Assembly: GCA_963719945.1 (NCBI GenBank)
Contig: CAVRDX010000001.1
Location: 128,001-192,000 of the forward strand
Direction: 5' to 3'
Length of the DNA: 64,000 bases
Origin: an uncultured Thermoplasmata archaeon
GTDB lineage: Archaea > Thermoplasmatota > Thermoplasmata > UBA10834
The notes under the pieces were generated by a model that saw only the letters and a program-made list of their open reading frames with translations, did not search any database and was not told where the DNA came from. Every line of letters starts with the position of its first letter. Positions within the stretch are counted from its first letter, which is position 1. Of the stretch, positions 1 to 64,000 are shown one piece after another. A program made the translations under genes and the position numbers.

Positions 1-2247
<2,247 letters not shown>

Positions 2248-2454
2248 TATGCTTGTCGGCTCAGCACACGTCCGGATTGCACATGATCGGTATTCACCGG
2301 GGCCCGCAGGTCCTTCCGTCCCGTTGCCCCTCAACCATCTTCCCCGGTCCATAAATGGCCGAGTGCACGATTCCCCATCCTTATACAAGACGACGATTCC
2401 ATACATAGGAATTGTGCCTCGCCATAGGCTGGGGTATCCCGCTATGTTTGGTCC

Positions 2455-2466
2455 TGTATAAAAGCG
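2455..2466 (-). promoter_or_regulatory. Putative TATA box of the stand-alone 23S rRNA transcript
   Basis: Minus strand reads GCTTTTATACAG about 200 nt upstream of the 23S 5' end, with no 16S gene in between. Confidence 0.55.
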
Positions 2467-2603
2467 TTGCCGTGCCTGTTTGAAACCCCATAATCGACGA
2501 TGGCAAACGGGTCGGCATCGCTATCGTTTATCGACATCGACCGAAACACCGAAATGTTGATTTGTCCAGTCGTTCATGGCGCATTAGGATGGGGTGAGAT
2601 TTA

Positions 2604-3344
2604 TTGACTTCTGAACAACCAGAGACCCGCGCAGATGAAGTGGTAGAAGCTTCCGAAGGGCCCAAGGCTTCTGAGCCCGCACCTTCGCCTCCCACGGATG
2701 CTGGCATCAGCCAAACCGACCCTACATCGACCCATGGTGAGGAATGGATGGAGGAATATGAGGCCGAGAAGAAGCCGCGGAGGAAGATACCTCATCTCCT
2801 TGGCATCAGCATCGCTGTGGCAATCGTGCTCATGCTGGTCATCTGGACGTTGCTCAGTCCTCAGGTCCTCCCCGTTTCCGGAGAGACCTACCTGCGCTCT
2901 TCCACGTACGCAAGCCTTGGGAACTACAGCGGGGACCTGGATATCAAATGGTTGTTGAACGCGGTCCATGTCGCCGACACCACTTGGGGCGTTTCGATAG
3001 CTGGTGATCCACAAGCCGCATCAGGGGCTGTCGTGACGTTCAATGTGCTCATCACCAAGGTGAGCGAGGAGATGAAGAACCCGTGGTTCGTCGGGACTTC
3101 CATAAAGCTCAAGGATGCTGCACTCTTCACGGAGGACGGAACAGAGGTCGGGACCATGGTCAGCCGGTCGAGCGAAAGGTTCGGGACCATCGCGGAGATT
3201 GAGGCGACATTCGATTCGCCCGGGAATTACACCTGTTACGTATACACGGAGATCACAATATACGGCAAGATGCTGGTCGGTTACGTCCCGGTGAAGGTTC
3301 TGCGCATGACCGCATATCTTGACGCGGATATGATCGTCACATAG
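2604..3344 (+). CDS. Hypothetical single-pass membrane protein
   Basis: 246-aa ORF with GGGGTGA SD and TTG start; acidic N-terminus, one TM helix, beta-rich C-terminal part. Confidence 0.7.
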   Translation: MTSEQPETRADEVVEASEGPKASEPAPSPPTDAGISQTDPTSTHGEEWMEEYEAEKKPRRKIPHLLGISIAVAIVLMLVIWTLLSPQVLPVSGETYLRSSTYASLGNYSGDLDIKWLLNAVHVADTTWGVSIAGDPQAASGAVVTFNVLITKVSEEMKNPWFVGTSIKLKDAALFTEDGTEVGTMVSRSSERFGTIAEIEATFDSPGNYTCYVYTEITIYGKMLVGYVPVKVLRMTAYLDADMIVT

Positions 3345-3411
3345 GCGTGCGTCGCGCTCATCCTACGTTAATAGTTGATATATAGTGTAGCGGGCATCGG
3401 AGCTGATAGCC

Positions 3412-4053
3412 ATGACTATGGAACTGATACTCATCCGACACGGCGAGACCGAATGGAACAAGGATAAGGTCTTCCGAGGTCAGATGGACATGCGATTGAA
3501 CGCTACAGGCATCGTCCAGGCGGATGCGGTCGCAGACCTGTTGAAAGACAGGGTTTTCGATGCGATATACACGAGCCCGTTGAAACGCGCCGTCGTGACT
3601 GCTCGCAGGATTGCAAAACCCCATGGCATCGAGGCCCGGGAGGCACCGGGTCTGACCGACATGCACTTCGGTAGGTGGCAGGGGCTCACCGAGACCCAGG
3701 TGAACGAGAAATTTTCCTCGGCCTACAGGAAATGGAACACCAACCCTGCCTGGATGAAAGTTCCTGGAGGGGAGAGCACCAGGAGAGCCTGGAAGAGGAT
3801 AAACAGCCAGCTGAGGGAGATCCTGTTCATGCACGGTACTGGGACCGTGGTCATCGTGTCCCACAGGGTACCTCTGAAGATGATGACCGCTTACCTCCTC
3901 AAGATGAAGAGAGGTGAGATAACGAAGATAAAGCACGACCCTTGTGCGATATCGGTCTTCGATGTGCCCGACCGATACAGTGTCAAGGCGGTGACTCTCA
4001 ACGAATCTAGCCACCTGAAGAAATTGGAGCTGCCACCAGCCGAAGACTTCTGA
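3412..4053 (+). CDS. Histidine phosphatase (phosphoglycerate mutase-like) family protein
   Basis: LIRHGETEWN, SPLKRA and VVIVSH motifs. Confidence 0.92.
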   Translation: MTMELILIRHGETEWNKDKVFRGQMDMRLNATGIVQADAVADLLKDRVFDAIYTSPLKRAVVTARRIAKPHGIEAREAPGLTDMHFGRWQGLTETQVNEKFSSAYRKWNTNPAWMKVPGGESTRRAWKRINSQLREILFMHGTGTVVIVSHRVPLKMMTAYLLKMKRGEITKIKHDPCAISVFDVPDRYSVKAVTLNESSHLKKLELPPAEDF

Positions 4054-4061
4054 AGGACATC

Positions 4062-4760
4062 TCAGAGATATCTCGCAAGTGAATCCAAGTTCGTTATGCG
4101 CTGGTATTGCGAATCGGGGAACGCCTCGTTCCTATCGACCAGGATTGCCTTCATGCCTGCGCCAATCGCACCCACTATGTCGATGGACGGCTTGTCGCCC
4201 AGGAAGAGCGACCTGTGCGCCTTGGTCCCCGCCATCTCGAGCGCGATCTCGAATATCCTTTTGTCCGGTTTCCTCACACCGACCTCGTCGGATATCACGA
4301 TGAAATCGAAGTACTTCTCCATGTCCAGGTTCGCGAGAACCCTTCTTGCGAGCTCGGTCGCGTTGGACACGAGGCCGACCATGAGTCCCCTCTTCTTCGT
4401 TGCGATGAGCGTCGGTATCGCGTCTGGGTATGGCACCCAGCTCTCTACTTTCATCGCGTGGGTCCTGAACTCCTTGGATATGTCCTTCGAGAAAGTCTCC
4501 AGGTCGATGGCCGACCCTATCTCATCCAGCACTATCCTGTCGTAATCGTTCCAGAATGATGTTTCATCCTTTCCATGGAGCTTGGAGAAAGCCAGGTCAG
4601 TAACTCTTTCGGCCTTGCGCATGGCAAGAATCAGTCTGGTATCATCGATGTCTTCGCCATTGGATGAGAGCACTGTTGAGATCAGATCCTTATGTGTGGG
4701 GTTGAGGTCCCAGAGGACTCCCCCCGCATCGAACATGACTGCATCGTACTCTTCAGTCAT
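4062..4760 (-). CDS. HAD-superfamily hydrolase
   Basis: FDAGGVL, VSN, KPDKRIF and GDKPSIDIVGA motifs. Confidence 0.9.
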   Translation of the reverse strand: MTEEYDAVMFDAGGVLWDLNPTHKDLISTVLSSNGEDIDDTRLILAMRKAERVTDLAFSKLHGKDETSFWNDYDRIVLDEIGSAIDLETFSKDISKEFRTHAMKVESWVPYPDAIPTLIATKKRGLMVGLVSNATELARRVLANLDMEKYFDFIVISDEVGVRKPDKRIFEIALEMAGTKAHRSLFLGDKPSIDIVGAIGAGMKAILVDRNEAFPDSQYQRITNLDSLARYL

Positions 4761-4815
4761 GGCTATCTCGAGGGTATCTCATCGTATGTAATGGTGTTGC
4801 CCTCTTGACCCAAGT

Positions 4816-5673
4816 TCATCTGATCAGTTCTGGCACATCCGTCGGGATCCTGGCGACTTTCACTCCAGCGGCTTCGAGTGCGGTGATCTTGCTCTCCGCG
4901 GTCCCTCTGCCTCTGGCGATTATTGCGCCTGCATGTCCCATCCTCTTGCCTGGAGGCGCAGTCCTTCCGGCGATGTATGCGACTACGGGCTTGGTCACGT
5001 TCTTCTTGATGAACTCCGCGGCCTCCTCCTCGGCGGTGCCTCCGATCTCGCCGACCATCACGATCTTCTTGGTCAACGGATCGTTCTGGAACTTTGCCAG
5101 CACATCCACGAAGTTCGTTCCCGGGACCCTGTCCCCTCCTATGCCGACACAGGTCGATTGTCCGATGCCTTGCTCGGTCATCGCGTTGACGATCTCGTAT
5201 GTCAAGGTGCCTGATCTGGAGACCACGCCCACGTCGCCTTTCATGAATATCTTGCTGGGCAGGATGCCTACTTTCCCAAGTCCAGGCGATGCCAAGCCTG
5301 GACAGTTGGGTCCTATCAGCACGACCCCTCTGCTTCTGGCCACTGCGACGAAATGTATCGCATCATGGACCGGTACATGTTCGGTGACCGCGACGATGGT
5401 CTTGATGCCAGCGTCAATCGCTTCCATCACGGAATCGCGTGTGAAAGGCGCGGGGACGAATATGCAGGAAGTATTGGCTCCAGTCTTGGCGACTGCATCG
5501 GCGACCGAGTCGAAGACCGGTATGTCATTGACCATCTGGCCTGCCTTCCCTGGGGTGACCCCAGCGACCACCTTCGTTCCGAAATCCTTCATCGCTTTCG
5601 AGTGATATGTTCCCTGGTAGCCAGTTATGCCCTGGACTACCACCTTGGTGTTGGAATCTACAATGACTGCCAT
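4816..5673 (-). CDS. sucD: Succinyl-CoA synthetase alpha subunit
   Basis: QGITG, GPNCPG, SRSGTLTYE and RMGHAGA (phospho-His) motifs. Confidence 0.97.
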   Translation of the reverse strand: MAVIVDSNTKVVVQGITGYQGTYHSKAMKDFGTKVVAGVTPGKAGQMVNDIPVFDSVADAVAKTGANTSCIFVPAPFTRDSVMEAIDAGIKTIVAVTEHVPVHDAIHFVAVARSRGVVLIGPNCPGLASPGLGKVGILPSKIFMKGDVGVVSRSGTLTYEIVNAMTEQGIGQSTCVGIGGDRVPGTNFVDVLAKFQNDPLTKKIVMVGEIGGTAEEEAAEFIKKNVTKPVVAYIAGRTAPPGKRMGHAGAIIARGRGTAESKITALEAAGVKVARIPTDVPELIR

Positions 5674-5677
5674 AGTA

Positions 5678-6781
5678 TCACCTCAGTGACTCCTTCGAGG
5701 CCTTCTCAGCGGCCTCGCTCAGCCCAGATGCAGGTATCATCCCAGCGTTCCTGAGCATATCTCGCGCCAGCTCCTCGTTCACTCCCTTGATACGCGCGAC
5801 TATGGGTACCTTGGTCTTGATGTCCTTGATAGCTTCAAGCACACCTTTGGCGACCGTGTCGCACTTCGTGATCCCGCCGAATATGTTCAGCAGGATGACC
5901 TTCGGCTTCGCCTCTCCCATGAGCTGCATGGCCTCCCTGACCTTCTCTGGGTCGTCGGTGCCTCCGAGGTCAAGGAACACGCCTGCCTTGCCCCCGAACA
6001 TATTGATGCTGTCCAATGTGGCCATCGTGAGTCCAGCACCGTTGGCGATAACACCTATGTTTCCGTCCAATTGCACGAATGCGATGTCGAGCTTCTTCGC
6101 CTTCGCTTCCAAAGGCGTGAGGTCTTCCTCCAGCTCGTCATATTCCTTGTGCCTGAACATGGCATCGGAATCGATGGTTATCTTGGCGTCACCGGCGACG
6201 ACCTTGCCGTCCTTCGTGATAACGAGCGGATTGATCTCGACCAACTCCGCATCCTCGCTCTCGGCCAGCTCATAGATCTTGGATACGATGCCCATAACCT
6301 GGACTCCCTGCTCTTTTGGCAGTCCAAGGAAGCTGGCGACCCGTCTGCCGATGAATTGCTGATATCCCATCAGCGGGTCGATCGGAAGCATCAGCAGCTT
6401 GTCATCGGGAACGGATTCGATATCCATCCCTCCACTTGCGGATGCCATCAGAAGCATGCCACGGCGGCTTCTATCAATTGTCATTCCCAGATACAGCTCT
6501 TTGTCGACATCGAGCCGCTGCTCCAGGAGCACCTGCTTCGTGATGTATCCCTTGATGTTCATGCCTAGGATTGCGGAGGCGACCTTCTTCGCTTCGGCGA
6601 CGGTCTTCGCGGGCTTTATGCCGCCCGCCTTGCCTCTTCCTCCTATCAATACCTGAGCCTTCACCATGACGGGACCTGGCAATGCCTTGATCTCGTCCGG
6701 CGAGGACACGACCTGTCCGATCGGGATCGGTATGCCGTGCTTCCTCATCAGCTCCTTGGCTTTGAACTCATACAGTTTCAT
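5678..6781 (-). CDS. sucC: Succinyl-CoA synthetase beta subunit
   Basis: MKLYEFKAK, GGRGKAGG, EINPL, NGAGL and NIFGGI motifs; adjacent to sucD. Confidence 0.96.
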   Translation of the reverse strand: MKLYEFKAKELMRKHGIPIPIGQVVSSPDEIKALPGPVMVKAQVLIGGRGKAGGIKPAKTVAEAKKVASAILGMNIKGYITKQVLLEQRLDVDKELYLGMTIDRSRRGMLLMASASGGMDIESVPDDKLLMLPIDPLMGYQQFIGRRVASFLGLPKEQGVQVMGIVSKIYELAESEDAELVEINPLVITKDGKVVAGDAKITIDSDAMFRHKEYDELEEDLTPLEAKAKKLDIAFVQLDGNIGVIANGAGLTMATLDSINMFGGKAGVFLDLGGTDDPEKVREAMQLMGEAKPKVILLNIFGGITKCDTVAKGVLEAIKDIKTKVPIVARIKGVNEELARDMLRNAGMIPASGLSEAAEKASKESLR

Positions 6782-6855
6782 CTCAGATTCGCCTTCGCTC
6801 GTAAGCGGGAACAACTGTATTTAGCAATTATCACGAGACAGATATTCATGTTCCT

Positions 6856-7509
6856 ATGGCCATGATTGTGCAACCTCGTCGAAAGGCTTATCAGACATCC
6901 ATCCAATCAACCAGCCCTATGCAGCGAGATGTGAAGATTGAAACTTTGATCGTGTTGTCTGCGTTGGTGTTCGCCACTCTCGCTGTGACCATGTTCCTCG
7001 TGCCTTTCGAGGACAATAATACCAGGATATTCTTCGTGAGCCTCGCCGCGATCCTCGTTTCGATTAACATAGCCGGGTTCTTCATGGTCTGGAGCTCCTC
7101 CCCAACCATAGTGGACGAGATATTCCTGATGACGCCTGACGGACGTCTTTTGAAGCATTACACCCGCCGGCTGAGGCCCGACCAGGATGAGGACATCCTC
7201 GCAGGTATGCTCACAGCCGTGCAGAACTTCATACGTGAGAGTTTCGATGAGAGCGGCGGGCGGCTGAAGGAAATACGTTTCGAACACTACGATATCGTGA
7301 TATCCCACTCGAAGAACGTCGTCATCGCAGCGATAATATCCACCAAGAAGCCAGAGAAGCTCAGGCTGCAGCTGACCATGGTCACGGACGACCTCGAGAA
7401 GCACTTCGGAAGCAAGCTCAAGAACTGGGGAGGCGACAAGGCGGATCTGACCGGTGTGGATATCATAATGAAGAAGCTTCTGAGTGGGAAGTATCGAAAG
7501 CCCCTCTGA
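6856..7509 (+). CDS. Membrane protein with C-terminal longin/roadblock-like domain
   Basis: Two TM helices, then IFLMTPDGRLL...DILAGMLTAVQNFIRESF...EIRFEHY, a longin-like beta-beta-alpha-beta pattern. Start uncertain. Confidence 0.65.
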   Translation: MAMIVQPRRKAYQTSIQSTSPMQRDVKIETLIVLSALVFATLAVTMFLVPFEDNNTRIFFVSLAAILVSINIAGFFMVWSSSPTIVDEIFLMTPDGRLLKHYTRRLRPDQDEDILAGMLTAVQNFIRESFDESGGRLKEIRFEHYDIVISHSKNVVIAAIISTKKPEKLRLQLTMVTDDLEKHFGSKLKNWGGDKADLTGVDIIMKKLLSGKYRKPL

Positions 7510-7553
7510 TGATAAAAAGCTTTTAAGCCATCCACTGCCTATTGCGCTCCTGG

Positions 7554-8370
7554 ATGGAGCTTAAGGAGCTTCTGATGAAAGTCGTCCTCCTGGGCGACGG
7601 CGCAGTAGGCAAGACATCCCTTATAGCCAGGTATGTCGTCAACAAGTTCGATGACAAGTACATCGCTACAATTGGTACCAAAGTGTCCAAGAAGGACATG
7701 CAGCTGACGAAGCCCAACCTTATAATCAACCTCAGATTGATGATATGGGACATCCTGGGTCAGAAGGAATATGCCAAGATCCGGAGTGCGAGCTTGAGCG
7801 GTGCCCAGGGAGTCATCGTCGTGGGAGACCTCACTCGGCCCGAGACCGTCCAGGCGATCGAGACTTTTTGGCTCCGAGAGGTCGGGAGCATCGTGGGCAA
7901 GGTTCCGACCATACTCCTCGGGAACAAGGCGGACATTGCGGACATGACATCGATGTCCATCACCACCCTCGAGTCTATGGGGCAGAAGCTCGGATGCCCG
8001 ATATTCCTCACGAGCGCCAGGACTGGCGAGAACTGTCGAGGCTGCGTTCGACGCGCTTGCGCAGATGTTGGTCGAGGACGTGGTGGCCCGCAGGATGAAG
8101 GCTGAAGAGGACGCACCCCAATCGCTCGCAGAGGTTGTGGATTTTATCATTCAGGATTTTTGTGCCCAATACGGTGATCTCGAGAAGGCTATGCTGATAG
8201 TCCAACACCAGTTCGAGGAGGCGGAAGTGGACATAAGGAAGCCGAACAAGGATGCGGTCCTCCAGGCGCTGGAAGGCCTTGCGAAGGCAGAGGAGCTCTC
8301 GCTCACCAAGACCGTCGCCCTCGTGAACCTGGAAGAGCGCCAGAAGCTCGTAGTGCTGGCGAAAGGCTAG
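7554..8370 (+). pseudogene. Rab-like small GTPase with C-terminal extension; +1 frameshift at ~8034 (pseudogene or sequencing error)
   Basis: G1 GDGAVGKTS, G2 TIG, G3 WDILGQ, G4 NKAD, G5 TSARTG. Removing T8034 restores ...TGENVEAAFDALAQMLVED... and joins ORF 8065-8370. Confidence 0.85.
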
Positions 8371-8456
8371 GATATCTGGATTCGCTGTCGAAAATAGGAA
8401 GCCCAACCAAGTCGGAGGCCAAGGTTTTATAAGGCTCGAGCCATCCGGATTCTGGA

Positions 8457-9104
8457 ATGAAGGTCCACTACATAGCAGGGGTGGCGTACGACAGCAACGT
8501 GTACCTTCTGGAAGATGACGACCCGATCCTCGTGGATGCGGGCACCGGCATGAATGTCGATACGACTCTGGAGGAGGTGTCTAGGATAGTTCCTCTGAAG
8601 GATATCGGCCGTGTGGTGCTCACGCACAGTCACTACGACCATATGGGCGGGGCCGAGGCGATCCAGAAGGCGACGGGCGCGAAGCTATACCTGCACGAGA
8701 TAGAATCGGATCTGATATCGGCTGGAGATACCTCTCTGACCGTGTCACAGATGTTCGGCATGAAATTCGCCAATCTAGATGTCGAGCCGCTCAAGACCGG
8801 CCAGAAACTCAAGTGCGGTTCTGCTGAGCTGGAGGTCCTTCACACCCCTGGTCATTCGCCAGGTTCCATAACGCTCCTTGACCGGACAGGCATGTCTGCG
8901 ATCGTGGGTGACACCGTGTTCTGCGACGGAGGAGTCGGTCGGTGGGACCTTCCGGGCGGGGACCTGTCTGAGCTCAGATCTTCCCTGATTCGATTGAAAG
9001 GGCTGGGACTGAAGAACATGTACCCTGGTCATGGGTCATACGCCGAGGGTGATGCGCAATATCATCTCAAGCTCTCGACGGAGTACATATCGGAGGCATA
9101 CTGA
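8457..9104 (+). CDS. MBL-fold metallo-hydrolase
   Basis: THSHYDHMGG, HTPGHSPG, GD and PGHG motifs. Confidence 0.93.
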   Translation: MKVHYIAGVAYDSNVYLLEDDDPILVDAGTGMNVDTTLEEVSRIVPLKDIGRVVLTHSHYDHMGGAEAIQKATGAKLYLHEIESDLISAGDTSLTVSQMFGMKFANLDVEPLKTGQKLKCGSAELEVLHTPGHSPGSITLLDRTGMSAIVGDTVFCDGGVGRWDLPGGDLSELRSSLIRLKGLGLKNMYPGHGSYAEGDAQYHLKLSTEYISEAY

Positions 9105-9748
9105 TGAAAGTGCTGAAGTGCACGGGGCACAAGGAAGTCTGCAAGAAGTGCGATCTGCCAGAGAAGGATGTGGACGAGCTCATAGCGGTGCTCAAAGCCG
9201 GTGAGCTGATCGTCTTCCCGACGGACACCCTATATGGCATAGGTGCTGATCCGTTCAAGGAATCTTCCGTGAAGAAGGTCTTCATCGCGAAGAACAGGCC
9301 TTTCGACATGCCTCTTTCCATCGCTGTGAGCAACGAGAAGATGATGGAGAGCGTCGCCGTTCTGAACGAGAAGGCGAGGGCTGTCATCAGGAAGTACATG
9401 CCCGGACCGATCACTATAATGCTTGCGAAGAAACCCAGCATACCGGATATCCTTACATCAGGTTCGAACCTCGTGGGTATCAGGATACCGGATCATCCCT
9501 TGGCAATCCGTCTGATAGACAGGTTCGGTCCGATCACCGCGACCAGCGCCAACCTCCACTCTCAGAAGGACCCGGTGGACGCTTCGATATCGAAGAAGGA
9601 TCTGAAGGACCATATCAAGATCTGCGTCGATTGCGGCAAGACCAAGTACGCCGCCCCATCTACCATCGTAGACGTATCGGATGGCGAGGTGGACGTCATC
9701 CGGAAGGGCGTAATACCTCAGGAGGAGATTGAGAACGCCCTCCGTTAA
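9104..9748 (+). CDS. L-threonylcarbamoyladenylate synthase (Sua5/YrdC/TsaC family)
   Basis: PTDTLYG, KNRP, PGP, GIRIP, TSAN and PSTIVD motifs. Confidence 0.93.
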   Translation: MKVLKCTGHKEVCKKCDLPEKDVDELIAVLKAGELIVFPTDTLYGIGADPFKESSVKKVFIAKNRPFDMPLSIAVSNEKMMESVAVLNEKARAVIRKYMPGPITIMLAKKPSIPDILTSGSNLVGIRIPDHPLAIRLIDRFGPITATSANLHSQKDPVDASISKKDLKDHIKICVDCGKTKYAAPSTIVDVSDGEVDVIRKGVIPQEEIENALR

Positions 9749-10628
9749 TGACGATATGCTGAAGAAATACAAGCTCGCCGGGGCCATCGCCCGCGAGGCG
9801 AGGGAGTTCGGTGTTTCCCACGCCAAGGCTGGAGTCAGCGCACTGGAGCTTGCCAACGCAATGGAATCATTGATTCGCTCTAAAGGTGGCGAGTGTGCAT
9901 TCCCTGTCAATATCGGGATCAACGAGGTAGCTGCGCATTATACCCCTTCCAAAGCAGACGATGTCCTACTCAAGATCGGAGACGTCGTCAAGCTCGATGT
10001 GGGCTCCCACATAGACGGTTATCCCGCGGATACATCCGCAACCGTGGAGATCGGCACCAGGAACAACCAGTCACTCATCACGTCAGCCGAGGACGCTCTC
10101 AAGATGTGCGTGGAGATGATCGCACCTGGAACCACTCTATCTGCCATCGGAGAGGCGGTGGACCGAGCGATATCATCTGCAGGGTTCAAACCGATCGAGA
10201 ACCTCACAGGTCATAGCATGGAACGTTTCAATCTCCACGCGGGCCTGAGCATTCCGAATGTAAAGACAAAGGACAGGGCTTTTGTCGAAGAAGGCATGAT
10301 CCTTGCGATCGAGCCGTTCTCAACGACGGGTTCCGGAAGGGTGAAGGGTGCGTGCAGGGGGAACATCTACAGGATAATGAGGGACCGCCGCGCACCCGCG
10401 GAGATATCCACGATGTTCTCACGGATGCAGAGCAAATTCGGATCGTTCCCTTTCGCGTCCAGGTGGTGTGACGATCTTCATCCGAACGCCCAGACTCTTC
10501 TTCCAAAGATGTTGCGTATGGGCATGGTGATGAACTACCCCGTGCTGTCCGAGGTTCGCGGAGGCGTAGTCGCCCAGGCGGAACACTCGGTGCTGGTCAC
10601 CAAGAATAGCTGCATTGTTTTGACTTGA
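9729..10628 (+). CDS. map: Methionine aminopeptidase type II
   Basis: AFPVNI, AAHYTP, DGYPADT, NLTGH, AIEPF and QAEHS motifs. Start uncertain. Confidence 0.95.
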   Translation: MRTPSVNDDMLKKYKLAGAIAREAREFGVSHAKAGVSALELANAMESLIRSKGGECAFPVNIGINEVAAHYTPSKADDVLLKIGDVVKLDVGSHIDGYPADTSATVEIGTRNNQSLITSAEDALKMCVEMIAPGTTLSAIGEAVDRAISSAGFKPIENLTGHSMERFNLHAGLSIPNVKTKDRAFVEEGMILAIEPFSTTGSGRVKGACRGNIYRIMRDRRAPAEISTMFSRMQSKFGSFPFASRWCDDLHPNAQTLLPKMLRMGMVMNYPVLSEVRGGVVAQAEHSVLVTKNSCIVLT

Positions 10629-10708
10629 CGGAAGAAATTCTGAGCAAGCCTATCGTTGCATCGTCTACCCAAAATCGATTCTTTTCAAGCTGATGCAAAT
10701 GACGCTTG

Positions 10709-10880
10709 TTCCTCGCCGATGCCTCCCCACCCAGGCCCTTAAAGGGCACAGGTGGAGAGGCATGACGAACACCTCTTTTGTGAAAAAGTTGTGGGTGGTT
10801 CGAAATTCTGGAGGAAATGGCGAGGTGTGTTGGTGATGCCTCTCCTTTTTGGAGTTTTGCAGACTTCCTCCGAGTCTGTC
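10709..10880. ncRNA. Candidate structured non-coding RNA or regulatory element
   Basis: No long ORF; several long stems (10719-31/10751-63, 10754-75/10822-45, 10860-65/10873-78); AT-rich promoter-like stretch at ~10895-10916 on the minus strand. Confidence 0.35.
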
Positions 10881-11075
10881 AGAGGTTAATAAGTTCCCAT
10901 TATTTTAATCCTTTTCGCTTTCACCACATGTCGTTGGTTCATTTCTAGAAGGGGTTTTGGTCGATTGAATACATGATTGTGCCAGAACGCACCCCTTTGA
11001 GTAGGTGGTTTCCCATTTTGCTAGCATCTCCATTGTTGATATGCTAATCCGAATCGTGCTCGCGGACTGCGAATC

Positions 11076-11083
11076 TTTAATAG
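11076..11083 (+). promoter_or_regulatory. TATA box of tRNA-Leu
   Basis: TTTAATAG ending ~26 nt upstream of the tRNA 5' end. Confidence 0.6.
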
Positions 11084-11109
11084 ATATGTGACGCTAACCG
11101 TTGAGCTAA

Positions 11110-11194
11110 GCGAGGGTAGCCAAGCCCGGTCAAAGGCGACAGACTCAAGATCTGTTCTCGCAGGGGTTCCCCGGTTCAAATCCGGGCCCTCGCA
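11110..11194 (+). tRNA. tRNA-Leu (CAA)
   Basis: Acceptor stem GCGAGGG/CCCTCGC plus discriminator A; anticodon arm ACAGA-CTCAAGA-TCTGT; long variable arm; T-loop GGTTCAAATCC; no encoded CCA. Confidence 0.97.
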
Positions 11195-11228
11195 CATTAT
11201 TATTCTAAATGCGTAAATTATATTGTGT

Positions 11229-11250
11229 CACAGTTCAAATCAGGATCATG
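11229..11250 (+). repeat. 22-bp direct repeat, copy 1 (CACAGTTCAAATCAGGATCATG)
   Basis: 21/22 identical to 11860-11881; each copy precedes an ORF of cassette 1. Confidence 0.8.
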
Positions 11251-11283
11251 TAATGGTCCCGAACTCTGCAGCAGAAGTTCTAA

Positions 11284-11832
11284 GTGATGGCGATTCAATT
11301 CCCTGTTTGGTCGGGTGGCTGCCTGCGCATTGGGCATTTGGATGGTAAGAACAGGATATACGATTCTGATGGAGAGCTGATTCTCAAGGAGAGCGAGAGG
11401 CTTCTTGGCAGATATGTCAAAGTGGAATTAGACATCAAGAAAGGGTGGCGCATGTGGATGGTGGAGAGTGTCTTCACGAGAGAAGCAGGCGCCGTTACTT
11501 GCTACATTACAGACCGGAGAATTGTGTGCATAAGGCGTCCGGATGTCCACAAGGCCGGCGCCTATCTGATGACTCCCTATGGCGCTGCGGAAGGGATCGC
11601 AGATATGTACAAGGCTCGCAAGATTCTCGAAGCAGGCGGATTTGAGTTCTGTGAGTTCATGCCGGATGAGATTCGATTCTACAAGAAGTATCCTGCGGTG
11701 ATGAGTCTCAGGATGATGGATGGTGGAAAGAAATACAGTGCAGACTTCACGATAAAGGGCAAAGCCTTGTCACCTCATTTCCGTCCCGCTCTGATGTCTT
11801 GGGTGGAGAGTAAAGGGATTTCACCAGCGTGA
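11284..11832 (+). CDS. Hypothetical protein (cassette 1), possibly PH/GRAM-like fold
   Basis: 182-aa ORF; CYITDRRIVC resembles PH/GRAM-like segments (weak). Confidence 0.65.
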   Translation: MMAIQFPVWSGGCLRIGHLDGKNRIYDSDGELILKESERLLGRYVKVELDIKKGWRMWMVESVFTREAGAVTCYITDRRIVCIRRPDVHKAGAYLMTPYGAAEGIADMYKARKILEAGGFEFCEFMPDEIRFYKKYPAVMSLRMMDGGKKYSADFTIKGKALSPHFRPALMSWVESKGISPA

Positions 11833-11859
11833 TGCTTCAATCTCCTATGGCCTTCTCTC

Positions 11860-11881
11860 CACAGTTCAAATCAGCATCATG
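11860..11881 (+). repeat. 22-bp direct repeat, copy 2 (CACAGTTCAAATCAGCATCATG)
   Basis: 21/22 identical to 11229-11250. Confidence 0.8.
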
Positions 11882-11913
11882 CGTAACCACTCGATTCATA
11901 AGGACTGAGTTCA

Positions 11914-12420
11914 ATGCGCCTGCGATGTCTGACTCGGAGGAGAATGCATGTGTCTTTCGCAGGAGGTGAGACTCTGAGTTTGCTCGCGGAGAGATTTGCT
12001 AGATGGGAAGAAAAGCAAAAGAAATCCAACAGACAGTTGAGATCTGTTCCAGGCCTTAGGAATATCTTCCTTTTCCTGTCATTTGGCTTGATTCCAGCAT
12101 TCTTGCTCTATGCGTGGTTCGATTCCAATGCAAACAATCTGCAATATACATGGTTGTCAGTTGCCGCATTCGTGTGTATGTATTCCTATGGGATGATAGC
12201 TATACTTGACCTTGGCTATCGACGCGACGCTGCTTATCTTGCGTCGGGTTTTCTCATTATTGCATTTGCCAATAAACTCATTGGAAATAATTTCGAGCAT
12301 AGCCTGATTATATGGGGGATGCTGATTGGTTGGTTTAGCGGCGTTGCTTCCATATCATGCATAATGTGGCTTAGGCTTCGAAAAGAATGGAACGAGAAGA
12401 ATCCTGAAAAGAGATGTTGA
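11914..12420 (+). CDS. Hypothetical 4-TM membrane protein (cassette 1)
   Basis: Four hydrophobic segments; true start probably downstream, after GGAGGTG at ~11962. Confidence 0.65.
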   Translation: MRLRCLTRRRMHVSFAGGETLSLLAERFARWEEKQKKSNRQLRSVPGLRNIFLFLSFGLIPAFLLYAWFDSNANNLQYTWLSVAAFVCMYSYGMIAILDLGYRRDAAYLASGFLIIAFANKLIGNNFEHSLIIWGMLIGWFSGVASISCIMWLRLRKEWNEKNPEKRC

Positions 12421-12445
12421 TTCAGCGCTCAGATTCTCTCGATTT

Positions 12446-12555
12446 TTTACCATCAAAGAATTCGGAGAATCAAGAATCGTGTTTGGCTTTTAGGATTATA
12501 GCTGGCAGTTTTAATTAGGGGTAAATTTGGGGTGATAATCCGGGCCCTCGCACAT
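12446..12555 (+). repeat. Cassette repeat R1 (arm plus tRNA 3'-end core)
   Basis: TTTACCATCAAAGAATTCGGAGAAT...GATTATAGCTGGCAGTTTTAATTAGGGGTAAATT...ATAATCCGGGCCCTCGCACAT. Confidence 0.95.
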
Positions 12556-12645
12556 ATTTATTATGTGCATATTATTCAAATATGCGGCCGGCTATTGATT
12601 CGTGATGGTCATTGAAATGCATCGTTGCTTCACAGGTACTCTATG

Positions 12646-14118
12646 TTATGAGTTCGCGGGGGTCATCAGAGGATAATCGTCCTGGACTCTCCATGCTATC
12701 AAATATGGGGTGTCGCCGATTCCGTCTTCATCTTCGTCTAAGCCCTCATAATCTGACCAGTAGTTGCCTCTGCCAATCGTCTCATTGCTGAATGATGAGG
12801 TATAGAGATATGCACTACAATCTGCAGAATCCGCGTTGTCAATGAAGTCATTGAGGAATACTTCTAGTCTGTCGGTAGCAGACCCCATGGACGCCATGAT
12901 TCCGTATCCATTACCTCGAAGAGTGTTTCCTGTGACCGTGATATTCCCCCCAAGTGCCATGATACCTGCTCCATTGTCCCGCAGAGTGTTCCCATTGATT
13001 ACGATACGCTCTCCGTCAGTCATAAGGCCAGAGGCGCAATCACAAATCGAATTCTCCATTATTGTCACGTTCGCAGAATCATCCACATTCACCCCATCGA
13101 TGCAGGATGTGATCTGGTTATGTTTGATGGCAACGTTCGTGCATCCGTGTATAAAAACGCGGGCGTTTTCTATCATGCTGGATTCAATCGTGACACGGGT
13201 CGACTCCCTAGCTATGATGCCACCGGTGAACACAGCATTGGAGAGGGCACATTCAACGATTTCACAGTCACGAACCTTCATCAAATAGATGCATGTTGAG
13301 ACACTAGATATCTCCAATCCTGATATGCTCGCATTATTGCAGTTGAGCAGAATCAATTGCCCCACTTGTTCGCTGTAGAGTCTGAATTGAGAATGATTCT
13401 CGAAGAAGTATAGGGGCCTTCCATTTACGGTATTGTCTAGGGGTATATTCAATCCAGAAGAATTAGGCCCTATAGGTATCTCATATTCGTCAAATTCGAG
13501 GCCGCTGCCTTCAAATCTATTCCCAGAAATCGTGACATTCGCAAAATCGGATCCAATGATTCTTATCCCGATCTTCATTGATATCGATGGCAAGTACTCT
13601 ACGCTCCCGTTATCGAAGCTGTTCTCCTCGATGAGTACCGAATCAATGTTGCTGATCGACATGCCCGTGAAGCATGATGTCACCCTGTTTCTTATGATGG
13701 AGCACCTGATGCTATCATGCACGCCAATCCCCTCATAATGACCGATTATCATCGAATTCTCTACCCTTCCATTAGATACATTCTTGAGCAGTATCCCCGC
13801 AATGTTGAGCCCCTCTAATGAAACGTTTCTCACAACGAAGTGCGCCAAAGTTTCCTTTATTAAAATACCTGCTGCTTCAAGGCCGTATTCAATTCCGGAG
13901 GAGTCGATTCTCCACCCTTCAATGATGTACGGGTCTTTCTCAGTTCCCGATCCAGTTGTTACTCCGTTCTCTTCTGTGAATTCTTCATCGCTCGTAATGA
14001 TGATTGGGTCATGCTTGCGCTCGGAGTCAAAATAGCCCGAATAGAGAAGGACCGAGAAAACTGAAACTGAGGAAACTGCGATGACTAGAATCAGGGCGAC
14101 AAGCTTCCTCCGCTCCAT
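12646..14118 (-). CDS. Right-handed beta-helix (NosD/CASH-type) surface protein (cassette 2)
   Basis: N-terminal TM; GSGTEKDPYIIEGW; repeated I..N...N..GI units; GNYWSDY...DGIGDTPY...DDYPL C-terminus. Confidence 0.88.
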   Translation of the reverse strand: MERRKLVALILVIAVSSVSVFSVLLYSGYFDSERKHDPIIITSDEEFTEENGVTTGSGTEKDPYIIEGWRIDSSGIEYGLEAAGILIKETLAHFVVRNVSLEGLNIAGILLKNVSNGRVENSMIIGHYEGIGVHDSIRCSIIRNRVTSCFTGMSISNIDSVLIEENSFDNGSVEYLPSISMKIGIRIIGSDFANVTISGNRFEGSGLEFDEYEIPIGPNSSGLNIPLDNTVNGRPLYFFENHSQFRLYSEQVGQLILLNCNNASISGLEISSVSTCIYLMKVRDCEIVECALSNAVFTGGIIARESTRVTIESSMIENARVFIHGCTNVAIKHNQITSCIDGVNVDDSANVTIMENSICDCASGLMTDGERIVINGNTLRDNGAGIMALGGNITVTGNTLRGNGYGIMASMGSATDRLEVFLNDFIDNADSADCSAYLYTSSFSNETIGRGNYWSDYEGLDEDEDGIGDTPYLIAWRVQDDYPLMTPANS

Positions 14119-14212
14119 CCTGGGTCCACCATGAGCCTTAAGACAGCACTGTGATATCAATATTATCTCTATCTCAGGGGAATCTTGTCAGCTAGTCACC
14201 CCCGTGTAATTC

Positions 14213-14324
14213 TTTACCATCAACGAATTCAGGAAACTCATGATTCGCGTTTAGCTTTGAAGTTTATAGCTGGCAGTATTAATTAGGGGTAAATTCCAGG
14301 CTGAAATCCGGGCCCTCGCACATT
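14213..14324 (+). repeat. Cassette repeat R2
   Basis: 112 bp; core AAATCCGGGCCCTCGCACATTATTATTC identical to the tRNA 3' end and its downstream bases. Confidence 0.95.
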
Positions 14325-14348
14325 ATTATTCATAATGATGGATGATTG

Positions 14349-15209
14349 TCAAGTTGTTCGATGGCTCGCTGCACCGTGTGCTCGCTTGGGTGATTTGATC
14401 CGATGGGGTCGCACCTTTCTGTCGACCACTATCTGATTGTTCTTTTCGAGATAGTCTAGGCACTCTCTGATAAATGCAGGGGTTTCCCTCAATTCGGTTG
14501 AGAGTCCATCGACCGAGTTCATCCCCTTGTCAATTAGTGTGAGCAACCGCTGGGCACCCATCTTCAATTCCGCTCTTGTCTTCAGTGCTCGTTTCCAGGG
14601 GACTTTCACACCGTATCTCCTTTCCATCTCATCGAGCTTCGTGAGAAGGAACGCCTCCCAGATGCTGCTCTTTCTCAGCCCTTCGGGATCAGTCTGATTA
14701 TCGCACTCCTCTAGGATGATATCGCGGCTCAATCCTTTTCTGAACAACGCGATCATGTCGTCAAGGTCTCTTGATCTCTCAGTTACGCTCTTGAGCAGGA
14801 ATATATCTTCTCGCGAACAAATATACAGAACAAGTTCTCCCCATTCGTCAACCCGCTCTGCTCTTCGAATCATCCCTTCGGAGAGCCTTAGTTTGTTACA
14901 GATCCTTTCGGCGAAGATGTCGGCTCGCACCCCTCCTGAAGCGGACAATATTGTCGCGTCTACAAGTGCGTGACATTCCTGTGGATGCCTGGTATTGACA
15001 TCGAATCCTAGCGATTCGAAAGCTCTCTTGAGTTCCTGCGCTTCAAGCGATGATCGCACTATCAGATCCAAGTCCTTGGTAGCATCCTTCTCGCCTCTGA
15101 GCGCCATTGCTCCACCTCCCACCAAGTAGACTTGGATTCTCATGCTGCAGATATTCCCGACCTTCTCCATTATTGAAAGGACCTCTGATTTGCTGATTTG
15201 GGCCGGCAT
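14349..15209 (-). CDS. Nucleotidyltransferase (DUF6036/AbiEii-like) with C-terminal wHTH (cassette 3)
   Basis: YLVGGGAM...TKDLDL Pol-beta NTase motif; LLKS...R.RDLDD. Confidence 0.8.
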   Translation of the reverse strand: MPAQISKSEVLSIMEKVGNICSMRIQVYLVGGGAMALRGEKDATKDLDLIVRSSLEAQELKRAFESLGFDVNTRHPQECHALVDATILSASGGVRADIFAERICNKLRLSEGMIRRAERVDEWGELVLYICSREDIFLLKSVTERSRDLDDMIALFRKGLSRDIILEECDNQTDPEGLRKSSIWEAFLLTKLDEMERRYGVKVPWKRALKTRAELKMGAQRLLTLIDKGMNSVDGLSTELRETPAFIRECLDYLEKNNQIVVDRKVRPHRIKSPKRAHGAASHRTT

Positions 15210-15212
15210 CGT

Positions 15213-16133
15213 TCACTTCACCCCATATTGTATTCGTAATTCCTGCATATCCGACCTGCTAGGGAATAGCAGGTTCTCGACGTCTTCACCATCGAGGTAT
15301 TTTATCATCAGTTCGGATAGTTCCCCCACCCCCATCGCATCTCCTTGTCTACGTAGGTATCCTGACCTGTAGCCACTCTTGAACAGGAAGAGCAAGCTGT
15401 ATGCGATGCCTCTTGAGCTGCTTGGATCTATCAGGATGTTGTGGAGGGCGATATCCTCTGGTTTCAGACTCGGTCGCCAGTATGCATAGTGGTAATACTT
15501 CGTATCCGAAATGAACTGAAGTCCGCGTTGCGACATTGCTGTTACCCCAGTGCTGCGAATTCCAGATGTGTCTTTCAACTCTCGGGACGCGAATATAAAC
15601 TGAAGCCCTTCGCACCAGAGTATCCTCCCTGCCGAGGTGATGTCATCGAGGACCGCGGCGCACGCTCCTCTGGAGAAGTCCTGTAGAAATCGTGTTAGTA
15701 TCTTGTCTGATTGAGGAATCGAAATCACATCGCCATCCTGGACAACTGCTGCAAATCCTTTCAATGCCCAGACGATTCTGCGAACAGATTCTGGAGCAAG
15801 TCGCGTTTCAGTTGCGATTCTTCCGAGCGTCTTTTGATTACTTGAGGCCGAGAGCATGACGAGGAGCCTGGAACCAATCAGTGGTTCGATTGCACGAGAA
15901 TTTCCTTCTAGATATGTTGCCAGTGCTTTTGAGTGACCATGCGAGCTTATGAAGATTATATTGATCTTCCCTTCTCTCCGACTTGTCACAAGCTTCTTTG
16001 ACGATAGAGACTGGATTATTCTGTAGATTGAGATATTCGATAGGCCCGTATCTTCTATTAATGCAGCTGCTGATACATGACCATCGCATACTGACTTGAA
16101 TACTCGGAGTTCATTCTTGTTTAGAATATACAT
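15213..16133 (-). CDS. Winged-HTH protein, putative antitoxin or regulator of the adjacent NTase (cassette 3)
   Basis: Two HTH-like segments (TGLSNISIYRIIQSL; IATETRLAPESVRR); 3-bp gap to the NTase gene. Confidence 0.7.
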   Translation of the reverse strand: MYILNKNELRVFKSVCDGHVSAAALIEDTGLSNISIYRIIQSLSSKKLVTSRREGKINIIFISSHGHSKALATYLEGNSRAIEPLIGSRLLVMLSASSNQKTLGRIATETRLAPESVRRIVWALKGFAAVVQDGDVISIPQSDKILTRFLQDFSRGACAAVLDDITSAGRILWCEGLQFIFASRELKDTSGIRSTGVTAMSQRGLQFISDTKYYHYAYWRPSLKPEDIALHNILIDPSSSRGIAYSLLFLFKSGYRSGYLRRQGDAMGVGELSELMIKYLDGEDVENLLFPSRSDMQELRIQYGVK

Positions 16134-16330
16134 TGTGTGCAATAATTGATTGTTCATATATATAGAATTTATCAATATTGACACAAATGTTGCGGTTCAA
16201 TGAATATCAAAGCGTCGTGATATCCCTTCATCTTCTGCCGCTAGAGTACCAGGGTAGCAATCATCAAGGTCCATTCCATTTTGAACTCAGCTTGACAATA
16301 TGACTCTGGAATAATCTGATATCCTATTTC

Positions 16331-16442
16331 TTTGCCATCAAAAAATTCGGAGAAATCAAGGATCGCATTTGGCTTCGAAGATTCTAGCTGGCAGTTTTAA
16401 TTAGGGGTAAATTCCGGGTCATAATCCGGGCCCTCGCACATT
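16331..16442 (+). repeat. Cassette repeat R3
   Basis: 112 bp; TTTGCCATCAAAAAATTCGGAG...ATAATCCGGGCCCTCGCACATT. Confidence 0.95.
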
Positions 16443-16697
16443 TTAATTTCAAAGATGGGATTTATGTGCAAATCAACACCCTGCACTTCGGTATTCTCAC
16501 AAGCCCATTGACATGCCACCTTGTTTGAAGGATGTTGACCATCTATCTCTCTGAGGTTGCGTACCTGATCAGAGGTATTGGACAGTGGAGCGAGCAATCT
16601 CGGGCGGTATAGTCCATATGATGTGCCTGCGGCGTTTGACATGTCGCGGAAAATCTTCTATAGCTGCAAGAGCCATTGGGTTGAGGGAGGTTCGTCT

Positions 16698-17333
16698 GTG
16701 AATGCTGAACGCGCTTCGCCAGTTGAGGGACCGGAACGCAATTGGTCGACTCGGAAGAAGATATATGTGATTGTGATTGTCACAGCAGTCATAGCGTCCT
16801 TCTCAATGTGGTCTTTCTACGAATTCTACCTGGAGGAGCAAAGAGTTGCAGGGTTCGACTCTTATGTGAAGATCAGCTACACCGTTTCTATCGCATGCAA
16901 TTCCTCCGATCAATACAGGGTTCTCTGCCCGTTGCCTGTCGATTCAGAGGGGTGTGTTTGGCCCCTAACTCAGGGATATCTATATGTCACTGGAAATTCG
17001 ACCACGAGTATTGCGATGACAGAGTATGGTGAAGCCCTTGAAATCACAGGCAGTGGCGTCACAATAATCACCATGAATATTCGCTCGACGCTCACTGATC
17101 CTTTTGAGAACCTGACTCGCTACTGGCACCTCAGCTTGATGGAATCCAACACGGAATTGGGGTTTCGTGCGAATCTGTATTCTGACCACGAAGATGTGTT
17201 GTTTGGGCTGGTGTTCGACTATGACTTTGTCTACGGCAACTGTGGAGCGAACTTCATCGGTGATGAGTGCATAGGCAGTCTGAACAATGGGTGGAACACA
17301 TTATCTGTTGATCATAGTGGGGGAGTCGCCTGA
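16698..17333 (+). CDS. Hypothetical membrane-anchored protein (cassette 4)
   Basis: GGAGGT SD with GTG start; one TM helix then a beta-rich domain. Confidence 0.7.
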   Translation: MNAERASPVEGPERNWSTRKKIYVIVIVTAVIASFSMWSFYEFYLEEQRVAGFDSYVKISYTVSIACNSSDQYRVLCPLPVDSEGCVWPLTQGYLYVTGNSTTSIAMTEYGEALEITGSGVTIITMNIRSTLTDPFENLTRYWHLSLMESNTELGFRANLYSDHEDVLFGLVFDYDFVYGNCGANFIGDECIGSLNNGWNTLSVDHSGGVA

Positions 17334-17420
17334 TCATTGAATTCTAGGTCTATGTCCATGAACTCCAAGGGAGTTCCGAAGAAGTAATATCTCTCCGCCT
17401 ATGTTCTCGCCTGTCGATTT

Positions 17421-17532
17421 TCTACCATCAAAGAATTCGGAGAATTCACGGATCGCATTCGGTTTTGAAGATTATAGCTGGCAGTTTTAATTAGGGGTAA
17501 ATTCTGGGCTATAATCCGGGCCCTCGCACATT
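17421..17532 (+). repeat. Cassette repeat R4
   Basis: 112 bp; nearly identical to R7. Confidence 0.95.
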
Positions 17533-17753
17533 ATTATTTATGAACCGGGATTCAAAGGTGGCCCAAAACTGCGTATTCGTTACGATTATTTCCAGGACCA
17601 GCTAATCTGGCGTGGTCGATTAGGTGACAATGGCATGATAAATATGCTTACAACAGTCTTCTGATGGTCTGAAATATTTATTTAGTATGATATGTTACGA
17701 TGCCTGCCCAGCAGTGATGGGGGGTTTTGCTTCACTGCTAAAGGAGAGATTCT

Positions 17754-18953
17754 ATGGAGCCTGGAAGTACAGGATTTATGCTTGTGGCAACGAGCCTTGT
17801 CATGCTGATGACGCCTGGCTTGGCTTTTTTCTATGGTGGACTTGTTGGACGAAAGAATGTGCTCACAATAATGATGCAGAGCTTTGTATCGATGGGGGTT
17901 ACGACAATCATCTGGGTCACAGTCGGATTCTCGCTGTGTTTCAGTGGTGATGTAGGCGGGATTATCGGGAATCTCGATAATGCGTTTCTAATGGGGCTTG
18001 ACTTGAACACTCCGTTCACTGCAGATATCCCGGTATTCGTCTTTATCGCATACCAAATGATGTTTGCTGTCATTACGCCTGCTCTGATCACTGGCGCGTT
18101 CGCTAACAGGGTCAAATTCCCAGCTTATCTCATATTCCTGGTGGCATGGTTGCTACTGGTCTACTTCCCAATGGCCCACATGATATGGGGCGGTGGTATC
18201 CTTGCTCAATGGGGCGTTCTCGATTTCGCAGGTGGTATCGCAGTCCACGCCATCGCGGGTATGGCCGCTCTCGCATCCGTTTTCTTTGTCGGCGCGAGAA
18301 AGGACAAGCCTTCTGGTCCTCATAGCATCCCATTGGTTGCGCTCGGCACGGGGCTTCTGTGGTTCGGCTGGTATGGATTCAATGCTGGTAGCGAGCTGAG
18401 AGTGGATGAGGTAACGGTCACTGCATTCCTGAACACCGATATCGCAGCGTCCTTCGCAGCGATATCATGGCTTATCTTGGCTTGGACTCTTGAGAAGAAG
18501 CCGAAATTCCTTGGGCTGCTCACGGGCGCGGTCGCAGGGCTGGCGACGATAACTCCTGCTGCGGGGTTCGTGACTCCGCAGGCTGCGATGGTCATCGGTC
18601 TTTTGGCGGGTGTGATATGCTACTTTGCTGTGGCGCTGAAGAACAAGAGGCATTGGGATGATGCTCTCGATGTATGGGGCGTTCACGGTGTCGGTGGCAT
18701 TGTCGGAGTGGTCTGTCTAGGATTATTCGCAACGCTGGAAGTCAACAGCGCGGGTGCGAACGGTCTGTTCTATGGCGACGCTCGCTTCTTCGCGGTCGAG
18801 ATAGTCGCGGTTGTCATCGCTTCCGTGTATGCCTTCGTATTCACATACATAATGCTGCACGTGATTAACAAGATCACGCCTGTCAGAGTGAGCGATGCGG
18901 ATGAACTGACTGGTCTGGACCAGACGGAGCACGGTGAGGAAGCGTACGTGTGA
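17754..18953 (+). CDS. amt: Ammonium transporter (cassette 5)
   Basis: LMTPGLAFFYGG, DFAGGIAVH, LWFGWYGFNAGS and DDALDVWGVHG motifs. Confidence 0.97.
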   Translation: MEPGSTGFMLVATSLVMLMTPGLAFFYGGLVGRKNVLTIMMQSFVSMGVTTIIWVTVGFSLCFSGDVGGIIGNLDNAFLMGLDLNTPFTADIPVFVFIAYQMMFAVITPALITGAFANRVKFPAYLIFLVAWLLLVYFPMAHMIWGGGILAQWGVLDFAGGIAVHAIAGMAALASVFFVGARKDKPSGPHSIPLVALGTGLLWFGWYGFNAGSELRVDEVTVTAFLNTDIAASFAAISWLILAWTLEKKPKFLGLLTGAVAGLATITPAAGFVTPQAAMVIGLLAGVICYFAVALKNKRHWDDALDVWGVHGVGGIVGVVCLGLFATLEVNSAGANGLFYGDARFFAVEIVAVVIASVYAFVFTYIMLHVINKITPVRVSDADELTGLDQTEHGEEAYV

Positions 18954-19105
18954 AACCGTGCGGAACCAGCGTAGTGGGCGAGGCCAAATCTGGTTCAACA
19001 AACCTTTTTCGCTGTTTCAATTGCTCCTCGAGTTTGAATGGGGATCACTAGTTCTATTTTTGATGGCGGTCCAGGAGAAAGCATGAGTTACTACATTGCA
19101 TCGTG

Positions 19106-19765
19106 TCACTTCTCTACCCTTTCTCCGGTCTTCATATAGACCGTCCGTTCAGCGATGTTACATGCATGATCAGCTATCCTCTCAAGATATCTCGCAACGA
19201 ACTGATAGTTCATCCCCATCGTGATGTTCGCAGAGTTCTCCATCATGTATATCAGAACTTCTCGGAATATCTCATCGTACAGAGAGTCGACCCTGTCTTC
19301 AAGGATGAAGACCTCTTCTGTCTTATCCAGGTCTCCCTCGAGGAATGATTCGACGGCTAGGTCGACCATGGATACGGCCATCTCTGATATCCTGGGTATG
19401 CTTACGAGCACTTTGAAATGGCGAAGGTTAGATGCCTTTGCTCTCTCCGTTATCTCTGCGATATCTTTCGCGTACCTCACGATCCTGTCGAAGTCGGTGG
19501 TGATCTTCAGGCTCGTGGTCACATATCTGAGATCACCGGCAACTGGTGCGTGCAAGGCGATTATCTTGACAATCTCCTTCTCAGTCTTGACGAGAATCTC
19601 ATACGCCTTTTCGTCCAACTCTCTGACCCTCTCAACGAGCGAGAGGTCCAGATCCTCAAAGGATTTAGCAGCCAGGGTTATGGCCTCTCGGGCCATGGAT
19701 CCCATCATGTTCATTCTCTCTCCGAGCTCATTCAGCTCATCTTGATATGCTTTCCTCGGCGACAT
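19106..19765 (-). CDS. phoU: Phosphate signalling protein PhoU
   Basis: APVAGDLR and YLERIADHACNIAE motifs; downstream of pstB. Confidence 0.95.
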   Translation of the reverse strand: MSPRKAYQDELNELGERMNMMGSMAREAITLAAKSFEDLDLSLVERVRELDEKAYEILVKTEKEIVKIIALHAPVAGDLRYVTTSLKITTDFDRIVRYAKDIAEITERAKASNLRHFKVLVSIPRISEMAVSMVDLAVESFLEGDLDKTEEVFILEDRVDSLYDEIFREVLIYMMENSANITMGMNYQFVARYLERIADHACNIAERTVYMKTGERVEK

Positions 19766-19769
19766 GTTA

Positions 19770-20537
19770 TCACCCGAACCTCCCTGTAATGTATCTCTCT
19801 GTCAACTCTTCTTCTGGATTCTCGAATAGTCTCTTTGTCTTGTTGAACTCTATCAGTTCTCCAAGATACATGAATGCCGTCCAATCGGCCACACGTGCTG
19901 CCTGTTGCATGTTGTGTGTGACTATGATGACCGTGTAATCATTCTTCAAGTCGAATATGAGATCCTCTATCTTGGAAGTGGCAATGGGATCCAACGCGGA
20001 GCACGGCTCGTCCATGAGAAGTACCTCTGGTTCTATTGCCATGGCGCGCGCAATGCACAATCTCTGCTGTTGTCCCCCCGATATGCTAACACCTGAAGCG
20101 TCCAAGTTATTCTTCACCTCGTCCCAAAGAGCCGCTTGCTTTAAACTTCTCTCGACCTGCTCCTCTATGAACGCCTTATCTCTGATGCCGTTCATTCTCA
20201 GTCCGTAGGCGACATTATCGAATATCGATGCGTTGGGGAACGGGTTCGGTTTCTGGAAAACCATTCCGACTCGTCTCCTGACATCGACTGGATTGGTCCC
20301 TCTCGAATAGATATCCTCTCCATCGAGCAACACCTCTCCGGTCACCCTCGCCCCTGGAACGATCTCATGCATCCTATTCAAGCATCTGATGAACGTCGAC
20401 TTGCCGCACCCCGACGGTCCTATGATTGCTGTTGCACGGTTTGCCTTGACCTTGATGTTGATTCCTTTGACTGCCTTGTTCGAGCCGAAGTATGCGTCGA
20501 GTTCTCTTGTCTCTATCTTCGCTGACGATTCTCCCAT
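19770..20537 (-). CDS. pstB: Phosphate ABC transporter ATP-binding protein
   Basis: [37 protein letters not shown] and YITGRFG motifs. Confidence 0.97.
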
Positions 20538-20540
20538 GTG

Positions 20541-21404
20541 TCAATGCCTCCTCTTAAACAGATGTCTGCCTCCATGGGCAATTATCCTCACTGTGATGTT
20601 CAGACCAAGTACGAGCAATATCAGGAATGCGCTCGCTCCCCACGCTAGATCGTGCCAGTTATCGAAAGGAGATATTGCGAATTGGTAGATCAGCACGGGC
20701 ATCGATGCCATCGGCTGGGACAAGGTCGTTGGGTAGAACACGGTCCATCCGACAGTGAGCAGCAATGGTGCAGATTCTCCCGTTATCCGTGCAATGGACA
20801 GCATTATGCCAGTTATGATGCCTGGTTTGCCATTCGAAAGAACAACCTTCCTTATCGTTGCGGAACGGCTAACTCCCAGGGATAGCGATGCTTCCCTGAG
20901 CGATGTCGGCACAAGCTTGAGCGCCTCCTCGGTCGTCCTTGCGACGACTGGTATCATAATGATCGAGAGTGCCAATCCTCCTGCGAATGCATTCGGGCCT
21001 CCGAGGGAAACCACCAGGACGAGATAGGCGAATATACCGATGATTATGGATGGGAAACCAGCAAGCACATCCATGACGAAACGGACGATCCTTCCGAACA
21101 AGTTGTCTCCATATTCTGACACGAATATACCAGATACGATTCCGATTGGGATTCCAATCAACGAACCGATTCCAATGGCTGCCAAGGTGCCGACAATGGC
21201 CGGTCCTATCCCTCCGACCTCATCGCTCCCTGGTGGTGGTATGGTTCCTGTCAGAAACTCGAATGAGAACTGCGGCAACCCTTTGATCAGCACATCCACG
21301 AGTATGCTTACTAGCGGGACCAGAGCAGCGATGACGCACGCGACCGCTGCGAGCGTTGCCAGTCTGTCCTTTATCATCCTCTTTCGGAAGCCCTTGGAGT
21401 TCAT
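20541..21404 (-). CDS. pstA: Phosphate ABC transporter permease PstA
   Basis: GIGPAIVGT, PSIIIG, REASLSLG and ARITGESAP motifs; start overlaps the pstC stop. Confidence 0.95.
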   Translation of the reverse strand: MNSKGFRKRMIKDRLATLAAVACVIAALVPLVSILVDVLIKGLPQFSFEFLTGTIPPPGSDEVGGIGPAIVGTLAAIGIGSLIGIPIGIVSGIFVSEYGDNLFGRIVRFVMDVLAGFPSIIIGIFAYLVLVVSLGGPNAFAGGLALSIIMIPVVARTTEEALKLVPTSLREASLSLGVSRSATIRKVVLSNGKPGIITGIMLSIARITGESAPLLLTVGWTVFYPTTLSQPMASMPVLIYQFAISPFDNWHDLAWGASAFLILLVLGLNITVRIIAHGGRHLFKRRH

Positions 21405-22420
21405 TCGACTCTGACCCTCCCCACCTTCGTCACTCGACTGAGCAAGATTCGACCAGCCACATTTATCGCTAGCATGAGTACAAACAGTACAAGCCCTACT
21501 CCAATCAGTGCGGATTGTTGAACTGTTCCGGATGGTGCCTCCCACCAGTTGGTCGCGATGAGGCTGGATAGGGTCTGTCCTGGATCGAGAAGTGACCACG
21601 AGAATGAATTCACATTTCCTATGACCATGGTGACCGCCATGGTCTCTCCGACTGCTCTTCCAAGCCCCAGTACGGCAGCTCCGAATATTCCTGATCGTGC
21701 ATAGCTAATAGCGACTGTTCCGATCATCTCGTATCTTGTCGCTCCCAATGCCAATGCAGCTTCCTTCTGGGATGTTGGCACTGCCTTGAGTGCATCCCTT
21801 GAAATCGCTGAGATGGTAGGTATTATCATTATTGCCAGAATCACGGCTGCGCTCAGCTTGTCTATCCCGAAAGTCCTTCCTTCGAAGAACGGCAGGAAGC
21901 CCAAGCTTCCTTGGAGGAACGGTTCCACCTGACCCCTCATGAACCCTCTTAGCGTGAATATCCCCCAGATGCCGAAGACGACGCTGGGAACGGCTGCGAG
22001 CATCTCTACGAGGAATCCCAATGGCGTGCCGATCCATTTGGGTGCGATCTCGGAGATGAATATTGCAATCCCCACGCTGATGGGGACTGCTATCATCATC
22101 GCCACAGCGGATGTGTAGAGTGTCCCACCGATGAACGGAAGCGCTCCAAATACCCCTTGATTAAAACTCCATGTGCTCCCTGTGAAGAATTTGTACCCCA
22201 TCGAATCCAGCACCGGAAAGGCTCCCTCGATGAGGTAGCCTACGACCCAAGCGAATATCGCGACAGCTGAGAATGCGAGGATCCCACAGAATAGCTGGAA
22301 CCGGCCGTCCGAGGTCAGGATGAGCTGGTTCAATGTCTCCTTCAACCCATCCATTCTAGCAGACGGAGGATTCCGGCCATTATGGGCTGAATCATTGGGG
22401 CCGCCTTCTTCACTATTCAT
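21401..22420 (-). CDS. pstC: Phosphate ABC transporter permease PstC
   Basis: PSVVFGIWG, EAALALGAT and GRAVGETMAV motifs. Confidence 0.95.
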   Translation of the reverse strand: MNSEEGGPNDSAHNGRNPPSARMDGLKETLNQLILTSDGRFQLFCGILAFSAVAIFAWVVGYLIEGAFPVLDSMGYKFFTGSTWSFNQGVFGALPFIGGTLYTSAVAMMIAVPISVGIAIFISEIAPKWIGTPLGFLVEMLAAVPSVVFGIWGIFTLRGFMRGQVEPFLQGSLGFLPFFEGRTFGIDKLSAAVILAIMIIPTISAISRDALKAVPTSQKEAALALGATRYEMIGTVAISYARSGIFGAAVLGLGRAVGETMAVTMVIGNVNSFSWSLLDPGQTLSSLIATNWWEAPSGTVQQSALIGVGLVLFVLMLAINVAGRILLSRVTKVGRVRVE

Positions 22421-23564
22421 TGTACAAAGGCTCCCCGTCACATACTATGGATCTCAGAGTCTCCTCGTTGAGCTCGACTACTTCAGAGGGTAATGGCGCA
22501 TAGTAGAGACTGTCTGAATACTCCTGTCCATCATGCACCATCCACCACAGGAAATCCACAAGCGCCTTTCCTTTCTGGTTGTCCGCTTGTTCCTTGTATA
22601 CGAGTATGTATGTGAAGCTGGCTATCGGATACGAATCATCTCCAGGTGCATTCAAAATCTCAACGCCGTCCCAGCTCTCATCCCCAGCCGGCAGAGTGGC
22701 CGCGCTTGCTGCAGCGGCTGCAACAGTGGATTCAGTTGACGGAAGCACGAAGAGCCCCTCCAAATTCTGAATGGCTGCGTAATCGATTTCGTTCTCAATC
22801 GCATACGAGAGCTCGAGGTACCCTATGCTGTATGGTGTCGTGGACATCGCGCCTGCGACTCCTCCGTTTCCGGTACCCCCTATGGTCTCAGTTGGCCAGT
22901 CGATGGTCTTCGATGCTCCATATAACTCCATCCAAGTCTCGTTCACCTTCGAAAGATAGGAACTCCAGATGAATGTCGTTCCACTGCCATCCGCTCTCCT
23001 GACTACGGTTATCGGTTCGTCCGGAATGGTCAGGCCAGGGTTGATTGAAGCAATCTCGGGATCGTTCCAGTTCGTGATGTTGAGCATGAATATCCCGGCA
23101 ATCACATCTCCAGTAAGGTTCAGGCCATTGTCCAGCTCGGGAACATTGTATGCACATACCACTGCGCCCAATGTCTCCGGTATGTGAAGTAGTCCAAGAT
23201 CATCCTTGTCGGTCGTGAGCGGAGCATCCGTTCCGGCGAAATCCACGAGATTATCGACTATTCTGCTTATTCCTCCACTGCTTCCAACCCCTTCATAGCT
23301 CACCCTCACAGAGGTCTCATTTTCGTAGACCTGTACCCACTTCGAAATCAATGGAAATGGGAAGGTCGCTCCCGCACCAGATAATGTGACGTTATCATTT
23401 TCATGGGAGTTTAGAATCTGCAGAGCAAAAACCACTCCGATTAGTAGAGCAACGATGGCGGTTGCCATCACCAACTTCATCGGCTTTATTTTTCCGCGAT
23501 TCTTCTGGGCTGCAGCAATTCTTCCACGGACATCAGTTGAATCTTTATTCGTTTCTTCGCTCAT
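22413..23564 (-). CDS. pstS: Phosphate ABC transporter substrate-binding protein
   Basis: GAGATFP, GSSGG, DFAGTD, RADGSGTT and YPIASFTY motifs. Confidence 0.96.
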   Translation of the reverse strand: MSEETNKDSTDVRGRIAAAQKNRGKIKPMKLVMATAIVALLIGVVFALQILNSHENDNVTLSGAGATFPFPLISKWVQVYENETSVRVSYEGVGSSGGISRIVDNLVDFAGTDAPLTTDKDDLGLLHIPETLGAVVCAYNVPELDNGLNLTGDVIAGIFMLNITNWNDPEIASINPGLTIPDEPITVVRRADGSGTTFIWSSYLSKVNETWMELYGASKTIDWPTETIGGTGNGGVAGAMSTTPYSIGYLELSYAIENEIDYAAIQNLEGLFVLPSTESTVAAAAASAATLPAGDESWDGVEILNAPGDDSYPIASFTYILVYKEQADNQKGKALVDFLWWMVHDGQEYSDSLYYAPLPSEVVELNEETLRSIVCDGEPLYNE

Positions 23565-23755
23565 TGTATCACCTGCGGTCTTCTTGCTTTCTCTGTCTCT
23601 TCAATGATCAGCAGGCGACCATTGGCGCTTGAATGTTCAGAGCCTAGATGTCATTGTCAAACTGTGTCAAGCCATCGCATATATAGAAGTATAGTCTCTA
23701 TATAGAAAGCAATAATATCACCTCGTGCCAATGTGTGTATATAGAGTCCAATTAA

Positions 23756-24775
23756 TTGGTGTTGATACCTTTGCAGGAATCTAGGCGAATTCAAAAGACC
23801 GGAGGGTCGACCTACACGATCTCCCTCCCGAAGAGATGGGTGGTGGACTCCGGTCTGAAAAAGGGCGATTTTCTATTAATGACGATAGGCAGTGATGGAT
23901 CACTTTCGATAGATTCTGTTTCTCCCCGAGAGACCGAGAAGTTGACGAAAGAGATATCAGTCGATAGCAAGACTGATCCACGAACATTGCTGAGACAGCT
24001 TATCGGTGCATATGTCACGGGTCATGACGTGATTCATGTGAGATCCAATTCCAGAATTCTCCCTGAGATTAGAAGGGCTGTTCAGGATTTCTCAAGAAGG
24101 GTGATTGGCCCTGAGATTATCGAAGAGAGTTCCAACCATATTGTTGTGCAAGATGTCGCTGACCATGCTGACCTGGCCATGCGGAAGGTCGTCCGCCGAA
24201 TGCACCTGATGGTGAAGAACATGTTCGAGGAGGCAGTGAGGGCAGTCGATAGTATGGACGTCACTCTTGCTGATGAGGTCATCGCAAGGGATGATGAGGT
24301 TGATCGACTTCATTGGTTCGTGGAGAAACAGCATGCGACTATCCGTCGTAATGTATCATTTGCGGTCAAGATGAAGATGAGCTGGTTGGAGTCCGACGTA
24401 CTGCTTTCCACGGCGAAATCGTTAGAGAGGATAGCGGACCACGCTGTTCGAGTCGCGCACAGCGTTCGATTGCTCAAGACATCGAAGGTGGATCGCGTGG
24501 TGATATCAGACCTCGAGCGATTGAGTAGTGGTGCGGTCTCAATCCTCGATGACAGTATCGAAGCCTTGTTCAAGAGCGATTCTATCCTTGCCAACAAGTG
24601 TCTGGATCGGTCATCCAGTCTTCAAGACGAGATAAACAAGTTCCTTGAGGGTGCGATGACCCGACGGGGGAAGGTTGCAGTCGGGCTGGCATTTGCAGCT
24701 GAGAGTGTATCACGAGCTTGTGGGTATTCATCGGATATCGCAGAGACTGCTATCAACCTCGCAGAAGGGCAATAA
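23756..24775 (+). CDS. Archaeal phosphate uptake regulator (AbrB-like N-terminus plus PhoU domains)
   Basis: RRIQKTGGSTYTISLPKRW, DDEVDRLH and LERIADHA motifs; divergent from pstS. Confidence 0.92.
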   Translation: MVLIPLQESRRIQKTGGSTYTISLPKRWVVDSGLKKGDFLLMTIGSDGSLSIDSVSPRETEKLTKEISVDSKTDPRTLLRQLIGAYVTGHDVIHVRSNSRILPEIRRAVQDFSRRVIGPEIIEESSNHIVVQDVADHADLAMRKVVRRMHLMVKNMFEEAVRAVDSMDVTLADEVIARDDEVDRLHWFVEKQHATIRRNVSFAVKMKMSWLESDVLLSTAKSLERIADHAVRVAHSVRLLKTSKVDRVVISDLERLSSGAVSILDDSIEALFKSDSILANKCLDRSSSLQDEINKFLEGAMTRRGKVAVGLAFAAESVSRACGYSSDIAETAINLAEGQ

Positions 24776-24920
24776 TCATCAGCAACTTTCCTGTCTTCGC
24801 TTCACATTTTGATCCCTATGTAACGCCAGCTCTCATCTCTGCAGATTCGACCCTGATGACTGAGGCTGTTTCTAATGGCAGTTCTCTACAGCGCAATGAA
24901 TCGGCTTTATCGTTCATTTC

Positions 24921-25032
24921 TTTACAATCAAAGAAATCGATGAATTCATGATTCGCAATTAGCTTTGAAGATTATAGCTGGCAGTTTTAATTGGGGGTAA
25001 ATTCCGGGCTATAATCCGGGCCCTCGCACATT
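24921..25032 (+). repeat. Cassette repeat R5
   Basis: 112 bp with intact core. Confidence 0.95.
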
Positions 25033-25231
25033 TTAATATTTGCGAAAAGATTTACGTTCATGCAGATGCCGGATCGAGAGCAAGCCCGTATCGGCATCAT
25101 TCGGTGCCCCCGAAGTGATTATATTCAGCAATTATATCTCATCACTGCTGAGCGTCGGAGAGGCCTTTCAACATTGGGATTGGAATCATGGATGAGTCGC
25201 TCTTATCGTTCTAAGTAGGCCAACTGGTGAA

Positions 25232-25786
25232 ATGATGGATTTCGTCACGGTGATTCTAATTGCGATTGGGCTATCCATGGATGCTTTTGCAGTTTCAATT
25301 GCCAAAGGAATATCTGTAAATAAGAACAGAAGAAGATCCGCAATCCTATTGGCTTCTCTTTTTGGAGGGTTTCAAGCGCTGATGCCCGTAATCGGTTGGT
25401 TTGCAGGTCTGGGCCTAAGGGACATAATCATGGGAGTCGACCATTGGATTGCATTTGGGCTACTCGGGCTCATTGGCGCAAAGATGATCTACGACTCAAC
25501 GAACGGTGAAGATGGTAAGGAGGAAGATGTTACAATATTCGCGGCACTCGTCCTCGCAGTTGCGACCAGCATCGATGCTTTGATGGTTGGTCTCAGTTTC
25601 GCATTCTTGGAGACACCTATCTTGATCCCCGTCCTGATCATTGGAGCAGTAACCTTTGTGCTATCTTATCTGGGATTCATATTCGGCTCAAGGATGGGAA
25701 GCATCTTCGGCAAGAAGGTAAAGATTCTTGGCGGCCTTATCCTCATATTAATCGGGATACGGATCTTGATAGAGCACTTACTATAG
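25232..25786 (+). CDS. mntP: Manganese efflux pump MntP (cassette 6)
   Basis: GLSMDAFAVS, FQALMP, DHWIAF and ATSIDAL motifs. Confidence 0.95.
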   Translation: MMDFVTVILIAIGLSMDAFAVSIAKGISVNKNRRRSAILLASLFGGFQALMPVIGWFAGLGLRDIIMGVDHWIAFGLLGLIGAKMIYDSTNGEDGKEEDVTIFAALVLAVATSIDALMVGLSFAFLETPILIPVLIIGAVTFVLSYLGFIFGSRMGSIFGKKVKILGGLILILIGIRILIEHLL

Positions 25787-25889
25787 ACAACCGGGAGTTC
25801 AAGGGCTACATCCATTGTCATCGATTGATTGATATTGATCGTGGGGGTCGAATCCCATCAACATTGCCCCTTGATGACTGGTTCATTTC

Positions 25890-26001
25890 TTTACCATCAA
25901 AGAATTCGGAGAATTCAAGAACCACATTTGGCATTGAAGATTATAGCTGACAGTTTTAATTGGGGGTAAATTCCGGGCTATAATCCGGGCCCTCGCACAT
26001 T
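25890..26001 (+). repeat. Cassette repeat R6
   Basis: 112 bp with intact core. Confidence 0.95.
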
Positions 26002-26054
26002 TTAATAATCTGGCGTGAATTAATGTGTGGGTGTTGTCTGCTCCGAATGCTTTA

Positions 26055-27437
26055 CTACCTCTTTCCTCCAATCGATTCTTGCGTCGAGAGGAGGAGTCTC
26101 CACAGAGGAAAAAGGGTGATAGCGACATCGCCCAACTCCATGGTCCCCTCTCTGTCTTTCGTGACAAGGTAGGCTTTGTTGCAGCCATGCACTTCACAGA
26201 ACCTCGCAAGTCCCTTCGCGTCAGATTTGTAGATGCTGGTCTGGTACTTGAGTTCGATTGGAACAGGACCGTGTCTTGATGGCAGCACTATGTCAACCTC
26301 GTTCCCCTGCGGGTCTCTCCAGAAGAAGACCTGTGACGTCCTTGAGAGGTGGTTGTACGCGGCGGTTTCCGCCAACCTTCCGAGTTCCTGACTTCCAGTC
26401 ATATCATCCAGTCCAAGAAGGGCACTGATCAATCCAGTGTCCGTGAGATATGCCCGTTTCGAGGATCGCGCCTGTTTGACCATGCTCTTGGTGTAGTTGT
26501 AGCAGGTCGAGAAGAGCATCGCCCGCTCCAGGATAGAAAGGTACTTCGAGGCCGTTTGTGCCTTCATTCCTATGTCCGGTGCGATGTTGGCGATCTCGAA
26601 CATTTGAGAACTCATGGAGGCGAGTATCTTCAGGAGGTGCATCATGCTCGCAGGGTTCGCGATGCTCTCAGTCTCGGGAAGGTCGTGATACACCACTCTG
26701 TCCAAGACGGATTGCCGGATGTATCTGTGTACCTTTGTGATGGGTTGCATGCCGACCGTCTCCGGATATCCCCCTCTGACCAGGTAGTTGGTCAATGCGT
26801 TCGTGACCTCGTTCTGAATGAGCATGAATGACTCCGGGACCGGAGCGCCCGACCCTATGGGTGGGATTCGTGGCACCTCAATCCCTTTGAACGCCAGATA
26901 TTCTCGGAAAGACAAAGTCGGAATGGTGATATCGAACGCCCTTCCCGCAAGGCTCTCGCCCATGCCCTTCCTCAACCCGAGCGACGACGATCCTGATGCG
27001 AATATCTTCACGTTCGGTTTCGTCTCATAGATGCGCTTGAGGATGGTAGGCCATTCATTAATGAACTGTATCTCGTCGAGGAACAGGAATACCGGGTTCT
27101 TCTTCGAAGGCTTGGTTGGAACTACGTTCTCAAGGAAGTATGATACGACATCCTCGAGGATTGTGTGTTCCCTCGATAGGACTTCGTCAAAGGAGAAGTA
27201 CATAGTGTTCTTGGAATTGACGCCCCTGTCGAGCAAATCCTGCATCGTCTTGGTGATTGCCGTGGTCTTCCCCGACCTCCTCGGCCCCGTGACAAGGACA
27301 ATCTGTCGGTCATCGGCGAAGCTTGTCAACTCCTCAATCGATTCCCTCTGGATGATTTCTTCAACGTGCTCAGCGAGGGATTCACCTCTCCACTGTGGAT
27401 TCGAGATCACTATCTGTCTCACGAGCCTTTCGTTCAC
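26055..27437 (-). CDS. AAA_14 ATPase with DUF4143/PD-(D/E)xK C-terminus (cassette 7)
   Basis: GPRRSGKT, FLDEIQ, SGSS, GGYP and EVDIV...PIELK motifs. Start uncertain (27437 or 27476). Confidence 0.9.
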   Translation of the reverse strand: MNERLVRQIVISNPQWRGESLAEHVEEIIQRESIEELTSFADDRQIVLVTGPRRSGKTTAITKTMQDLLDRGVNSKNTMYFSFDEVLSREHTILEDVVSYFLENVVPTKPSKKNPVFLFLDEIQFINEWPTILKRIYETKPNVKIFASGSSSLGLRKGMGESLAGRAFDITIPTLSFREYLAFKGIEVPRIPPIGSGAPVPESFMLIQNEVTNALTNYLVRGGYPETVGMQPITKVHRYIRQSVLDRVVYHDLPETESIANPASMMHLLKILASMSSQMFEIANIAPDIGMKAQTASKYLSILERAMLFSTCYNYTKSMVKQARSSKRAYLTDTGLISALLGLDDMTGSQELGRLAETAAYNHLSRTSQVFFWRDPQGNEVDIVLPSRHGPVPIELKYQTSIYKSDAKGLARFCEVHGCNKAYLVTKDREGTMELGDVAITLFPLWRLLLSTQESIGGKR

Positions 27438-27628
27438 GGTGAATCGATATAATTGTGAGTTTATAATGATTTCCAATATATCTAAATGTGTTATTGGGCT
27501 TCAACTGCTCCACAGACAGCACCTGCAACGCTACCAGCTCGACCCTTAGTTCGGCAGCCGATCTCGCTGGCGATGCCCTCGAGATCGCCGAGACAGCGGT
27601 CGACACTGTCGAGAAGCTCGCCTCGTTT

Positions 27629-27740
27629 TTTACCATCAAATAATTCGGAGAATTCACGGATCGCATTCGGTTTTGAAGATTATAGCTGGCAGTTTTAATT
27701 AGGGGTAAATTCCGGGCTATAATCCGGGCCCTCGCACATT
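27629..27740 (+). repeat. Cassette repeat R7
   Basis: 112 bp with intact core. Confidence 0.95.
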
Positions 27741-27764
27741 ATTATTCATAATGATGGATGATTG

Positions 27765-28625
27765 TCAAGTTGTTCGATGGCTCGCTGCACCGTGTGCTCG
27801 CTTGGGTGATTTGATCCGATGGGGTCGCACCTTTCTGTCGACCACTATCTGATTGTTCTTTTCGAGATAGTCTAGGCACTCTCTGATAAATGCAGGGGTT
27901 TCCCTCAATTCGGTTGAGAGTCCATCGACCGAGTTCATCCCCTTGTCAATTAGTGTGAGCAACCGCTGGGCACCCATCTTCAATTCCGCTCTTGTCTTCA
28001 GTGCTCGTTTCCAGGGGACTTTCACACCGTATCTCCTTTCCATCTCATCGAGCTTCGTGAGAAGGAACGCCTCCCAGATGCTGCTCTTTCTCAGCCCTTC
28101 GGGATCAGTCTGATTATCGCACTCCTCTAGGATGATATCGCGGCTCAATCCTTTTCTGAACAACGCGATCATGTCGTCAAGGTCTCTTGATCTCTCAGTT
28201 ACGCTCTTGAGCAGGAATATATCTTCTCGCGAACAAATATACAGAACAAGTTCTCCCCATTCGTCAACCCGCTCTGCTCTTCGAATCATCCCTTCGGAGA
28301 GCCTTAGTTTGTTACAGATCCTTTCGGCGAAGATGTCGGCTCGCACCCCTCCTGAAGCGGACAATATTGTCGCGTCTACAAGTGCGTGACATTCCTGTGG
28401 ATGCCTGGTATTGACATCGAATCCTAGCGATTCGAAAGCTCTCTTGAGTTCCTGCGCTTCAAGCGATGATCGCACTATCAGATCCAAGTCCTTGGTAGCA
28501 TCCTTCTCGCCTCTGAGAGCCATTGCTCCACCTCCCACCAAGTAGACTTGGATTCTCATGCTACAGATATTCCCGACCTTCTCCATTATTGAAAGGACCT
28601 CTGATTTGCTGATTTGGGCCGGCAT
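27765..28625 (-). CDS. Nucleotidyltransferase (DUF6036/AbiEii-like), second copy (cassette 8)
   Basis: Protein identical to 14349-15209. Confidence 0.8.
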   Translation of the reverse strand: MPAQISKSEVLSIMEKVGNICSMRIQVYLVGGGAMALRGEKDATKDLDLIVRSSLEAQELKRAFESLGFDVNTRHPQECHALVDATILSASGGVRADIFAERICNKLRLSEGMIRRAERVDEWGELVLYICSREDIFLLKSVTERSRDLDDMIALFRKGLSRDIILEECDNQTDPEGLRKSSIWEAFLLTKLDEMERRYGVKVPWKRALKTRAELKMGAQRLLTLIDKGMNSVDGLSTELRETPAFIRECLDYLEKNNQIVVDRKVRPHRIKSPKRAHGAASHRTT

Positions 28626-28628
28626 CGT

Positions 28629-29549
28629 TCACTTCACCCCATATTGTATTCGTAATTCCTGCATATCCGACCTGCTAGGGAATAGCAGGTTCTCGACGTC
28701 TTCACCATCGAGGTATTTTATCATCAGTTCGGATAGTTCCCCCACCCCCATCGCATCTCCTTGTCTACGTAGGTATCCTGACCTGTAGCCACTCTTGAAC
28801 AGGAAGAGCAAGCTGTATGCGATGCCTCTTGAGCTGCTTGGATCTATCAGGATGTTGTGGAGGGCGATATCCTCTGGTTTCAGACTCGGTCGCCAGTATG
28901 CATAGTGGTAATACTTCGTATCCGAAATGAACTGAAGTCCGCGTTGCGACATTGCTGTTACCCCAGTGCTGCGAATTCCAGATGTGTCTTTCAACTCTCT
29001 GGACGCGAATATAAACTGAAGCCCTTCGCACCAGAGTATCCTCCCTGCCGAGGTGATGTCATCGAGGACCGCGGCGCACGCTCCTCTGGAGAAGTCCTGT
29101 AGAAATCGTGTTAGTATCTTGTCTGATTGAGGAATCGAAATCACATCGCCATCCTGGGCAACTGCTGCAAATCCTTTCAATGCCCAGACGATTCTGCGAA
29201 CAGATTCTGGAGCAAGTCGCGTTTCAGTTGCGATTCTTCCGAGCGTCTTTTGATTACTGGAGGCCGAGAGCATGACGAGGAGCCTGGAACCAATCAGTGG
29301 TTCGATTGCACGAGAATTTCCTTCTAGATATGTTGCCAGTGCTTTTGAGTGACCATGCGAGTTTATGAAGATTATATTGATCTTCCCATCTCTCCGACTT
29401 GTCACAAGCTTCTTTGACGATAGAGACTGGATTATTCTGTAGATTGAGATATTCGATAGGCCCGTATCTTCTATTAATGCAGCTGCTGATACATGACCAT
29501 CGCATACTGACTTGAATACTCGGAGTTCATTCTTGTTTAGAATATACAT
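28629..29549 (-). CDS. Winged-HTH protein, second copy (cassette 8)
   Basis: Three amino-acid differences from 15213-16133 (E/D, S/N, V/A). Confidence 0.7.
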   Translation of the reverse strand: MYILNKNELRVFKSVCDGHVSAAALIEDTGLSNISIYRIIQSLSSKKLVTSRRDGKINIIFINSHGHSKALATYLEGNSRAIEPLIGSRLLVMLSASSNQKTLGRIATETRLAPESVRRIVWALKGFAAVAQDGDVISIPQSDKILTRFLQDFSRGACAAVLDDITSAGRILWCEGLQFIFASRELKDTSGIRSTGVTAMSQRGLQFISDTKYYHYAYWRPSLKPEDIALHNILIDPSSSRGIAYSLLFLFKSGYRSGYLRRQGDAMGVGELSELMIKYLDGEDVENLLFPSRSDMQELRIQYGVK

Positions 29550-29746
29550 TGTGTGCAATAATTGATTGTTCATATATATAGAATTTATCAATATTGACAC
29601 AAATGTTGCGGTTCAATGAATATCAAAGCGTCGTGATATCCCTTCATCTTCTGCCGCTAGAGTACCAGGGTAGCAATCATCAAGGTCCATTCCATTTTGA
29701 ACTCAGCTTGACAATATGACCCTGGAATAATCTGATATCCTATTTC

Positions 29747-29858
29747 TTTGCCATCAAAAAATTCGGAGAAATCAAGGATCGCATTTGGCTTCGAAGATTC
29801 TAGCTGGCAGTTTTAATTAGGGGTAAATTCCGGGTCATAATCCGGGCCCTCACACATT
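29747..29858 (+). repeat. Cassette repeat R8 (one core substitution)
   Basis: Arm identical to R3; core reads CCCTCACACATT. Confidence 0.93.
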
Positions 29859-29996
29859 TCAATTCTTGATTCCAAATATCCATTGTGGCACCGTCTATGC
29901 CATCATCTTCTATCCTCCGTTCAAGGGTGCTTTCTCCTACCCTTACATATTGCATGCATTAGAAAACTATATGCATATGTAAGGGTATGAGATGTC

Positions 29997-30893
29997 ATGG
30001 TCGTCATTAGGAAGAAGACGGTCGATGGTCGGGAGTACTTTTATCTCCAGCACACTATCAGAACTCCCTCGGGCGTTCAAACCCGTGAGAAGTATCTTGG
30101 AGCGAAATTGCCTCACGATGTCGAGGCTTCAAAGAGGGACTTCCTTACAGAGATTTACAGAGAGCGATGGTATCCACTTCTGGATCAGGTTCGTTCGAAC
30201 TACCAGAAGGAGAAGCGTGCACTACCACCTAGCACCCTCCAGAAGCGTGATCGCCAATTCTCAATCAAGTTCACATATGATACGAATCGCATCGAAGGTT
30301 CGAGACTCACTTATCGTGAAACGGCTGATTTGCTCGAGAGAGGACTGAGTCCAAGCCAGAAACCGATTGAGGACATCAAGGAAGCCGAGGCCCACGACAG
30401 AGTCTTCCGGGAAGCGCTGCGATACAAGAAAGACCTGTCACTGCAGACGATCTTGATGTGGCACAAGAAGCTGTTCGAGGAGACGAAGCCAGATATAGCA
30501 GGGAGAGTCAGGACTTACCAGGTGGCAATCTCTGGGAGCCGATTCATGCCTCCTAGCCCCGTCGAAATCCAACCATTGCTCAGAGAATTCTTCCGATGGT
30601 ATAATCGGAACAAACCTTCCATGCACCCAGCCGAGTTGGCTGCTGGAGTTCATCTGAGATTCGTGACAATACATCCGTTTGCCGATGGAAACGGCAGGAT
30701 GAGCCGTCTCCTAATGAACTTCGTATTGCATCGAAACGGATATCCTCCTCTGAATATTCCGTATGAGGGTCGTCGGGGCTACTACAATGCGCTTGAGCGG
30801 TCCCAGGTGAAGGAGAGCGACAGCACCTTCATTCAGTGGTTCTTCAAGAGGTATCTCAAGGAATACTCAACATACACCATGACCACGAAGTGA
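29997..30893 (+). CDS. Fic-family protein (cassette 9)
   Basis: HPFADGNGRMSR catalytic motif; TNRIEGS inhibitory motif. Confidence 0.93.
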   Translation: MVVIRKKTVDGREYFYLQHTIRTPSGVQTREKYLGAKLPHDVEASKRDFLTEIYRERWYPLLDQVRSNYQKEKRALPPSTLQKRDRQFSIKFTYDTNRIEGSRLTYRETADLLERGLSPSQKPIEDIKEAEAHDRVFREALRYKKDLSLQTILMWHKKLFEETKPDIAGRVRTYQVAISGSRFMPPSPVEIQPLLREFFRWYNRNKPSMHPAELAAGVHLRFVTIHPFADGNGRMSRLLMNFVLHRNGYPPLNIPYEGRRGYYNALERSQVKESDSTFIQWFFKRYLKEYSTYTMTTK

Positions 30894-30910
30894 TTTCTTC
30901 AGGACCGTTT

Positions 30911-30997
30911 CTTACCATCAAAAGAATTCAAGAATCACATTTAGCTTTGAAGAATATAGTTGGCAGTTTCAATTAGGGGTAAATTCCAGGCCAATCC
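30911..30997 (+). repeat. Degenerate cassette repeat R9 (internal deletion, core mostly lost)
   Basis: CTTACCATCAAAAGAATTCAAGAATCACATTTAGCTTTGAAGAATATAGTTGGCAGTTTCAATTAGGGGTAAATTCCAGGCCAATCC. Confidence 0.88.
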
Positions 30998-31074
30998 CTG
31001 GAACGTCAAGGGCCTTCAATTCGTCTCAGTGTGAGATGTGAAGTCATTCTAGATGGCGATGCTCTTCGGTCTGT

Positions 31075-31971
31075 CTATCTTCGTCCCGCGGTTTCGTGGT
31101 ACAGCCGGATGGCTCGTCTGCTGGTATGCCAGTCCCCTGATATCTTCAGTGCGGGGAGTTCCCCCTGTCCCGCGCGTAGACGCAGATACTTCGCGGAGTG
31201 TCCCGACTTTCCATCCAACTGCTTCAGAGGTTTCAGCTCGTCTTCTGCTGTGCCCAGTTGATTCAGCAGATCGAGAATCGAACGACTCATGAGCTCCTTT
31301 ACCAAGTTCACAAGGTGTGACAAGTCACCGGAGTGACCCTGATCCATGCAGTCAAGATACCTCTCCCTTTCTGGCGGGAGAATATGTACAGGTGGCCAGT
31401 TGTGTTTGAGGAAGTGTTGGTTCAGGAGCAGTCTGCCGACTCTGCCGTTCCCGTCGCTGAATGGATGTATCGATTCGAAAGTGTAATGGAACCATGCCCC
31501 GAGTGTGAACACATCCTCTCCTTTGATGTCCCTGCCTTCGTAGTCCTTCAGCATCCTCCCCATCTCGTCAACGACCTTCTCCATTCTCGGAGGTATGTGC
31601 CTTGAGCCTGTGATACGGACATTCACGCGTCTCCACATTCCCGCATCCCCTTTCACCCCTCTGAACACGTTCTCATGCAACTCGAGAGTCGTTTCGAGTG
31701 TGATGGGTTGTGCTCTTAGCTGAGGGATTTCATGGAAGACCTTCTCATGTTGCAGAGTCTCTAGAACATCTCTGATTGGCCTGTTCCCGACGCTGCGCTG
31801 CTCGATGAGCAATACCTCGACATCGTGCCAGGTGAGCGTGTTCCCTTCAATGGCATTGGTTCCCCAGGTGTTCAGAGCGCTCGTCCGCTTCCAGACCTCT
31901 TCGGGAAGGCTGTCCAGGGAAGTCCTGGTGAGGAGGCAATCGCGGAGCGCAGCAAGTATGCTTTCACGCAT
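31075..31971 (-). CDS. Fic-family protein with C-terminal HTH (cassette 10)
   Basis: TNAIEGN and HPFSDGNGRVGR motifs; excisionase-type HTH-like tail YLRLRAGQGELPALKISGDW. Confidence 0.92.
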   Translation of the reverse strand: MRESILAALRDCLLTRTSLDSLPEEVWKRTSALNTWGTNAIEGNTLTWHDVEVLLIEQRSVGNRPIRDVLETLQHEKVFHEIPQLRAQPITLETTLELHENVFRGVKGDAGMWRRVNVRITGSRHIPPRMEKVVDEMGRMLKDYEGRDIKGEDVFTLGAWFHYTFESIHPFSDGNGRVGRLLLNQHFLKHNWPPVHILPPERERYLDCMDQGHSGDLSHLVNLVKELMSRSILDLLNQLGTAEDELKPLKQLDGKSGHSAKYLRLRAGQGELPALKISGDWHTSRRAIRLYHETAGRR

Positions 31972-32171
31972 GTATTGTTTATGAAGGCATATATGATATA
32001 TATACTTATATGCCAAACACTGGTATTTAGAGAATTAAGCATATGTATCGTGCTCATGTCACTGGCGCATGCGAGCATTGAGATCAATCTGAGATTCACT
32101 TGGACGACCGTGAATTGGATCCGTTTCAGGAACGAAACTCAAGGGGAGTCTATGCAGTCGAAAATCAATTA

Positions 32172-32261
32172 TCTAACGGCAAAGAATTCCACATTGAATT
32201 TTGAAGCTTCCACCATTGAACACCAGCAAATCTCAGGTCAATATTCGGATCCTCGCACATT
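32172..32261 (+). repeat. Highly degenerate cassette repeat R10
   Basis: Co-linear remnants AAAGAATTC, CACATT, TTTGAAG, ending ATATTCGGATCCTCGCACATT. Confidence 0.65.
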
Positions 32262-32378
32262 TTATGTCACGAATGAAGATGTCTGGCTGTCGGATGGATT
32301 CGACCTTGATAGGTCAGCGAGAACCTTTTCACTTCCAGAGCTACTTAAACCCTTGAGATTATTCTCCGGTGATATCAG

Positions 32379-32837
32379 ATGGTTCGAGACGCGGAGATCA
32401 GGAATGCCGTGGAAAACGCAAGGTCGCTTCTCGGTGATCATGGATATGACTGCAGGACGACGGTGGAGGATTTCATCCTCTGGTTTCAAGCGGATACTCC
32501 TTACGACCAAGGAGGCGAATTCGATTACGTCATTCGCAGTCCATTGCTGGTGGCTCACGAACTTGTGGAAATCGAGAGTGTGAAGGCGATGGGGCTGAAT
32601 TTGACGAAGGATGTCATCCTCGAGAACGTACACAGGGTAGATGACGCGCATCTAACGGCGACGCAAACCGAGCTTGAACTTGCTGCATCTTTGAGGGACA
32701 CTCCACACATTAGTGAGCGAATAAAGCACATCAGCATGTGGATAGAGGACTCTTCTGTAAGCGCGGAAAACAAGGCGAAGTACTTGGTATTGAAAGGAAG
32801 AGCACTGGAGATTCTCGCGGATCTACAGCAGAAATGA
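32379..32837 (+). CDS. Hypothetical protein
   Basis: 152-aa ORF with GGTGA SD; AHELVE...AH resembles a zincin-like motif. Confidence 0.65.
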   Translation: MVRDAEIRNAVENARSLLGDHGYDCRTTVEDFILWFQADTPYDQGGEFDYVIRSPLLVAHELVEIESVKAMGLNLTKDVILENVHRVDDAHLTATQTELELAASLRDTPHISERIKHISMWIEDSSVSAENKAKYLVLKGRALEILADLQQK

Positions 32838-32947
32838 GAGCGGGTTCCGGCTATGATTCTAGCTGTCTTCGATATGTCACACGGAGTGAGGTCTCCACAA
32901 CCGGTCCAATTATCTAGCTGCATTTCTATGAGCAGCTGATACTGTAT

Positions 32948-33574
32948 ATGACGGCCCCTTTAGGTGAGCATGGCCTTGTACCCACCAATTCAATGAGCTT
33001 GGTCGAGGCCTTGGAGAATGACCCTTTCTATGCTGCTATTACACGAGATTTCTCAGGCGATGATGTCCATCGACGCGAGGTCTTGGAAGCCTACTTTGAC
33101 TATTCGATGAAGGAAGGCATGAGGCTTGGATGCTGCACAATCCTGCCAGACGATGATAGAGGCGCAGCCATTTGGATCAAGCCAAGGCCTCAGAGACTTC
33201 TTTCAAAATCCAAGTCTGAGAAGCATAGATTCTTGGAATCAATACTTGGACGGGACGGACTTGCGGATTATCACAGGATCATTGGATTCATGTCACCTCG
33301 AGCGCGACAGGTTGTGGGGAGCAGCACTTGGTACCTATCTATCCTGGGGGTATCTCCCAACGCACAGAACCAAGGGCTCGGAAGACGGCTGCTGGAGCCT
33401 ACTCTCTACGAGGCGGACCGTGTAAACGCCGAATGCTACTTGGAGACATATTCGCCTCGCAGCATCTCGTTCTACGAACGACTCGGTTTCGAATGCGTGG
33501 TCTCGCATATAGAGCCAGTGACATCATCAGAATATTGGATATTGATCCGAACGCCAGCTGATACTCGAAAGTGA
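32948..33574 (+). CDS. GNAT N-acetyltransferase
   Basis: WYLSILGVSPNAQNQGLGRRLL, CYLET and FYERLGF motifs. Confidence 0.9.
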   Translation: MTAPLGEHGLVPTNSMSLVEALENDPFYAAITRDFSGDDVHRREVLEAYFDYSMKEGMRLGCCTILPDDDRGAAIWIKPRPQRLLSKSKSEKHRFLESILGRDGLADYHRIIGFMSPRARQVVGSSTWYLSILGVSPNAQNQGLGRRLLEPTLYEADRVNAECYLETYSPRSISFYERLGFECVVSHIEPVTSSEYWILIRTPADTRK

Positions 33575-33649
33575 ATATTGACGGCGGATTGAATTCCTCA
33601 GATCCGATATATCCTTTGCCATCCATATTACGCCATAATTCAAATGATG

Positions 33650-33865
33650 TTATTGGCTCCTAAGTCTCCTAGACGTGCACTCCTTTTCTATGAGTTCGAA
33701 GCAGTCTATGCTGAGTTCGAATGATTTCTTGCCGGGAATTCCGTCGAGTGGGCATCGCATGCCGCGGAGTTTGCTCTGACAGAACATATGGGTCGTATCC
33801 CTGCCACCTTCCCTTACCTGGTTGGTGACAATCCAGCATTCGGATCTCAATAGACGCAAGGCCAT
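33650..33865 (-). CDS. Small Cys-containing hypothetical protein
   Basis: ~71-aa ORF starting MALRLLRSECW after a GAAGTGA SD-like sequence; no recognisable family. Confidence 0.35.
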   Translation of the reverse strand: MALRLLRSECWIVTNQVREGGRDTTHMFCQSKLRGMRCPLDGIPGKKSFELSIDCFELIEKECTSRRLRSQ

Positions 33866-34015
33866 GGTATTCACTTCTGAGCACTCAAGAAAACAAAGTG
33901 GCATATCTCCCTGCTGTCGAGCCGGAGTCAGCTAGGCGGATATATCGTCTCATTGGCGACACGTGTCCACCCAACCAGACTGCCCAAAGCTCAGTGGTCA
34001 CAGGGTCCTCAGCTA

Positions 34016-34525
34016 TCAGTACATGAAATCCATATCATGCAGCTTGAGTCCGTCCTTCCATTTCCTATTCTTCAGGTCCATGAATAGTTCGACATGACCG
34101 ACGTTCATCATCCCATTCAATCTGAAGAAGTTGAGCGCGCTCAAGTTTCTCGCAACCGGTCTGACGCTCAGAAATGTAGCGTTGCGGTCCTTCGCCTCTC
34201 GAATAGCAATCTCCATGAACCCTTTCCCTATGCCCGTGCCACGACGATCCTTTTTGACGACAAGTGGTTCGATTGTGATTTCATCTTCTCCGATCTCGAG
34301 TCCCATGAGTCCGATGAGGTTCCCCTCTATCTCTGCTATCCAGATGTTCTCGGCACCTGTCTTGTCAAGGTGTTCGTCGAAGCATCTTCCAGGATCCTCA
34401 CCGCCTATGCTCGGATTGTCATAGATGATTCTGTGTGCTATTGTTAACTGTTCCCAGAGGTTGCGGCAACCTTCGAGGTCGCTGCTCTTGTATTTCCGGA
34501 ACTCTATCGGCTGTGAATCATCCAT
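34016..34525 (-). CDS. GNAT N-acetyltransferase
   Basis: IEPLVVKKDRRGTGIG and N..ALNFF...G motifs. Confidence 0.88.
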   Translation of the reverse strand: MDDSQPIEFRKYKSSDLEGCRNLWEQLTIAHRIIYDNPSIGGEDPGRCFDEHLDKTGAENIWIAEIEGNLIGLMGLEIGEDEITIEPLVVKKDRRGTGIGKGFMEIAIREAKDRNATFLSVRPVARNLSALNFFRLNGMMNVGHVELFMDLKNRKWKDGLKLHDMDFMY

Positions 34526-34713
34526 ATGACTACCCTCATCATATCATTAATGACACCATTGCGATATGTGTGGGTCTATATCTTATGTGGGCTTTTCAGG
34601 ACTGTCTATGATGGGCTCTCTTTTGTCCCGAGGATATCATTGTATCAAATGACAAGCCTTGCTAGGACGGCTCTGATGCCTGCGTAATCGTGCTCATCCA
34701 TCACTTCGTTGGT

Positions 34714-36027
34714 TCATCCACCGTACTGCTTCGTAGTGTAGAAGTACGCCTGTAGCACAAGGTCCCATTCAGTATCATCGACGAAATCCAACCCGACGTT
34801 ATCGTATGCTCTGTCGAAAGAGTCCCAGTAGACCTGATAGATCCCTATCGACGGACATACGAACACTGAGAGGCCTGTGACGAGTCCGCGCATCCTCCAG
34901 CTCGCCCAATCATGGACAATGACTCTGTCAGCTGCTACTACAATCGCACCGCAGGCTTCCGAGACCTCTGGATGTGACTCTGCCGTGCTCTCTCCAAGCA
35001 ATGTGAACATGGTCATGATGTCCGGGTAGAACCAGGTGCCCATATTGTTCATCCACAGGGATACATCCGACTGCAGGGCGGCTGTTTTCAGATATTTGCC
35101 GAGGGAGTTATCCTTCGGCATCACAGCTTCCTTGAAATCGATGAACGCATCGATAAGTGGACCCAATGCATTCAGATCTATGACTGACAGGGAAGCGAAA
35201 TCCTGCATGTATGGGTAGAGCGTGGGCAGTGTATGGAGTGGTGCGGAGTACCACACTTCATAATCGTCCACAAGCTTGCATGCGAAATCCAATGGCTTTA
35301 TGTCAGGATTCAGGGAAAGCCCTGAGAGCATGTCTATGTAGTTCTGTCCATCGAACGGTACCCCGAGCTGCGAAGCAACCATGTATGATGCGGTCCCTCT
35401 CAATTCATAGGCGACTTCAACGATTCCGAGAGTGCATGCGTCGAGAGAGATGATATCTATCGATTCTCCGGTCTTGCCGATCGCGTCATTTATTCCCCTG
35501 CCCAGGTCATCAATGGACATCCAGACTTTTGGCAACTCAGAGTCAGGCAAACCCTCATCGGAGCATAGTCCGAGATACCCGTTCCCGTGGTTCTGGATCA
35601 TGAGCATGAAGTTGTCCGCTGAAAGAGTGGGCTCTGTCAAAGCGTACTGGATGAACGAACTCAGAGTGTCCGGCGAGGATGAGTTGATCTCCTCATAACT
35701 CCGGATCTCCACCCATCCCGTCTCTGTCAAAGTGCTCAGGTTCGCAGGCATCGTCAGCCTGTCGATGAAGACGCAGAGAGCCACATCCTCTCTGTTCGTG
35801 AGATAATCTATCCATAGTTGGACGAAGTAGTCCGTGTATTCGTCCAGGTTGTTGTCGCTGGCCCAATACATCGCTATCGTCCACTTCCTCGCATTATCCT
35901 CTTGATCGACATTCACTTGGTCGTCTGCGCGGCATGCGCCCACCATGATGGAAGCTACGATGATCACGGCGGTGGCGAAGACGGTCGCAACTCTACAATA
36001 CTCACTGCGAAATCCTACAGCTCTCAA
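34714..36027 (-). CDS. Clostripain-family (C11) cysteine peptidase, secreted
   Basis: Signal peptide; WTIAMYWASDNNL, NHGNG (His) and LDAC...EVAYEL (Cys) motifs. Confidence 0.88.
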   Translation of the reverse strand: MRAVGFRSEYCRVATVFATAVIIVASIMVGACRADDQVNVDQEDNARKWTIAMYWASDNNLDEYTDYFVQLWIDYLTNREDVALCVFIDRLTMPANLSTLTETGWVEIRSYEEINSSSPDTLSSFIQYALTEPTLSADNFMLMIQNHGNGYLGLCSDEGLPDSELPKVWMSIDDLGRGINDAIGKTGESIDIISLDACTLGIVEVAYELRGTASYMVASQLGVPFDGQNYIDMLSGLSLNPDIKPLDFACKLVDDYEVWYSAPLHTLPTLYPYMQDFASLSVIDLNALGPLIDAFIDFKEAVMPKDNSLGKYLKTAALQSDVSLWMNNMGTWFYPDIMTMFTLLGESTAESHPEVSEACGAIVVAADRVIVHDWASWRMRGLVTGLSVFVCPSIGIYQVYWDSFDRAYDNVGLDFVDDTEWDLVLQAYFYTTKQYGG

Positions 36028-36176
36028 CTCTGATTCCCCCCGAGCTATCCGGTCAGACCTGACCGGTTTCCCAACAAGTGATTGTCGCGCTGGTAGTTAA
36101 TTCTCGTGTAGGTCAGTGTGCAATCGAAGGACACATGTGTTCATTGCATCAGGGTGTTTGGAATCGTTCCCTAAAA

Positions 36177-36932
36177 TCAATCATAGTGGTTTGATAGCGG
36201 TTCCATGAGGTAGTTGATGAATCCTACTATCGATTGATCATCCGTCCAAAACGCGGTCATGTCTTCGATCTGTTTCTCTTCCCTATAATCGCTCGCGAAA
36301 AGGATGATCTTCTTGTCTGATTGAACAAACAATACTTTGGGAGGATGCATCTCTGTGAACTTCATCATGGCTTTTGGTTTCAGGATGGTTCCATATTCCT
36401 TGAATGTCTTGATCTTTTGAGGGTCCGGTGAGGCGAATCGGATTTTGATCTTCTTTTCCTTCGCCATCCTCCACAGGGCTTCAAAGTCAATCAATAGGTC
36501 CGGATATCCTGCGACCAGCATCTCCGATTTGGTGGAGTCTATCATGCGTTCCATTCTATCCTTGATTCTCCCTTTGCCCTTTATGGCCCAGATCCGGACG
36601 TCCGAAGTCCCCTGAGGTGGCGCGCACGCAAGCTCCTCCAGACCTTCTCGTGCGTCCTTGACTGCGCTCAATACTTCTGATTCGATCTTGGAGATTGCGA
36701 TTTTCGGGGGAACAGCCCTGAACCTCTTCGGTCTCCCAGTAGATGTCTCGATGATCCCCCGATGCTCCAGTCGATCTAGAGTCTCATAGATGGCAGATCT
36801 GGGAACTTCGGCAACCACGTGAATGTCGCTTACCCGCGCTTCGCCCAGCCTAGTCAGGGCCGAAAATACCTTGGCTTCATAGGTGGTTAGGCCGAGGGAG
36901 ATGAGTTTGTCAATAACTTTTTGATGTGTCAA
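36177..36932 (-). CDS. TrmB-family transcriptional regulator
   Basis: LGLTTYEAKVF...VPRSAIYETLDRL...GRPKRFRAVPP; probable TTG start. Confidence 0.92.
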   Translation of the reverse strand: MTHQKVIDKLISLGLTTYEAKVFSALTRLGEARVSDIHVVAEVPRSAIYETLDRLEHRGIIETSTGRPKRFRAVPPKIAISKIESEVLSAVKDAREGLEELACAPPQGTSDVRIWAIKGKGRIKDRMERMIDSTKSEMLVAGYPDLLIDFEALWRMAKEKKIKIRFASPDPQKIKTFKEYGTILKPKAMMKFTEMHPPKVLFVQSDKKIILFASDYREEKQIEDMTAFWTDDQSIVGFINYLMEPLSNHYD

Positions 36933-36948
36933 TGTATCATACACTCGG

Positions 36949-36968
36949 ATATCTACAATTGTAGATAT
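36949..36968. promoter_or_regulatory. Perfect 20-bp palindrome, candidate operator
   Basis: ATATCTACAATTGTAGATAT between the divergent TrmB and MMPL genes. Confidence 0.6.
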
Positions 36969-37051
36969 GAATGCGAAATACTTATATGTTAGTTTAGAAT
37001 TAACGACATTCTTGTTAGTACGACAATAACAACATAGATGAGAGTGCACCA

Positions 37052-40021
37052 ATGATATTCGAAAGGCTAGCTGACGGTGTGATACACCACCACAAGAAGA
37101 TACTCATCGCATGGATTGTAATCCTCGCGTTTGTTGTACCTGCAGTGCTCAAGGTCGATGAAGTCCTGGTCTATCAGGAATCAGATATGGTCGCTGGTGA
37201 CAAGGAATCCCTCATCGCCCAGGATATCATCAACGAGCAGTTCCCAACATCCGTCCCTAACAGTACTCTGATGATTGTCATAAGTGGGACAGATGTCACT
37301 GGCCCTGCCATGAGGGACTTCTGTCTGGACCTGGAATACAGCATCGCAACCGAGGACGGTCTCGCATACATGGAATCCATGACAACCGTATATTCGATCT
37401 ATACTGGCGCCATCACTGCTGCTGTTGTCGAAATGGGGCCGATGATGTATATCGTGGAATCAGAGGTCAATATGACGGCAAACCTCTTCTATGGTATACC
37501 TTCGCTCTATCTCAACAACTGGATATACTATACGAATACCAGCCTCGATATTCCATCCCGGGATGCTGAGGCATACTGGATCACTATCTCAACATTGGAC
37601 CTGATGCTCTCTGAAGAAGACGATGTTGCCAAGGCTACCACATATCAATACTTCTCACTGTTCGCGGACCGCTGGAATGCAACCTCAGAGAATATCTCAC
37701 TCGTGTCCGACCCGATGGCGCGGACGGAGGATGCGATAGCCTATGCTGCCCCTATCTTCATCGAAGGCATGGCACTTGCCGACGATGAGGCGGCCTTGAT
37801 GATGACTGCGGTCATGTACTCCTTCGATATCTCCACATTCTCGAACACCAGCATGATCCACTCATTCTCACTCTCGATGATATCTGGTCTCTCCGGAATC
37901 GAGAACATGACCTTCATCGAGGAGGTTTATTCACTAGGTCCGGAATACGATTATCCTGAGGCAGGTGCCCTAGCTGCCCAGATCGTTGCTGCTGGTTCAA
38001 TTTCCGACTATCCAATCACCATTCCCGAAGAGTATCTCTCAGGATTCGTAAGTCCGGACAATAGCACGATGCTCATTGTCATGTCATTCTCGAAGGATTC
38101 GAACTATCTTGAGGATGGCGAGAAGCCGATCATGCTGAATGTCGGTATTCTTAGAGACATGGTGTCTGAAGCGAAGTCCACATACCTTGACGATGACTAC
38201 AAGACATATGTCACAGGGGATGCGGCCATATCTTCGGATATGGAATCCTCGATGGGTAAAGAGATGATGCTGATCGAACCGATCACGATCATCCTCATAA
38301 TCGTACTCATGGGGGTGTTCTTCAGATCGGTGGTGGCCCAGTTCCTTCCTTTGGGCAGCGTGATGGTCGCATTGGGTGTGAGCCAGGCGATAGTGTTCGT
38401 AGTCGGTTCCCTCGTGGCTGACATCCATTACACTGTGGTGACCATGCTCTTCAGCATATTGATGGGCGTCGGCACCGACTATGCGATATTCATAGTCGCC
38501 AGGTACAGAGAGGAGCGGATAAAGGGACACAACCGGGAGGAAGCGGTCAGAACCTCGGTCACATGGGCTGGCGAGAGCATATCCACGAGCGGCGCGACCG
38601 TGATGATCTCATTCTTCGCCCTTTCCATCTCTGATTTCTCCATGATCAGGACCATGGGCCTCGTGCTCGGGATGGCGATCGGCATATCTCTGATTGTGGC
38701 GCTCACACTCGTGCCTTCCCTGCTCCTCCTGATGGGGAACAGGATATTCTGGCCCACTAGAGGGCAGCGTTGGAAGAAATTCGCCCAGAACGTCATGGCC
38801 AAGAGGGCCCAGGGCCATCGCGGCTACTTCCACAAGGCCGCGACATTCTCGATCAAGCACGCGAAGGTAGTCGTTTTAGTTGCCTTTCTCATCTCGGTGC
38901 CGACGACCTATGTGTTCCTCACAGCTGAGACGAGCTTCGATTTCATCAGCGGCATGTCATCAGGGGTCGAGAGCAACGAGGGCATAGTCGCGATGACAGA
39001 CGGTTTCGGTGCTGGCAGAATCATGCCCACGGAAATAGTGGTCGTGTTCGACTCGCCGGTGTACGCAGATGGCGATTTCGACTTAGATACGCTGGACGCA
39101 ATCGCGCTCATGACCTCTTCGTTGTCCTCTCTGGACAATGTGAAGCAGGTGACAGGGACCACTAACCCGAAGGTCTCTGCGATCGATTACAGGAACCTCA
39201 GTGCGTTGTCATCTGATTCGAGAGCCGCACAGGAGGCGCTGATGCTGGAGACAGTGGGTCTAGATAACAGCACCGTGCTGATCACGATCGTTCTCGAATC
39301 GGGACCGATGACTCCTGAATCGATCGCCACCATCGACGACATTCGGGCCTTGGTCTCGAACCTGCAGGAAGACGACCCTGCCCTTGAATCAACTGTCATA
39401 TATGTCGGCGGATCCAGTGCTGTGATCGCTGACCTGCAAAAGGATCTTGACCAGCAGTTCAGGGTGATGGAGATCGTCGTGGTCATAGGCATATTCATCG
39501 TTCTCTTAATCGTCCTAGGAGCGCTCCTACTGTCGCTGTTCGCCATAATATCGATCATGCTCAGCATCTCATGGGCGTTCGCTGCAACCGTAGGTCTCTT
39601 CGGCTATGGATTGGGAGAACCGATCCTATGGATCATCCCTCTGATCCTGTTCATCATGTTGATGGGGATCGGAATGGACTATAACGTCTTCATACTGACA
39701 AGGATCAGGGAAGAGATTCACAAAGGGAAGTCCGATCGTGACGCGATTGTCGAATCGCTGGATTGGACCGGCGGGATCATCACTGCACTTGCAGTGATCA
39801 TGGGCTCGGCCTTCGCCTTGATGATGATATCCAGCACCATGATGCTCAAGGAGATTGGCTTCGCCCTCGCTTTCGCAATCATGCTCGACGCGATGGTGGT
39901 GCGAACCTACATAGTCCCTGCGATGATGACATTGCTCGGCAAGTGGGGTTGGTGGGCACCGGGACCGCTTCAGAGGGAGAGACGAAAGGAGAAGACGTAC
40001 CGGTCGCTCAAGAACCAGTGA
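37052..40021 (+). CDS. MMPL/RND-family transporter
   Basis: GVGTDYAIFIVARYREE and GIGMDYNVFILTRIREE; two-repeat RND topology. Confidence 0.93.
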   Translation: MIFERLADGVIHHHKKILIAWIVILAFVVPAVLKVDEVLVYQESDMVAGDKESLIAQDIINEQFPTSVPNSTLMIVISGTDVTGPAMRDFCLDLEYSIATEDGLAYMESMTTVYSIYTGAITAAVVEMGPMMYIVESEVNMTANLFYGIPSLYLNNWIYYTNTSLDIPSRDAEAYWITISTLDLMLSEEDDVAKATTYQYFSLFADRWNATSENISLVSDPMARTEDAIAYAAPIFIEGMALADDEAALMMTAVMYSFDISTFSNTSMIHSFSLSMISGLSGIENMTFIEEVYSLGPEYDYPEAGALAAQIVAAGSISDYPITIPEEYLSGFVSPDNSTMLIVMSFSKDSNYLEDGEKPIMLNVGILRDMVSEAKSTYLDDDYKTYVTGDAAISSDMESSMGKEMMLIEPITIILIIVLMGVFFRSVVAQFLPLGSVMVALGVSQAIVFVVGSLVADIHYTVVTMLFSILMGVGTDYAIFIVARYREERIKGHNREEAVRTSVTWAGESISTSGATVMISFFALSISDFSMIRTMGLVLGMAIGISLIVALTLVPSLLLLMGNRIFWPTRGQRWKKFAQNVMAKRAQGHRGYFHKAATFSIKHAKVVVLVAFLISVPTTYVFLTAETSFDFISGMSSGVESNEGIVAMTDGFGAGRIMPTEIVVVFDSPVYADGDFDLDTLDAIALMTSSLSSLDNVKQVTGTTNPKVSAIDYRNLSALSSDSRAAQEALMLETVGLDNSTVLITIVLESGPMTPESIATIDDIRALVSNLQEDDPALESTVIYVGGSSAVIADLQKDLDQQFRVMEIVVVIGIFIVLLIVLGALLLSLFAIISIMLSISWAFAATVGLFGYGLGEPILWIIPLILFIMLMGIGMDYNVFILTRIREEIHKGKSDRDAIVESLDWTGGIITALAVIMGSAFALMMISSTMMLKEIGFALAFAIMLDAMVVRTYIVPAMMTLLGKWGWWAPGPLQRERRKEKTYRSLKNQ

Positions 40022-40289
40022 AGCTGCTTCGGAAGCACCCACTTCATCCATGATGGAGCGCATCGCCTCTTCGGATGAGATGATTGGTCCAATAAAGTGC
40101 AAATACAATCATTCAAAAACCTATTCATAACAAAATATGGAGGTTGTTTTTCCTCCGAACCATCCCATTTATTGGCCGATGGTACCGAACGCATCCGATG
40201 GAAAAATGCTCGTCAGATTCGCGTATGAAATGTATGATTAGTATGAATAGTGTATTATAGCCCTTTGCGTTTATGAGGCCTAGATTGTC

Positions 40290-40532
40290 ATGTTCGGGAA
40301 ACCAGAACTTTTCGGGAGTGCAACTGTCGGAGAGCGTGGGCAGGTCGTATTGCCCGCTGAACTCAGGAAACGATTCGGCATCCAACCTGGGGACAAACTA
40401 TTGGTCCTTGCAGAATCGGCCCCTGATGGGATGTGGAGCGTGAGACTTGTCAAAGGCGATGTGCTCCAGAAGATGTTCACGAAGATGACGGAACATCTCG
40501 GTCAGATGATGTCAGAAAGCGAGAAGATCTGA
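40290..40532 (+). CDS. AbrB/MazE/SpoVT-family DNA-binding protein
   Basis: VGERGQVVLPAELRKRFGIQPGD motif. Confidence 0.9.
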   Translation: MFGKPELFGSATVGERGQVVLPAELRKRFGIQPGDKLLVLAESAPDGMWSVRLVKGDVLQKMFTKMTEHLGQMMSESEKI

Positions 40533-40607
40533 GCAAGGTAACCTGCAATTGGATGATCGATGATTGGCACAGTCTCGGGTATTAATGATTACATCAAGGT
40601 GATTTGA

Positions 40608-41588
40608 TTGGCTAACAGTATTATCGAGGTCAAGGATCTGGAACATTCCTTCGGGGACTTCAAAGCCGTCGATGGGATAAGCTTCAATGTGGAGCAGGGC
40701 GAGATATTCTCGTTCCTAGGTCCGAATGGCGCCGGCAAGAGCACGACCATCAATGTCCTCACGACTCTGCTTTCATGTCAAGCAGGATCGGCGAAGGTCT
40801 GTGGTTTTGATGTCCGGACGAATCCACTTGATGTGCGCAAATGCATAGGGATTGTGTTCCAGGACGAAGTCCTGGATAGGGACATGACCGTAGGCGAGAC
40901 GCTGGAATTCCACGGCCGGATATACTCGATGCCCAAGGATCAGAGGCTCGCAAGGACGAAGGAACTCATCGAATTAGTTGAGTTGAAAGAGAAGGTAAAC
41001 GAGCGGACGAAGAATCTCAGTGGAGGGATGAAGCGACGGTTGGAGATCGCGCGTGGGCTCATGACACGACCTCGGGTTCTGTTCCTTGATGAGCCCACCA
41101 TCGGCCTTGACCCTCAAACCCGCCTTCGGATATGGGATTATATCAAGCGCATAAACGAGGAAGGTACGACGATCTTCCTCACCACACACTACATGGATGA
41201 GGCTGATTTGCTCAGTGACAGAATCGAGATCATAGATTATGGTAAGATCATCGCCTCCGGTACATCCGAGTCTCTGAAGAACACGCTGGGCAGCGACATG
41301 ATATATCTCGAGACAGAGGATGACACCAAGGCTGCAGAGATTGCGAGAAGAACTCTGAATGTTACTGAGGTAAAGCCCCTGTCGAATAAGGGACTCGAAC
41401 TCATACTCGATACGGACGGAAGCAAGGTCATGCCAATGATCCTCCGCTCGATAGAGGAGGAAGGTATCGTGATACAGAGCGTGAAGATGAAGAAACCTTC
41501 CCTGGACGATGTGTTCGTTCATTACACTGGCCGGGAGATACGCCATGAATCTGCTGAGAACGGCCTTCCCAGAAAAAGGAGGCATTAG
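40608..41588 (+). CDS. ABC transporter ATP-binding protein (DrrA-like)
   Basis: GPNGAGKST, LSGGMKRRLEIA, DEPTIGLDP and TTHYMDEA motifs. Confidence 0.94.
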   Translation: MANSIIEVKDLEHSFGDFKAVDGISFNVEQGEIFSFLGPNGAGKSTTINVLTTLLSCQAGSAKVCGFDVRTNPLDVRKCIGIVFQDEVLDRDMTVGETLEFHGRIYSMPKDQRLARTKELIELVELKEKVNERTKNLSGGMKRRLEIARGLMTRPRVLFLDEPTIGLDPQTRLRIWDYIKRINEEGTTIFLTTHYMDEADLLSDRIEIIDYGKIIASGTSESLKNTLGSDMIYLETEDDTKAAEIARRTLNVTEVKPLSNKGLELILDTDGSKVMPMILRSIEEEGIVIQSVKMKKPSLDDVFVHYTGREIRHESAENGLPRKRRH

Positions 41589-41590
41589 AC

Positions 41591-42427
41591 ATGGCTCGAG
41601 AGTTTCTTACCGTCTACTGGCGCGAGATGATAAAATATGTCAGGTTCAAGGGGATGCTCTTCGCATCTCTGGTCCAGCCTGCTCTATGGTTGCTCCTCTT
41701 CGGAGTCGCGATGAGCAGCAATTTCGATAATTCCGCGTTCCAGTTTCCGGATATGCCTGGGGTCGTTTCCGTGAACTATCTGACATTTATGACCGCTGGC
41801 GTCATGGCCATGACTGCTCTTTTCACATGCTTGTTTGGAGGTATGGGAATCCTATTCGACAGAAATTGGGGGATCATGAAGGAGATGCTCGCAAGTCCCA
41901 TGAACTCCTATCATATCCAGCTCGGAGTCGGGTTGGGAGGGGTGACGAAGTCTCTCATACAGGTCTGCTTGATTCTGGTGTTCGGTCTAGTTCTAGGCGT
42001 GGACTTCTTCGCAGGGAAATCCGCTCTGGAGGTCCTGGTATCAGTCGCTGGAATCGTTGCCTTTATCGCTGTGTTCTCTGCAGGCTTCATATTCCTCTCG
42101 GCCACTTTCGCGATGCGCGTCGAGAGCATGGAGAGTGTTCAGGCTATCATGACATTGCTGACGATGCCTCTTATGTTCTCGAGCAATGCCCTGTACTCGA
42201 TTGATTCCTTCCCTACATGGCTTCAGGTGATCTCATCGGTTAACCCGCTGACATATCTCGTCAATGGCATCAGGTACTTCGCTCTCGGAGACAATTTCTT
42301 TGCCATGGGGACGCATTATGAGCTCGCAGGCAATGATATCATATTCGCTTTCGTGGTGCTCTTGGCATTCGCATGCCTGACGTTCACCACGGCTTGGTTG
42401 ACCTTCAAGAAAGCGAAAGCCACTTAA
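41591..42427 (+). CDS. ABC-2 type transporter permease
   Basis: Six TM helices; NPLTYLVNGIR; follows the DrrA-like ATPase. Confidence 0.92.
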   Translation: MAREFLTVYWREMIKYVRFKGMLFASLVQPALWLLLFGVAMSSNFDNSAFQFPDMPGVVSVNYLTFMTAGVMAMTALFTCLFGGMGILFDRNWGIMKEMLASPMNSYHIQLGVGLGGVTKSLIQVCLILVFGLVLGVDFFAGKSALEVLVSVAGIVAFIAVFSAGFIFLSATFAMRVESMESVQAIMTLLTMPLMFSSNALYSIDSFPTWLQVISSVNPLTYLVNGIRYFALGDNFFAMGTHYELAGNDIIFAFVVLLAFACLTFTTAWLTFKKAKAT

Positions 42428-42514
42428 GGCTCGGCCTCAACCACGTCGCATCGATCTAGGGAAACCCCAAAAACCTCTTCACGATTCCATTCTGTTTGAA
42501 ATAGATTCCCGCTT

Positions 42515-43921
42515 TCACATACTCTTCATTCTGTCCGCGACCATAGCCACGAAAGCGATCGTATTGGTCAAGCTCTTCAGGGGCCAGTTCTCATTTGGCG
42601 CGTGTATATTGACACCCTTGAGGTCCACCTGACTGATGGTCAGGCACATCGGTGCATGGGGCGTGAATAAGTACCCTGGCCCAGTTCCGAAAGCCATCGG
42701 TACCACGCTCGAAGATGCGGGCAACGCCACTTCTCTGGATATGTCATGAACCAATCTGACAAATGGATTGTTCACTGGGGTCTTGGCAGGGTCATAGCTA
42801 CTTCCTCCGATGTCTTGAATCTCGATGTCGTCAAACCCCTTGTCTGAGAAATGCTTCTTCAATAACTCTATTGTATTCTCTGCGGTGAGATGTGGGACTA
42901 GTCGGATCTCGAGCTTCGCGCGTGCGGTCGAAGGTACGATAGTCTTGCATCCAGGACCATCGAAGCCAGCAGTTATGCCGCAGACGGTTATGCTCGGTTT
43001 CATGAAGACCGCTTCCAGAGCATCTACTCCCGAAAGGTTGAGCAACAGCTTGTCCAGGCCGTAATCCTCTTTCAGCATCCCAACGACATCTGCTTCGTAT
43101 TCTTCCAGAGCCTTCAGGTCGTCATCCGACGGTTTCATGACTCTCTCATCAATTCCATCCACGAGTATGTTCTCATTCTCGTCCTTCAATGAACTCAATG
43201 CCTGAATCAGACGCCATGCCGCGTTCGGGACCGCATTGGAGAAGCCAGAGTGAACATCAGCTCGAGGAAACCTTGGTGGCCCCCCAGCAATCACATCGAG
43301 ATAGACCATGCCTTTGCAGCCACAGTATACTTCTGCTGGGCTACCAGGCGTAGTCGTCAATAGCTCAATCGCACAGCCATCGGCTTTTAAGAAATCCTCA
43401 TGAGCCTTGGCAAACTCACTGAGATGCACCGAGGATGCCTCCTCCTCTCCTTCGATCACGAACTTGACATTTATCGGAAGTTCTCCCCGGATCTCCTCGA
43501 TCAGACTGATTCCGAGTAGGTTCGCAATATATGGTCCCTTATTGTCCTGCGCTCCTCTCCCATATATCCGTCCGTCCCTTATCGTCATCTTCCACGGAGA
43601 CGATTCCCACAGTTCGAGAGGTCCCTCTGGTTGGACATCGTAGTGGTGATACAACAGGAGGGTCCGTTCTGCACCCACATTCTTCTCGGCGAATATGATC
43701 GGGGAACCTGCGGTTTTAAACTGCTTAGCGTCGAACCCGCGGCTCCTGAGCTGCTTTTCGACATGGTCTGCGCATTGGTTTATGCTCTCTGCGTCTCGGA
43801 TAGCCACAGATGGGAATTCTATCAGCTTACCTAGCATGTCCAGAGCCTGCTTTTCCTTCTGGAGCGCCTTCTCTTGAATCTCCGGATACTGTGTCGCTTC
43901 GCTCACCATCGCTGGCTCCAT
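42515..43921 (-). CDS. M20-family metallopeptidase
   Basis: HYDVQP, GRGAQDNKG, EGEEE, HSG and NIHAPNE motifs; start placed after GAGGGGAGG SD. Confidence 0.92.
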   Translation of the reverse strand: MEPAMVSEATQYPEIQEKALQKEKQALDMLGKLIEFPSVAIRDAESINQCADHVEKQLRSRGFDAKQFKTAGSPIIFAEKNVGAERTLLLYHHYDVQPEGPLELWESSPWKMTIRDGRIYGRGAQDNKGPYIANLLGISLIEEIRGELPINVKFVIEGEEEASSVHLSEFAKAHEDFLKADGCAIELLTTTPGSPAEVYCGCKGMVYLDVIAGGPPRFPRADVHSGFSNAVPNAAWRLIQALSSLKDENENILVDGIDERVMKPSDDDLKALEEYEADVVGMLKEDYGLDKLLLNLSGVDALEAVFMKPSITVCGITAGFDGPGCKTIVPSTARAKLEIRLVPHLTAENTIELLKKHFSDKGFDDIEIQDIGGSSYDPAKTPVNNPFVRLVHDISREVALPASSSVVPMAFGTGPGYLFTPHAPMCLTISQVDLKGVNIHAPNENWPLKSLTNTIAFVAMVADRMKSM

Positions 43922-43977
43922 CCTCCCCTCTCTTTTGGGGTGGAGCATATTCGCGAAGATATTCTTTTCCATGGTGC

Positions 43978-45317
43978 CTTTCCCGATGACATGAATATCT
44001 CATCGATCGCATGAGTAGCATGCATGTAGCCAGGTGATGGATATGTCCCTGGCCAGATACCGTATTCGATGCTCCACAGAGCGGTAGTGTTCCACATTCA
44101 TGGGGAGCTCCCGTTTGAGGCCAGGATGCTCATGGAGGATTTCCGCCTGGCGGCCAATTGCGCAATCAGAGCCGGTTTGCATGCGAGGGTGACCTCCAGG
44201 AACGCCCTGGTGAAGCTGGCGTACAAAGACTTCAGGAAGGAGCATCCGAACATCTATTCTCAGCATCTTGTCTCCTCCTTCGAGGTCGCTGGTTCTATAC
44301 TCAAGAACCTGCGGAGGCGTTGGGGAAAAGGGCCAGTCAATCGCATACCATATATCCGCCGATTGATGATGAAGGCGGAGAATCAGGCATACAAGCTCAA
44401 CCGGGAGGAAGGAGTGATCGACCTTCCGATACGGGCTGGATGTCATGTGAAGCTGAGGCTCGTCCTGAGCGATTACCATCGTGGGTTTCTGAACGACAAA
44501 TCCCTTTCCCTCGGTTCACTGACCCTACTTCCAGACAGGGTCATAATAGCCTTTAGGAAGAGTGCACCCAAGGCATACACTCCGGAGTCGGCTCTGTCTC
44601 TGGACACGAACGAGCGGAGTTTGGATGGCGTGTTCATGAGCGAAGTTGGAAGCGTGCCGATCCGGGCTGCGTATCCAGATGTCGCAATCATCCAGGCACG
44701 GCATCATGACCGGCGGAAGCGCCTTCAGAAGAAGAAGGCGCACGACCGGCGGACATCGAGGCGATTGTGTCGCAGAGAGGGGAAGAGAGAGCATCATCGG
44801 ATCGAGTACCGCATGCACCAAGTGGCCAATGCGGTCCTCGGCTTCGCGGAGAAGCATAAATCGACGATTGTGCTCGAGGACCTGAGTGGGATGACAGCGC
44901 GGAAGCGCGGCAAGTCGCTCAACCGACGGTTGAGTTCGTGGCCTCGGAGGAAGCTACACGACCTCATCGAGTACAAGGCGGCCTGGATGGGCGTGCCAAT
45001 CATCAAGGTCGATCCATACAACAGCAGTAGGAGGTGTCCGATATGTGGGAGATTGAATCATTCCCGAATGGGTGCCGAGTTCGAGTGTGAGTGCGGCTGG
45101 CGTGCCGACAGGCATGTCAACGCCGGCATAAACCTGCTGCAGACAGCCTTCCCGGATGGGATGGCAGGGGGCTTACGGTTCAGCCCCGGCGCGTTCCAGC
45201 ATGACGTGGTGATGACCCTCTGCGACCCATTCATGGGCGCACGGTCGGAGCCGAATGGAACGAGTCGATCATCGAGGGGGTGGTCATCATGACCACCACC
45301 CGATTATTGACAGAACC
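43978..45317 (+). mobile_element. Solo-TnpB IS200/IS605-type (IS1341-like) element; ends approximate
   Basis: tnpB without tnpA; probable right end ...TTGACAGAACC; flanked by a CCATGGTGC direct repeat. Confidence 0.65.
44069..45292 (+). CDS. tnpB: TnpB/Cas12f-like RNA-guided nuclease-family protein
   Basis: RuvC-I SLDTNE, RuvC-II IVLEDL, Zn finger CPICG...CECG, RuvC-III DRHVNAGINL. Confidence 0.9.
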   Translation: MLHRAVVFHIHGELPFEARMLMEDFRLAANCAIRAGLHARVTSRNALVKLAYKDFRKEHPNIYSQHLVSSFEVAGSILKNLRRRWGKGPVNRIPYIRRLMMKAENQAYKLNREEGVIDLPIRAGCHVKLRLVLSDYHRGFLNDKSLSLGSLTLLPDRVIIAFRKSAPKAYTPESALSLDTNERSLDGVFMSEVGSVPIRAAYPDVAIIQARHHDRRKRLQKKKAHDRRTSRRLCRREGKREHHRIEYRMHQVANAVLGFAEKHKSTIVLEDLSGMTARKRGKSLNRRLSSWPRRKLHDLIEYKAAWMGVPIIKVDPYNSSRRCPICGRLNHSRMGAEFECECGWRADRHVNAGINLLQTAFPDGMAGGLRFSPGAFQHDVVMTLCDPFMGARSEPNGTSRSSRGWSS

Positions 45318-45428
45318 CCATGGTGCATTAGCGATTATTCCTATCCTGCAATTTGATGCTTGATTCCATCAGACGATTGATGCTCAGGTTTTTCAACGAC
45401 CAACGTTCATACCTGGTCTGTGACCTAG

Positions 45429-46232
45429 ATGTCCGAAGGACGTATTCCGACCCACCATCAGGTTGTGAACGCAATAGTCAGGGATCTTGAACCACTAGGC
45501 TATGTCCATGCAGTCTGGGAAGGGGGCGCGGTGGCATTTGGCCGTGCGGATGAATGGTCGGATATCGATCTATATATCGTGGTTGATGATGATAAGATCG
45601 AGGAGTCTTTCCAGGTCGTTGAGCGAGCTTTGGAGAGAATCTCTCCCATAAAGCAGAAGTTCGACATCGGCCAGACCCCTCAGGAAGGCGTGTATCAAGC
45701 GTTCTACAGGCTCAGGAACGCCAGTGAGTATCTTCTGATAGACCTCGCTGTGCTGAAGCTGAGCGCTCCTGATATGTTCCTTGAACCTGAGATACACGGT
45801 TCCGTTGTCTTTCACTTCAATAGGGATGGTTCGATACTCCCCAAACTAACTGACCGATCCGCCCTCGCCGACCGATTGAGAAAAAGACTGAATCGACTCA
45901 AGGAGAGGCGCGATCTCTTCACCATATTCGTCCAGAAGGAGATCAATCGAGGCAATTTCCTCGAGGCGTTCGATGCATATCGTGTCATCGTCTATGAGTT
46001 CCTGCTCGAACTGCTTCGCATGAAGCATTATGCGTTTCACCACAATTTCAAGCTGCGATATGTCTACCATGAACTGCCGGCTGATGTGATCCGTGAGCTC
46101 GAGCGGCTCATACAGATAGATGACATGGCTGACCTTGAAACGAAGTTCGAATCAGCTTCCAAGTGGGCTGAACGCGTCCTCAGTGAACTCGATAATATGG
46201 ATTTCGATGAGCTCCTGGATGATCAGATCTAG
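45429..46232 (+). CDS. Nucleotidyltransferase-domain protein (aminoglycoside adenylyltransferase-like)
   Basis: WEGGAVAFGRADEWSDIDL followed by a helical C-terminal domain. Confidence 0.8.
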   Translation: MSEGRIPTHHQVVNAIVRDLEPLGYVHAVWEGGAVAFGRADEWSDIDLYIVVDDDKIEESFQVVERALERISPIKQKFDIGQTPQEGVYQAFYRLRNASEYLLIDLAVLKLSAPDMFLEPEIHGSVVFHFNRDGSILPKLTDRSALADRLRKRLNRLKERRDLFTIFVQKEINRGNFLEAFDAYRVIVYEFLLELLRMKHYAFHHNFKLRYVYHELPADVIRELERLIQIDDMADLETKFESASKWAERVLSELDNMDFDELLDDQI

Positions 46233-49200
46233 CTTTGCTTGTCATCGAGCGCTGCCCTTTCAGCTGATATCCCCTGCTGACCTGGTTCCTTATCTTTTTG
46301 CAGCATGAGCACGATCTTAGTCCCCTTTGTATGGTCCCCTTGGACGCGGTCTTGGATGCGCATCCGTCCTCCGATATGTTCTGCAATGAGTGACATGAAT
46401 GACAGAGATGAGGCGATTCCTCTGCTGAACCTGTTCTCTGGATCGAACGCCTCTGCGGCCATCCCCGTCTTCATCATGTCCAGAATGCCTGGTCCATTGT
46501 CCGAGATCTCGACTCTCCAGTAGTCGAAATCGGACAACCCCTTGGCCTCGGCAACCTCGATATCGATTTGTACGTCCTCGGATTTGGAGTGTTTTGCAGA
46601 ATTGTCGAGTATCTCATCTATCATCTGGAGTATGTATTCTCTCCCCCTTACACGGATTGCTTCTTCCTGAGGTAGATCGTGATTGAACGTGAACCGTTTC
46701 GATGGATAATCTTTCTGAAGATCTTCTTCTTTTGATTTCAGGGCGTCTCTGAGATCGATGGTCTCCATGTCCTTGACATCTGTCTTTTCAGATTCCGATA
46801 GTCTCCTAGTATTCCTGACGAATGATGCTGTTCGCTTGATCTGGTTCATGATCTTCGTCGCTGATGATTTGACCCAGGGCTGGGACTGTTCATCCTTGGC
46901 AATCATCTCAGCATATATCATCATGGGACTGAGTATGTTCGTCAGATCATGTGCGATGAAATCCAGGTATGTCTGCGCCTTGACAGTTGCAGCCTCAGCC
47001 AATTCCTTCCTATGCTTGAGTTCTTGATCTGCGCGTACTCTGGCAGTTACATCTCGCAAGATACCTTCGGTGGCTACTAGTTTTCCCGAATCGTCAAATA
47101 TTCGGATAAATCGGATTTCGCACCATATGGTCTCCCCATTCTTGTGACGCATGCGTATCTGCAAGGACCCCGATTCAGGCGCATTCTGGGTAAGTCCAAG
47201 CTGCTCCAAAACGCCATCTTTATCATCTGGATGAATGTTGTCGTAAAAGACCGTCTGATCTTCGATCACCTCTTGCGGAGCATAACCAAGTATCGTTTCG
47301 CTGGCCGCGCTGACGAACTCAATCTGCGTGTCTGGATGGAGGCGAATCCTGTAGATGATATCCGGAGCGTTCTCGGCGAGTCGTCTGTATCTCTCCTCGC
47401 TCTCCTTGAGTCCTTGCTCCGCCTTCTTTCGCTCAGAAATGTCTGTATTGAAACCATGCCAGATTATGCTTCCATCCGAAAGTCTCTCAGGTGTCGCATT
47501 CCCCCACGTCCAACGGACGGGTTGTCCCGGGGCCTGCACCTGGTATTCGTGTTGCCATGTCGTCAGATGTTTCGCCGAGTATTCGATGGAATCAATCACG
47601 CCCTTAACATCTTCCTGCACTATCCTCTTGAATATTAATGACGCGTCATCTCGCACGTCTTCCGGAGTGCATCCAAAAATATCATTTATCGCATCGCTGG
47701 AGAACGGTATGCAAAAGGTTCCATCGGGCAGTTTCATGAATTGATATAACATTCCTGGAACGTTGGATGATATCTTCTTGAGTCGATCATCCCTTTCCTT
47801 CAGTTCCTCTTCCGCTCGTTTGATCTGGGTGATGTCTCGCAGACTACCTTCATAATGTGTTATTGCACCACGCTCATCTCTGACCGCTTTGCTTGTATCC
47901 TCGACCCATATGATGATGCCATCACGTCTTCGGAGTTGAAATACGAAATCCTGTATTGAGTGGTCGTGTTCTGTCCTGCGCATCCATTCGTCTCGGAGTT
48001 GTGGGTCGATATAGAGATCATAGATGCTGACAAATCTCAACGACTCTAGGTCGTCATATCCGAGCATGTGAATCAATGCCGTATTCGCTTCGAGGATATC
48101 CCCCGCCACCGTTATCCTGTATAGTCCAGTTGGGGTCCCTTCATAGATACTTCGGTAACGTTCCTCGGCAATCCGGAGTTCTTCCTCAGTCCGCTTCCGA
48201 TCGGCGAGCGCGTCGATGAGTTTCAGGTTGGCATAGCTGAGTTCAGAGATGACGCGTGTGAGCCTGACCATGAAGTCAAGTGCCATATTCACCCTATCTC
48301 TGCTGTATTTCGGAACCTTTCTGAGCGCGTCCAGATATTTCTCCTTGTCGAGACCGTATCTCTTTGCTTGATTGGCGAATATCTCCTCATCTATGGATTC
48401 ATCCTCGAAGAAGAATTGACCCGTGTAGACATTGCCGGCGTGCATGTCGCCGATATACAGCGGCGTAACAAAGTCCCATAGATGGTTCTTGCACTTGTAT
48501 GCCCTGATCTCACCGATCTTCAGGTTCTTTGAGAGGTGTAGGTCGCTCTCCCTGCAAAATTCACGAGTGATCGTATTCTTTCTGTGGAAACTGCCACAGA
48601 TTTCGCTCCATCCAGACGATGTGACCACATTTCCCTCGACGTCCAAGATTGCGTGTCCAATCCCAGTCAGCTTCGTGAAGTCCTCCATGATGGATTTTAT
48701 CTGCGGCACATCGATTATCTCTTTCAAATCGATTTGCAGGGTATCTCCAGGTGTTGATCGAGCAATGCCTCCATCCGATTGATTCGCTCCTTCGCGGGCA
48801 TTCTTTGCATTGAGGTAACTATTGATTTCACTGCTGACAGATTCATCCCGCTGATTTGATGCAATGCTCTCGGTCCATTCCCCGTCGATACTCTCAATCA
48901 TTAGGACGACACTTTCGACTTCTCCCGACTTATTCAATATCGGCAGCGCATCAATCGAGATCGACCTTCGCCTGGTTCCCTGTCGGTCAACTGCAAGTCT
49001 CTCGCTCCTCAGGGGTTTTCGGGAAGCAACGACCTTCGAGAATGGCTGGTTCTCTCTTGATAACGGAACCCCTTCGCAATCAGTGAACGGCACTGAATGG
49101 ACCGATGCCTTTCCCTGATCCGCATTCTCGTAAGTCAATCCGAGGATCTTCTTGGTCTCGTTGTCGGCGTATGTAATCTGACCCTCGTGGTCTACGATAA

Positions 49201-49261
49201 CGATTCCTTTGTTGCATCCCTCAGCTATACGGTCAAGCAAGGCGGTGATTGCCTGGTCCAT
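46229..49261 (-). CDS. Multi-PAS/PocR sensor histidine kinase
   Basis: PocR (C..FHR...C.ESD...YKCKNHLWD), several PAS/PAC domains, H-box AHDLTN, N-box LDNSAKH, DNGPGI. Confidence 0.92.
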   Translation of the reverse strand: MDQAITALLDRIAEGCNKGIVIVDHEGQITYADNETKKILGLTYENADQGKASVHSVPFTDCEGVPLSRENQPFSKVVASRKPLRSERLAVDRQGTRRRSISIDALPILNKSGEVESVVLMIESIDGEWTESIASNQRDESVSSEINSYLNAKNAREGANQSDGGIARSTPGDTLQIDLKEIIDVPQIKSIMEDFTKLTGIGHAILDVEGNVVTSSGWSEICGSFHRKNTITREFCRESDLHLSKNLKIGEIRAYKCKNHLWDFVTPLYIGDMHAGNVYTGQFFFEDESIDEEIFANQAKRYGLDKEKYLDALRKVPKYSRDRVNMALDFMVRLTRVISELSYANLKLIDALADRKRTEEELRIAEERYRSIYEGTPTGLYRITVAGDILEANTALIHMLGYDDLESLRFVSIYDLYIDPQLRDEWMRRTEHDHSIQDFVFQLRRRDGIIIWVEDTSKAVRDERGAITHYEGSLRDITQIKRAEEELKERDDRLKKISSNVPGMLYQFMKLPDGTFCIPFSSDAINDIFGCTPEDVRDDASLIFKRIVQEDVKGVIDSIEYSAKHLTTWQHEYQVQAPGQPVRWTWGNATPERLSDGSIIWHGFNTDISERKKAEQGLKESEERYRRLAENAPDIIYRIRLHPDTQIEFVSAASETILGYAPQEVIEDQTVFYDNIHPDDKDGVLEQLGLTQNAPESGSLQIRMRHKNGETIWCEIRFIRIFDDSGKLVATEGILRDVTARVRADQELKHRKELAEAATVKAQTYLDFIAHDLTNILSPMMIYAEMIAKDEQSQPWVKSSATKIMNQIKRTASFVRNTRRLSESEKTDVKDMETIDLRDALKSKEEDLQKDYPSKRFTFNHDLPQEEAIRVRGREYILQMIDEILDNSAKHSKSEDVQIDIEVAEAKGLSDFDYWRVEISDNGPGILDMMKTGMAAEAFDPENRFSRGIASSLSFMSLIAEHIGGRMRIQDRVQGDHTKGTKIVLMLQKDKEPGQQGISAERAALDDKQS

Positions 49262-49536
49262 CAATTCACTCCTTGCATATAGACAATATTGCAGCGACTG
49301 ACAATGAATCACGAAGCCGCAGAGAGCGTCCTGGCATACCTACTGAATGCATTGATGTCCAATTCCTCCCCGCAATGGAGAATATCAGTGTTATAGGATA
49401 AGGCTTTTTGGCAGTAAATACATCCATTATGGTTGCCGATTTCATCGAATCGTATCGATGAGAATTTCACTTGTGTTCCAGAGCAATTATCGGCATGGAT
49501 ATATTAGGTGCTCATCATATTCTGGTCTCTGGAACC

Positions 49537-50421
49537 ATGGCTGACGAACCGTCCATTCGATTGATGGTTGATACCGACCTGAATCAAGTCTTCTCACTGA
49601 TCGACAGGGAGAATTGGGGTTGGGAATTCCATGAGATTCGTAGGATATTTGCTCTCGACACCAGAAACTGCATAGTTGCGGAGGTCAATGGGGATCTAGT
49701 TGGTCTTATAACTCTGATCAATTTCGGAAAGACTGCATTCATAGTTCATGTTATAGTGAAAGAGGGTTGGAGGAAGAAGAAGCTCGGTGCAAGGATGATG
49801 CGCGACGCTCTTCAGAACCTAGATTCTCTGGATGTGGATAATGTGGAATTGCATGCGATGCCGGATGCCGCGGATTTCTACACGCAATTCGGATTCAAGA
49901 GGGTCGAAGAGATCTCATTCTTCTGCAAACATCCAGGAACTGGCGGACTGCATGATGTCGTGGACCCACCCTCGAACGCTGAGTTCAGGTTATTGGACCT
50001 TGACGAGACTCTGTCCGTGTCAGAATGCCAGGCAAGGATGATGGGTTACCATGAGAGTGATTTCCGATACGCCTTGAAGACCGATCCTCCGAAGTACCCT
50101 GTTGGAAGGATAGTAGGGAGCTCAATGACCTCAATGCTCGTTGCTAGGACGGGTTCCGACCTGAATCCCATTGGTCCGTGGTTCATGAATCACCCCGATA
50201 AGAAGACGGCTCATGCGATGCTCAGGTATGCGATTGCGAGATTGCCCGACCGCAGGACCGATGTAGGGGTATCCTCATCGAACGAGTTGGCAAAAGAAAT
50301 CTTCTTGGATGAAGGATTCTCACTGATGACCGAGGGCGTTGTCCGGGTCTCTCGATCGTCGAGGGCCATTGACCCGTTCCCCCCTGAACTATTGGCAATT
50401 GGTCATCTTGGAGTGATTTGA
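49537..50421 (+). CDS. GNAT N-acetyltransferase (tandem GNAT)
   Basis: VIVKEGWRKKKLG, FYTQFGF and IGPW motifs. Confidence 0.82.
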   Translation: MADEPSIRLMVDTDLNQVFSLIDRENWGWEFHEIRRIFALDTRNCIVAEVNGDLVGLITLINFGKTAFIVHVIVKEGWRKKKLGARMMRDALQNLDSLDVDNVELHAMPDAADFYTQFGFKRVEEISFFCKHPGTGGLHDVVDPPSNAEFRLLDLDETLSVSECQARMMGYHESDFRYALKTDPPKYPVGRIVGSSMTSMLVARTGSDLNPIGPWFMNHPDKKTAHAMLRYAIARLPDRRTDVGVSSSNELAKEIFLDEGFSLMTEGVVRVSRSSRAIDPFPPELLAIGHLGVI

Positions 50422-50470
50422 CCTGGGAATAGTTCGACAAATCGGCGGTCATGCACTGATGCGCAAATGG

Positions 50471-50812
50471 TCAGAGCACATCTTCTGATATGGGCAAGAC
50501 TGGGACGTCTGATTTAGTGAGCTCTCTCTCCATGCCGACCACATACTGGGTTCCCATGGGTGTATCCGTCTTCTCCCAATCCTGCAGCGTTCTTGCGAGG
50601 ACAACGAAATCTGGACGAACCTTCTCAACCACCTCATCGAAGTTGAGAGCGGTCACATGAGTCCTGATATCTACTTTGGGTATGAGTCCCTGGACAACCG
50701 CCTCTGGAGTCTCATGTGGATCCGCCACGACTATTTCCAGTTTCGAATTCTTCCTCAACTGCTTTATCACGCGCACGCCGAACTTCCCCGCACCAATCAC
50801 CAATACTCTCAT
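50471..50812 (-). CDS. Small NAD(P)-binding Rossmann (TrkA-N-like) protein
   Basis: MRVLVIGAGKFG (GxGxxG) after a GGTGG SD, directly downstream of the DASS transporter. Confidence 0.75.
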   Translation of the reverse strand: MRVLVIGAGKFGVRVIKQLRKNSKLEIVVADPHETPEAVVQGLIPKVDIRTHVTALNFDEVVEKVRPDFVVLARTLQDWEKTDTPMGTQYVVGMERELTKSDVPVLPISEDVL

Positions 50813-50832
50813 CGAGCCACCACCCCGTCCTC

Positions 50833-52350
50833 CTAGACTATTCCGAACTTGACGAATATGTATACCATCAAAACAACTATCAATATCGCAGGGATCGTCA
50901 CCCTCATCCCTCCAATCGCTATGTCTCTTCTGGATACTATCCCCGTTGAGAATATCAGAGTGAATGGTGGAGTGCCTATCGGGGTCATGAACGATAGGGA
51001 TACGCATAATCCGCACACGAGAACTAGCAGCTTCGGGTCCACGCCGAGGGCCGAGGACATACCTATGAGTACTGGGGCCAGGATCGCTGCAGTGGCCGTG
51101 TTGCTCATGAAATTGGACAGTGCCACAGACACTCCTGCGATTATCAACATGATCACGATTATATGGAAACCATGAGTCACGTAGATTATCTGATCGGCCA
51201 TCCATCCGGCTGCTCCTGATACCTGGAGTCCTTCACCCAGGGCCAGACCCGCCCCGATTATCAGAAATATGTCCCATGAGATAGTGCGTGCATCCTGCCA
51301 ATCGAGGGTCCTCGTGGCGAACAGGATAACCACCGCTCCGAGTGCAACTATCGTCGCGCTCATAAAGCTCGCAGGGAATCCGAGCATCTCCCCTATGTTT
51401 GCGCCAACGACCCACAGGGCGACCGTAGGCAGGAAGATTCCCAGGGTCTTCTTCTCCCCAGCGCTCAAGCGCCCCATCTCCTTCAGCTCCTTGCTGACAG
51501 AGGATATGTCCAATGATTTGATCTTGATAGGGAACACCTTCTGGAGGAGCAACCAAGCGATGACTAGCAGAGCCATGCTCGTTGGCAGGCCGATCTTCAT
51601 CCAATCGACAAAGGTCCAAGTCATGCCGTCCTGTGCGAGCTGGGTCGCGAGCAGGGAGGATGCGACAGCGTTGGGAGCCGATCCCGTCACGGTGGCCATG
51701 CCACCAATCGCAGATCCGATGCCTATGCCAAGCAGGAAGAGCACAGAGAGCCGTCCCTTCTCCTCTCCTGCCTTTGATGCAAGGCCGAGCACGACTGGTA
51801 TGAGGAGCGCGACGGTCGCGGTATTTGAGATCCACATCGACAGGACGGCCGCTACGAGCATGAATGAGAAGAGTATCTTGTTTATCTCCCCTCCAAACTT
51901 CGAGACAATCGAATATGCGAGTCTCCGGTCCACACCATGCTTGCGGAAAGCCTCGGCCAATATCAGTCCGCCCATGAGCAGATATACGACTGGATCTGCA
52001 AAAGGGACCAACGCCTCGGTCGTGTGGAATATGCCATAGAACGTTAGCAGAACCGGGACCAGCAGCGCGGTCACCGGAAGCGGAAGAGCGCCGAATGTCC
52101 ATAGCATGGAAATGCAGACGAAGATTGCGAGTGCATACTGTATCTGCTGATCAACCGGAAGCGGCAGAATGGTCATCAGCAACAGCGCCACGAACGGTAG
52201 GATGAGCTTGATCGACCTCTGAACGATCTTCGGCAGCCTGCCGAAGGATTTGAAGAAAGATGGTGATAGCTCGACGATCTCCTGCCCGAAGAGCTCGAAG
52301 GTCCCTATGAAAGTCTTAAGAGGCTTCTTCTTCGGATATGGACCCTGCAT
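50833..52350 (-). CDS. DASS/SLC13 sodium-coupled anion symporter
   Basis: SMWISNTAT, TGSAPN, FMSNTAT and PIGTPP motifs. Confidence 0.93.
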   Translation of the reverse strand: MQGPYPKKKPLKTFIGTFELFGQEIVELSPSFFKSFGRLPKIVQRSIKLILPFVALLLMTILPLPVDQQIQYALAIFVCISMLWTFGALPLPVTALLVPVLLTFYGIFHTTEALVPFADPVVYLLMGGLILAEAFRKHGVDRRLAYSIVSKFGGEINKILFSFMLVAAVLSMWISNTATVALLIPVVLGLASKAGEEKGRLSVLFLLGIGIGSAIGGMATVTGSAPNAVASSLLATQLAQDGMTWTFVDWMKIGLPTSMALLVIAWLLLQKVFPIKIKSLDISSVSKELKEMGRLSAGEKKTLGIFLPTVALWVVGANIGEMLGFPASFMSATIVALGAVVILFATRTLDWQDARTISWDIFLIIGAGLALGEGLQVSGAAGWMADQIIYVTHGFHIIVIMLIIAGVSVALSNFMSNTATAAILAPVLIGMSSALGVDPKLLVLVCGLCVSLSFMTPIGTPPFTLIFSTGIVSRRDIAIGGMRVTIPAILIVVLMVYIFVKFGIV

Positions 52351-52426
52351 GGTAATTCTGCAATAGTCCTGTGGTTATTTGAAGGCACTGGACGGTCGGC
52401 CATTCACCAGATGTTACTCGATTTCC

Positions 52427-53749
52427 TCATACCCCGTGCTGTCTCATCGTGCAGAAGTACTTCAGGAGGATCTCGCCCCACCCGCTATCGGACACGAAAT
52501 CAAGCTCCAGCTGGTCGTATACTCGATAGAGGCTGTCCCAATTCACATCGTATATGCCTATCGACGGTGGGACGAATACAGCCATCCCTGACAGCCTATC
52601 TCTCGTTCTCCAGCTCTCCCAATGCTTCACGATGGCATCGTTTGCGGCGCTCACGATATCATTGCACAGAGACGCAACGACCGGATGTGAATCCTCAAGG
52701 GCCTCTGAGAGTTCTCCGAACATCCCTCGGATATCTGAGTTAAATCCGCAGCCCATATTGTTCTCCCACATGGCGATGAAATGCTGCTGCGCCGCAGTAT
52801 TGAACGGAGTGATCAATGTGCCGTCCTTGGGGAGAAGCTCGTCTGAGAGCGCAGCGAATGCAGTCCCAAGGCCGCTCATTTTCGAGAGGTCCATCACGGA
52901 TAGTGTGGCGAAATCCTGCATGTATGGATATAGGGTGGGATAGGTTCCAAGAGGCGCCGAGTACCAATCCTCGTAATCATCTACCATCTTGCACGCGAGC
53001 TCCAATGGCAGTATGCCCGAATCCTCCGACAACCCATCGAGGAGCGCTATATAGTTGAGCCCATCGAACGGGACTGCGATCTCAGAAGCGACCAGGTACG
53101 AAGCCTTGTCCCTGAGCTCGTAGGCCACCTCGACCGTTGCCAGTGTGCAGGCATCGAGATCGATTATGTCGAGCTTCTTCCCGGTCGCAGCCGTTGCCAT
53201 GTCAAGAGCTCTTCCGAGTCCATCGATGCTCATCCAGGGTCTACCTTCCTCACCCTCGTCTACGCAGATGCCGAGGTAGCCGAGGCCATGGTCTTGAACA
53301 ACGAGCATGTAGTGCTCGGCTTCGAGATACTCCGCGGTCATAAAGAACTCGATGAAATCAGACAGTGTCTCAGGATTGGATGAGTTAACGTCTCCCAGAT
53401 ATTCCCTCTCGACCCACCCTTCCTCGGTGACTGTGCTGATGTTGGCGGGAAGCTCCAACCTGTCGATGAATATCGCAAGAGAGACATCATCGCGGTTCCA
53501 GAGATTGTCGAGCCAGATGTCAAGGAAAGTATCCGTCATGCTATCTAAATTGTTGTCAGCAGCCCAATACATTCCAATGGTCCACGATTTCAGGGAGTCT
53601 CTCTCCTGTAGCTCTTGATCCTCAGAAACACTGGTTAGATAATCATCCATCGAAATCGATGCACATTGGGCAGGAGCACCTCCTGCCATGAAAGCTGTCG
53701 AGAACAATCCACACAAAGCAAACGCTAATGCTATCCCCCTGCCTATCAT
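52427..53749 (-). CDS. Clostripain-family (C11) cysteine peptidase, paralogue of 34714-36027
   Basis: WTIGMYWAADNNL, DHGLG and LDAC...EVAYEL motifs; shared PTLYPYMQDFA. Confidence 0.88.
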   Translation of the reverse strand: MIGRGIALAFALCGLFSTAFMAGGAPAQCASISMDDYLTSVSEDQELQERDSLKSWTIGMYWAADNNLDSMTDTFLDIWLDNLWNRDDVSLAIFIDRLELPANISTVTEEGWVEREYLGDVNSSNPETLSDFIEFFMTAEYLEAEHYMLVVQDHGLGYLGICVDEGEEGRPWMSIDGLGRALDMATAATGKKLDIIDLDACTLATVEVAYELRDKASYLVASEIAVPFDGLNYIALLDGLSEDSGILPLELACKMVDDYEDWYSAPLGTYPTLYPYMQDFATLSVMDLSKMSGLGTAFAALSDELLPKDGTLITPFNTAAQQHFIAMWENNMGCGFNSDIRGMFGELSEALEDSHPVVASLCNDIVSAANDAIVKHWESWRTRDRLSGMAVFVPPSIGIYDVNWDSLYRVYDQLELDFVSDSGWGEILLKYFCTMRQHGV

Positions 53750-53979
53750 GATTTTCCCCCCGATGCAAGATGAGAACCTCTGAAGTTCGTACATCTCGCA
53801 ATACCCGGAATGCATCAACGCTAGTTCAATGTTATCATGTCTCAATAGGGTCAGACATTTTTGTTCATATATGTCTGAGGAGGCCTGATCCACGATTCAT
53901 GCTCCTTGTTATCATGGCATATCCTGTGCGTTGGTATCCCCGAACTATTAATGTGCGAATGTGTACGTTACCTATCTCG

Positions 53980-55104
53980 ATGTTTCCCAAGCGAGTTGCA
54001 TCGTTGAAGGTGTCCGGGATAAGGAGGTTGTTCGAATCAGCGCCACCTGGCGCCATCAACCTCGGCCTTGGAGAGCCGGATGTTCAGCCACCACCTGAGA
54101 CGATCGAGGCGTTCAAGATGGCATTGGACGCTGGTCAGAACAAGTATGGGCCAAGCGCTGGAATCACGGAGCTACGGGAGTCGATAGCGAAGAGTCTCAA
54201 GCGCTTCAGGCACGATGTCACATTCGAGAACATAATCGTTACCGCGGGAGCGACCGAGGGTATGATGATCGCATGCGATACGATCATAGACGAGGGTGAC
54301 GAGGTCCTCGTACCCAACCCAGGGTTCATCGTCTACGGTCCGGACGTTGCGCTCGCTGGAGGTCGTCCGGTGGAATACTCGCTGACGCATGAGAACTCCT
54401 TCATGCCTGACATAGAGGAGATGAAATCCCTTGTGACACCTAGGACCAAGGCGATAATCGTGAACAGCCCCTCCAATCCCACCGGGACGGTGTTCCCCAA
54501 GGAATGCGTGAAGGCGATCTGCGATATTGCCACCGAACACGACCTCTACATCCTCTCAGACGAGGTGTATCACAATTTCGTCTATGATGGTGACCACTGG
54601 TCTTTTGCCCGTTTCCATGACGACACAATAATCATAGATTCGTTCTCGAAATCCTTGGCTGCAACCGGATGGCGGATCGGATATGTCGCGACTTCCAAGG
54701 AAATAGTCAAGCAGCTCTCGAAGGTTCAGTACTATGCGCTAGCGTGCCCATCGACGCCTACCCAATACGCTGTGCTCGAAGGGTTGAAGCACGGAGAACG
54801 GTTCAAGAAAGAGCTCCAGGATACCTTCAGGCGGAGGAGGGATATCGCTCTGAGGAAGTTGAGGGAGATACCCACATTCTCCACGACACCCATCGGAGGA
54901 GCGTTCTATGCGTTCCCGAAATACTCGCAGAACCTGTCATCGGATGATTTCGCCATGAGGATCCTCAAGGAAGGGGTCATATGCGCTCCGGGTAGCGCAT
55001 TCGGATCCTTGGGCGAGGGCCACCTGAGGTTCTCATACGCGAATTCTGAGGAGAACATTGAGAAAGGGCTGGAGATCGTGAAGCAGGTCGCGGCTTCCAT
55101 CTGA
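53980..55104 (+). CDS. PLP-dependent aminotransferase class I/II
   Basis: NLGLGEPD, NSPSNPTG, SDEVY and SFSKSLAATGWRIGY motifs. Confidence 0.94.
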   Translation: MFPKRVASLKVSGIRRLFESAPPGAINLGLGEPDVQPPPETIEAFKMALDAGQNKYGPSAGITELRESIAKSLKRFRHDVTFENIIVTAGATEGMMIACDTIIDEGDEVLVPNPGFIVYGPDVALAGGRPVEYSLTHENSFMPDIEEMKSLVTPRTKAIIVNSPSNPTGTVFPKECVKAICDIATEHDLYILSDEVYHNFVYDGDHWSFARFHDDTIIIDSFSKSLAATGWRIGYVATSKEIVKQLSKVQYYALACPSTPTQYAVLEGLKHGERFKKELQDTFRRRRDIALRKLREIPTFSTTPIGGAFYAFPKYSQNLSSDDFAMRILKEGVICAPGSAFGSLGEGHLRFSYANSEENIEKGLEIVKQVAASI

Positions 55105-55153
55105 ACCTGCCCAATTCCATAGATTTAAATGGACACCCATATCTTTAGGATTC

Positions 55154-56746
55154 ATGCCAGAGGAGGGCGCCAGCACTACCGCCACCCCTGATAGGCTAAT
55201 GAGTTCCAAGGCAGCCCTCTCGGTCTTGAATAGTGTCTTGGGCGCTGTCCTCGGAACGACGGCTCTCGTTTTCATAGCGAAGAACATGGGACCATCCGTC
55301 CTCGGCATACTTGGCTACGCGATGGCGTCCGTGGGCATCTTGAGCTTCTTATCCGACTTCGGAATGGGCTCGGTACACAGGACCCACATCAAGCATACAA
55401 TCGACACTGCAAAATGCATCGGGGCATATGCCGCGATACGACTGACGCTCCTGGCGATTTTCGCTGCCGTCACATTCTTCATGATTGAGCTGTGGAAGGA
55501 TGGATACATGGGCGCGGGCATGCCGACCGATCCATATGTTCTGACTCAACTCGTAGATTCAATGTACGTCTTCTTGGTCTATTACATCCTTCTCGGAATC
55601 AGTCAGATCGCGACTCACACATTCGACGCTTTGGATGCGAGTGCGAAGGTGCAGGTCCCAGCCATATTGGAGCTCATCGTTCGAGTTGTATTCGTGATCT
55701 ACGTGGCCACATCAGCGATGGGCAGCAGCTACAACGGTCCCGCTCTTCTGTCCGCAGCGTACGCTGCTGGAATGATCACATCTGTTTTGCTCGTGGCGTT
55801 GCTCATGCGTCGCTATCCTATCTCGATCCCGGACCGAATGATGATGATGAGCTACATCCGCTCGCTAATACCCGTCTTTGTAGTCTCGGCGACGATCATA
55901 CTTGACCTGTATCTCGATAAATGGATCGTTGGTTATTTCTGGGGAGAAGTGGAGCTGGGGCTCTATTTCGGCGTGCAGAGGATGGCTGTATTCGTAGGCG
56001 TCTTCTCGTTATCCGTGGCGACCCTCATTCTCCCGTCCGTCACGACATATTTCATAAAGAACGATGTCGGAGCGACCTGGGATGTCGTCAATCAGGCTGA
56101 GAGATATGTCTCATTGGTGGTCATCCCTACCGCTGCTTTCTACCTAGTCTTCGGTTCCGATATCCTGAGGATCTTCCTGACCGAGGAATTCTCCACAGCG
56201 ATCACCACGATGAACCTCCTTGTTCTCGCCGGTGCGGTTCTCGCATTGGTGCTCCCGCTCAGATCGGTCATTGCAGGGGTTGGAAAGCCCGTGACCCTGT
56301 TCATGGTCGGAATCAGTGGATTGCTGGTGCAGCTGGCACTGATGCTCATACTGGTCCCGAAGACGTTCCTGGGGATACCCATGATGGGGTTGAAAGGTAC
56401 CGGGGCCGGGCTCGCGCTGCTGGCGACCTCCATATTCTACTTCTTCACCCTCCGATACATGGCATGGCGAATAGGGAAGATACTCCCGAACTCTCGGTCG
56501 TTCAGACACCTGTTGAGCGCGATCGCAATGGTGGCGTCCATGTACGTCGTCAAATGGTTGTTGGTCCCCTCGATCGACTGGATATCTCTCATATTCCTTG
56601 CGATAATCGGTGCGATAAGCTATGGGTTCGCCGCATATCTCCTTGGCGAACTGGATTCCGATGACTACAGATACTTCAGGAAGATGCTCAATCCACAGGA
56701 CACGTATCAATACGTCATCAACGAGCTCCTGGGCAAGCGAGTTTGA
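55154..56746 (+). CDS. Oligosaccharide flippase (Wzx/MOP family)
   Basis: 12-14 TM helices; SDFG and DKWIVGYF...LGLY motifs; near glycosyltransferases. Confidence 0.85.
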   Translation: MPEEGASTTATPDRLMSSKAALSVLNSVLGAVLGTTALVFIAKNMGPSVLGILGYAMASVGILSFLSDFGMGSVHRTHIKHTIDTAKCIGAYAAIRLTLLAIFAAVTFFMIELWKDGYMGAGMPTDPYVLTQLVDSMYVFLVYYILLGISQIATHTFDALDASAKVQVPAILELIVRVVFVIYVATSAMGSSYNGPALLSAAYAAGMITSVLLVALLMRRYPISIPDRMMMMSYIRSLIPVFVVSATIILDLYLDKWIVGYFWGEVELGLYFGVQRMAVFVGVFSLSVATLILPSVTTYFIKNDVGATWDVVNQAERYVSLVVIPTAAFYLVFGSDILRIFLTEEFSTAITTMNLLVLAGAVLALVLPLRSVIAGVGKPVTLFMVGISGLLVQLALMLILVPKTFLGIPMMGLKGTGAGLALLATSIFYFFTLRYMAWRIGKILPNSRSFRHLLSAIAMVASMYVVKWLLVPSIDWISLIFLAIIGAISYGFAAYLLGELDSDDYRYFRKMLNPQDTYQYVINELLGKRV

Positions 56747-56797
56747 GCCTATCCGATTCTCTTATAGGCACCGACCATGATTACTGCGACGGTCAGG

Positions 56798-58069
56798 ATG
56801 GGCGAAGATACAATCATTGCGCACGCATCGGAGCTCCTCACACTGAGGGGACCAAAGAGGGCTAGGATACGTGCCGAGATGGCCGATCTATCCATTATCC
56901 CAGATGGAGCAGTAGTCGTGTCCGATGGTGTCATTATGGATGTCGGTCGCACGGAGACGATATTGAAGAAGCATGCTGCCAAAGGGATGGAGCTGATAGA
57001 TGCATCCAACAAGGTCGTCATGCCAGGCCTGGTCGATCCCCACACTCACCTCGTGTTCGCAGGATCGCGGGAGTTCGAACTCGCGCTGAAGCTGAAGGGG
57101 AAATCGTATCTGGAGATTCTATCGATGGGTGGCGGCATATCGCGTACCGTCAGAGACACCAGGGCTGCGTCAGAGAACGAGCTGTTCTCTCAATCTGCGA
57201 GACGGCTTGAGTCGATGATCGCTCACGGATCGACGACGATCGAGGCGAAATCCGGATACGGTCTTGATAGAGATGTGGAGCTACGCATCCTGGAGATCAC
57301 GCGCAAGCTCGATCAGAAATACCCCGTCGATATCGTTCCTACGTTCCTGGGTGCCCATTCCGTCCCATCCGAATTCGAAGGACGACCCGATGATTACATC
57401 TCATTCGTGGTCGATGATGTGATGCCCGAGGTCGCAAAGCGTTCTCTGGCCAAGTACTGCGATGTCTTCTGTGAACGTGGAGTGTTCGATGTGGATCAGT
57501 CGCGTCGGGTCCTTCTGGCAGCCAAAGCTCTTGGACTTGGACTCAAGGTCCATGCGGACGAGTTCGTGACCACGGGAGGTGCCGAGCTCGCAGCGGAATG
57601 CGGTGCGATCTCAGCCGAGCATCTCGCGAAACCCTCGGACGATGGAATCATGGCGATGGCCCGGAAGGACGTTATCGGGGTGATGCTGCCAGGCACTCCT
57701 TTCACATCGATGACCGGCATTTATGCGGATGCGCGGAGATTGATCGACCTGGGCCTTCCGATAGCTCTCGGCACGGATATGAACCCGAACTGCTGGAACG
57801 AATCTATGCAGTTCACAATGGCCCTTGCGTGTTATCAGATGCGAATGACTCCCGAGGAGTCCGTCACCGCCGCGACCTTCAATGCCGCAGCTGCGATAGG
57901 GCTCGAGAAGAAGATCGGGTCGCTGGAGCACGGGAAGAGGGCGGATATCGTGATGATGGATGTGCCATCATATGCTCATCTGCCCTACAGATTCGGCACC
58001 AACCTGTGCTCACTTGTGATGAAGAACGGCAAGGTCGTCTGGCAGAAGGATGATGGATTGCAGTCCTAG
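56798..58069 (+). CDS. hutI: Imidazolonepropionase
   Basis: PGLVDPHTHLVFAGSR, EAKSGYGL, TFLGAH, DVFCE, KVHADE and TDMNP motifs. Confidence 0.95.
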   Translation: MGEDTIIAHASELLTLRGPKRARIRAEMADLSIIPDGAVVVSDGVIMDVGRTETILKKHAAKGMELIDASNKVVMPGLVDPHTHLVFAGSREFELALKLKGKSYLEILSMGGGISRTVRDTRAASENELFSQSARRLESMIAHGSTTIEAKSGYGLDRDVELRILEITRKLDQKYPVDIVPTFLGAHSVPSEFEGRPDDYISFVVDDVMPEVAKRSLAKYCDVFCERGVFDVDQSRRVLLAAKALGLGLKVHADEFVTTGGAELAAECGAISAEHLAKPSDDGIMAMARKDVIGVMLPGTPFTSMTGIYADARRLIDLGLPIALGTDMNPNCWNESMQFTMALACYQMRMTPEESVTAATFNAAAAIGLEKKIGSLEHGKRADIVMMDVPSYAHLPYRFGTNLCSLVMKNGKVVWQKDDGLQS

Positions 58070-58527
58070 AACCTCAGGATTATTATCCCGAGCACGACGG
58101 TTCCGATGCCTATCCATTCCTTGATGCTCAGCTGTTCTCTGAGGAAGACCAGTGCAAGCATGGTCGTGAAGACTGCATTCGAAGTGGCGATGGCCGCGGT
58201 CGCTCCCGTTCCCATTTCTGAGTGCGACATCGCATAAACGAACGACAGCAGACCGATGCCCAGGCATATACCTGCAGCGAGAGGGAACACGATCTTGGTG
58301 TCGATAGATTCGTACTGACCCGTGAACCAGATGTATGCGAAGAGGGTGATTCCCAATGCACCCATCACCATCCACATTATCGCCGTGAACAGATTGGGAT
58401 CGATCGCCTTGTTCTTCTCACCGTAGCCTATCAGGAAGTTTGTTGTACCCCACAGTAAGAAAGTGCCTATCGCGAACATCAATGCATAGGTCGCCATCGT
58501 CTTCCTCTCCACGGAGCCATCGAGCAT
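58066..58527 (-). CDS. EamA/DMT-family transporter (single domain)
   Basis: Five TM helices; LALVFLREQLS..WIG. Start uncertain. Confidence 0.85.
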   Translation of the reverse strand: MLDGSVERKTMATYALMFAIGTFLLWGTTNFLIGYGEKNKAIDPNLFTAIMWMVMGALGITLFAYIWFTGQYESIDTKIVFPLAAGICLGIGLLSFVYAMSHSEMGTGATAAIATSNAVFTTMLALVFLREQLSIKEWIGIGTVVLGIIILRF

Positions 58528-58691
58528 CGGTTATCTATAAATACGTTTCTTGGAAGGAACTGGCCATCCTCGTTTCTTCGGTGCGATTGCGTTCAACTAG
58601 CTGGGTTATTTATTTATCCACGCAGACAGATGCTCGCGGCGCTGGGGTGCGCGACTAATTGCCCCCTGATCACTCTCAGGTTGGACTTCAA

Positions 58692-59738
58692 ATGGTATCG
58701 GTATGCATGCTCACTGAGCTCGAATCCTACAAGGGCATCATACCCTACAAGAACCCAGGCGGAATGGGAACGAACGCCCCGATGGTTGTGATGGAGCTGG
58801 AGAAGCTCGGATGCAGGGTCATTATGAACAAGCCGGAGGAGGACTATGACGTCCTTCACATACACAGCCCTCTGCCCAACTCATTTCTATGGGCGATCAA
58901 GAGAAGGATCTCCGGAAAGCCGCTTGTCGTACATGGCCGGCATCTGCCCGAGCTTATCAAGGGCGGATTCGTTGGTGGCTCGCTGTTCTATCCATTCGTT
59001 CGCATGTATTCTGTCCTCTTCTACAACATGGGCGATATTGTTCTGGGTGCGACGCCATATGTGGCCAAGTCCCTGTCCAGAGACGGAGTGAAGGGGCCAT
59101 TCAGGATCATCCCGAACGGGATCAACAGGGAAGTATTCGTGCGAGACTCTGAACGAGGTGCATCATTCAGAGATCGTTGGGGCATCAAGCCCGATGAGAA
59201 GCTGGTGGTCAGTGTTGGCTTGCGCATCCCCAGAAAAGGAGTCGACACTTTCATATCTATGTCCTCCCGGATGGCTCACAGACCTGATGTGAAGTTCGTA
59301 TGGGTGGGCGCGTCCGAGGTGCTCTTGGAGGATGCTCTCGTCGAGGGCTCCACTGGTCGAGTATCATTTGTCGGGCACATTCCATTTGAGGATATAGTAG
59401 GAGTCTACTCCGCCGCGGATGTGTTCGTGTTCCCCACCAGAGCCGAGAGTTATGGCAATGTAATGCTCGAGGCTGCCAGCTGCGGATGCCCGTTGCTGAT
59501 CCGAGACATTCCCGTCTACGAGGAATGGGTCAAGGATGGCACACACTGCCTGAAGGCCAGGACCGACGAGGAGTTCGTGTCGAAGCTGGAGCAGATTCTC
59601 GACGATCCGGCGCTGAGAGCGAGTATGGTGGCGGGCGCGAAGTCCCTTGCCGAAGAGCACGATATAAAGAAGTGCGCCAAGATGCTCAAAGCGATGTACG
59701 AGGAAATGGCTGAAGGAGGTATCCAGCCTGATAGGTGA
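58692..59738 (+). CDS. GT4-family glycosyltransferase
   Basis: IPNGI, RKG and DVFVFPTRAESYGNVMLEAASCG motifs. Confidence 0.93.
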   Translation: MVSVCMLTELESYKGIIPYKNPGGMGTNAPMVVMELEKLGCRVIMNKPEEDYDVLHIHSPLPNSFLWAIKRRISGKPLVVHGRHLPELIKGGFVGGSLFYPFVRMYSVLFYNMGDIVLGATPYVAKSLSRDGVKGPFRIIPNGINREVFVRDSERGASFRDRWGIKPDEKLVVSVGLRIPRKGVDTFISMSSRMAHRPDVKFVWVGASEVLLEDALVEGSTGRVSFVGHIPFEDIVGVYSAADVFVFPTRAESYGNVMLEAASCGCPLLIRDIPVYEEWVKDGTHCLKARTDEEFVSKLEQILDDPALRASMVAGAKSLAEEHDIKKCAKMLKAMYEEMAEGGIQPDR

Positions 59739-59778
59739 GGATATCATCAGCGCTTTCTCGTCCCTGGGCGATTCTGGG

Positions 59779-60324
59779 ATGCTCCTCGCCCTCGCATCGA
59801 TCATTTTGATAGATGGTACCGGTTTCCCGATGCTGCCAGAGATATGGACTGTCTTCATATTCGGCGCACATTCGAATTCCTTCGCATGGGGTGCCATGAT
59901 CGTCATCGTGTCGAGCATCTCCAGCCTATGCGGGAACTTCCTGCTATACTCACTCGTCAAATTCGCGAGATTGCCACATTGGATCGAGAAGAGGATGAAA
60001 CAATACACCGACTTCCTCATAGTGAAGGACGAGCGGCTTCTGTTATTGAATCGGCTCGCACCGGTCGTCCCGTATACTGGTGCGTTCATGGCAGTGTGTG
60101 GGTGGAACATAAGGAAATGCGCAGTCTACATATTCGTCGGAGCGATGGCAAAGGCATCGGTTGTGGTGGTTCTCTCTTGGCTCAGCTATGACAACCTGAG
60201 GGAGGACCTCGCCACATGGGTGGCCATCGCAGCTGTCATCATAGTCATCTCAGTGAGCATGGTAGCATCATTAATCTACAAGAGACGGCTTCGGCTGAAG
60301 GGGGAACCAATACGATCTCAGTGA
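59779..60324 (+). CDS. DedA/SNARE-associated-like membrane protein
   Basis: FPMLPE, GNFLLY and RLAPVVP motifs. Start may be upstream at CTG 59728. Confidence 0.65.
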   Translation: MLLALASIILIDGTGFPMLPEIWTVFIFGAHSNSFAWGAMIVIVSSISSLCGNFLLYSLVKFARLPHWIEKRMKQYTDFLIVKDERLLLLNRLAPVVPYTGAFMAVCGWNIRKCAVYIFVGAMAKASVVVVLSWLSYDNLREDLATWVAIAAVIIVISVSMVASLIYKRRLRLKGEPIRSQ

Positions 60325-61424
60325 TAGTCCCGACATACAATGAGCGGGACAATGTCGAGGAACTGGTCAGGAGGGTCAACGTTGCGTGCTCTTCCGCGGG
60401 CATCGAGGTCGAGATGGTCATTGTCGATGACAACAGCCCGGACGGCACCGGCGAGTTGGCCGAGGACCTTGGAAAGAAGTACAATGTCAAAGTACTGCAC
60501 CGCGCCGGCAAGCTCGGCCTCTCTACCGCTGTGATCGAGGGGTTCGGTGCAGCGAGCGGCCAGATGCTCGTGGTCATGGATGCAGATCTCAGCCATCCCC
60601 CGGAGAAGATACCGGCGATGGTGGCGAAACTGGTCGATGAGAATGCGGACATGGTCATCGGCAGCAGGTACGTCAAGGGTGGGATGGTAGAGAACTGGCC
60701 GTTCCATAGGCGCATGATATCCAAATGCGCCACTCTCCTGGCGAAGGGTCTGACCAAGGTGAAGGATCCGATGTCTGGCTTCTTCGCCATCAAGCGTGAA
60801 GTGATAGATGGGGTCGAGCTGAACCCTATTGGCTACAAGATCGCCCTCGAGATACTCGTCAAGGGGCGGATCAAGAATGTCGACGAGGTCCCTATCACAT
60901 TCGCCGATAGGAAGGCCGGCAAGAGCAAACTGGGGACTTCGGTCACCCTGAAGTACATCGACCATTGCATCAGGCTCTACGAGCACAAGAAACCCTGGCT
61001 CGCGAGGTACATCAAGTTCGCCTTCGTGGGCGGGATCGGCACGGTGATCAACCTTGCGATTCTGTGGGCCGGCGTCGAGCTGTTCATGCTTTACTATCTC
61101 CTGGCGGAGACCATCGCGTTCGTCGTGGCTGATACGAACAATTTCATATGGAACCGGTGGTGGACCTTCCGGTCAAAGGGCAAGATACGCATACAGTACC
61201 CTCAGTTCCTGCTGGTCAGTTTCGATGGCCTGATGCTGAACCTGATCCTTCTGTATCTCCTGGTGGAGAGTGTGTTCCCGGCGATCGGAGTCGGTGAGGA
61301 CAAGGCTAGCTTGTATCTACTGTTCGCCCAGGTGATAGTGATCTTCATTGTCAGCACATTCAACTTCTTCGCGAACTCCCTATGGACGTTCTCGAAGGAG
61401 ATGACATTCAAGCCTAAGGCTTGA
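60312..61424 (+). CDS. Polyprenol-phosphate mannosyltransferase-like GT2 fused to GtrA domain
   Basis: ISVIVPTYNE, VDDNSPDGT, MDADLSH, DPMSGFF and KFAFVG...NRWWTF motifs. Start uncertain. Confidence 0.92.
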   Translation, partial: TISVIVPTYNERDNVEELVRRVNVACSSAGIEVEMVIVDDNSPDGTGELAEDLGKKYNVKVLHRAGKLGLSTAVIEGFGAASGQMLVVMDADLSHPPEKIPAMVAKLVDENADMVIGSRYVKGGMVENWPFHRRMISKCATLLAKGLTKVKDPMSGFFAIKREVIDGVELNPIGYKIALEILVKGRIKNVDEVPITFADRKAGKSKLGTSVTLKYIDHCIRLYEHKKPWLARYIKFAFVGGIGTVINLAILWAGVELFMLYYLLAETIAFVVADTNNFIWNRWWTFRSKGKIRIQYPQFLLVSFDGLMLNLILLYLLVESVFPAIGVGEDKASLYLLFAQVIVIFIVSTFNFFANSLWTFSKEMTFKPKA

Positions 61425-62967
61425 TCCTCATAAGGATCGGTATTCCGAGAGCGAATGCGAGGTCGTTCTTGATGTAGAAGTAGACTGGGTCGATGCTGTC
61501 CTCGAACAGGTCCAGCACAGTATCGTTCCCGCTGCCGATGTACCTGGGCAATATCATCGAGTAGTTGTTCTCGCGGAGGTATGAGGTCAGTCCTCCTATG
61601 TCCTTGAGCCGGAAACAAACGACTACCACGGATACATTGTATTCGTCGATCGCGTTCGTCACGTCGTCTAATGTCAGCTGCGGATATCGCCTATATGCGA
61701 CATTGGCTACCTGCGGTGGTGTGAGCGCATCGGCCTGGGTCGCTATCAACGGGTCGCCACAGATTACCCATGTGTCGTTGCCTGTGAGGTTCTCGATGCT
61801 GTCCGTTATGTCTCGTAGCATCTCTGCATAAGTTATCTCAGACGGCTCCCCCTGGGCAGCGATACCGTAGAACGCTAGACCTGCTGATGCGACCACATCC
61901 ATGAGTATGACGGCTGCCGCGAAGCGTCTCATTGCAGTGTTCTTTTTCAGCATCTTCCTGAGGTTGGTCCTCCTTTTGACGCCTTTTTTAGTCCTTACCG
62001 TCTCGGCGGTCACTACACCCGCAAGTATGGCGAGGGAAGGACTCATCAGGACCAGGTGATGGAAGAAGACCAATGGTTGAATGATCATCAGGAGCAACAG
62101 AACCGCGGAGACGACCATGAGGAGTCGTATCTCTCGTCCCGCGGACCATAAGCTGCGCGCGTAGATGAGCGGGAGTATGTATGACAGGTTCAATCCGAGG
62201 TATGCCAGGACTGCGAACTTCAGGAACGGCTCGAAATCCCTGTGGGTCTGGTTGAATATCATGCCCTGGAGCATCGCTGAGGTGTCCAGGACAACCAGGA
62301 AAAGGACCAGTGGCACTATTGATGCTGAGACGAACAGAGTCATGTCCATGACTCTCTTCGAGGCAAGGGGTCTCTCCTTGATCACTTCGAAGATGAAGAA
62401 CAGCAGTACGCCCACGACTCCGAAGGCTCCCAAGAGTTTCACCGATGCGGATACCCCCATCAGCATCCCTCCGACGACAAGGGCCACCCTGCTCTCTTTC
62501 TGGATGTAATGGATGAGGGCCAAGAACGAGAACGCCAGGAAGTAACTGGCCATTCCGTCGAGCGAGTACAGTCGGGACTCTCTGAGAAACGCGAAATCGA
62601 CCGCGAGGAAGAGCCCGGTCGCGAGCATGGCTATGTCTCCGCTGATACGCCTGGCCGCGGCCATGCATGCGATGATCGCAAATATCGATAGCGCGGCTTC
62701 CAGCGAACGAAGTGTGACGACATCTCCGCTGAATATCGCGCCGATGTAGAATGCGAGCGGCGCTTGATCGCATGGGAGTTCAGTGTAGAGTTCGAACCCG
62801 TAGTCTATGAGCAACGACCGCTGAAGCATCACACCCTCGTCGACGCCGTTGTTGGAGAAGCTCCAGCCGATATGATAGAATCTGATCGAAGCTGCGAGCA
62901 GTATTATCAGGCCCGCTGCTATGAGCACGTTCCGCCTGTTCTCGGTCAGGCGTTCGAGCAATCTCAT
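61414..62967 (-). CDS. GT-C fold (PMT/ArnT-like) membrane glycosyltransferase
   Basis: First-loop DEG, DQAPL, multiple TM helices, soluble C-terminal domain. Confidence 0.8.
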   Translation of the reverse strand: MRLLERLTENRRNVLIAAGLIILLAASIRFYHIGWSFSNNGVDEGVMLQRSLLIDYGFELYTELPCDQAPLAFYIGAIFSGDVVTLRSLEAALSIFAIIACMAAARRISGDIAMLATGLFLAVDFAFLRESRLYSLDGMASYFLAFSFLALIHYIQKESRVALVVGGMLMGVSASVKLLGAFGVVGVLLFFIFEVIKERPLASKRVMDMTLFVSASIVPLVLFLVVLDTSAMLQGMIFNQTHRDFEPFLKFAVLAYLGLNLSYILPLIYARSLWSAGREIRLLMVVSAVLLLLMIIQPLVFFHHLVLMSPSLAILAGVVTAETVRTKKGVKRRTNLRKMLKKNTAMRRFAAAVILMDVVASAGLAFYGIAAQGEPSEITYAEMLRDITDSIENLTGNDTWVICGDPLIATQADALTPPQVANVAYRRYPQLTLDDVTNAIDEYNVSVVVVCFRLKDIGGLTSYLRENNYSMILPRYIGSGNDTVLDLFEDSIDPVYFYIKNDLAFALGIPILMRIKP

Positions 62968-63027
62968 CTGGTCACTCCTTCGCCCGTATCCGAACCGTCG
63001 TAAATCTGTATATGATGTGCAGTCTTC

Positions 63028-64000
63028 TCAGAGGAATTCCTGGAATTCCTTGACGAGTTCCGGATACCTATCCTCAATCGCCTTCAGTATCGCGAGCGTG
63101 GACATCTTCTCCACGCCCACTTCATTCAATGTCGCGATCACCTTGTCGAAAGTCTCGTCAGATAGAGTGACGAGCTTCTCCTTGGCGAGCCAGTTCCTGT
63201 AGAGTTGGTTCTCTATCAGGTTGCGCCAGCCGTTCTCGTATCGCATGAGCGACTTCTCGCTGAAGTCGTTCTCCCGGGTTGCCTTTGCGAGGACCTCCCC
63301 CGCGACCTTCCCCGACTTGCATGAGTTCGATATCCCTCCACCGGTGATCGGGTCGATCTGTCTGGCAGCGTCACCGACGAGGAGGATTCCATCGCCTATC
63401 GTCTTTTCGATAGGAGCACATATCGAAACCGCACCGCTTACCAATTCCAATGGCTTCCCCTTCCTCAGTCTGGGATCGCCCTGGATGAACTTGTCCAGAT
63501 GCTTCTTGACATCAGCTATCTCATGCAACTTCGTGAGTTGCATTCCGATTCCGACATTGGCGGTATCTTCGTTCTTCGGGAACAACCAGATGTATCCTCC
63601 CGGCGCTTTGCTCCCGAGCACGAATTCGCAGTATTCGTGTTCGATATCGATGTTTGTGAGTCTGTACTGGAAGCAGGTGGTGATGTCCCTGGGCGCAAGG
63701 CTGGTGTCGATGCCTGCCCATCTGCCAACCTGTGATTCGAAGCCATCGGCCGCGACGACGCAGCCGCAGCTGATATCTCTGGAACCGTCCATCGAATTCA
63801 CGTGCACTCCCACGACCTTGCCACCTTCCTTGATGAGCTTTGTCGCAGAGGCTTTGAGCTGAAGGTCTGCGCCCGCTTTTATGGCATCTCTCGCGAGCTG
63901 CTTGTCGAAGAAGACTCGGTCGATAACGATGCCGACCTCGTCTCCTGCCATCTTCTCTCCCAAGTAGAACGGAGTGCCATTTGGTGCGACGAGTTTGGCG
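63028..64000 (-). CDS. Digeranylgeranylglycerophospholipid reductase (GGR family), 5'-truncated by window end
   Basis: IDRVFFDK, AADG, PGGYIWLFPK and VGDAARQIDPITGGGI motifs. Confidence 0.93.
   Translation of the reverse strand, partial: AKLVAPNGTPFYLGEKMAGDEVGIVIDRVFFDKQLARDAIKAGADLQLKASATKLIKEGGKVVGVHVNSMDGSRDISCGCVVAADGFESQVGRWAGIDTSLAPRDITTCFQYRLTNIDIEHEYCEFVLGSKAPGGYIWLFPKNEDTANVGIGMQLTKLHEIADVKKHLDKFIQGDPRLRKGKPLELVSGAVSICAPIEKTIGDGILLVGDAARQIDPITGGGISNSCKSGKVAGEVLAKATRENDFSEKSLMRYENGWRNLIENQLYRNWLAKEKLVTLSDETFDKVIATLNEVGVEKMSTLAILKAIEDRYPELVKEFQEFL

Follow-up and report, generated by a model that had tools for sequence, protein, structure and literature searches.

A tandem array of small gene cassettes without a local integrase behind tRNA-Leu(CAA) in an uncultured Thermoplasmata archaeon

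Described systems resembling the array

Tandem accretion of CIMEs at att sites is known from the ICESt1/ICESt3 family of Streptococcus (PMC5704250). CIMEs lie between att sites, lack genes for integration and transfer, form tandem stacks at a single target and are mobilizable through the integrase of a related element; they have been described as few decayed ICE/IME remnants of bacteria (PMC5704250). The tycheposons of Prochlorococcus form tRNA-anchored variable islands with a tyrosine recombinase and partial-tRNA repeats, in which successive integrations drive older elements inward. They carry an integrase by definition and often replication modules, and fragmented integrases are found among their remnants (bioRxiv 10.1101/2020.12.28.424599). 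In our best reading, CIME accretion and tycheposons are the closest analogues of the locus described here, an array of gene cassettes behind the tRNA-Leu(CAA) gene of an uncultured Thermoplasmata archaeon. The analyzed window is a stretch of 64,000 nt of the contig CAVRDX010000001.1 (positions 128,001-192,000, forward strand; GCA_963719945.1). In contrast to CIMEs, up to eleven units stand in one array here, the cassettes fall into at least 88 types and measure 2 kb in the median, the arm boundaries are uniform, integrase remnants are lacking, the host is archaeal and the target is tRNA-Leu. The cargo is strikingly similar to that of tycheposons, comprising genes for nitrogen, phosphorus and metal uptake (here amt, pstSCAB-phoU and mntP) together with defence genes. 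In contrast to tycheposons, nearly all units are free of an integrase and carry a long conserved arm. The candidate recombinase is Xer-like with a predicted RHH/winged-helix partner.

Integrons likewise store small promoter-poor or promoter-bearing cassettes in an array, exchange them through an Xer-related tyrosine recombinase external to the cassette, and have new cassettes near the anchor and old ones decaying distally. In contrast to integrons, including those reported from archaeal MAGs (10.1101/2022.02.06.479319), the array has neither IntI nor a folded single-stranded attC. The att site is of the double-strand type and consists of arms and a tRNA core, its anchor is a tRNA gene and not an attI beside intI, the recombinase is missing from most arrays, and the genes lie in both orientations. 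Elements of the pNOB8 type (class II) and SNJ2 integrate at tRNA 3′ ends, their integrase gene stays intact, and the enzyme has SAM-like and catalytic domains; in SNJ2, small accessory proteins co-transcribed with the integrase are required for integration (PMC8371274; PMC5861418). These elements are single autonomous viruses or plasmids, and integrase-less cassette arrays with conserved arms fall outside their description. ORF201, the candidate integrase partner described below, differs from their components in that no similarity to any named family was detected. IMEX and pdif modules of Acinetobacter plasmids are small gene modules bounded by Xer sites, which are exchanged without a recombinase of their own through dif-like sites and the host XerC/D. 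Unlike these modules, the present cassettes have a tRNA end as the core, and a dedicated Xer-like paralogue exists. No published description of such arrays was found in the literature.

Anatomy of the array and its repeats

The only tRNA gene found by ARAGORN is tRNA-Leu(CAA), called at 11110-11195 on the + strand, which matches the Rfam tRNA model at 56.8 bits. The island is located directly behind it. Chromosomal synteny with the congener G005 returns at approximately 33,712, and the island therefore extends from 11,197 to approximately 33,700. It contains about 11 small cassettes in blocks of 969-7500 bp, each closing in an arm and a copy of the tRNA end, of which the last three are decayed. 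The features are as follows.

11110-11196, + strand: tRNA-Leu(CAA), intact
11179-11197, + strand: putative recombination core (attB / attL side), the final 20 nt of tRNA-Leu(CAA)
11197-12554 (1358 bp), + strand: K1, ORFs 11284-11832 (+) and 11914-12420 (+), neither assigned to a family by Pfam and NCBIfam searches, one with a 95.6%-identical counterpart on metagenome contig L138; arm and core 12442-12554
12555-14322 (1768 bp), + strand: K2, NosD/beta-helix surface-type gene 12646-14160 (-; PF05048, 1.4e-26); arm and core 14210-14322
14323-16440 (2118 bp), + strand: K3, by Pfam a DUF6036 nucleotidyltransferase-like gene 14349-15209 (-) and an HTH/HVO_2833_C gene 15213-16184 (-), also present in G006:C2 at 97%; arm and core 16328-16440
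16441-17530 (1090 bp), + strand: K4, one ORF 16578-17333 (+) without a Pfam or NCBIfam match; arm and core 17418-17530
17531-25030 (7500 bp), + strand: K5, by Pfam an ammonium transporter gene (amt) 17754-18953 (+), the genes phoU-pstB-pstA-pstC-pstS 19106-23564 (-) and a PhoU/AbrB-MazE-domain regulator gene 23756-24775 (+), found at 94.8% in G005 and as a 6.0-kb form without amt in G006; arm and core 24918-25030
25031-25999 (969 bp), + strand: K6, MntP manganese efflux pump gene 25232-25786 (+; PF02659, 5.4e-49); arm and core 25887-25999
26000-27738 (1739 bp), + strand: K7, AAA_14/DUF4143 ATPase gene 26055-27476 (-; Pfam), with homologues beside different neighbours in G019 and metagenome contig L122; arm and core 27626-27738
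27739-29856 (2118 bp), + strand: K8, second copy of K3; arm and core 29744-29856, the core differing by one change (CTCACACA)
29857-31010 (~1.15 kb), + strand: K9, Fic-domain gene 29997-30893 (+; PF02661, 2.9e-23), with homologous Fic cassettes in G006:C9, G010 and G036; decayed arm 30909-30997 (match 5.2e-19), core lost
31011-32259 (~1.25 kb), + strand: K10, second Fic-domain gene 31075-32016 (-; PF02661, 7.8e-20); degenerate type-B arm and core 32193-32259
32260-33700 (~1.4 kb), + strand: K11, GNAT acetyltransferase gene 32948-33574 (+; Pfam); strongly decayed arm ~33,610-33,700, which closes the island distally and was recognized by alignment to the arm behind the GNAT cassette shared with G010

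The arrangement that had been predicted originally, tRNA-Leu(CAA) followed by eight full repeats in the same orientation, was recovered by ARAGORN, repeat search and alignment, with repeats starting at 12442, 14210, 16328, 17418, 24918, 25887, 27626 and 29744. The prediction had also recognized two decayed repeats and placed the end of the array at 32,261. Both are present, as an arm-only copy in K9 and the type-B copy in K10, but a third, strongly decayed arm behind the GNAT gene and the return of synteny move the end to approximately 33,700.

A full repeat consists of an arm of ~92 nt and a 20-nt stretch that repeats the tRNA 3′ end without change. The full repeats are 73-100% identical to each other over more than 110 nt, and the 19-mer AATCCGGGCCCTCGCACAT occurs in nine copies on the + strand versus none expected from 100 shuffles. 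A unit of 110-112 bp had been proposed. Its composition of arm and tRNA-end core stands, but its length does not, as conservation extends ~35 nt beyond the core on its right side. The family consensus of this extension, TTTTAATT-N9-GGATTAATGTTCAAAC, is weaker inside the window than in the family; with it the whole repeat measures roughly 146 nt. The left arm, P (~92 nt), opens with a T-rich run and carries repeated TACCATCA/TACCGGTA-type motifs, which we propose as putative protein-binding motifs. The right arm, P′ (~35 nt), contains TATA-like boxes, TTTTAATT and ATTTATG/ATTAATG. The core hardly varies, and a crossover can thus be placed only to within ~20 nt.

Neither Pfam nor purpose-built HMMs detected a recombinase in the array, in agreement with the predicted lack of a local integrase. 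The integrase of the tRNA-adjacent family described below was found neither elsewhere in this assembly, which is 87% complete, nor within 578 kb of metagenome array loci. HMMs of this integrase and of ORF201 gave a best E value above 1 against the six-frame translation of the window, leaving the blocks without a recognizable integrase remnant in any frame, and over 0.92 Mb of array loci they matched only at the three known integrase loci. The 25 commonest families among 140 cassette proteins include no recombinase family.

The unit of exchange and the integrase module of relatives

The exchangeable unit runs from core to core. Block K3 is duplicated as K8 with 98.75% identity over 2240 nt; the identity begins at the left core and stops just past the right core, and the arms upstream of the two copies remain different as far as the core. 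At least nine independent cassette families, found in different contexts in relatives and metagenomes, lose their homology at the core on either side, with the arm moving with the left-hand cassette and P′ with the right-hand one. The 98 loci contain 123 complete cassettes in 88 sequence clusters (534-12,103 bp, median ~2 kb), and both ends of the 88 types stop at identical arm positions. Cassettes recur beside different neighbours, c2, c4, c5 and c15 among them. K4, located between K3 and K5 in the window, is missing between those neighbours in G006 (G006:C2). A single 2.2-kb cassette with its own arm is the exact difference between the metagenome contigs L124 and L136, which share flanks of 1.5 kb at 100% and 6.6 kb at 99.9% identity. 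Duplication, boundaries and turnover bear out the earlier view of the blocks as discrete units of cargo with one att arm, and comparison among relatives shows that cassette order and content vary. Strictly serial insertion at the tRNA, also part of the earlier view, is uncertain because single-cassette differences also arise between internal cassettes. The 9.88-kb contig G006:C2, from a MAG whose integrase is intact, is made up of three cassettes and nothing else and is self-closing, which hints at a circle and could equally reflect a tandem duplication. The repeats are confined to arrays and not scattered. This genome has one array, and in most relatives examined the arrays are anchored on the tRNA; in the genus g4 (G020, G036) they lie 170-350 kb from tRNA-Leu(CAA).

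The original prediction had invoked a recombinase acting in trans, and a plausible tyrosine recombinase is present at the same tRNA in relatives. At eight related loci an Xer-like integrase and its probable DNA-binding partner, ORF201, directly follow tRNA-Leu(CAA); the module sites are G006, G018, G005 (truncated), G015, L179, L180 and L181-183. All eight modules occupy the first position and none is internal, and the islands bearing them also carry defence genes. The integrase (~325 aa) contains PF00589 and SAM-like N-terminal domains, and its best NCBIfam match is archaeal XerA (162-170 bits, cut-off 220). ORF201 (201 aa) may bind DNA, as weakly suggested by a predicted RHH-like N-terminus, a coiled coil and a winged-helix-like C-terminus. 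In G005 the integrase is truncated at residue ~223, inside a 2.1-kb first block. In the integrase-bearing elements, the arm motif recurs in inverted or palindromic form immediately to the right of the core, and this sequence varies with the type of arm (TTTGATGGTAAAG in G006, GTTACCGGTAAC in G018), and the arm and P′ motifs co-vary with the integrase lineage. Cassettes without an integrase have a P′ that is homologous to the integrase operon's promoter region, where the corresponding stretch sits ~30 nt upstream of the ORF201 start codon. Arms occur in ~23 of 36 genomes of the same family and the integrase in only 5 of 46. A XerA-type gene is present in every genome (here G000:C1:430395, 139 bits).

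Explanations for the array

We consider it likely, with a probability of about 0.68, that the cassettes of the array are non-autonomous, stand at an attB in tRNA-Leu(CAA) and are moved in trans by an integrase element that occurs sporadically and in first position. The attB would be the 3′ end of the tRNA gene, with about 11 cassettes in tandem behind it. Each cassette would comprise P′ (~35 nt, promoter-like, TATA-type), 1-7 cargo genes, P (~92 nt) and the 20-nt core, in this order. Strand exchange would take place within the core shared with the tRNA, so that cassettes would excise, insert, duplicate and reorder as core-to-core units, presumably through circular intermediates. The enzyme is most likely the Xer-like integrase, co-transcribed with its predicted DNA-binding partner. 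The pair would be borne by rare autonomous family members, always tRNA-adjacent and accompanied by defence genes, which may come and go in a 'hit and run' manner, and old cassettes would decay at the distal end. Since the pair is now missing from this genome, the array would represent a stored and for now immobile set of cassettes. Activity of the tRNA-adjacent integrase in trans is what we infer, as neither this genome nor the metagenome array loci carry such an enzyme. The exclusive first position of the eight modules needs an additional assumption, either transient residence or fast loss, and the distance of the g4 arrays from tRNA-Leu(CAA) also speaks against this explanation.

It is unlikely that the blocks are full elements that lost their integrase in place, as CIMEs do, and that the cassettes are fossils that cannot be mobilized. 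The truncated integrase of G005 exhibits such a step, the distal repeats of the window are decayed, and the origin of CIMEs by decay and accretion is established in streptococci (PMC5704250). The homology between P′ and the region upstream of ORF201 would also be expected if cassettes derive from integrase-bearing elements by deletion. However, HMMs find no integrase or ORF201 remnant in the window array or in the 0.92 Mb outside the three known loci, the cassettes are small, and their 88 types end at uniform arm positions on both sides. The exact core-to-core duplication, the single-cassette difference between nearly identical flanks and the recurrence of cassettes between different neighbours argue for exchange as well. 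It is quite unlikely that the cassettes are real exchange units served by another catalyst, be it the host XerA in the manner of IMEX and pdif modules, another chromosomal recombinase or homologous recombination between the ~146-nt repeats. In the informative pairs, the arm differences reach the loop beside the core and the P′ differences begin a few bases after it; the crossovers therefore lie within ~20 nt and not across the arms, although repeats of this length and identity could support homologous exchange. The joint change of arm and P′ motifs with the integrase lineage also points to the dedicated enzyme, even if arrays are far commoner than the integrase, XerA-type genes are ubiquitous in these genomes, and archaeal XerA integrates DNA in vitro without partners and weakly binds unrelated att stem-loops (review PMC8371274).

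The reading as a true integron, defined by an IntI-type integrase and attC sites, is hardly tenable. Small cassettes are parted by a repeated site, and archaeal integrons have been reported (bioRxiv 10.1101/2022.02.06.479319), but intI is absent from the window and the assembly, and the integrase of the relatives scores 54-64 bits with the integron-integrase model, whose cut-off is 265. An attC-type folded site was looked for and none was detected; the repeats lack a conserved hairpin and carry the tRNA 3′ end, and the genes show no orientation bias (107 versus 86). Integron membership is rejected. It is very improbable that the repeats serve mainly in expression or as RNA, in the form of a promoter, terminator or small RNA copied along with every gene, and that the array arose by duplication and not by site-specific recombination. 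The TATA-like boxes of P′ and the position of its homologous stretch before ORF201 fit a promoter, and the T-rich start of the arm could terminate upstream genes. Rfam, however, gives no match beyond the tRNA, the consensus fold of the repeats has just three pairs (-1.8 kcal/mol), and a 9-bp inverted repeat in the window arms shows no covariation (5.27 pairs versus 5.25 in shuffles, 120 copies). Genes are oriented almost at random with respect to the repeat, the first ORF being co-oriented in only 50 of 88 cassette types, and the identity with the tRNA end and the linkage to the integrase are left unexplained. A promoter role of P′ is in any case compatible with the movement of cassettes in trans.

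Layout of the tRNA-Leu(CAA) array and its att sites

The sole tRNA gene that ARAGORN finds in the window, tRNA-Leu(CAA), is intact (Rfam score 56.8 bits). Repeat search and alignment bear out the original prediction of eight co-oriented repeats behind this gene.

Features of the array (window coordinates; full repeats all in the same orientation)
11110-11195, tRNA-Leu(CAA)
12442, 14210, 16328, 17418, 24918, 25887, 27626 and 29744, starts of the eight full repeats
30909-30997, decayed repeat, arm without core
32193-32259, decayed repeat, type-B arm and mutated core
~33,610-33,700, decayed repeat, arm barely recognisable

Each full repeat consists of an arm of ~92 nt followed by 20 nt that match the tRNA 3′ end exactly. 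This core has the sequence AATCCGGGCCCTCGCACA; its 19-mer is present in nine copies on a single strand, with 0 expected from 100 shuffles. The array had originally been described as ending at 32261 with two decayed repeats. Both of these repeats are present, but a third lies beyond them, and since chromosomal synteny with a congeneric genome picks up again at ~33,712, the island extends from 11,197 to ~33,700. It comprises about eleven blocks of 0.97-7.5 kb, and its G+C content is 43-55% versus 53-57% in the left flank. Within its own assembly (1.78 Mb in 4 contigs, 87% complete) the repeat is confined to this array.

According to Pfam, the cargo includes a NosD/beta-helix surface protein, an ammonium transporter, MntP, an AAA_14/DUF4143 ATPase, a GNAT protein, a pstSCAB-phoU operon with an additional PhoU regulator, two Fic proteins, and a DUF6036 nucleotidyltransferase-like gene that, together with its HTH partner, is present twice. 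For several ORFs there is no family assignment. The Pfam search of the window reveals no recombinase, replication, conjugation or capsid genes among the array cargo, in agreement with what had been read from the sequence. The duplicated pair (14349-16184 and 27765-29600) encodes the DUF6036 protein with an HTH/HVO_2833_C protein and looks like a toxin-antitoxin or defence pair.

The att site continues to the right of the core into the conserved P′ segment, with the consensus TTTTAATT-N9-GGATTAATGTTCAAAC in 148 distinct copies. P′ is homologous to the promoter of the integrase operon of relatives; the gene-orientation statistics give no support to a promoter that would generally read into each cassette. 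The arms fall into type A, present in the window, a shorter type B, and a type with three TACCGGTA copies. Common to all are TTTACC-ATC/GGT-AAAGAA as first motif, a block rich in A/T and a core-adjacent motif GGTAAAT/GGTAGAT. The arm motifs TACCATCA and TACCGGTA are putative binding sites for the integrase or for ORF201, the 201-aa protein encoded beside it.

Whether the repeats are attC sites was a question raised by the original prediction, and the answer is negative. Single-strand folds of the repeat are unremarkable (z-scores -0.5 to -2.1), RNAalifold gives no conserved fold beyond 3 pairs at -1.8 kcal/mol, and Rfam has no matches other than the tRNA. A 9-bp inverted repeat, GATTATAGC/GCTATAATC, is restricted to type-A arms and shows no covariation (5.27 pairs observed versus 5.25 in shuffles, 120 copies). 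An attC-like or RNA structure was rejected on the weak folds, the lack of covariation and the lack of Rfam matches.

The arrays also contain an island-specific intergenic motif, GGAAAAGCCCATAGGGGAGGAAAGGCGA, mostly in the orientation of the array (loci L088, L094, L082, L117 and other array loci of relatives). There are 84 copies in 0.92 Mb of array loci versus 2 in the entire genome of the window organism. Copies follow the stop codons of genes for membrane-anchored proteins, precede start codons, and lie immediately ahead of some arms or 36-64 nt past some cores.

Unit of exchange and cassette turnover

The block 14323-16440 is repeated at 27739-29856 with 98.75% identity. At the left junction of these two cassettes, K3 and K8, the upstream arms differ almost to the edge of the core, where identity begins. 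At the right junction arm and core are identical, and divergence begins a few bases past the core. The copied unit is therefore P′-cargo-arm-core, with the exchange taking place inside the core. The same pattern recurs in other loci. A metagenome pattern scan gave 94 contigs and was followed by an iterated nhmmer repeat profile, with 273 repeat matches in 98 loci and 123 complete cassettes of 534-12,103 bp (median ~2 kb) in 88 sequence clusters. At least nine cluster families occur in differing contexts: their P′ segments are 93-100% identical while the upstream arms are unrelated, and at the opposite end the arms are identical and the following P′ segments different.

Cassette content and order among relatives, proposed earlier as a check, do differ from the window. 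The order K3, K4, K5 of the window corresponds to K3, K5′ in the congener G006; K5 is also found in the relative G005, preceded by other cassettes, and the K7 and Fic cassettes recur in other genera with differing neighbours. In the loci L124 and L136 one flank is 100% identical over 1.5 kb and the other 99.9% identical over 6.6 kb. A single 2.2-kb cassette with its own, different arm sets them apart; it was recently gained or lost.

Two observations concern cassettes away from the tRNA-Leu gene. On a G006 contig separate from the tRNA-Leu array (G006:C9, L052), a lone Fic cassette at 8836-10031 is 94% identical to K9 of the window. A stray fragment of the tRNA-Leu 3′ end, true T-loop included, and an arm whose core is mutated flank the cassette, which lies ~2.3 kb from tRNA-Ser(CGA). 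In genus g4, type-B arrays are found 170-350 kb from tRNA-Leu(CAA) in G020:C1 (L050/L080/L081) and G036:C1 (L054/L083), with solitary arms in scattered positions besides; this could stem from rearrangement, from the use of other anchors or from misassembly of the MAGs.

Candidate integrase and its partner in relatives

No PF00589 gene is present in the window array. The assembly of the window encodes only a XerA-like gene, on contig C1 around position 430395, and one distant recombinase, both outside the array. A family-wide PF00589 search revealed tyrosine recombinase genes ~1 kb past the tRNA-Leu core in G018, G006 and G005. They belong to a conserved two-gene module, in which ORF201 (198-215 aa as called) overlaps the gene of a 324-325-aa integrase; in L047, ORF201 spans 1362-1967 and the integrase gene 1903-2880. 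Between G018 and G006 the integrase is 74% identical, and the G005 copy is truncated. The module was also found through look-ups of ORF201 homologues in L179, L180 and L181-183 and by a genome search in G015:C194; in all of these it starts at most ~60 nt from the tRNA end, and the chromosomal neighbours are as in the window. All eight modules are in the first position, and no internal remnants are seen. The window genome has no ortholog of the integrase or of ORF201; tblastn gives only XerA at 29% identity. Integrase remnants inside the blocks had been named as a check, and none are found in the window array: profile HMMs of both proteins give no match in its six frames (best E > 1). Over 0.92 Mb of array loci the same HMMs match only the three integrase loci already included, and no integrase is present in 578 kb of metagenome array loci. 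Arms are found in ~23 of 36 genomes of the family and the integrase in 5 of 46. The matches among genome contigs all come from uncultured Thermoplasmata/Thermoplasmatota MAGs, and the arm-core pattern has 0 matches in IMG/VR viral contigs.

The integrase has a SAM-like and a catalytic domain. Among NCBIfam models archaeal XerA matches it best, at a score below the cut-off of that family, which makes it a Xer-like integrase of the pNOB8 class in the sense of PMC8371274. ORF201 combines an RHH-like pattern at its N-terminus with a long coiled coil, a C-terminal domain that resembles a winged helix, and a basic tail. Its AlphaFold model has a pLDDT of 72.6, and the Foldseek matches are weak (E ≥ 0.07) and nearly all winged-helix proteins. 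Pfam and PHROG contain no family for it, and NCBIfam gives only a sub-threshold match to an RHH antitoxin. A precedent for ORF201 as integrase partner is SNJ2, whose integration needs co-transcribed accessory proteins (PMC5861418). Right of the core, the integrase elements of the G006 lineage carry TTTGATGGTAAAG, an inverted copy of the type-A arm motif, and G018 carries the palindrome GTTACCGGTAAC, which matches its own TACCGGTA arms. It is chiefly this co-variation of arm type with core-flanking sequence that ties the proteins to the arms.

The integrase-bearing first blocks contain defence genes and no recognisable plasmid or virus backbone. Those of G006 and G018 combine metabolic and defence genes with an IS21, and no capsid, replication or conjugation genes were recognised in them. 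The first block of G018:C1 (L043, 3134-15038) encodes two TIR-domain proteins and a Dpd-like 7-deazaguanine cluster consisting of a TGT-like protein, DUF5591, a 1414-aa protein, a HerA-type helicase and QueC. The first block of L179 carries a CBASS set (SMODS, Cap17-like), and other integrase-bearing blocks carry SNF2/PLD, HD, AIPR and methyltransferase genes.

Related modules also occur elsewhere. In L077 (G025:C36, ~720-910) and L078 (G015:C5, ~750-935) a different tRNA-like gene, GCTGAGG...CCTCAGCGCC, missed by ARAGORN and probably intron-bearing, is directly followed by homologues of the integrase (59-62% identity) and of ORF201 (42-44% identity). The module family therefore includes lineages with other tRNA targets. 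The viral contig L178 (IMGVR_UViG_3300009838_001253, 1-1900) encodes a major-head-protein fragment (phrog_1005, 1.4e-16) and, behind it, an ORF201-like gene, an integrase with 48% identity and a ParE toxin, and it has no arm. A head-tailed archaeal virus may be the source of the integration module.

Cassette exchange and comparison with known systems

The data fit site-specific recombination at the 20-nt core, with the cassettes as non-autonomous units. The catalyst is likely to be the Xer-like integrase with ORF201, which would be supplied by rare autonomous members. Such a helper element would integrate at the genuine tRNA site, its integrase would act on the cores of neighbouring cassettes, and the helper would be lost again through excision. 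We favour a transient helper because all eight modules are in the first position and internal remnants are absent. The main rival is that full elements decayed in place, as CIMEs arise by decay of autonomous elements. This would account for the truncated G005 integrase and for a P′ that is homologous to the promoter of the integrase operon, yet it leaves unexplained the uniform boundaries and small sizes of the cassettes, the missing remnants in 0.92 Mb of arrays and the recent changes by single cassettes. The catalyst may instead be host XerA or homologous exchange. A partition of the SSV type, with integrase fragments in the arms, was rejected, as no coding signal and no HMM match in six frames were found.

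A broader reading, to which we give slightly less than even odds (about 0.45), goes further. Soil and sediment Thermoplasmata would possess a dedicated cassette-exchange system, a functional counterpart of the integron that is built differently. It would be anchored on the tRNA 3′ end and draw on a common stock of integrase-free cassettes of at least 88 types, each type with a specialised two-armed att site and a built-in promoter. A visiting Xer-derived integrase with its RHH/winged-helix partner, carried on defence islands, would reshuffle the cassettes in trans and depart.

Of the defining features of integrons, those that were tested all fail; the likeness is functional, and by mechanism the system groups with tRNA-targeting tyrosine-integrase elements. 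An IntI gene beside the array at attI is absent, and the integrase of relatives scores 54-64 bits on the integron-integrase model TIGR02249 versus a cut-off of 265. Integron attC sites are inverted repeats folding as single strands, whereas the repeats here fail the fold and covariation tests. Integron cassettes mostly hold one co-oriented ORF; here 107 ORFs follow the orientation of the repeats and 86 face the other way, and a lone ORF is found in 41 of the 88 cassette types, with up to 11 in the others. IMEX or pdif modules are bounded by dif-like sites on which the host Xer recombinase acts; the bounding core here is the tRNA 3′ end, and host XerA may act on it. SSV-type ("suicidal") elements carry attP within the integrase gene and leave fragments at their borders; here the arms have no integrase signal and the integrase gene of relatives is intact beside the tRNA. 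An Islander-type island (PMC4383910) has an intact tRNA gene and, at the far border, the 3′ end of that tRNA again as a displaced direct copy, as found here with the nine 19-mer cores, but the integrase inside is absent from all 11 blocks of the window. Such an integrase is present in the first block of G006, G018, G005, G015, L179, L180 and L181. The cassettes share with CIMEs (cis-mobilisable elements) the attL/attR-type bounds without integration or transfer genes. CIMEs also originate in the decay of an autonomous element and become mobile after accretion with one; on that origin the evidence here is divided, with the P′ homology and the truncated G005 integrase on one side and the lack of remnants in 0.92 Mb of arrays on the other. 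Tycheposons carry their own tyrosine recombinase and often a replication module, and the cassettes carry neither. CIME accretion (PMC5704250) and tycheposon islands (10.1101/2020.12.28.424599), the latter with similar nutrient-uptake and defence cargo, are the closest described analogues.

No published description of these archaeal arrays was found in the literature on tycheposons, archaeal integrative elements, archaeal integrons and Thermoplasmata islands. New here are the two-armed site, the module with the candidate integrase, and before-and-after pairs found in nature. Little is settled about the ways in which uncultured archaea, poor in recognisable mobile elements, acquire and exchange accessory genes. 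The locus offers a concrete, testable route, with a defined att site (arm, core, P′), the candidate integrase with its partner and these pairs. The cargo, namely ammonium and phosphate uptake, manganese efflux, surface proteins and Fic proteins, with anti-virus systems on the integrase-bearing members, represents traits expected to vary among co-existing strains, in parallel to the tycheposons of marine cyanobacteria. Being compact and archaeal, and with its 150-bp site known, the integrase could also become a genetic tool for archaea.

A possible intermediate is seen in G006, the one congener MAG with an intact integrase. Its contig G006:C2 (L051, 1-9877; also L123) has 9,877 bp and consists of exactly three cassettes, carrying AAA_14, the DUF6036 pair and pst. 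The end of the contig runs on into its own start, and the same contig was obtained with 9,863 bp in an independent JGI assembly. It is an assembly-graph loop that could reflect either a circle or a tandem amplification.

Follow-up and report, generated by a model that had tools for sequence, protein, structure and literature searches.

Integrons, the textbook device for the capture of single genes, are essentially bacterial, and they have reportedly been found in archaeal metagenome-assembled genomes. The locus described here raises the question of whether small sets of genes are moved individually in an archaeon, at a site derived from a tRNA. In the window (the whole stretch of 64,000 nt that was analysed) from an uncultured Thermoplasmatota archaeon, about ten small gene cassettes without an integrase are stacked behind tRNA-Leu(CAA), and one of them occurs twice, as copies A and B. 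The host genome is metagenome-assembled and 87% complete, and its assembly consists of 4 contigs, of which the array-bearing one is 906 kb long. We consider it fairly likely that the two copies represent a single integrase-less cassette, encoding a nucleotidyltransferase (NTase) and a helix-turn-helix (HTH) protein, which was moved within a tandem accretion array by recombination at the core with an integrase acting in trans. If such one-at-a-time mobilisation at a tRNA-derived site takes place, archaea would own a route for the exchange of small gene modules, built from ordinary attP/attB recombination, and this would help to account for strain-level variation of gene content in this uncultured lineage.

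The cassette array at tRNA-Leu(CAA)

The main features of this accretion array, which lies at tRNA-Leu(CAA), are as follows (window positions):

11110..11195, plus strand: tRNA-Leu(CAA), anchor of the array (ARAGORN; Rfam RF00005, 56.8 bits; repeat family D3)
11179-11196, plus strand: core at the tRNA, the last 16-17 nt of the tRNA and the 1-2 nt after it
11179..32264, plus strand: entire cassette array, ten slots (C1-C10) with arm-plus-core junctions R1-R10 between them (repeat finding, alignment, nhmmer)
16441..27625, no strand assigned: the four cassettes between the copies, C4-C7 (Pfam, PADLOC, repeats R4-R6)

The proximal tRNA is intact according to both ARAGORN and Rfam, and direct repeats of its 3' end flank the units, as in tandem tRNA elements. 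The 18-nt core was found by repeat finding and alignment at the tRNA and at R1-R8; R9 has lost it, and R10 is degenerate. Each junction begins with a conserved, element-derived arm of ~95 nt; the 17-18 nt identical to the tRNA end follow, and then a brief AT-rich stretch with which the next unit opens. An arm joined to the exact 3' end of the tRNA corresponds in layout to an attR-type site, and each junction is read as a hybrid attachment site.

The cassettes range from 1 to 7.5 kb. Cassette C4 encodes one 251-aa protein of no assigned family, C5 (7.5 kb) Amt, pstSCAB and two PhoU-domain genes (Pfam), C6 MntP (Pfam), and C7 an AAA_14/DUF4143 ATPase (PADLOC PDC-S01); a Fic cassette occupies positions 29839-30986. 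The genes lie on the minus strand in C2, C3, C7, C8 and C10 and on the plus strand in C1, C4, C6 and C9. Searches with Pfam and PADLOC revealed no recombinase or transfer gene in the major ORFs of slots C1-C10, and no recombinase was found adjoining the array. Units that are bounded by att sites and devoid of genes for recombination and transfer are what is described as CIMEs (cis-mobilisable elements).

The arm was searched with nhmmer over the genome and over the distal part of the array, and it was detected in 20 of the 24 family genomes searched, usually as several clustered copies. It consists of conserved blocks around a variable spacer, and the conservation of the blocks has no codon periodicity. 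Of 45 arms, only 12 contain a 9-bp inverted repeat in full; in variant-B arms it pairs at only 2-3 of 9 positions, with no compensatory changes. Single-strand folding of three arms of the window did not surpass that of shuffled sequences (z values of +0.3 to +0.85), and one variant-B arm gave a z value of -1.8. Conserved blocks without a stable single-strand fold fit predicted double-stranded protein-binding sites.

The duplicated cassette and its breakpoints

The two copies, their genes and their junctions are located as follows:

14305..16440, plus strand: copy A, core to core (A/B homology extends to 16448)
27721..29856, plus strand: copy B, core to core (A/B homology extends to 29864)
14349..15209, minus strand: copy A gene 1, 286-aa nucleotidyltransferase, DUF6036 (Pfam PF19502, E 3.7e-5)
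15213..16184, minus strand: copy A gene 2, 323-aa winged-HTH protein, HVO_2833_C domain (Pfam PF24271, E 3.8e-11)
27765-28625, minus strand: copy B NTase, protein identical to that of copy A
28629-29600, minus strand: copy B HTH gene, three amino-acid differences from copy A
14210..14304, plus strand: arm R2, closing C2, unshared left flank of copy A (19/95 differences from R7)
27626..27720, plus strand: arm R7, closing C7, unshared left flank of copy B (82% identity to R2)
16328..16440, plus strand: junction R3, copy A's own (arm 16328-16422, 100% identical to that of R8; core 16423-16440)
29744..29856, plus strand: junction R8 (arm 29744-29838; core 29839-29856, with one substitution)

Positions 14305-16448 and 27721-29864 align without gaps at an offset of 13416 with 10 mismatches, and chance cannot account for 2.1 kb at 99.5% identity. 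The preliminary description had counted about nine substitutions by eye, which agrees with the ungapped comparison: nine mismatches lie within 14305-16442 (at 15102, 15147, 15584, 15742, 15843, 15946, 15972, 16305 and 16436), the tenth is at 16444, and no relation between the sequences is left from 16449 on. The three amino-acid changes that it had noticed in the HTH protein are exactly E71D, S80N and V148A. Weak TrmB/IclR HTH matches were also obtained for this protein, which is probably a regulator of the NTase or its antitoxin partner.

The core (AATCCGGGCCCTCGCACA) begins at 14305 and 27721 at the left ends of the copies, and at 16423 and 29839 at their right ends. On the left, the identity sets in with the very first base of the tRNA-derived core of 18 nt; just outside it the copies are already mismatched at 14303-14304 and 14298, and the upstream arms differ, as had been described. 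On the right, the earlier statement that the identity ends at the next core is correct as to the identical arms of R3 and R8 and the unrelated downstream sequence, but the homology runs ~8 nt beyond this core, through an AT-rich motif (TTTTAATT or TTATTATT) common to most cassette starts. The right-hand core of copy B carries a G to A substitution at 29852 (counterpart 16436). The repeated unit is [core-cargo-arm], with both ends within the tRNA-derived core, and four other cassettes separate the copies, both as originally proposed. The duplication thereby defines the unit and confines the crossover to about 20 nt, and so yields defined substrates on which the integrase of the relatives could be assayed.

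Copies A and B differ at 10 sites (0.47%), and each of them differs from the orthologue in a related genome, G006, at 46-50 sites (2.2%). Since the former distance is far below the latter, the copies are recent sisters and not two separate acquisitions, so the proposal that the unit had been inserted twice independently is not supported. The succession of C7, arm and cassette around copy B is retained in G006:C2 (96.8% identity over window positions 26111-29858), and copy A is therefore regarded as the derived, secondary insertion. Copy A holds 7 of the 8 derived cargo substitutions relative to G006, and compared with the orthologous G006 arm, R7 has 9 differences in 95 positions and R2 has 18. 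Copy A occupies slot 3 and does not adjoin the tRNA, which implies either two later insertions or that internal junctions are usable as targets.

Cassettes and integrases in related genomes

The search of related genomes that had been suggested for the same units did reveal cassettes with different neighbours. The Fic cassette of window positions 29839-30986 also occupies another place in G006, namely a secondary core near tRNA-Ser(CGA) without an arm. This occupied site and the degenerate core in the host form an imperfect empty/occupied pair, with ~380 extra nt in G006. The MntP cassette was found at 96.5% identity in a metagenome contig (L051) with different neighbours, and further changes of context were observed for MntP in G012, for the AAA ATPase in G019 and for Fic2 in G005 and G001. 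The order of cassettes in G005 and G006 differs from that in the host array, and cross-genome homology of cassettes repeatedly ends at cores or arms. Across genomes, the cassettes behave as separate, context-independent units, as was previously claimed. Not every unit is cleanly modular: Amt and pst form one unit in the host, and pst alone follows an arm in G006. No circular form of a cassette was present among 15 metagenome contigs, and no viral contig with an arm-core site was found.

The array starts at tRNA-Leu(CAA) in G005, in two metagenome contigs (L046 and L052) and in the host genome. In G006 and G018, which contain units of 30-40 kb, the repeats come after the tRNA and its integrase. 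In both, a tyrosine integrase of ~325 aa starts ~590 nt after tRNA-Leu(CAA), contains a SAM-like N-terminal domain and PF00589 with R, HxLRH and Y motifs, and lies intact and wholly between the tRNA and the next junction. An integrase encoded by elements with the same att site thus exists in relatives only: it was detected in 5 of 45 other family genomes at E<=1e-25 (full-length in two), and no homologue of the tRNA-linked integrase was found in the 87% complete host genome. In G005, the integrase is truncated and its unit is a truncated chimera. The units with this integrase in G018, G006 and G005 are closed by an arm plus core.

Proposed movement of the cassettes and comparison with known systems

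Under the favoured reading, a circular unit [cargo-arm-core] would recombine with a core already in the chromosome to give core-cargo-arm-core; where the target is the tRNA itself, this would regenerate an intact tRNA. Copy B would be the older, resident copy. Copy A, recent and of the same lineage, would stem either from a sister chromosome, by excision and renewed insertion, or from a near-identical strain, by import, and would have entered by strand exchange within the core at junction R2. The enzyme would be a tyrosine integrase provided in trans and belonging to the ~325-aa family encoded right beside tRNA-Leu(CAA) in relatives. We infer that this integrase is the catalyst, that a circular intermediate forms and where exactly the strands are exchanged. 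The exchange probably takes place around the beginning of the invariant ATCCGGG, since what lies 3' of the exchange is the only sequence that ever joins the tRNA and hence has to stay perfect. Since the host genome is without the integrase, its array is probably static until an integrase-bearing element enters.

The second copy might instead have been made without a site-specific recombinase, by homologous recombination or gene conversion between the repeats of ~124 nt, either through an unequal exchange that duplicated a block and was followed by repeat-mediated deletions, or through recombination with the DNA of a close relative. The repeats are 80-100% identical, and the core with its adjacent block is the longest shared stretch, so crossovers would be expected there too; module exchange between tandem elements by homologous means has been proposed for archaea (PMC8371274), and the host genome yielded no cognate integrase. 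Although arms R4 and R7 close unrelated cassettes, their identity is 97%, which points to homologous exchange among arms, and conversion from arm to arm is also suggested by the nine differences of R7 from its G006 orthologue in flanking DNA that is ~97% identical. Nevertheless, we regard this origin of copy A as unlikely: both ends fall in 18-26 nt of perfect identity though R2 and R7 share more identical runs upstream, one isolated extra cassette 13.4 kb away requires several successive events, and cassette homology across genomes repeatedly stops at the core, including at the arm-less secondary site.

It is somewhat less probable still that copy A arrived within a multi-cassette circle (e.g., C3 + C4 or larger) excised between distant cores, in which case the duplication alone would be no proof of single-cassette movement. 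Any two cores could in principle recombine, unit sizes vary widely between the 1-7.5 kb of the host and those of G006 and G018, and C4, for which no close homologue was found elsewhere among the assemblies searched, has a history inseparable from that of copy A; on the other hand, the duplication is limited to the 2.1-kb unit, and Fic and MntP cassettes occur alone in foreign contexts in other genomes. An assembly chimera, in which alleles of one cassette from different arrays of two co-existing strains were joined via shared repeats, appears very improbable. The genome was assembled from a metagenome, the copies are only 0.47% apart, repeats every 1-7 kb invite mis-threading, and the two junctions of copy A have no independent match in any other assembly searched. 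Against this stand the 906-kb contig in a 4-contig assembly, unique sequence on both sides of each copy, the regular arm-core anatomy of all four junctions and the independent confirmation of copy B's left junction in G006. Even if the contig were a chimera, the population would contain the same cassette in two array contexts, in support of its mobility.

Integrons and CALINs (attC clusters without an integrase) share with the array small, integrase-less, exchangeable cassettes that each end in a recombination site, arrays mostly without an integrase, toxin-antitoxin-like and defence cargo, and duplicated cassettes, whereas here the site is an arm plus a tRNA core without a conserved hairpin and the proximal site is a functional tRNA gene. 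An assignment to integrons was rejected: the arm has no attC-like fold and its inverted-repeat pairing is unconserved; the site has no IntI-type integrase fixed next to it, the integrase being located inside the first unit, sporadic, and not found in the host; and genes on both strands are not read from one common promoter. An SSV-type ("suicidal") integrase element, whose integrase gene contains attP and is split upon integration, was also rejected, as the integrase is not split but intact in G018 and G006, and the arm has no codon periodicity.

The modules carry candidate defence genes (PDC-S01 and two Fic proteins), a toxin-antitoxin-like pair, MntP and an ammonium and phosphate uptake block. 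It is conceivable, if rather speculative, that the array is a working gene-capture platform and not a mere graveyard of decayed elements: ~115 nt of arm plus core would render gene sets of 1-7 kb individually excisable and insertable in trans via a sporadic tyrosine integrase, with the end of tRNA-Leu(CAA), together with a small number of orphan cores elsewhere, in the role of attI. Such a platform would be a functional integron analogue that evolved independently in Thermoplasmatota from double-stranded attP/attB recombination, shuffling defence, toxin-antitoxin-like and nutrient-uptake cassettes among strains.

Among known systems, the CIMEs beside ICESt1/ICESt3-type elements of Streptococcus are likewise integrase-less, att-bounded units in tandem at one target (PMC5704250; ICEberg 2.0, PMC6323972). 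Their att sites are common with those of an integrase-bearing element able to integrate alongside, with the integrase acting in trans or in cis (PMC5704250). Unlike CIMEs, the array lies in an archaeal host, targets a tRNA 3' end and has no conjugation genes; its units, of which there are up to ten or more, measure 1-7 kb and each end in a conserved arm of ~95 nt. It is established that tyrosine-recombinase elements integrate in tandem at one site in archaea, with the tRNA 3' end as attB, flanking direct repeats and re-use of the site as in the array, and integrated elements without an integrase were ascribed to loss of its gene (PMC8371274, PMC6563490). These published cases are a few large proviruses, plasmids or cryptic elements (PMC8371274; PMC6563490), unlike the array, a regular row of units with one or two genes each and a conserved arm, which recurs throughout the family with the units in varying order. 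The array is a little-described archaeal form of a known mode of genomic-island building. The ssrA-targeted islands of Dehalococcoides have a bacterial host, and the abstract of their report describes no conserved long arm (PMC3146451). The Tycheposon islands of Prochlorococcus are tRNA-anchored as well, with successive integrations pushing older elements outward and with scattered partial tRNAs and fragmented integrases (bioRxiv 10.1101/2020.12.28.424599). Tycheposons have hosts in another domain of life and carry their own integrase and replication module, neither of which is carried by the units of the array; genes for the uptake of nitrogen and phosphate are among their cargo, as they are in cassette C5 (Amt and Pst).

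A tRNA-anchored array of cassettes

The locus is a site-specific accretion at a tRNA gene. The window starts with an archaeal LSU rRNA, and the array proper begins at tRNA-Leu(CAA), behind which ten slots (C1 to C10) carry the following contents.

Features of the array
11110-11195: tRNA-Leu(CAA), followed by the ten slots
Slot C1: two ORFs (182 and 168 aa), no Pfam or PADLOC match, no similarity to integrase
Slot C2: NosD-like protein
Slots C3 (14305-16440, copy A) and C8 (27721-29856, copy B): NTase/HTH pair
Gene 1 of each copy, minus strand: 286-aa DUF6036 nucleotidyltransferase, same protein in A and B
Gene 2 of each copy, minus strand: 323-aa winged-HTH/HVO_2833_C protein, A versus B E71D, S80N, V148A
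Slot C4: 251-aa protein without assigned function
Slot C5: Amt, pstSCAB and two PhoU-domain genes, 7.5 kb
Slot C6: MntP
Slot C7: AAA_14/DUF4143 ATPase, PADLOC PDC-S01 match
Slots C9 and C10: two Fic proteins, PDC-S04/SoFic match

The slots are separated by a repeat of about 124 nt, composed of a conserved arm of about 95 nt and the exact tRNA 3' end (the core). The core is perfect in junctions R1-R7, carries one substitution, G to A at 29852, in R8, is lost in R9 and is degenerate in R10, and no further copies of the repeat were found outside the array in the 1.78-Mb genome. The cassette genes use both strands, no recombinase was found in the array, and the flank upstream of it consists of housekeeping genes. 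Past R10, the last recognisable repeat, lie genes for a GNAT acetyltransferase and a clostripain-family peptidase (32845-36144). In the relative G010 (L020, 7111-10277, contig C65), the same genes are arm-bounded cassettes in reversed order relative to the window; on that ground the array is likely longer, probably extending beyond R10 with eroded junctions.

The duplicated cassette and its history

The NTase/HTH cassette is present twice, and the preliminary description of it proved accurate in its breakpoints, its arms and the three substitutions in the HTH protein. About nine differences had been counted by eye at offset 13416; an ungapped comparison of 14305-16448 with 27721-29864 gave ten (at 15102, 15147, 15584, 15742, 15843, 15946, 15972, 16305, 16436 and 16444). 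The 18-nt core AATCCGGGCCCTCGCACA, located by repeat search, stands at the left of the copies (14305 and 27721) and again at the right (16423 and 29839). Identity begins at the left core, as described, and further left the likeness falls to the level of the repeat family, with 19 of 95 positions differing between arms R2 and R7. Arms R3 and R8 show no differences, and from 16449 on the sequences are unrelated. The value of the duplication lies in delimiting the cassette and in restricting the crossover to the core.

The proposal that the unit inserted twice independently was not upheld. When the orthologue in the relative G006 was used as outgroup, A and B differed at 10 sites, A and G006 at 50, and B and G006 at 46; being closer to each other than to G006, the copies are recent sisters and were not acquired independently. 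Compared with the G006 arm, the arm on the upstream side of copy B has 9 differences in 95 positions and that of copy A has 18, and the C7-arm-cassette adjacency is common to copy B and G006, which places copy B in the older position. Judged by these comparisons, copy A is a secondary insertion between C2 and C4; no independent confirmation of its junctions was found among 46 family genomes. Copy A holds seven of the eight derived changes in the cargo; relaxed constraint would be consistent with this, the copy being redundant, and so would its re-import from a strain that had diverged slightly.

It is possible that copy A was carried in on a multi-cassette circle. Homologous recombination between arms is at work here or, at the least, plausible: R4 (17418-17512) and R7 (27626-27720) terminate unrelated cassettes, yet they are 97% identical, against 80-88% for every other non-duplicate pair, and this likeness suggests gene conversion or exchange between arms. 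However, it would take several such steps to add a single isolated cassette, and arm recombination would not explain how a cassette came to sit where there is a core but no arm. An assembly chimera is an improbable source of the duplication: the contig is 906 kb long, the flanks are unique and the junctions are regular. Even if the contig were chimeric, the population would still contain this cassette in two array contexts.

Cassettes and integrases in related genomes

Evidence from other genomes indicates that cassettes do move as units, and individually as had been claimed, with the Fic and MntP units sitting in other contexts in G006 and in the metagenome contig L051, respectively. The core-Fic-arm unit (29839-30986) is 91.8% identical in G006 at another locus, about 2.3 kb from tRNA-Ser(CGA), where the cassette (L023, 6836-8031, contig C9) consists of an exact core, Fic, the arm and then a second, degenerate core. 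The orthologous position in the source genome (contig C1, 420540-420567) holds a degenerate core only, which looks like a secondary attachment site. This orphan is a tRNA-Leu-like 3' fragment, TTCAAATCCGGCGCTCGCACA, about 3 kb from tRNA-Ser(CGA). A second orphan core-like sequence, TCAGATCCGGCCCTTCGCACATTTTAATT, lies at 418727-418756 of the same contig and opens a 945-bp segment absent from G006; no recognisable arm was found at the far end of this segment. The MntP cassette is 96.5% identical in L051, with unrelated sequence on either side, and is also found in the relative G012.

Behind the tRNA, the order in G006 is integrase and 30 kb, NosD-like unit, C7, NTase/HTH unit and pst; in the relative G005 it is truncated integrase, two other units, Amt plus pst, and a C10-like Fic. 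Amt and pstSCAB-PhoU form one 7.5-kb unit in the window (17531-25012) and in G005. In G006 (L021, 3635-9776) the pst block stands alone after arm and core, with homology beginning about 50 nt past the core; either two cassettes became fused or sequence was lost by a deletion that did not use a core. Distant homologues of the HTH protein (57-61%) occur in other Thermoplasmata MAGs without a flanking repeat. Several family genomes have NTase/HTH pairs with 64-74% identity to the duplicated cassette; one of them is G004 (contig C45, 49838-51485, locus L037), where the arm search gave no arm repeats, so arrays are not the only setting for this gene pair.

The arm is present in 20 of the 24 family genomes searched, mostly as several clustered copies, and on 15 metagenome contigs, two of them anchored by tRNA-Leu(CAA); none of these 15 is circular or integrase-bearing, and viral contigs scanned for the arm and for arm plus core gave no matches. 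Most arrays are without an integrase of their own. In G006 and G018, a tyrosine recombinase of about 325 aa, with a SAM-like N-terminal domain, PF00589 and the Arg, HxLRH and Tyr motifs, starts about 590 nt past tRNA-Leu(CAA), at the head of a 30-40-kb stretch closed by arm and core. The 30-kb stretch of G006 contains an IS21, radical-SAM genes and ORFs without assigned function, and the ten ORFs tested gave no clear virus or plasmid hallmark. Its IS21-type pair (L028, 12840-14953, contig C8) comprises IstA, with rve and Mu-transposase C-terminal domains, and IstB. The G005 integrase is truncated (98% identity over the first 212 residues) and lies in a 2.1-kb unit closed by arm and core; this unit corresponds to G006 up to about nucleotide 630 of the integrase, beyond which the compared G006 stretches gave no match, so decay and illegitimate joining also happen.

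Across the family, the integrase was detected in 5 of 45 other genomes at E<=1e-25, in full length only in G006 and G018; on this distribution it is a sporadic, element-borne enzyme, not fixed as in integrons. No homologue of it was found in the source genome, where only two proteins match PF00589, and both were rejected as the array enzyme. The 238-aa recombinase at 430395 of contig C1, with 28-29% identity to the integrase over the catalytic domain, is probably XerA. Behind the 365-aa tyrosine integrase of contig C2 (21651-22827; L002, 997-2094), the last 20 nt of tRNA-Leu(CAG) recur as an exact copy, and the tRNA gene lies towards the end of contig C1 (900492-900577); these parts probably belong to a different integrated element that is split over the two contigs.

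The arm, the core and the probable growth of the array

In an alignment of 45 distinct arms from four genera, conserved blocks flank a poorly conserved spacer of about 25 nt, and the motif ACC(A/G)(T/G)(C/T)AAA at the distal end is repeated about 10 nt ahead of the core. The proximal 40 nt or so resemble a diverged copy of the tRNA variable-arm end and T arm, and no Rfam match besides tRNA was obtained. An attC-like hairpin was ruled out: a 9-bp inverted repeat occurs in some arms, but just 12 of the 45 have it complete, and in a second arm variant it pairs at only 2-3 of 9 positions without compensatory changes. As single strands, three window arms folded no better than their shuffled controls (z +0.3 to +0.85), and a variant-B arm from the relative G020 gave z -1.8. 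A coding remnant of a split integrase was also rejected, since intact integrase genes exist elsewhere and conservation of the arm is blockwise, with no codon periodicity. With these properties and no stable fold, the arm looks like double-stranded protein-binding DNA, neither hairpin nor gene fragment.

An element with attP of the form arm-core-P' would integrate at the tRNA 3' end to give tRNA(core)-P'...arm-core, and the next integration at the regenerated tRNA would displace the earlier element outward, leaving hybrid arm-core-P' junctions. Hybrid junctions of this form are exactly the pattern of the array. Invariance in the arm/core alignment sets in at ATCCGGGCCCTCGCACA; only sequence 3' of the strand exchange would enter the tRNA, and the sharp start of perfect identity suggests an exchange near the start of the core.

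Tandem integration at tRNA genes and integrase-less integrated elements have been documented in archaea (PMC8371274, PMC6563490), and accretion with integrase-less cis-mobilisable elements (CIMEs) in streptococci (PMC5704250). Tycheposon islands likewise grow by outward push and carry nitrogen and phosphate cargo (bioRxiv 10.1101/2020.12.28.424599). Unlike an integron, the locus lacks both a fixed IntI and a folded attC, and its cassettes are in mixed orientation; it thus departs from integrons on the tests that define them. The earlier interpretation of the duplicated unit is partly supported. No published account was found of an archaeal array that is regular, spans a family and consists of integrase-less cassettes of one or two genes with a conserved arm of about 95 nt. 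Elsewhere in the source genome, partial tRNA 3' ends (Val/Ile-, Ala-, Ser- and Glu/Gly-like) that were not called as tRNA genes lie at 861575, 861800, 863862 and 901254 of contig C1 and at 16808 and 19850 of contig C4; they may be what is left of attachment sites used by other elements, or tRNA genes that went unrecognised.
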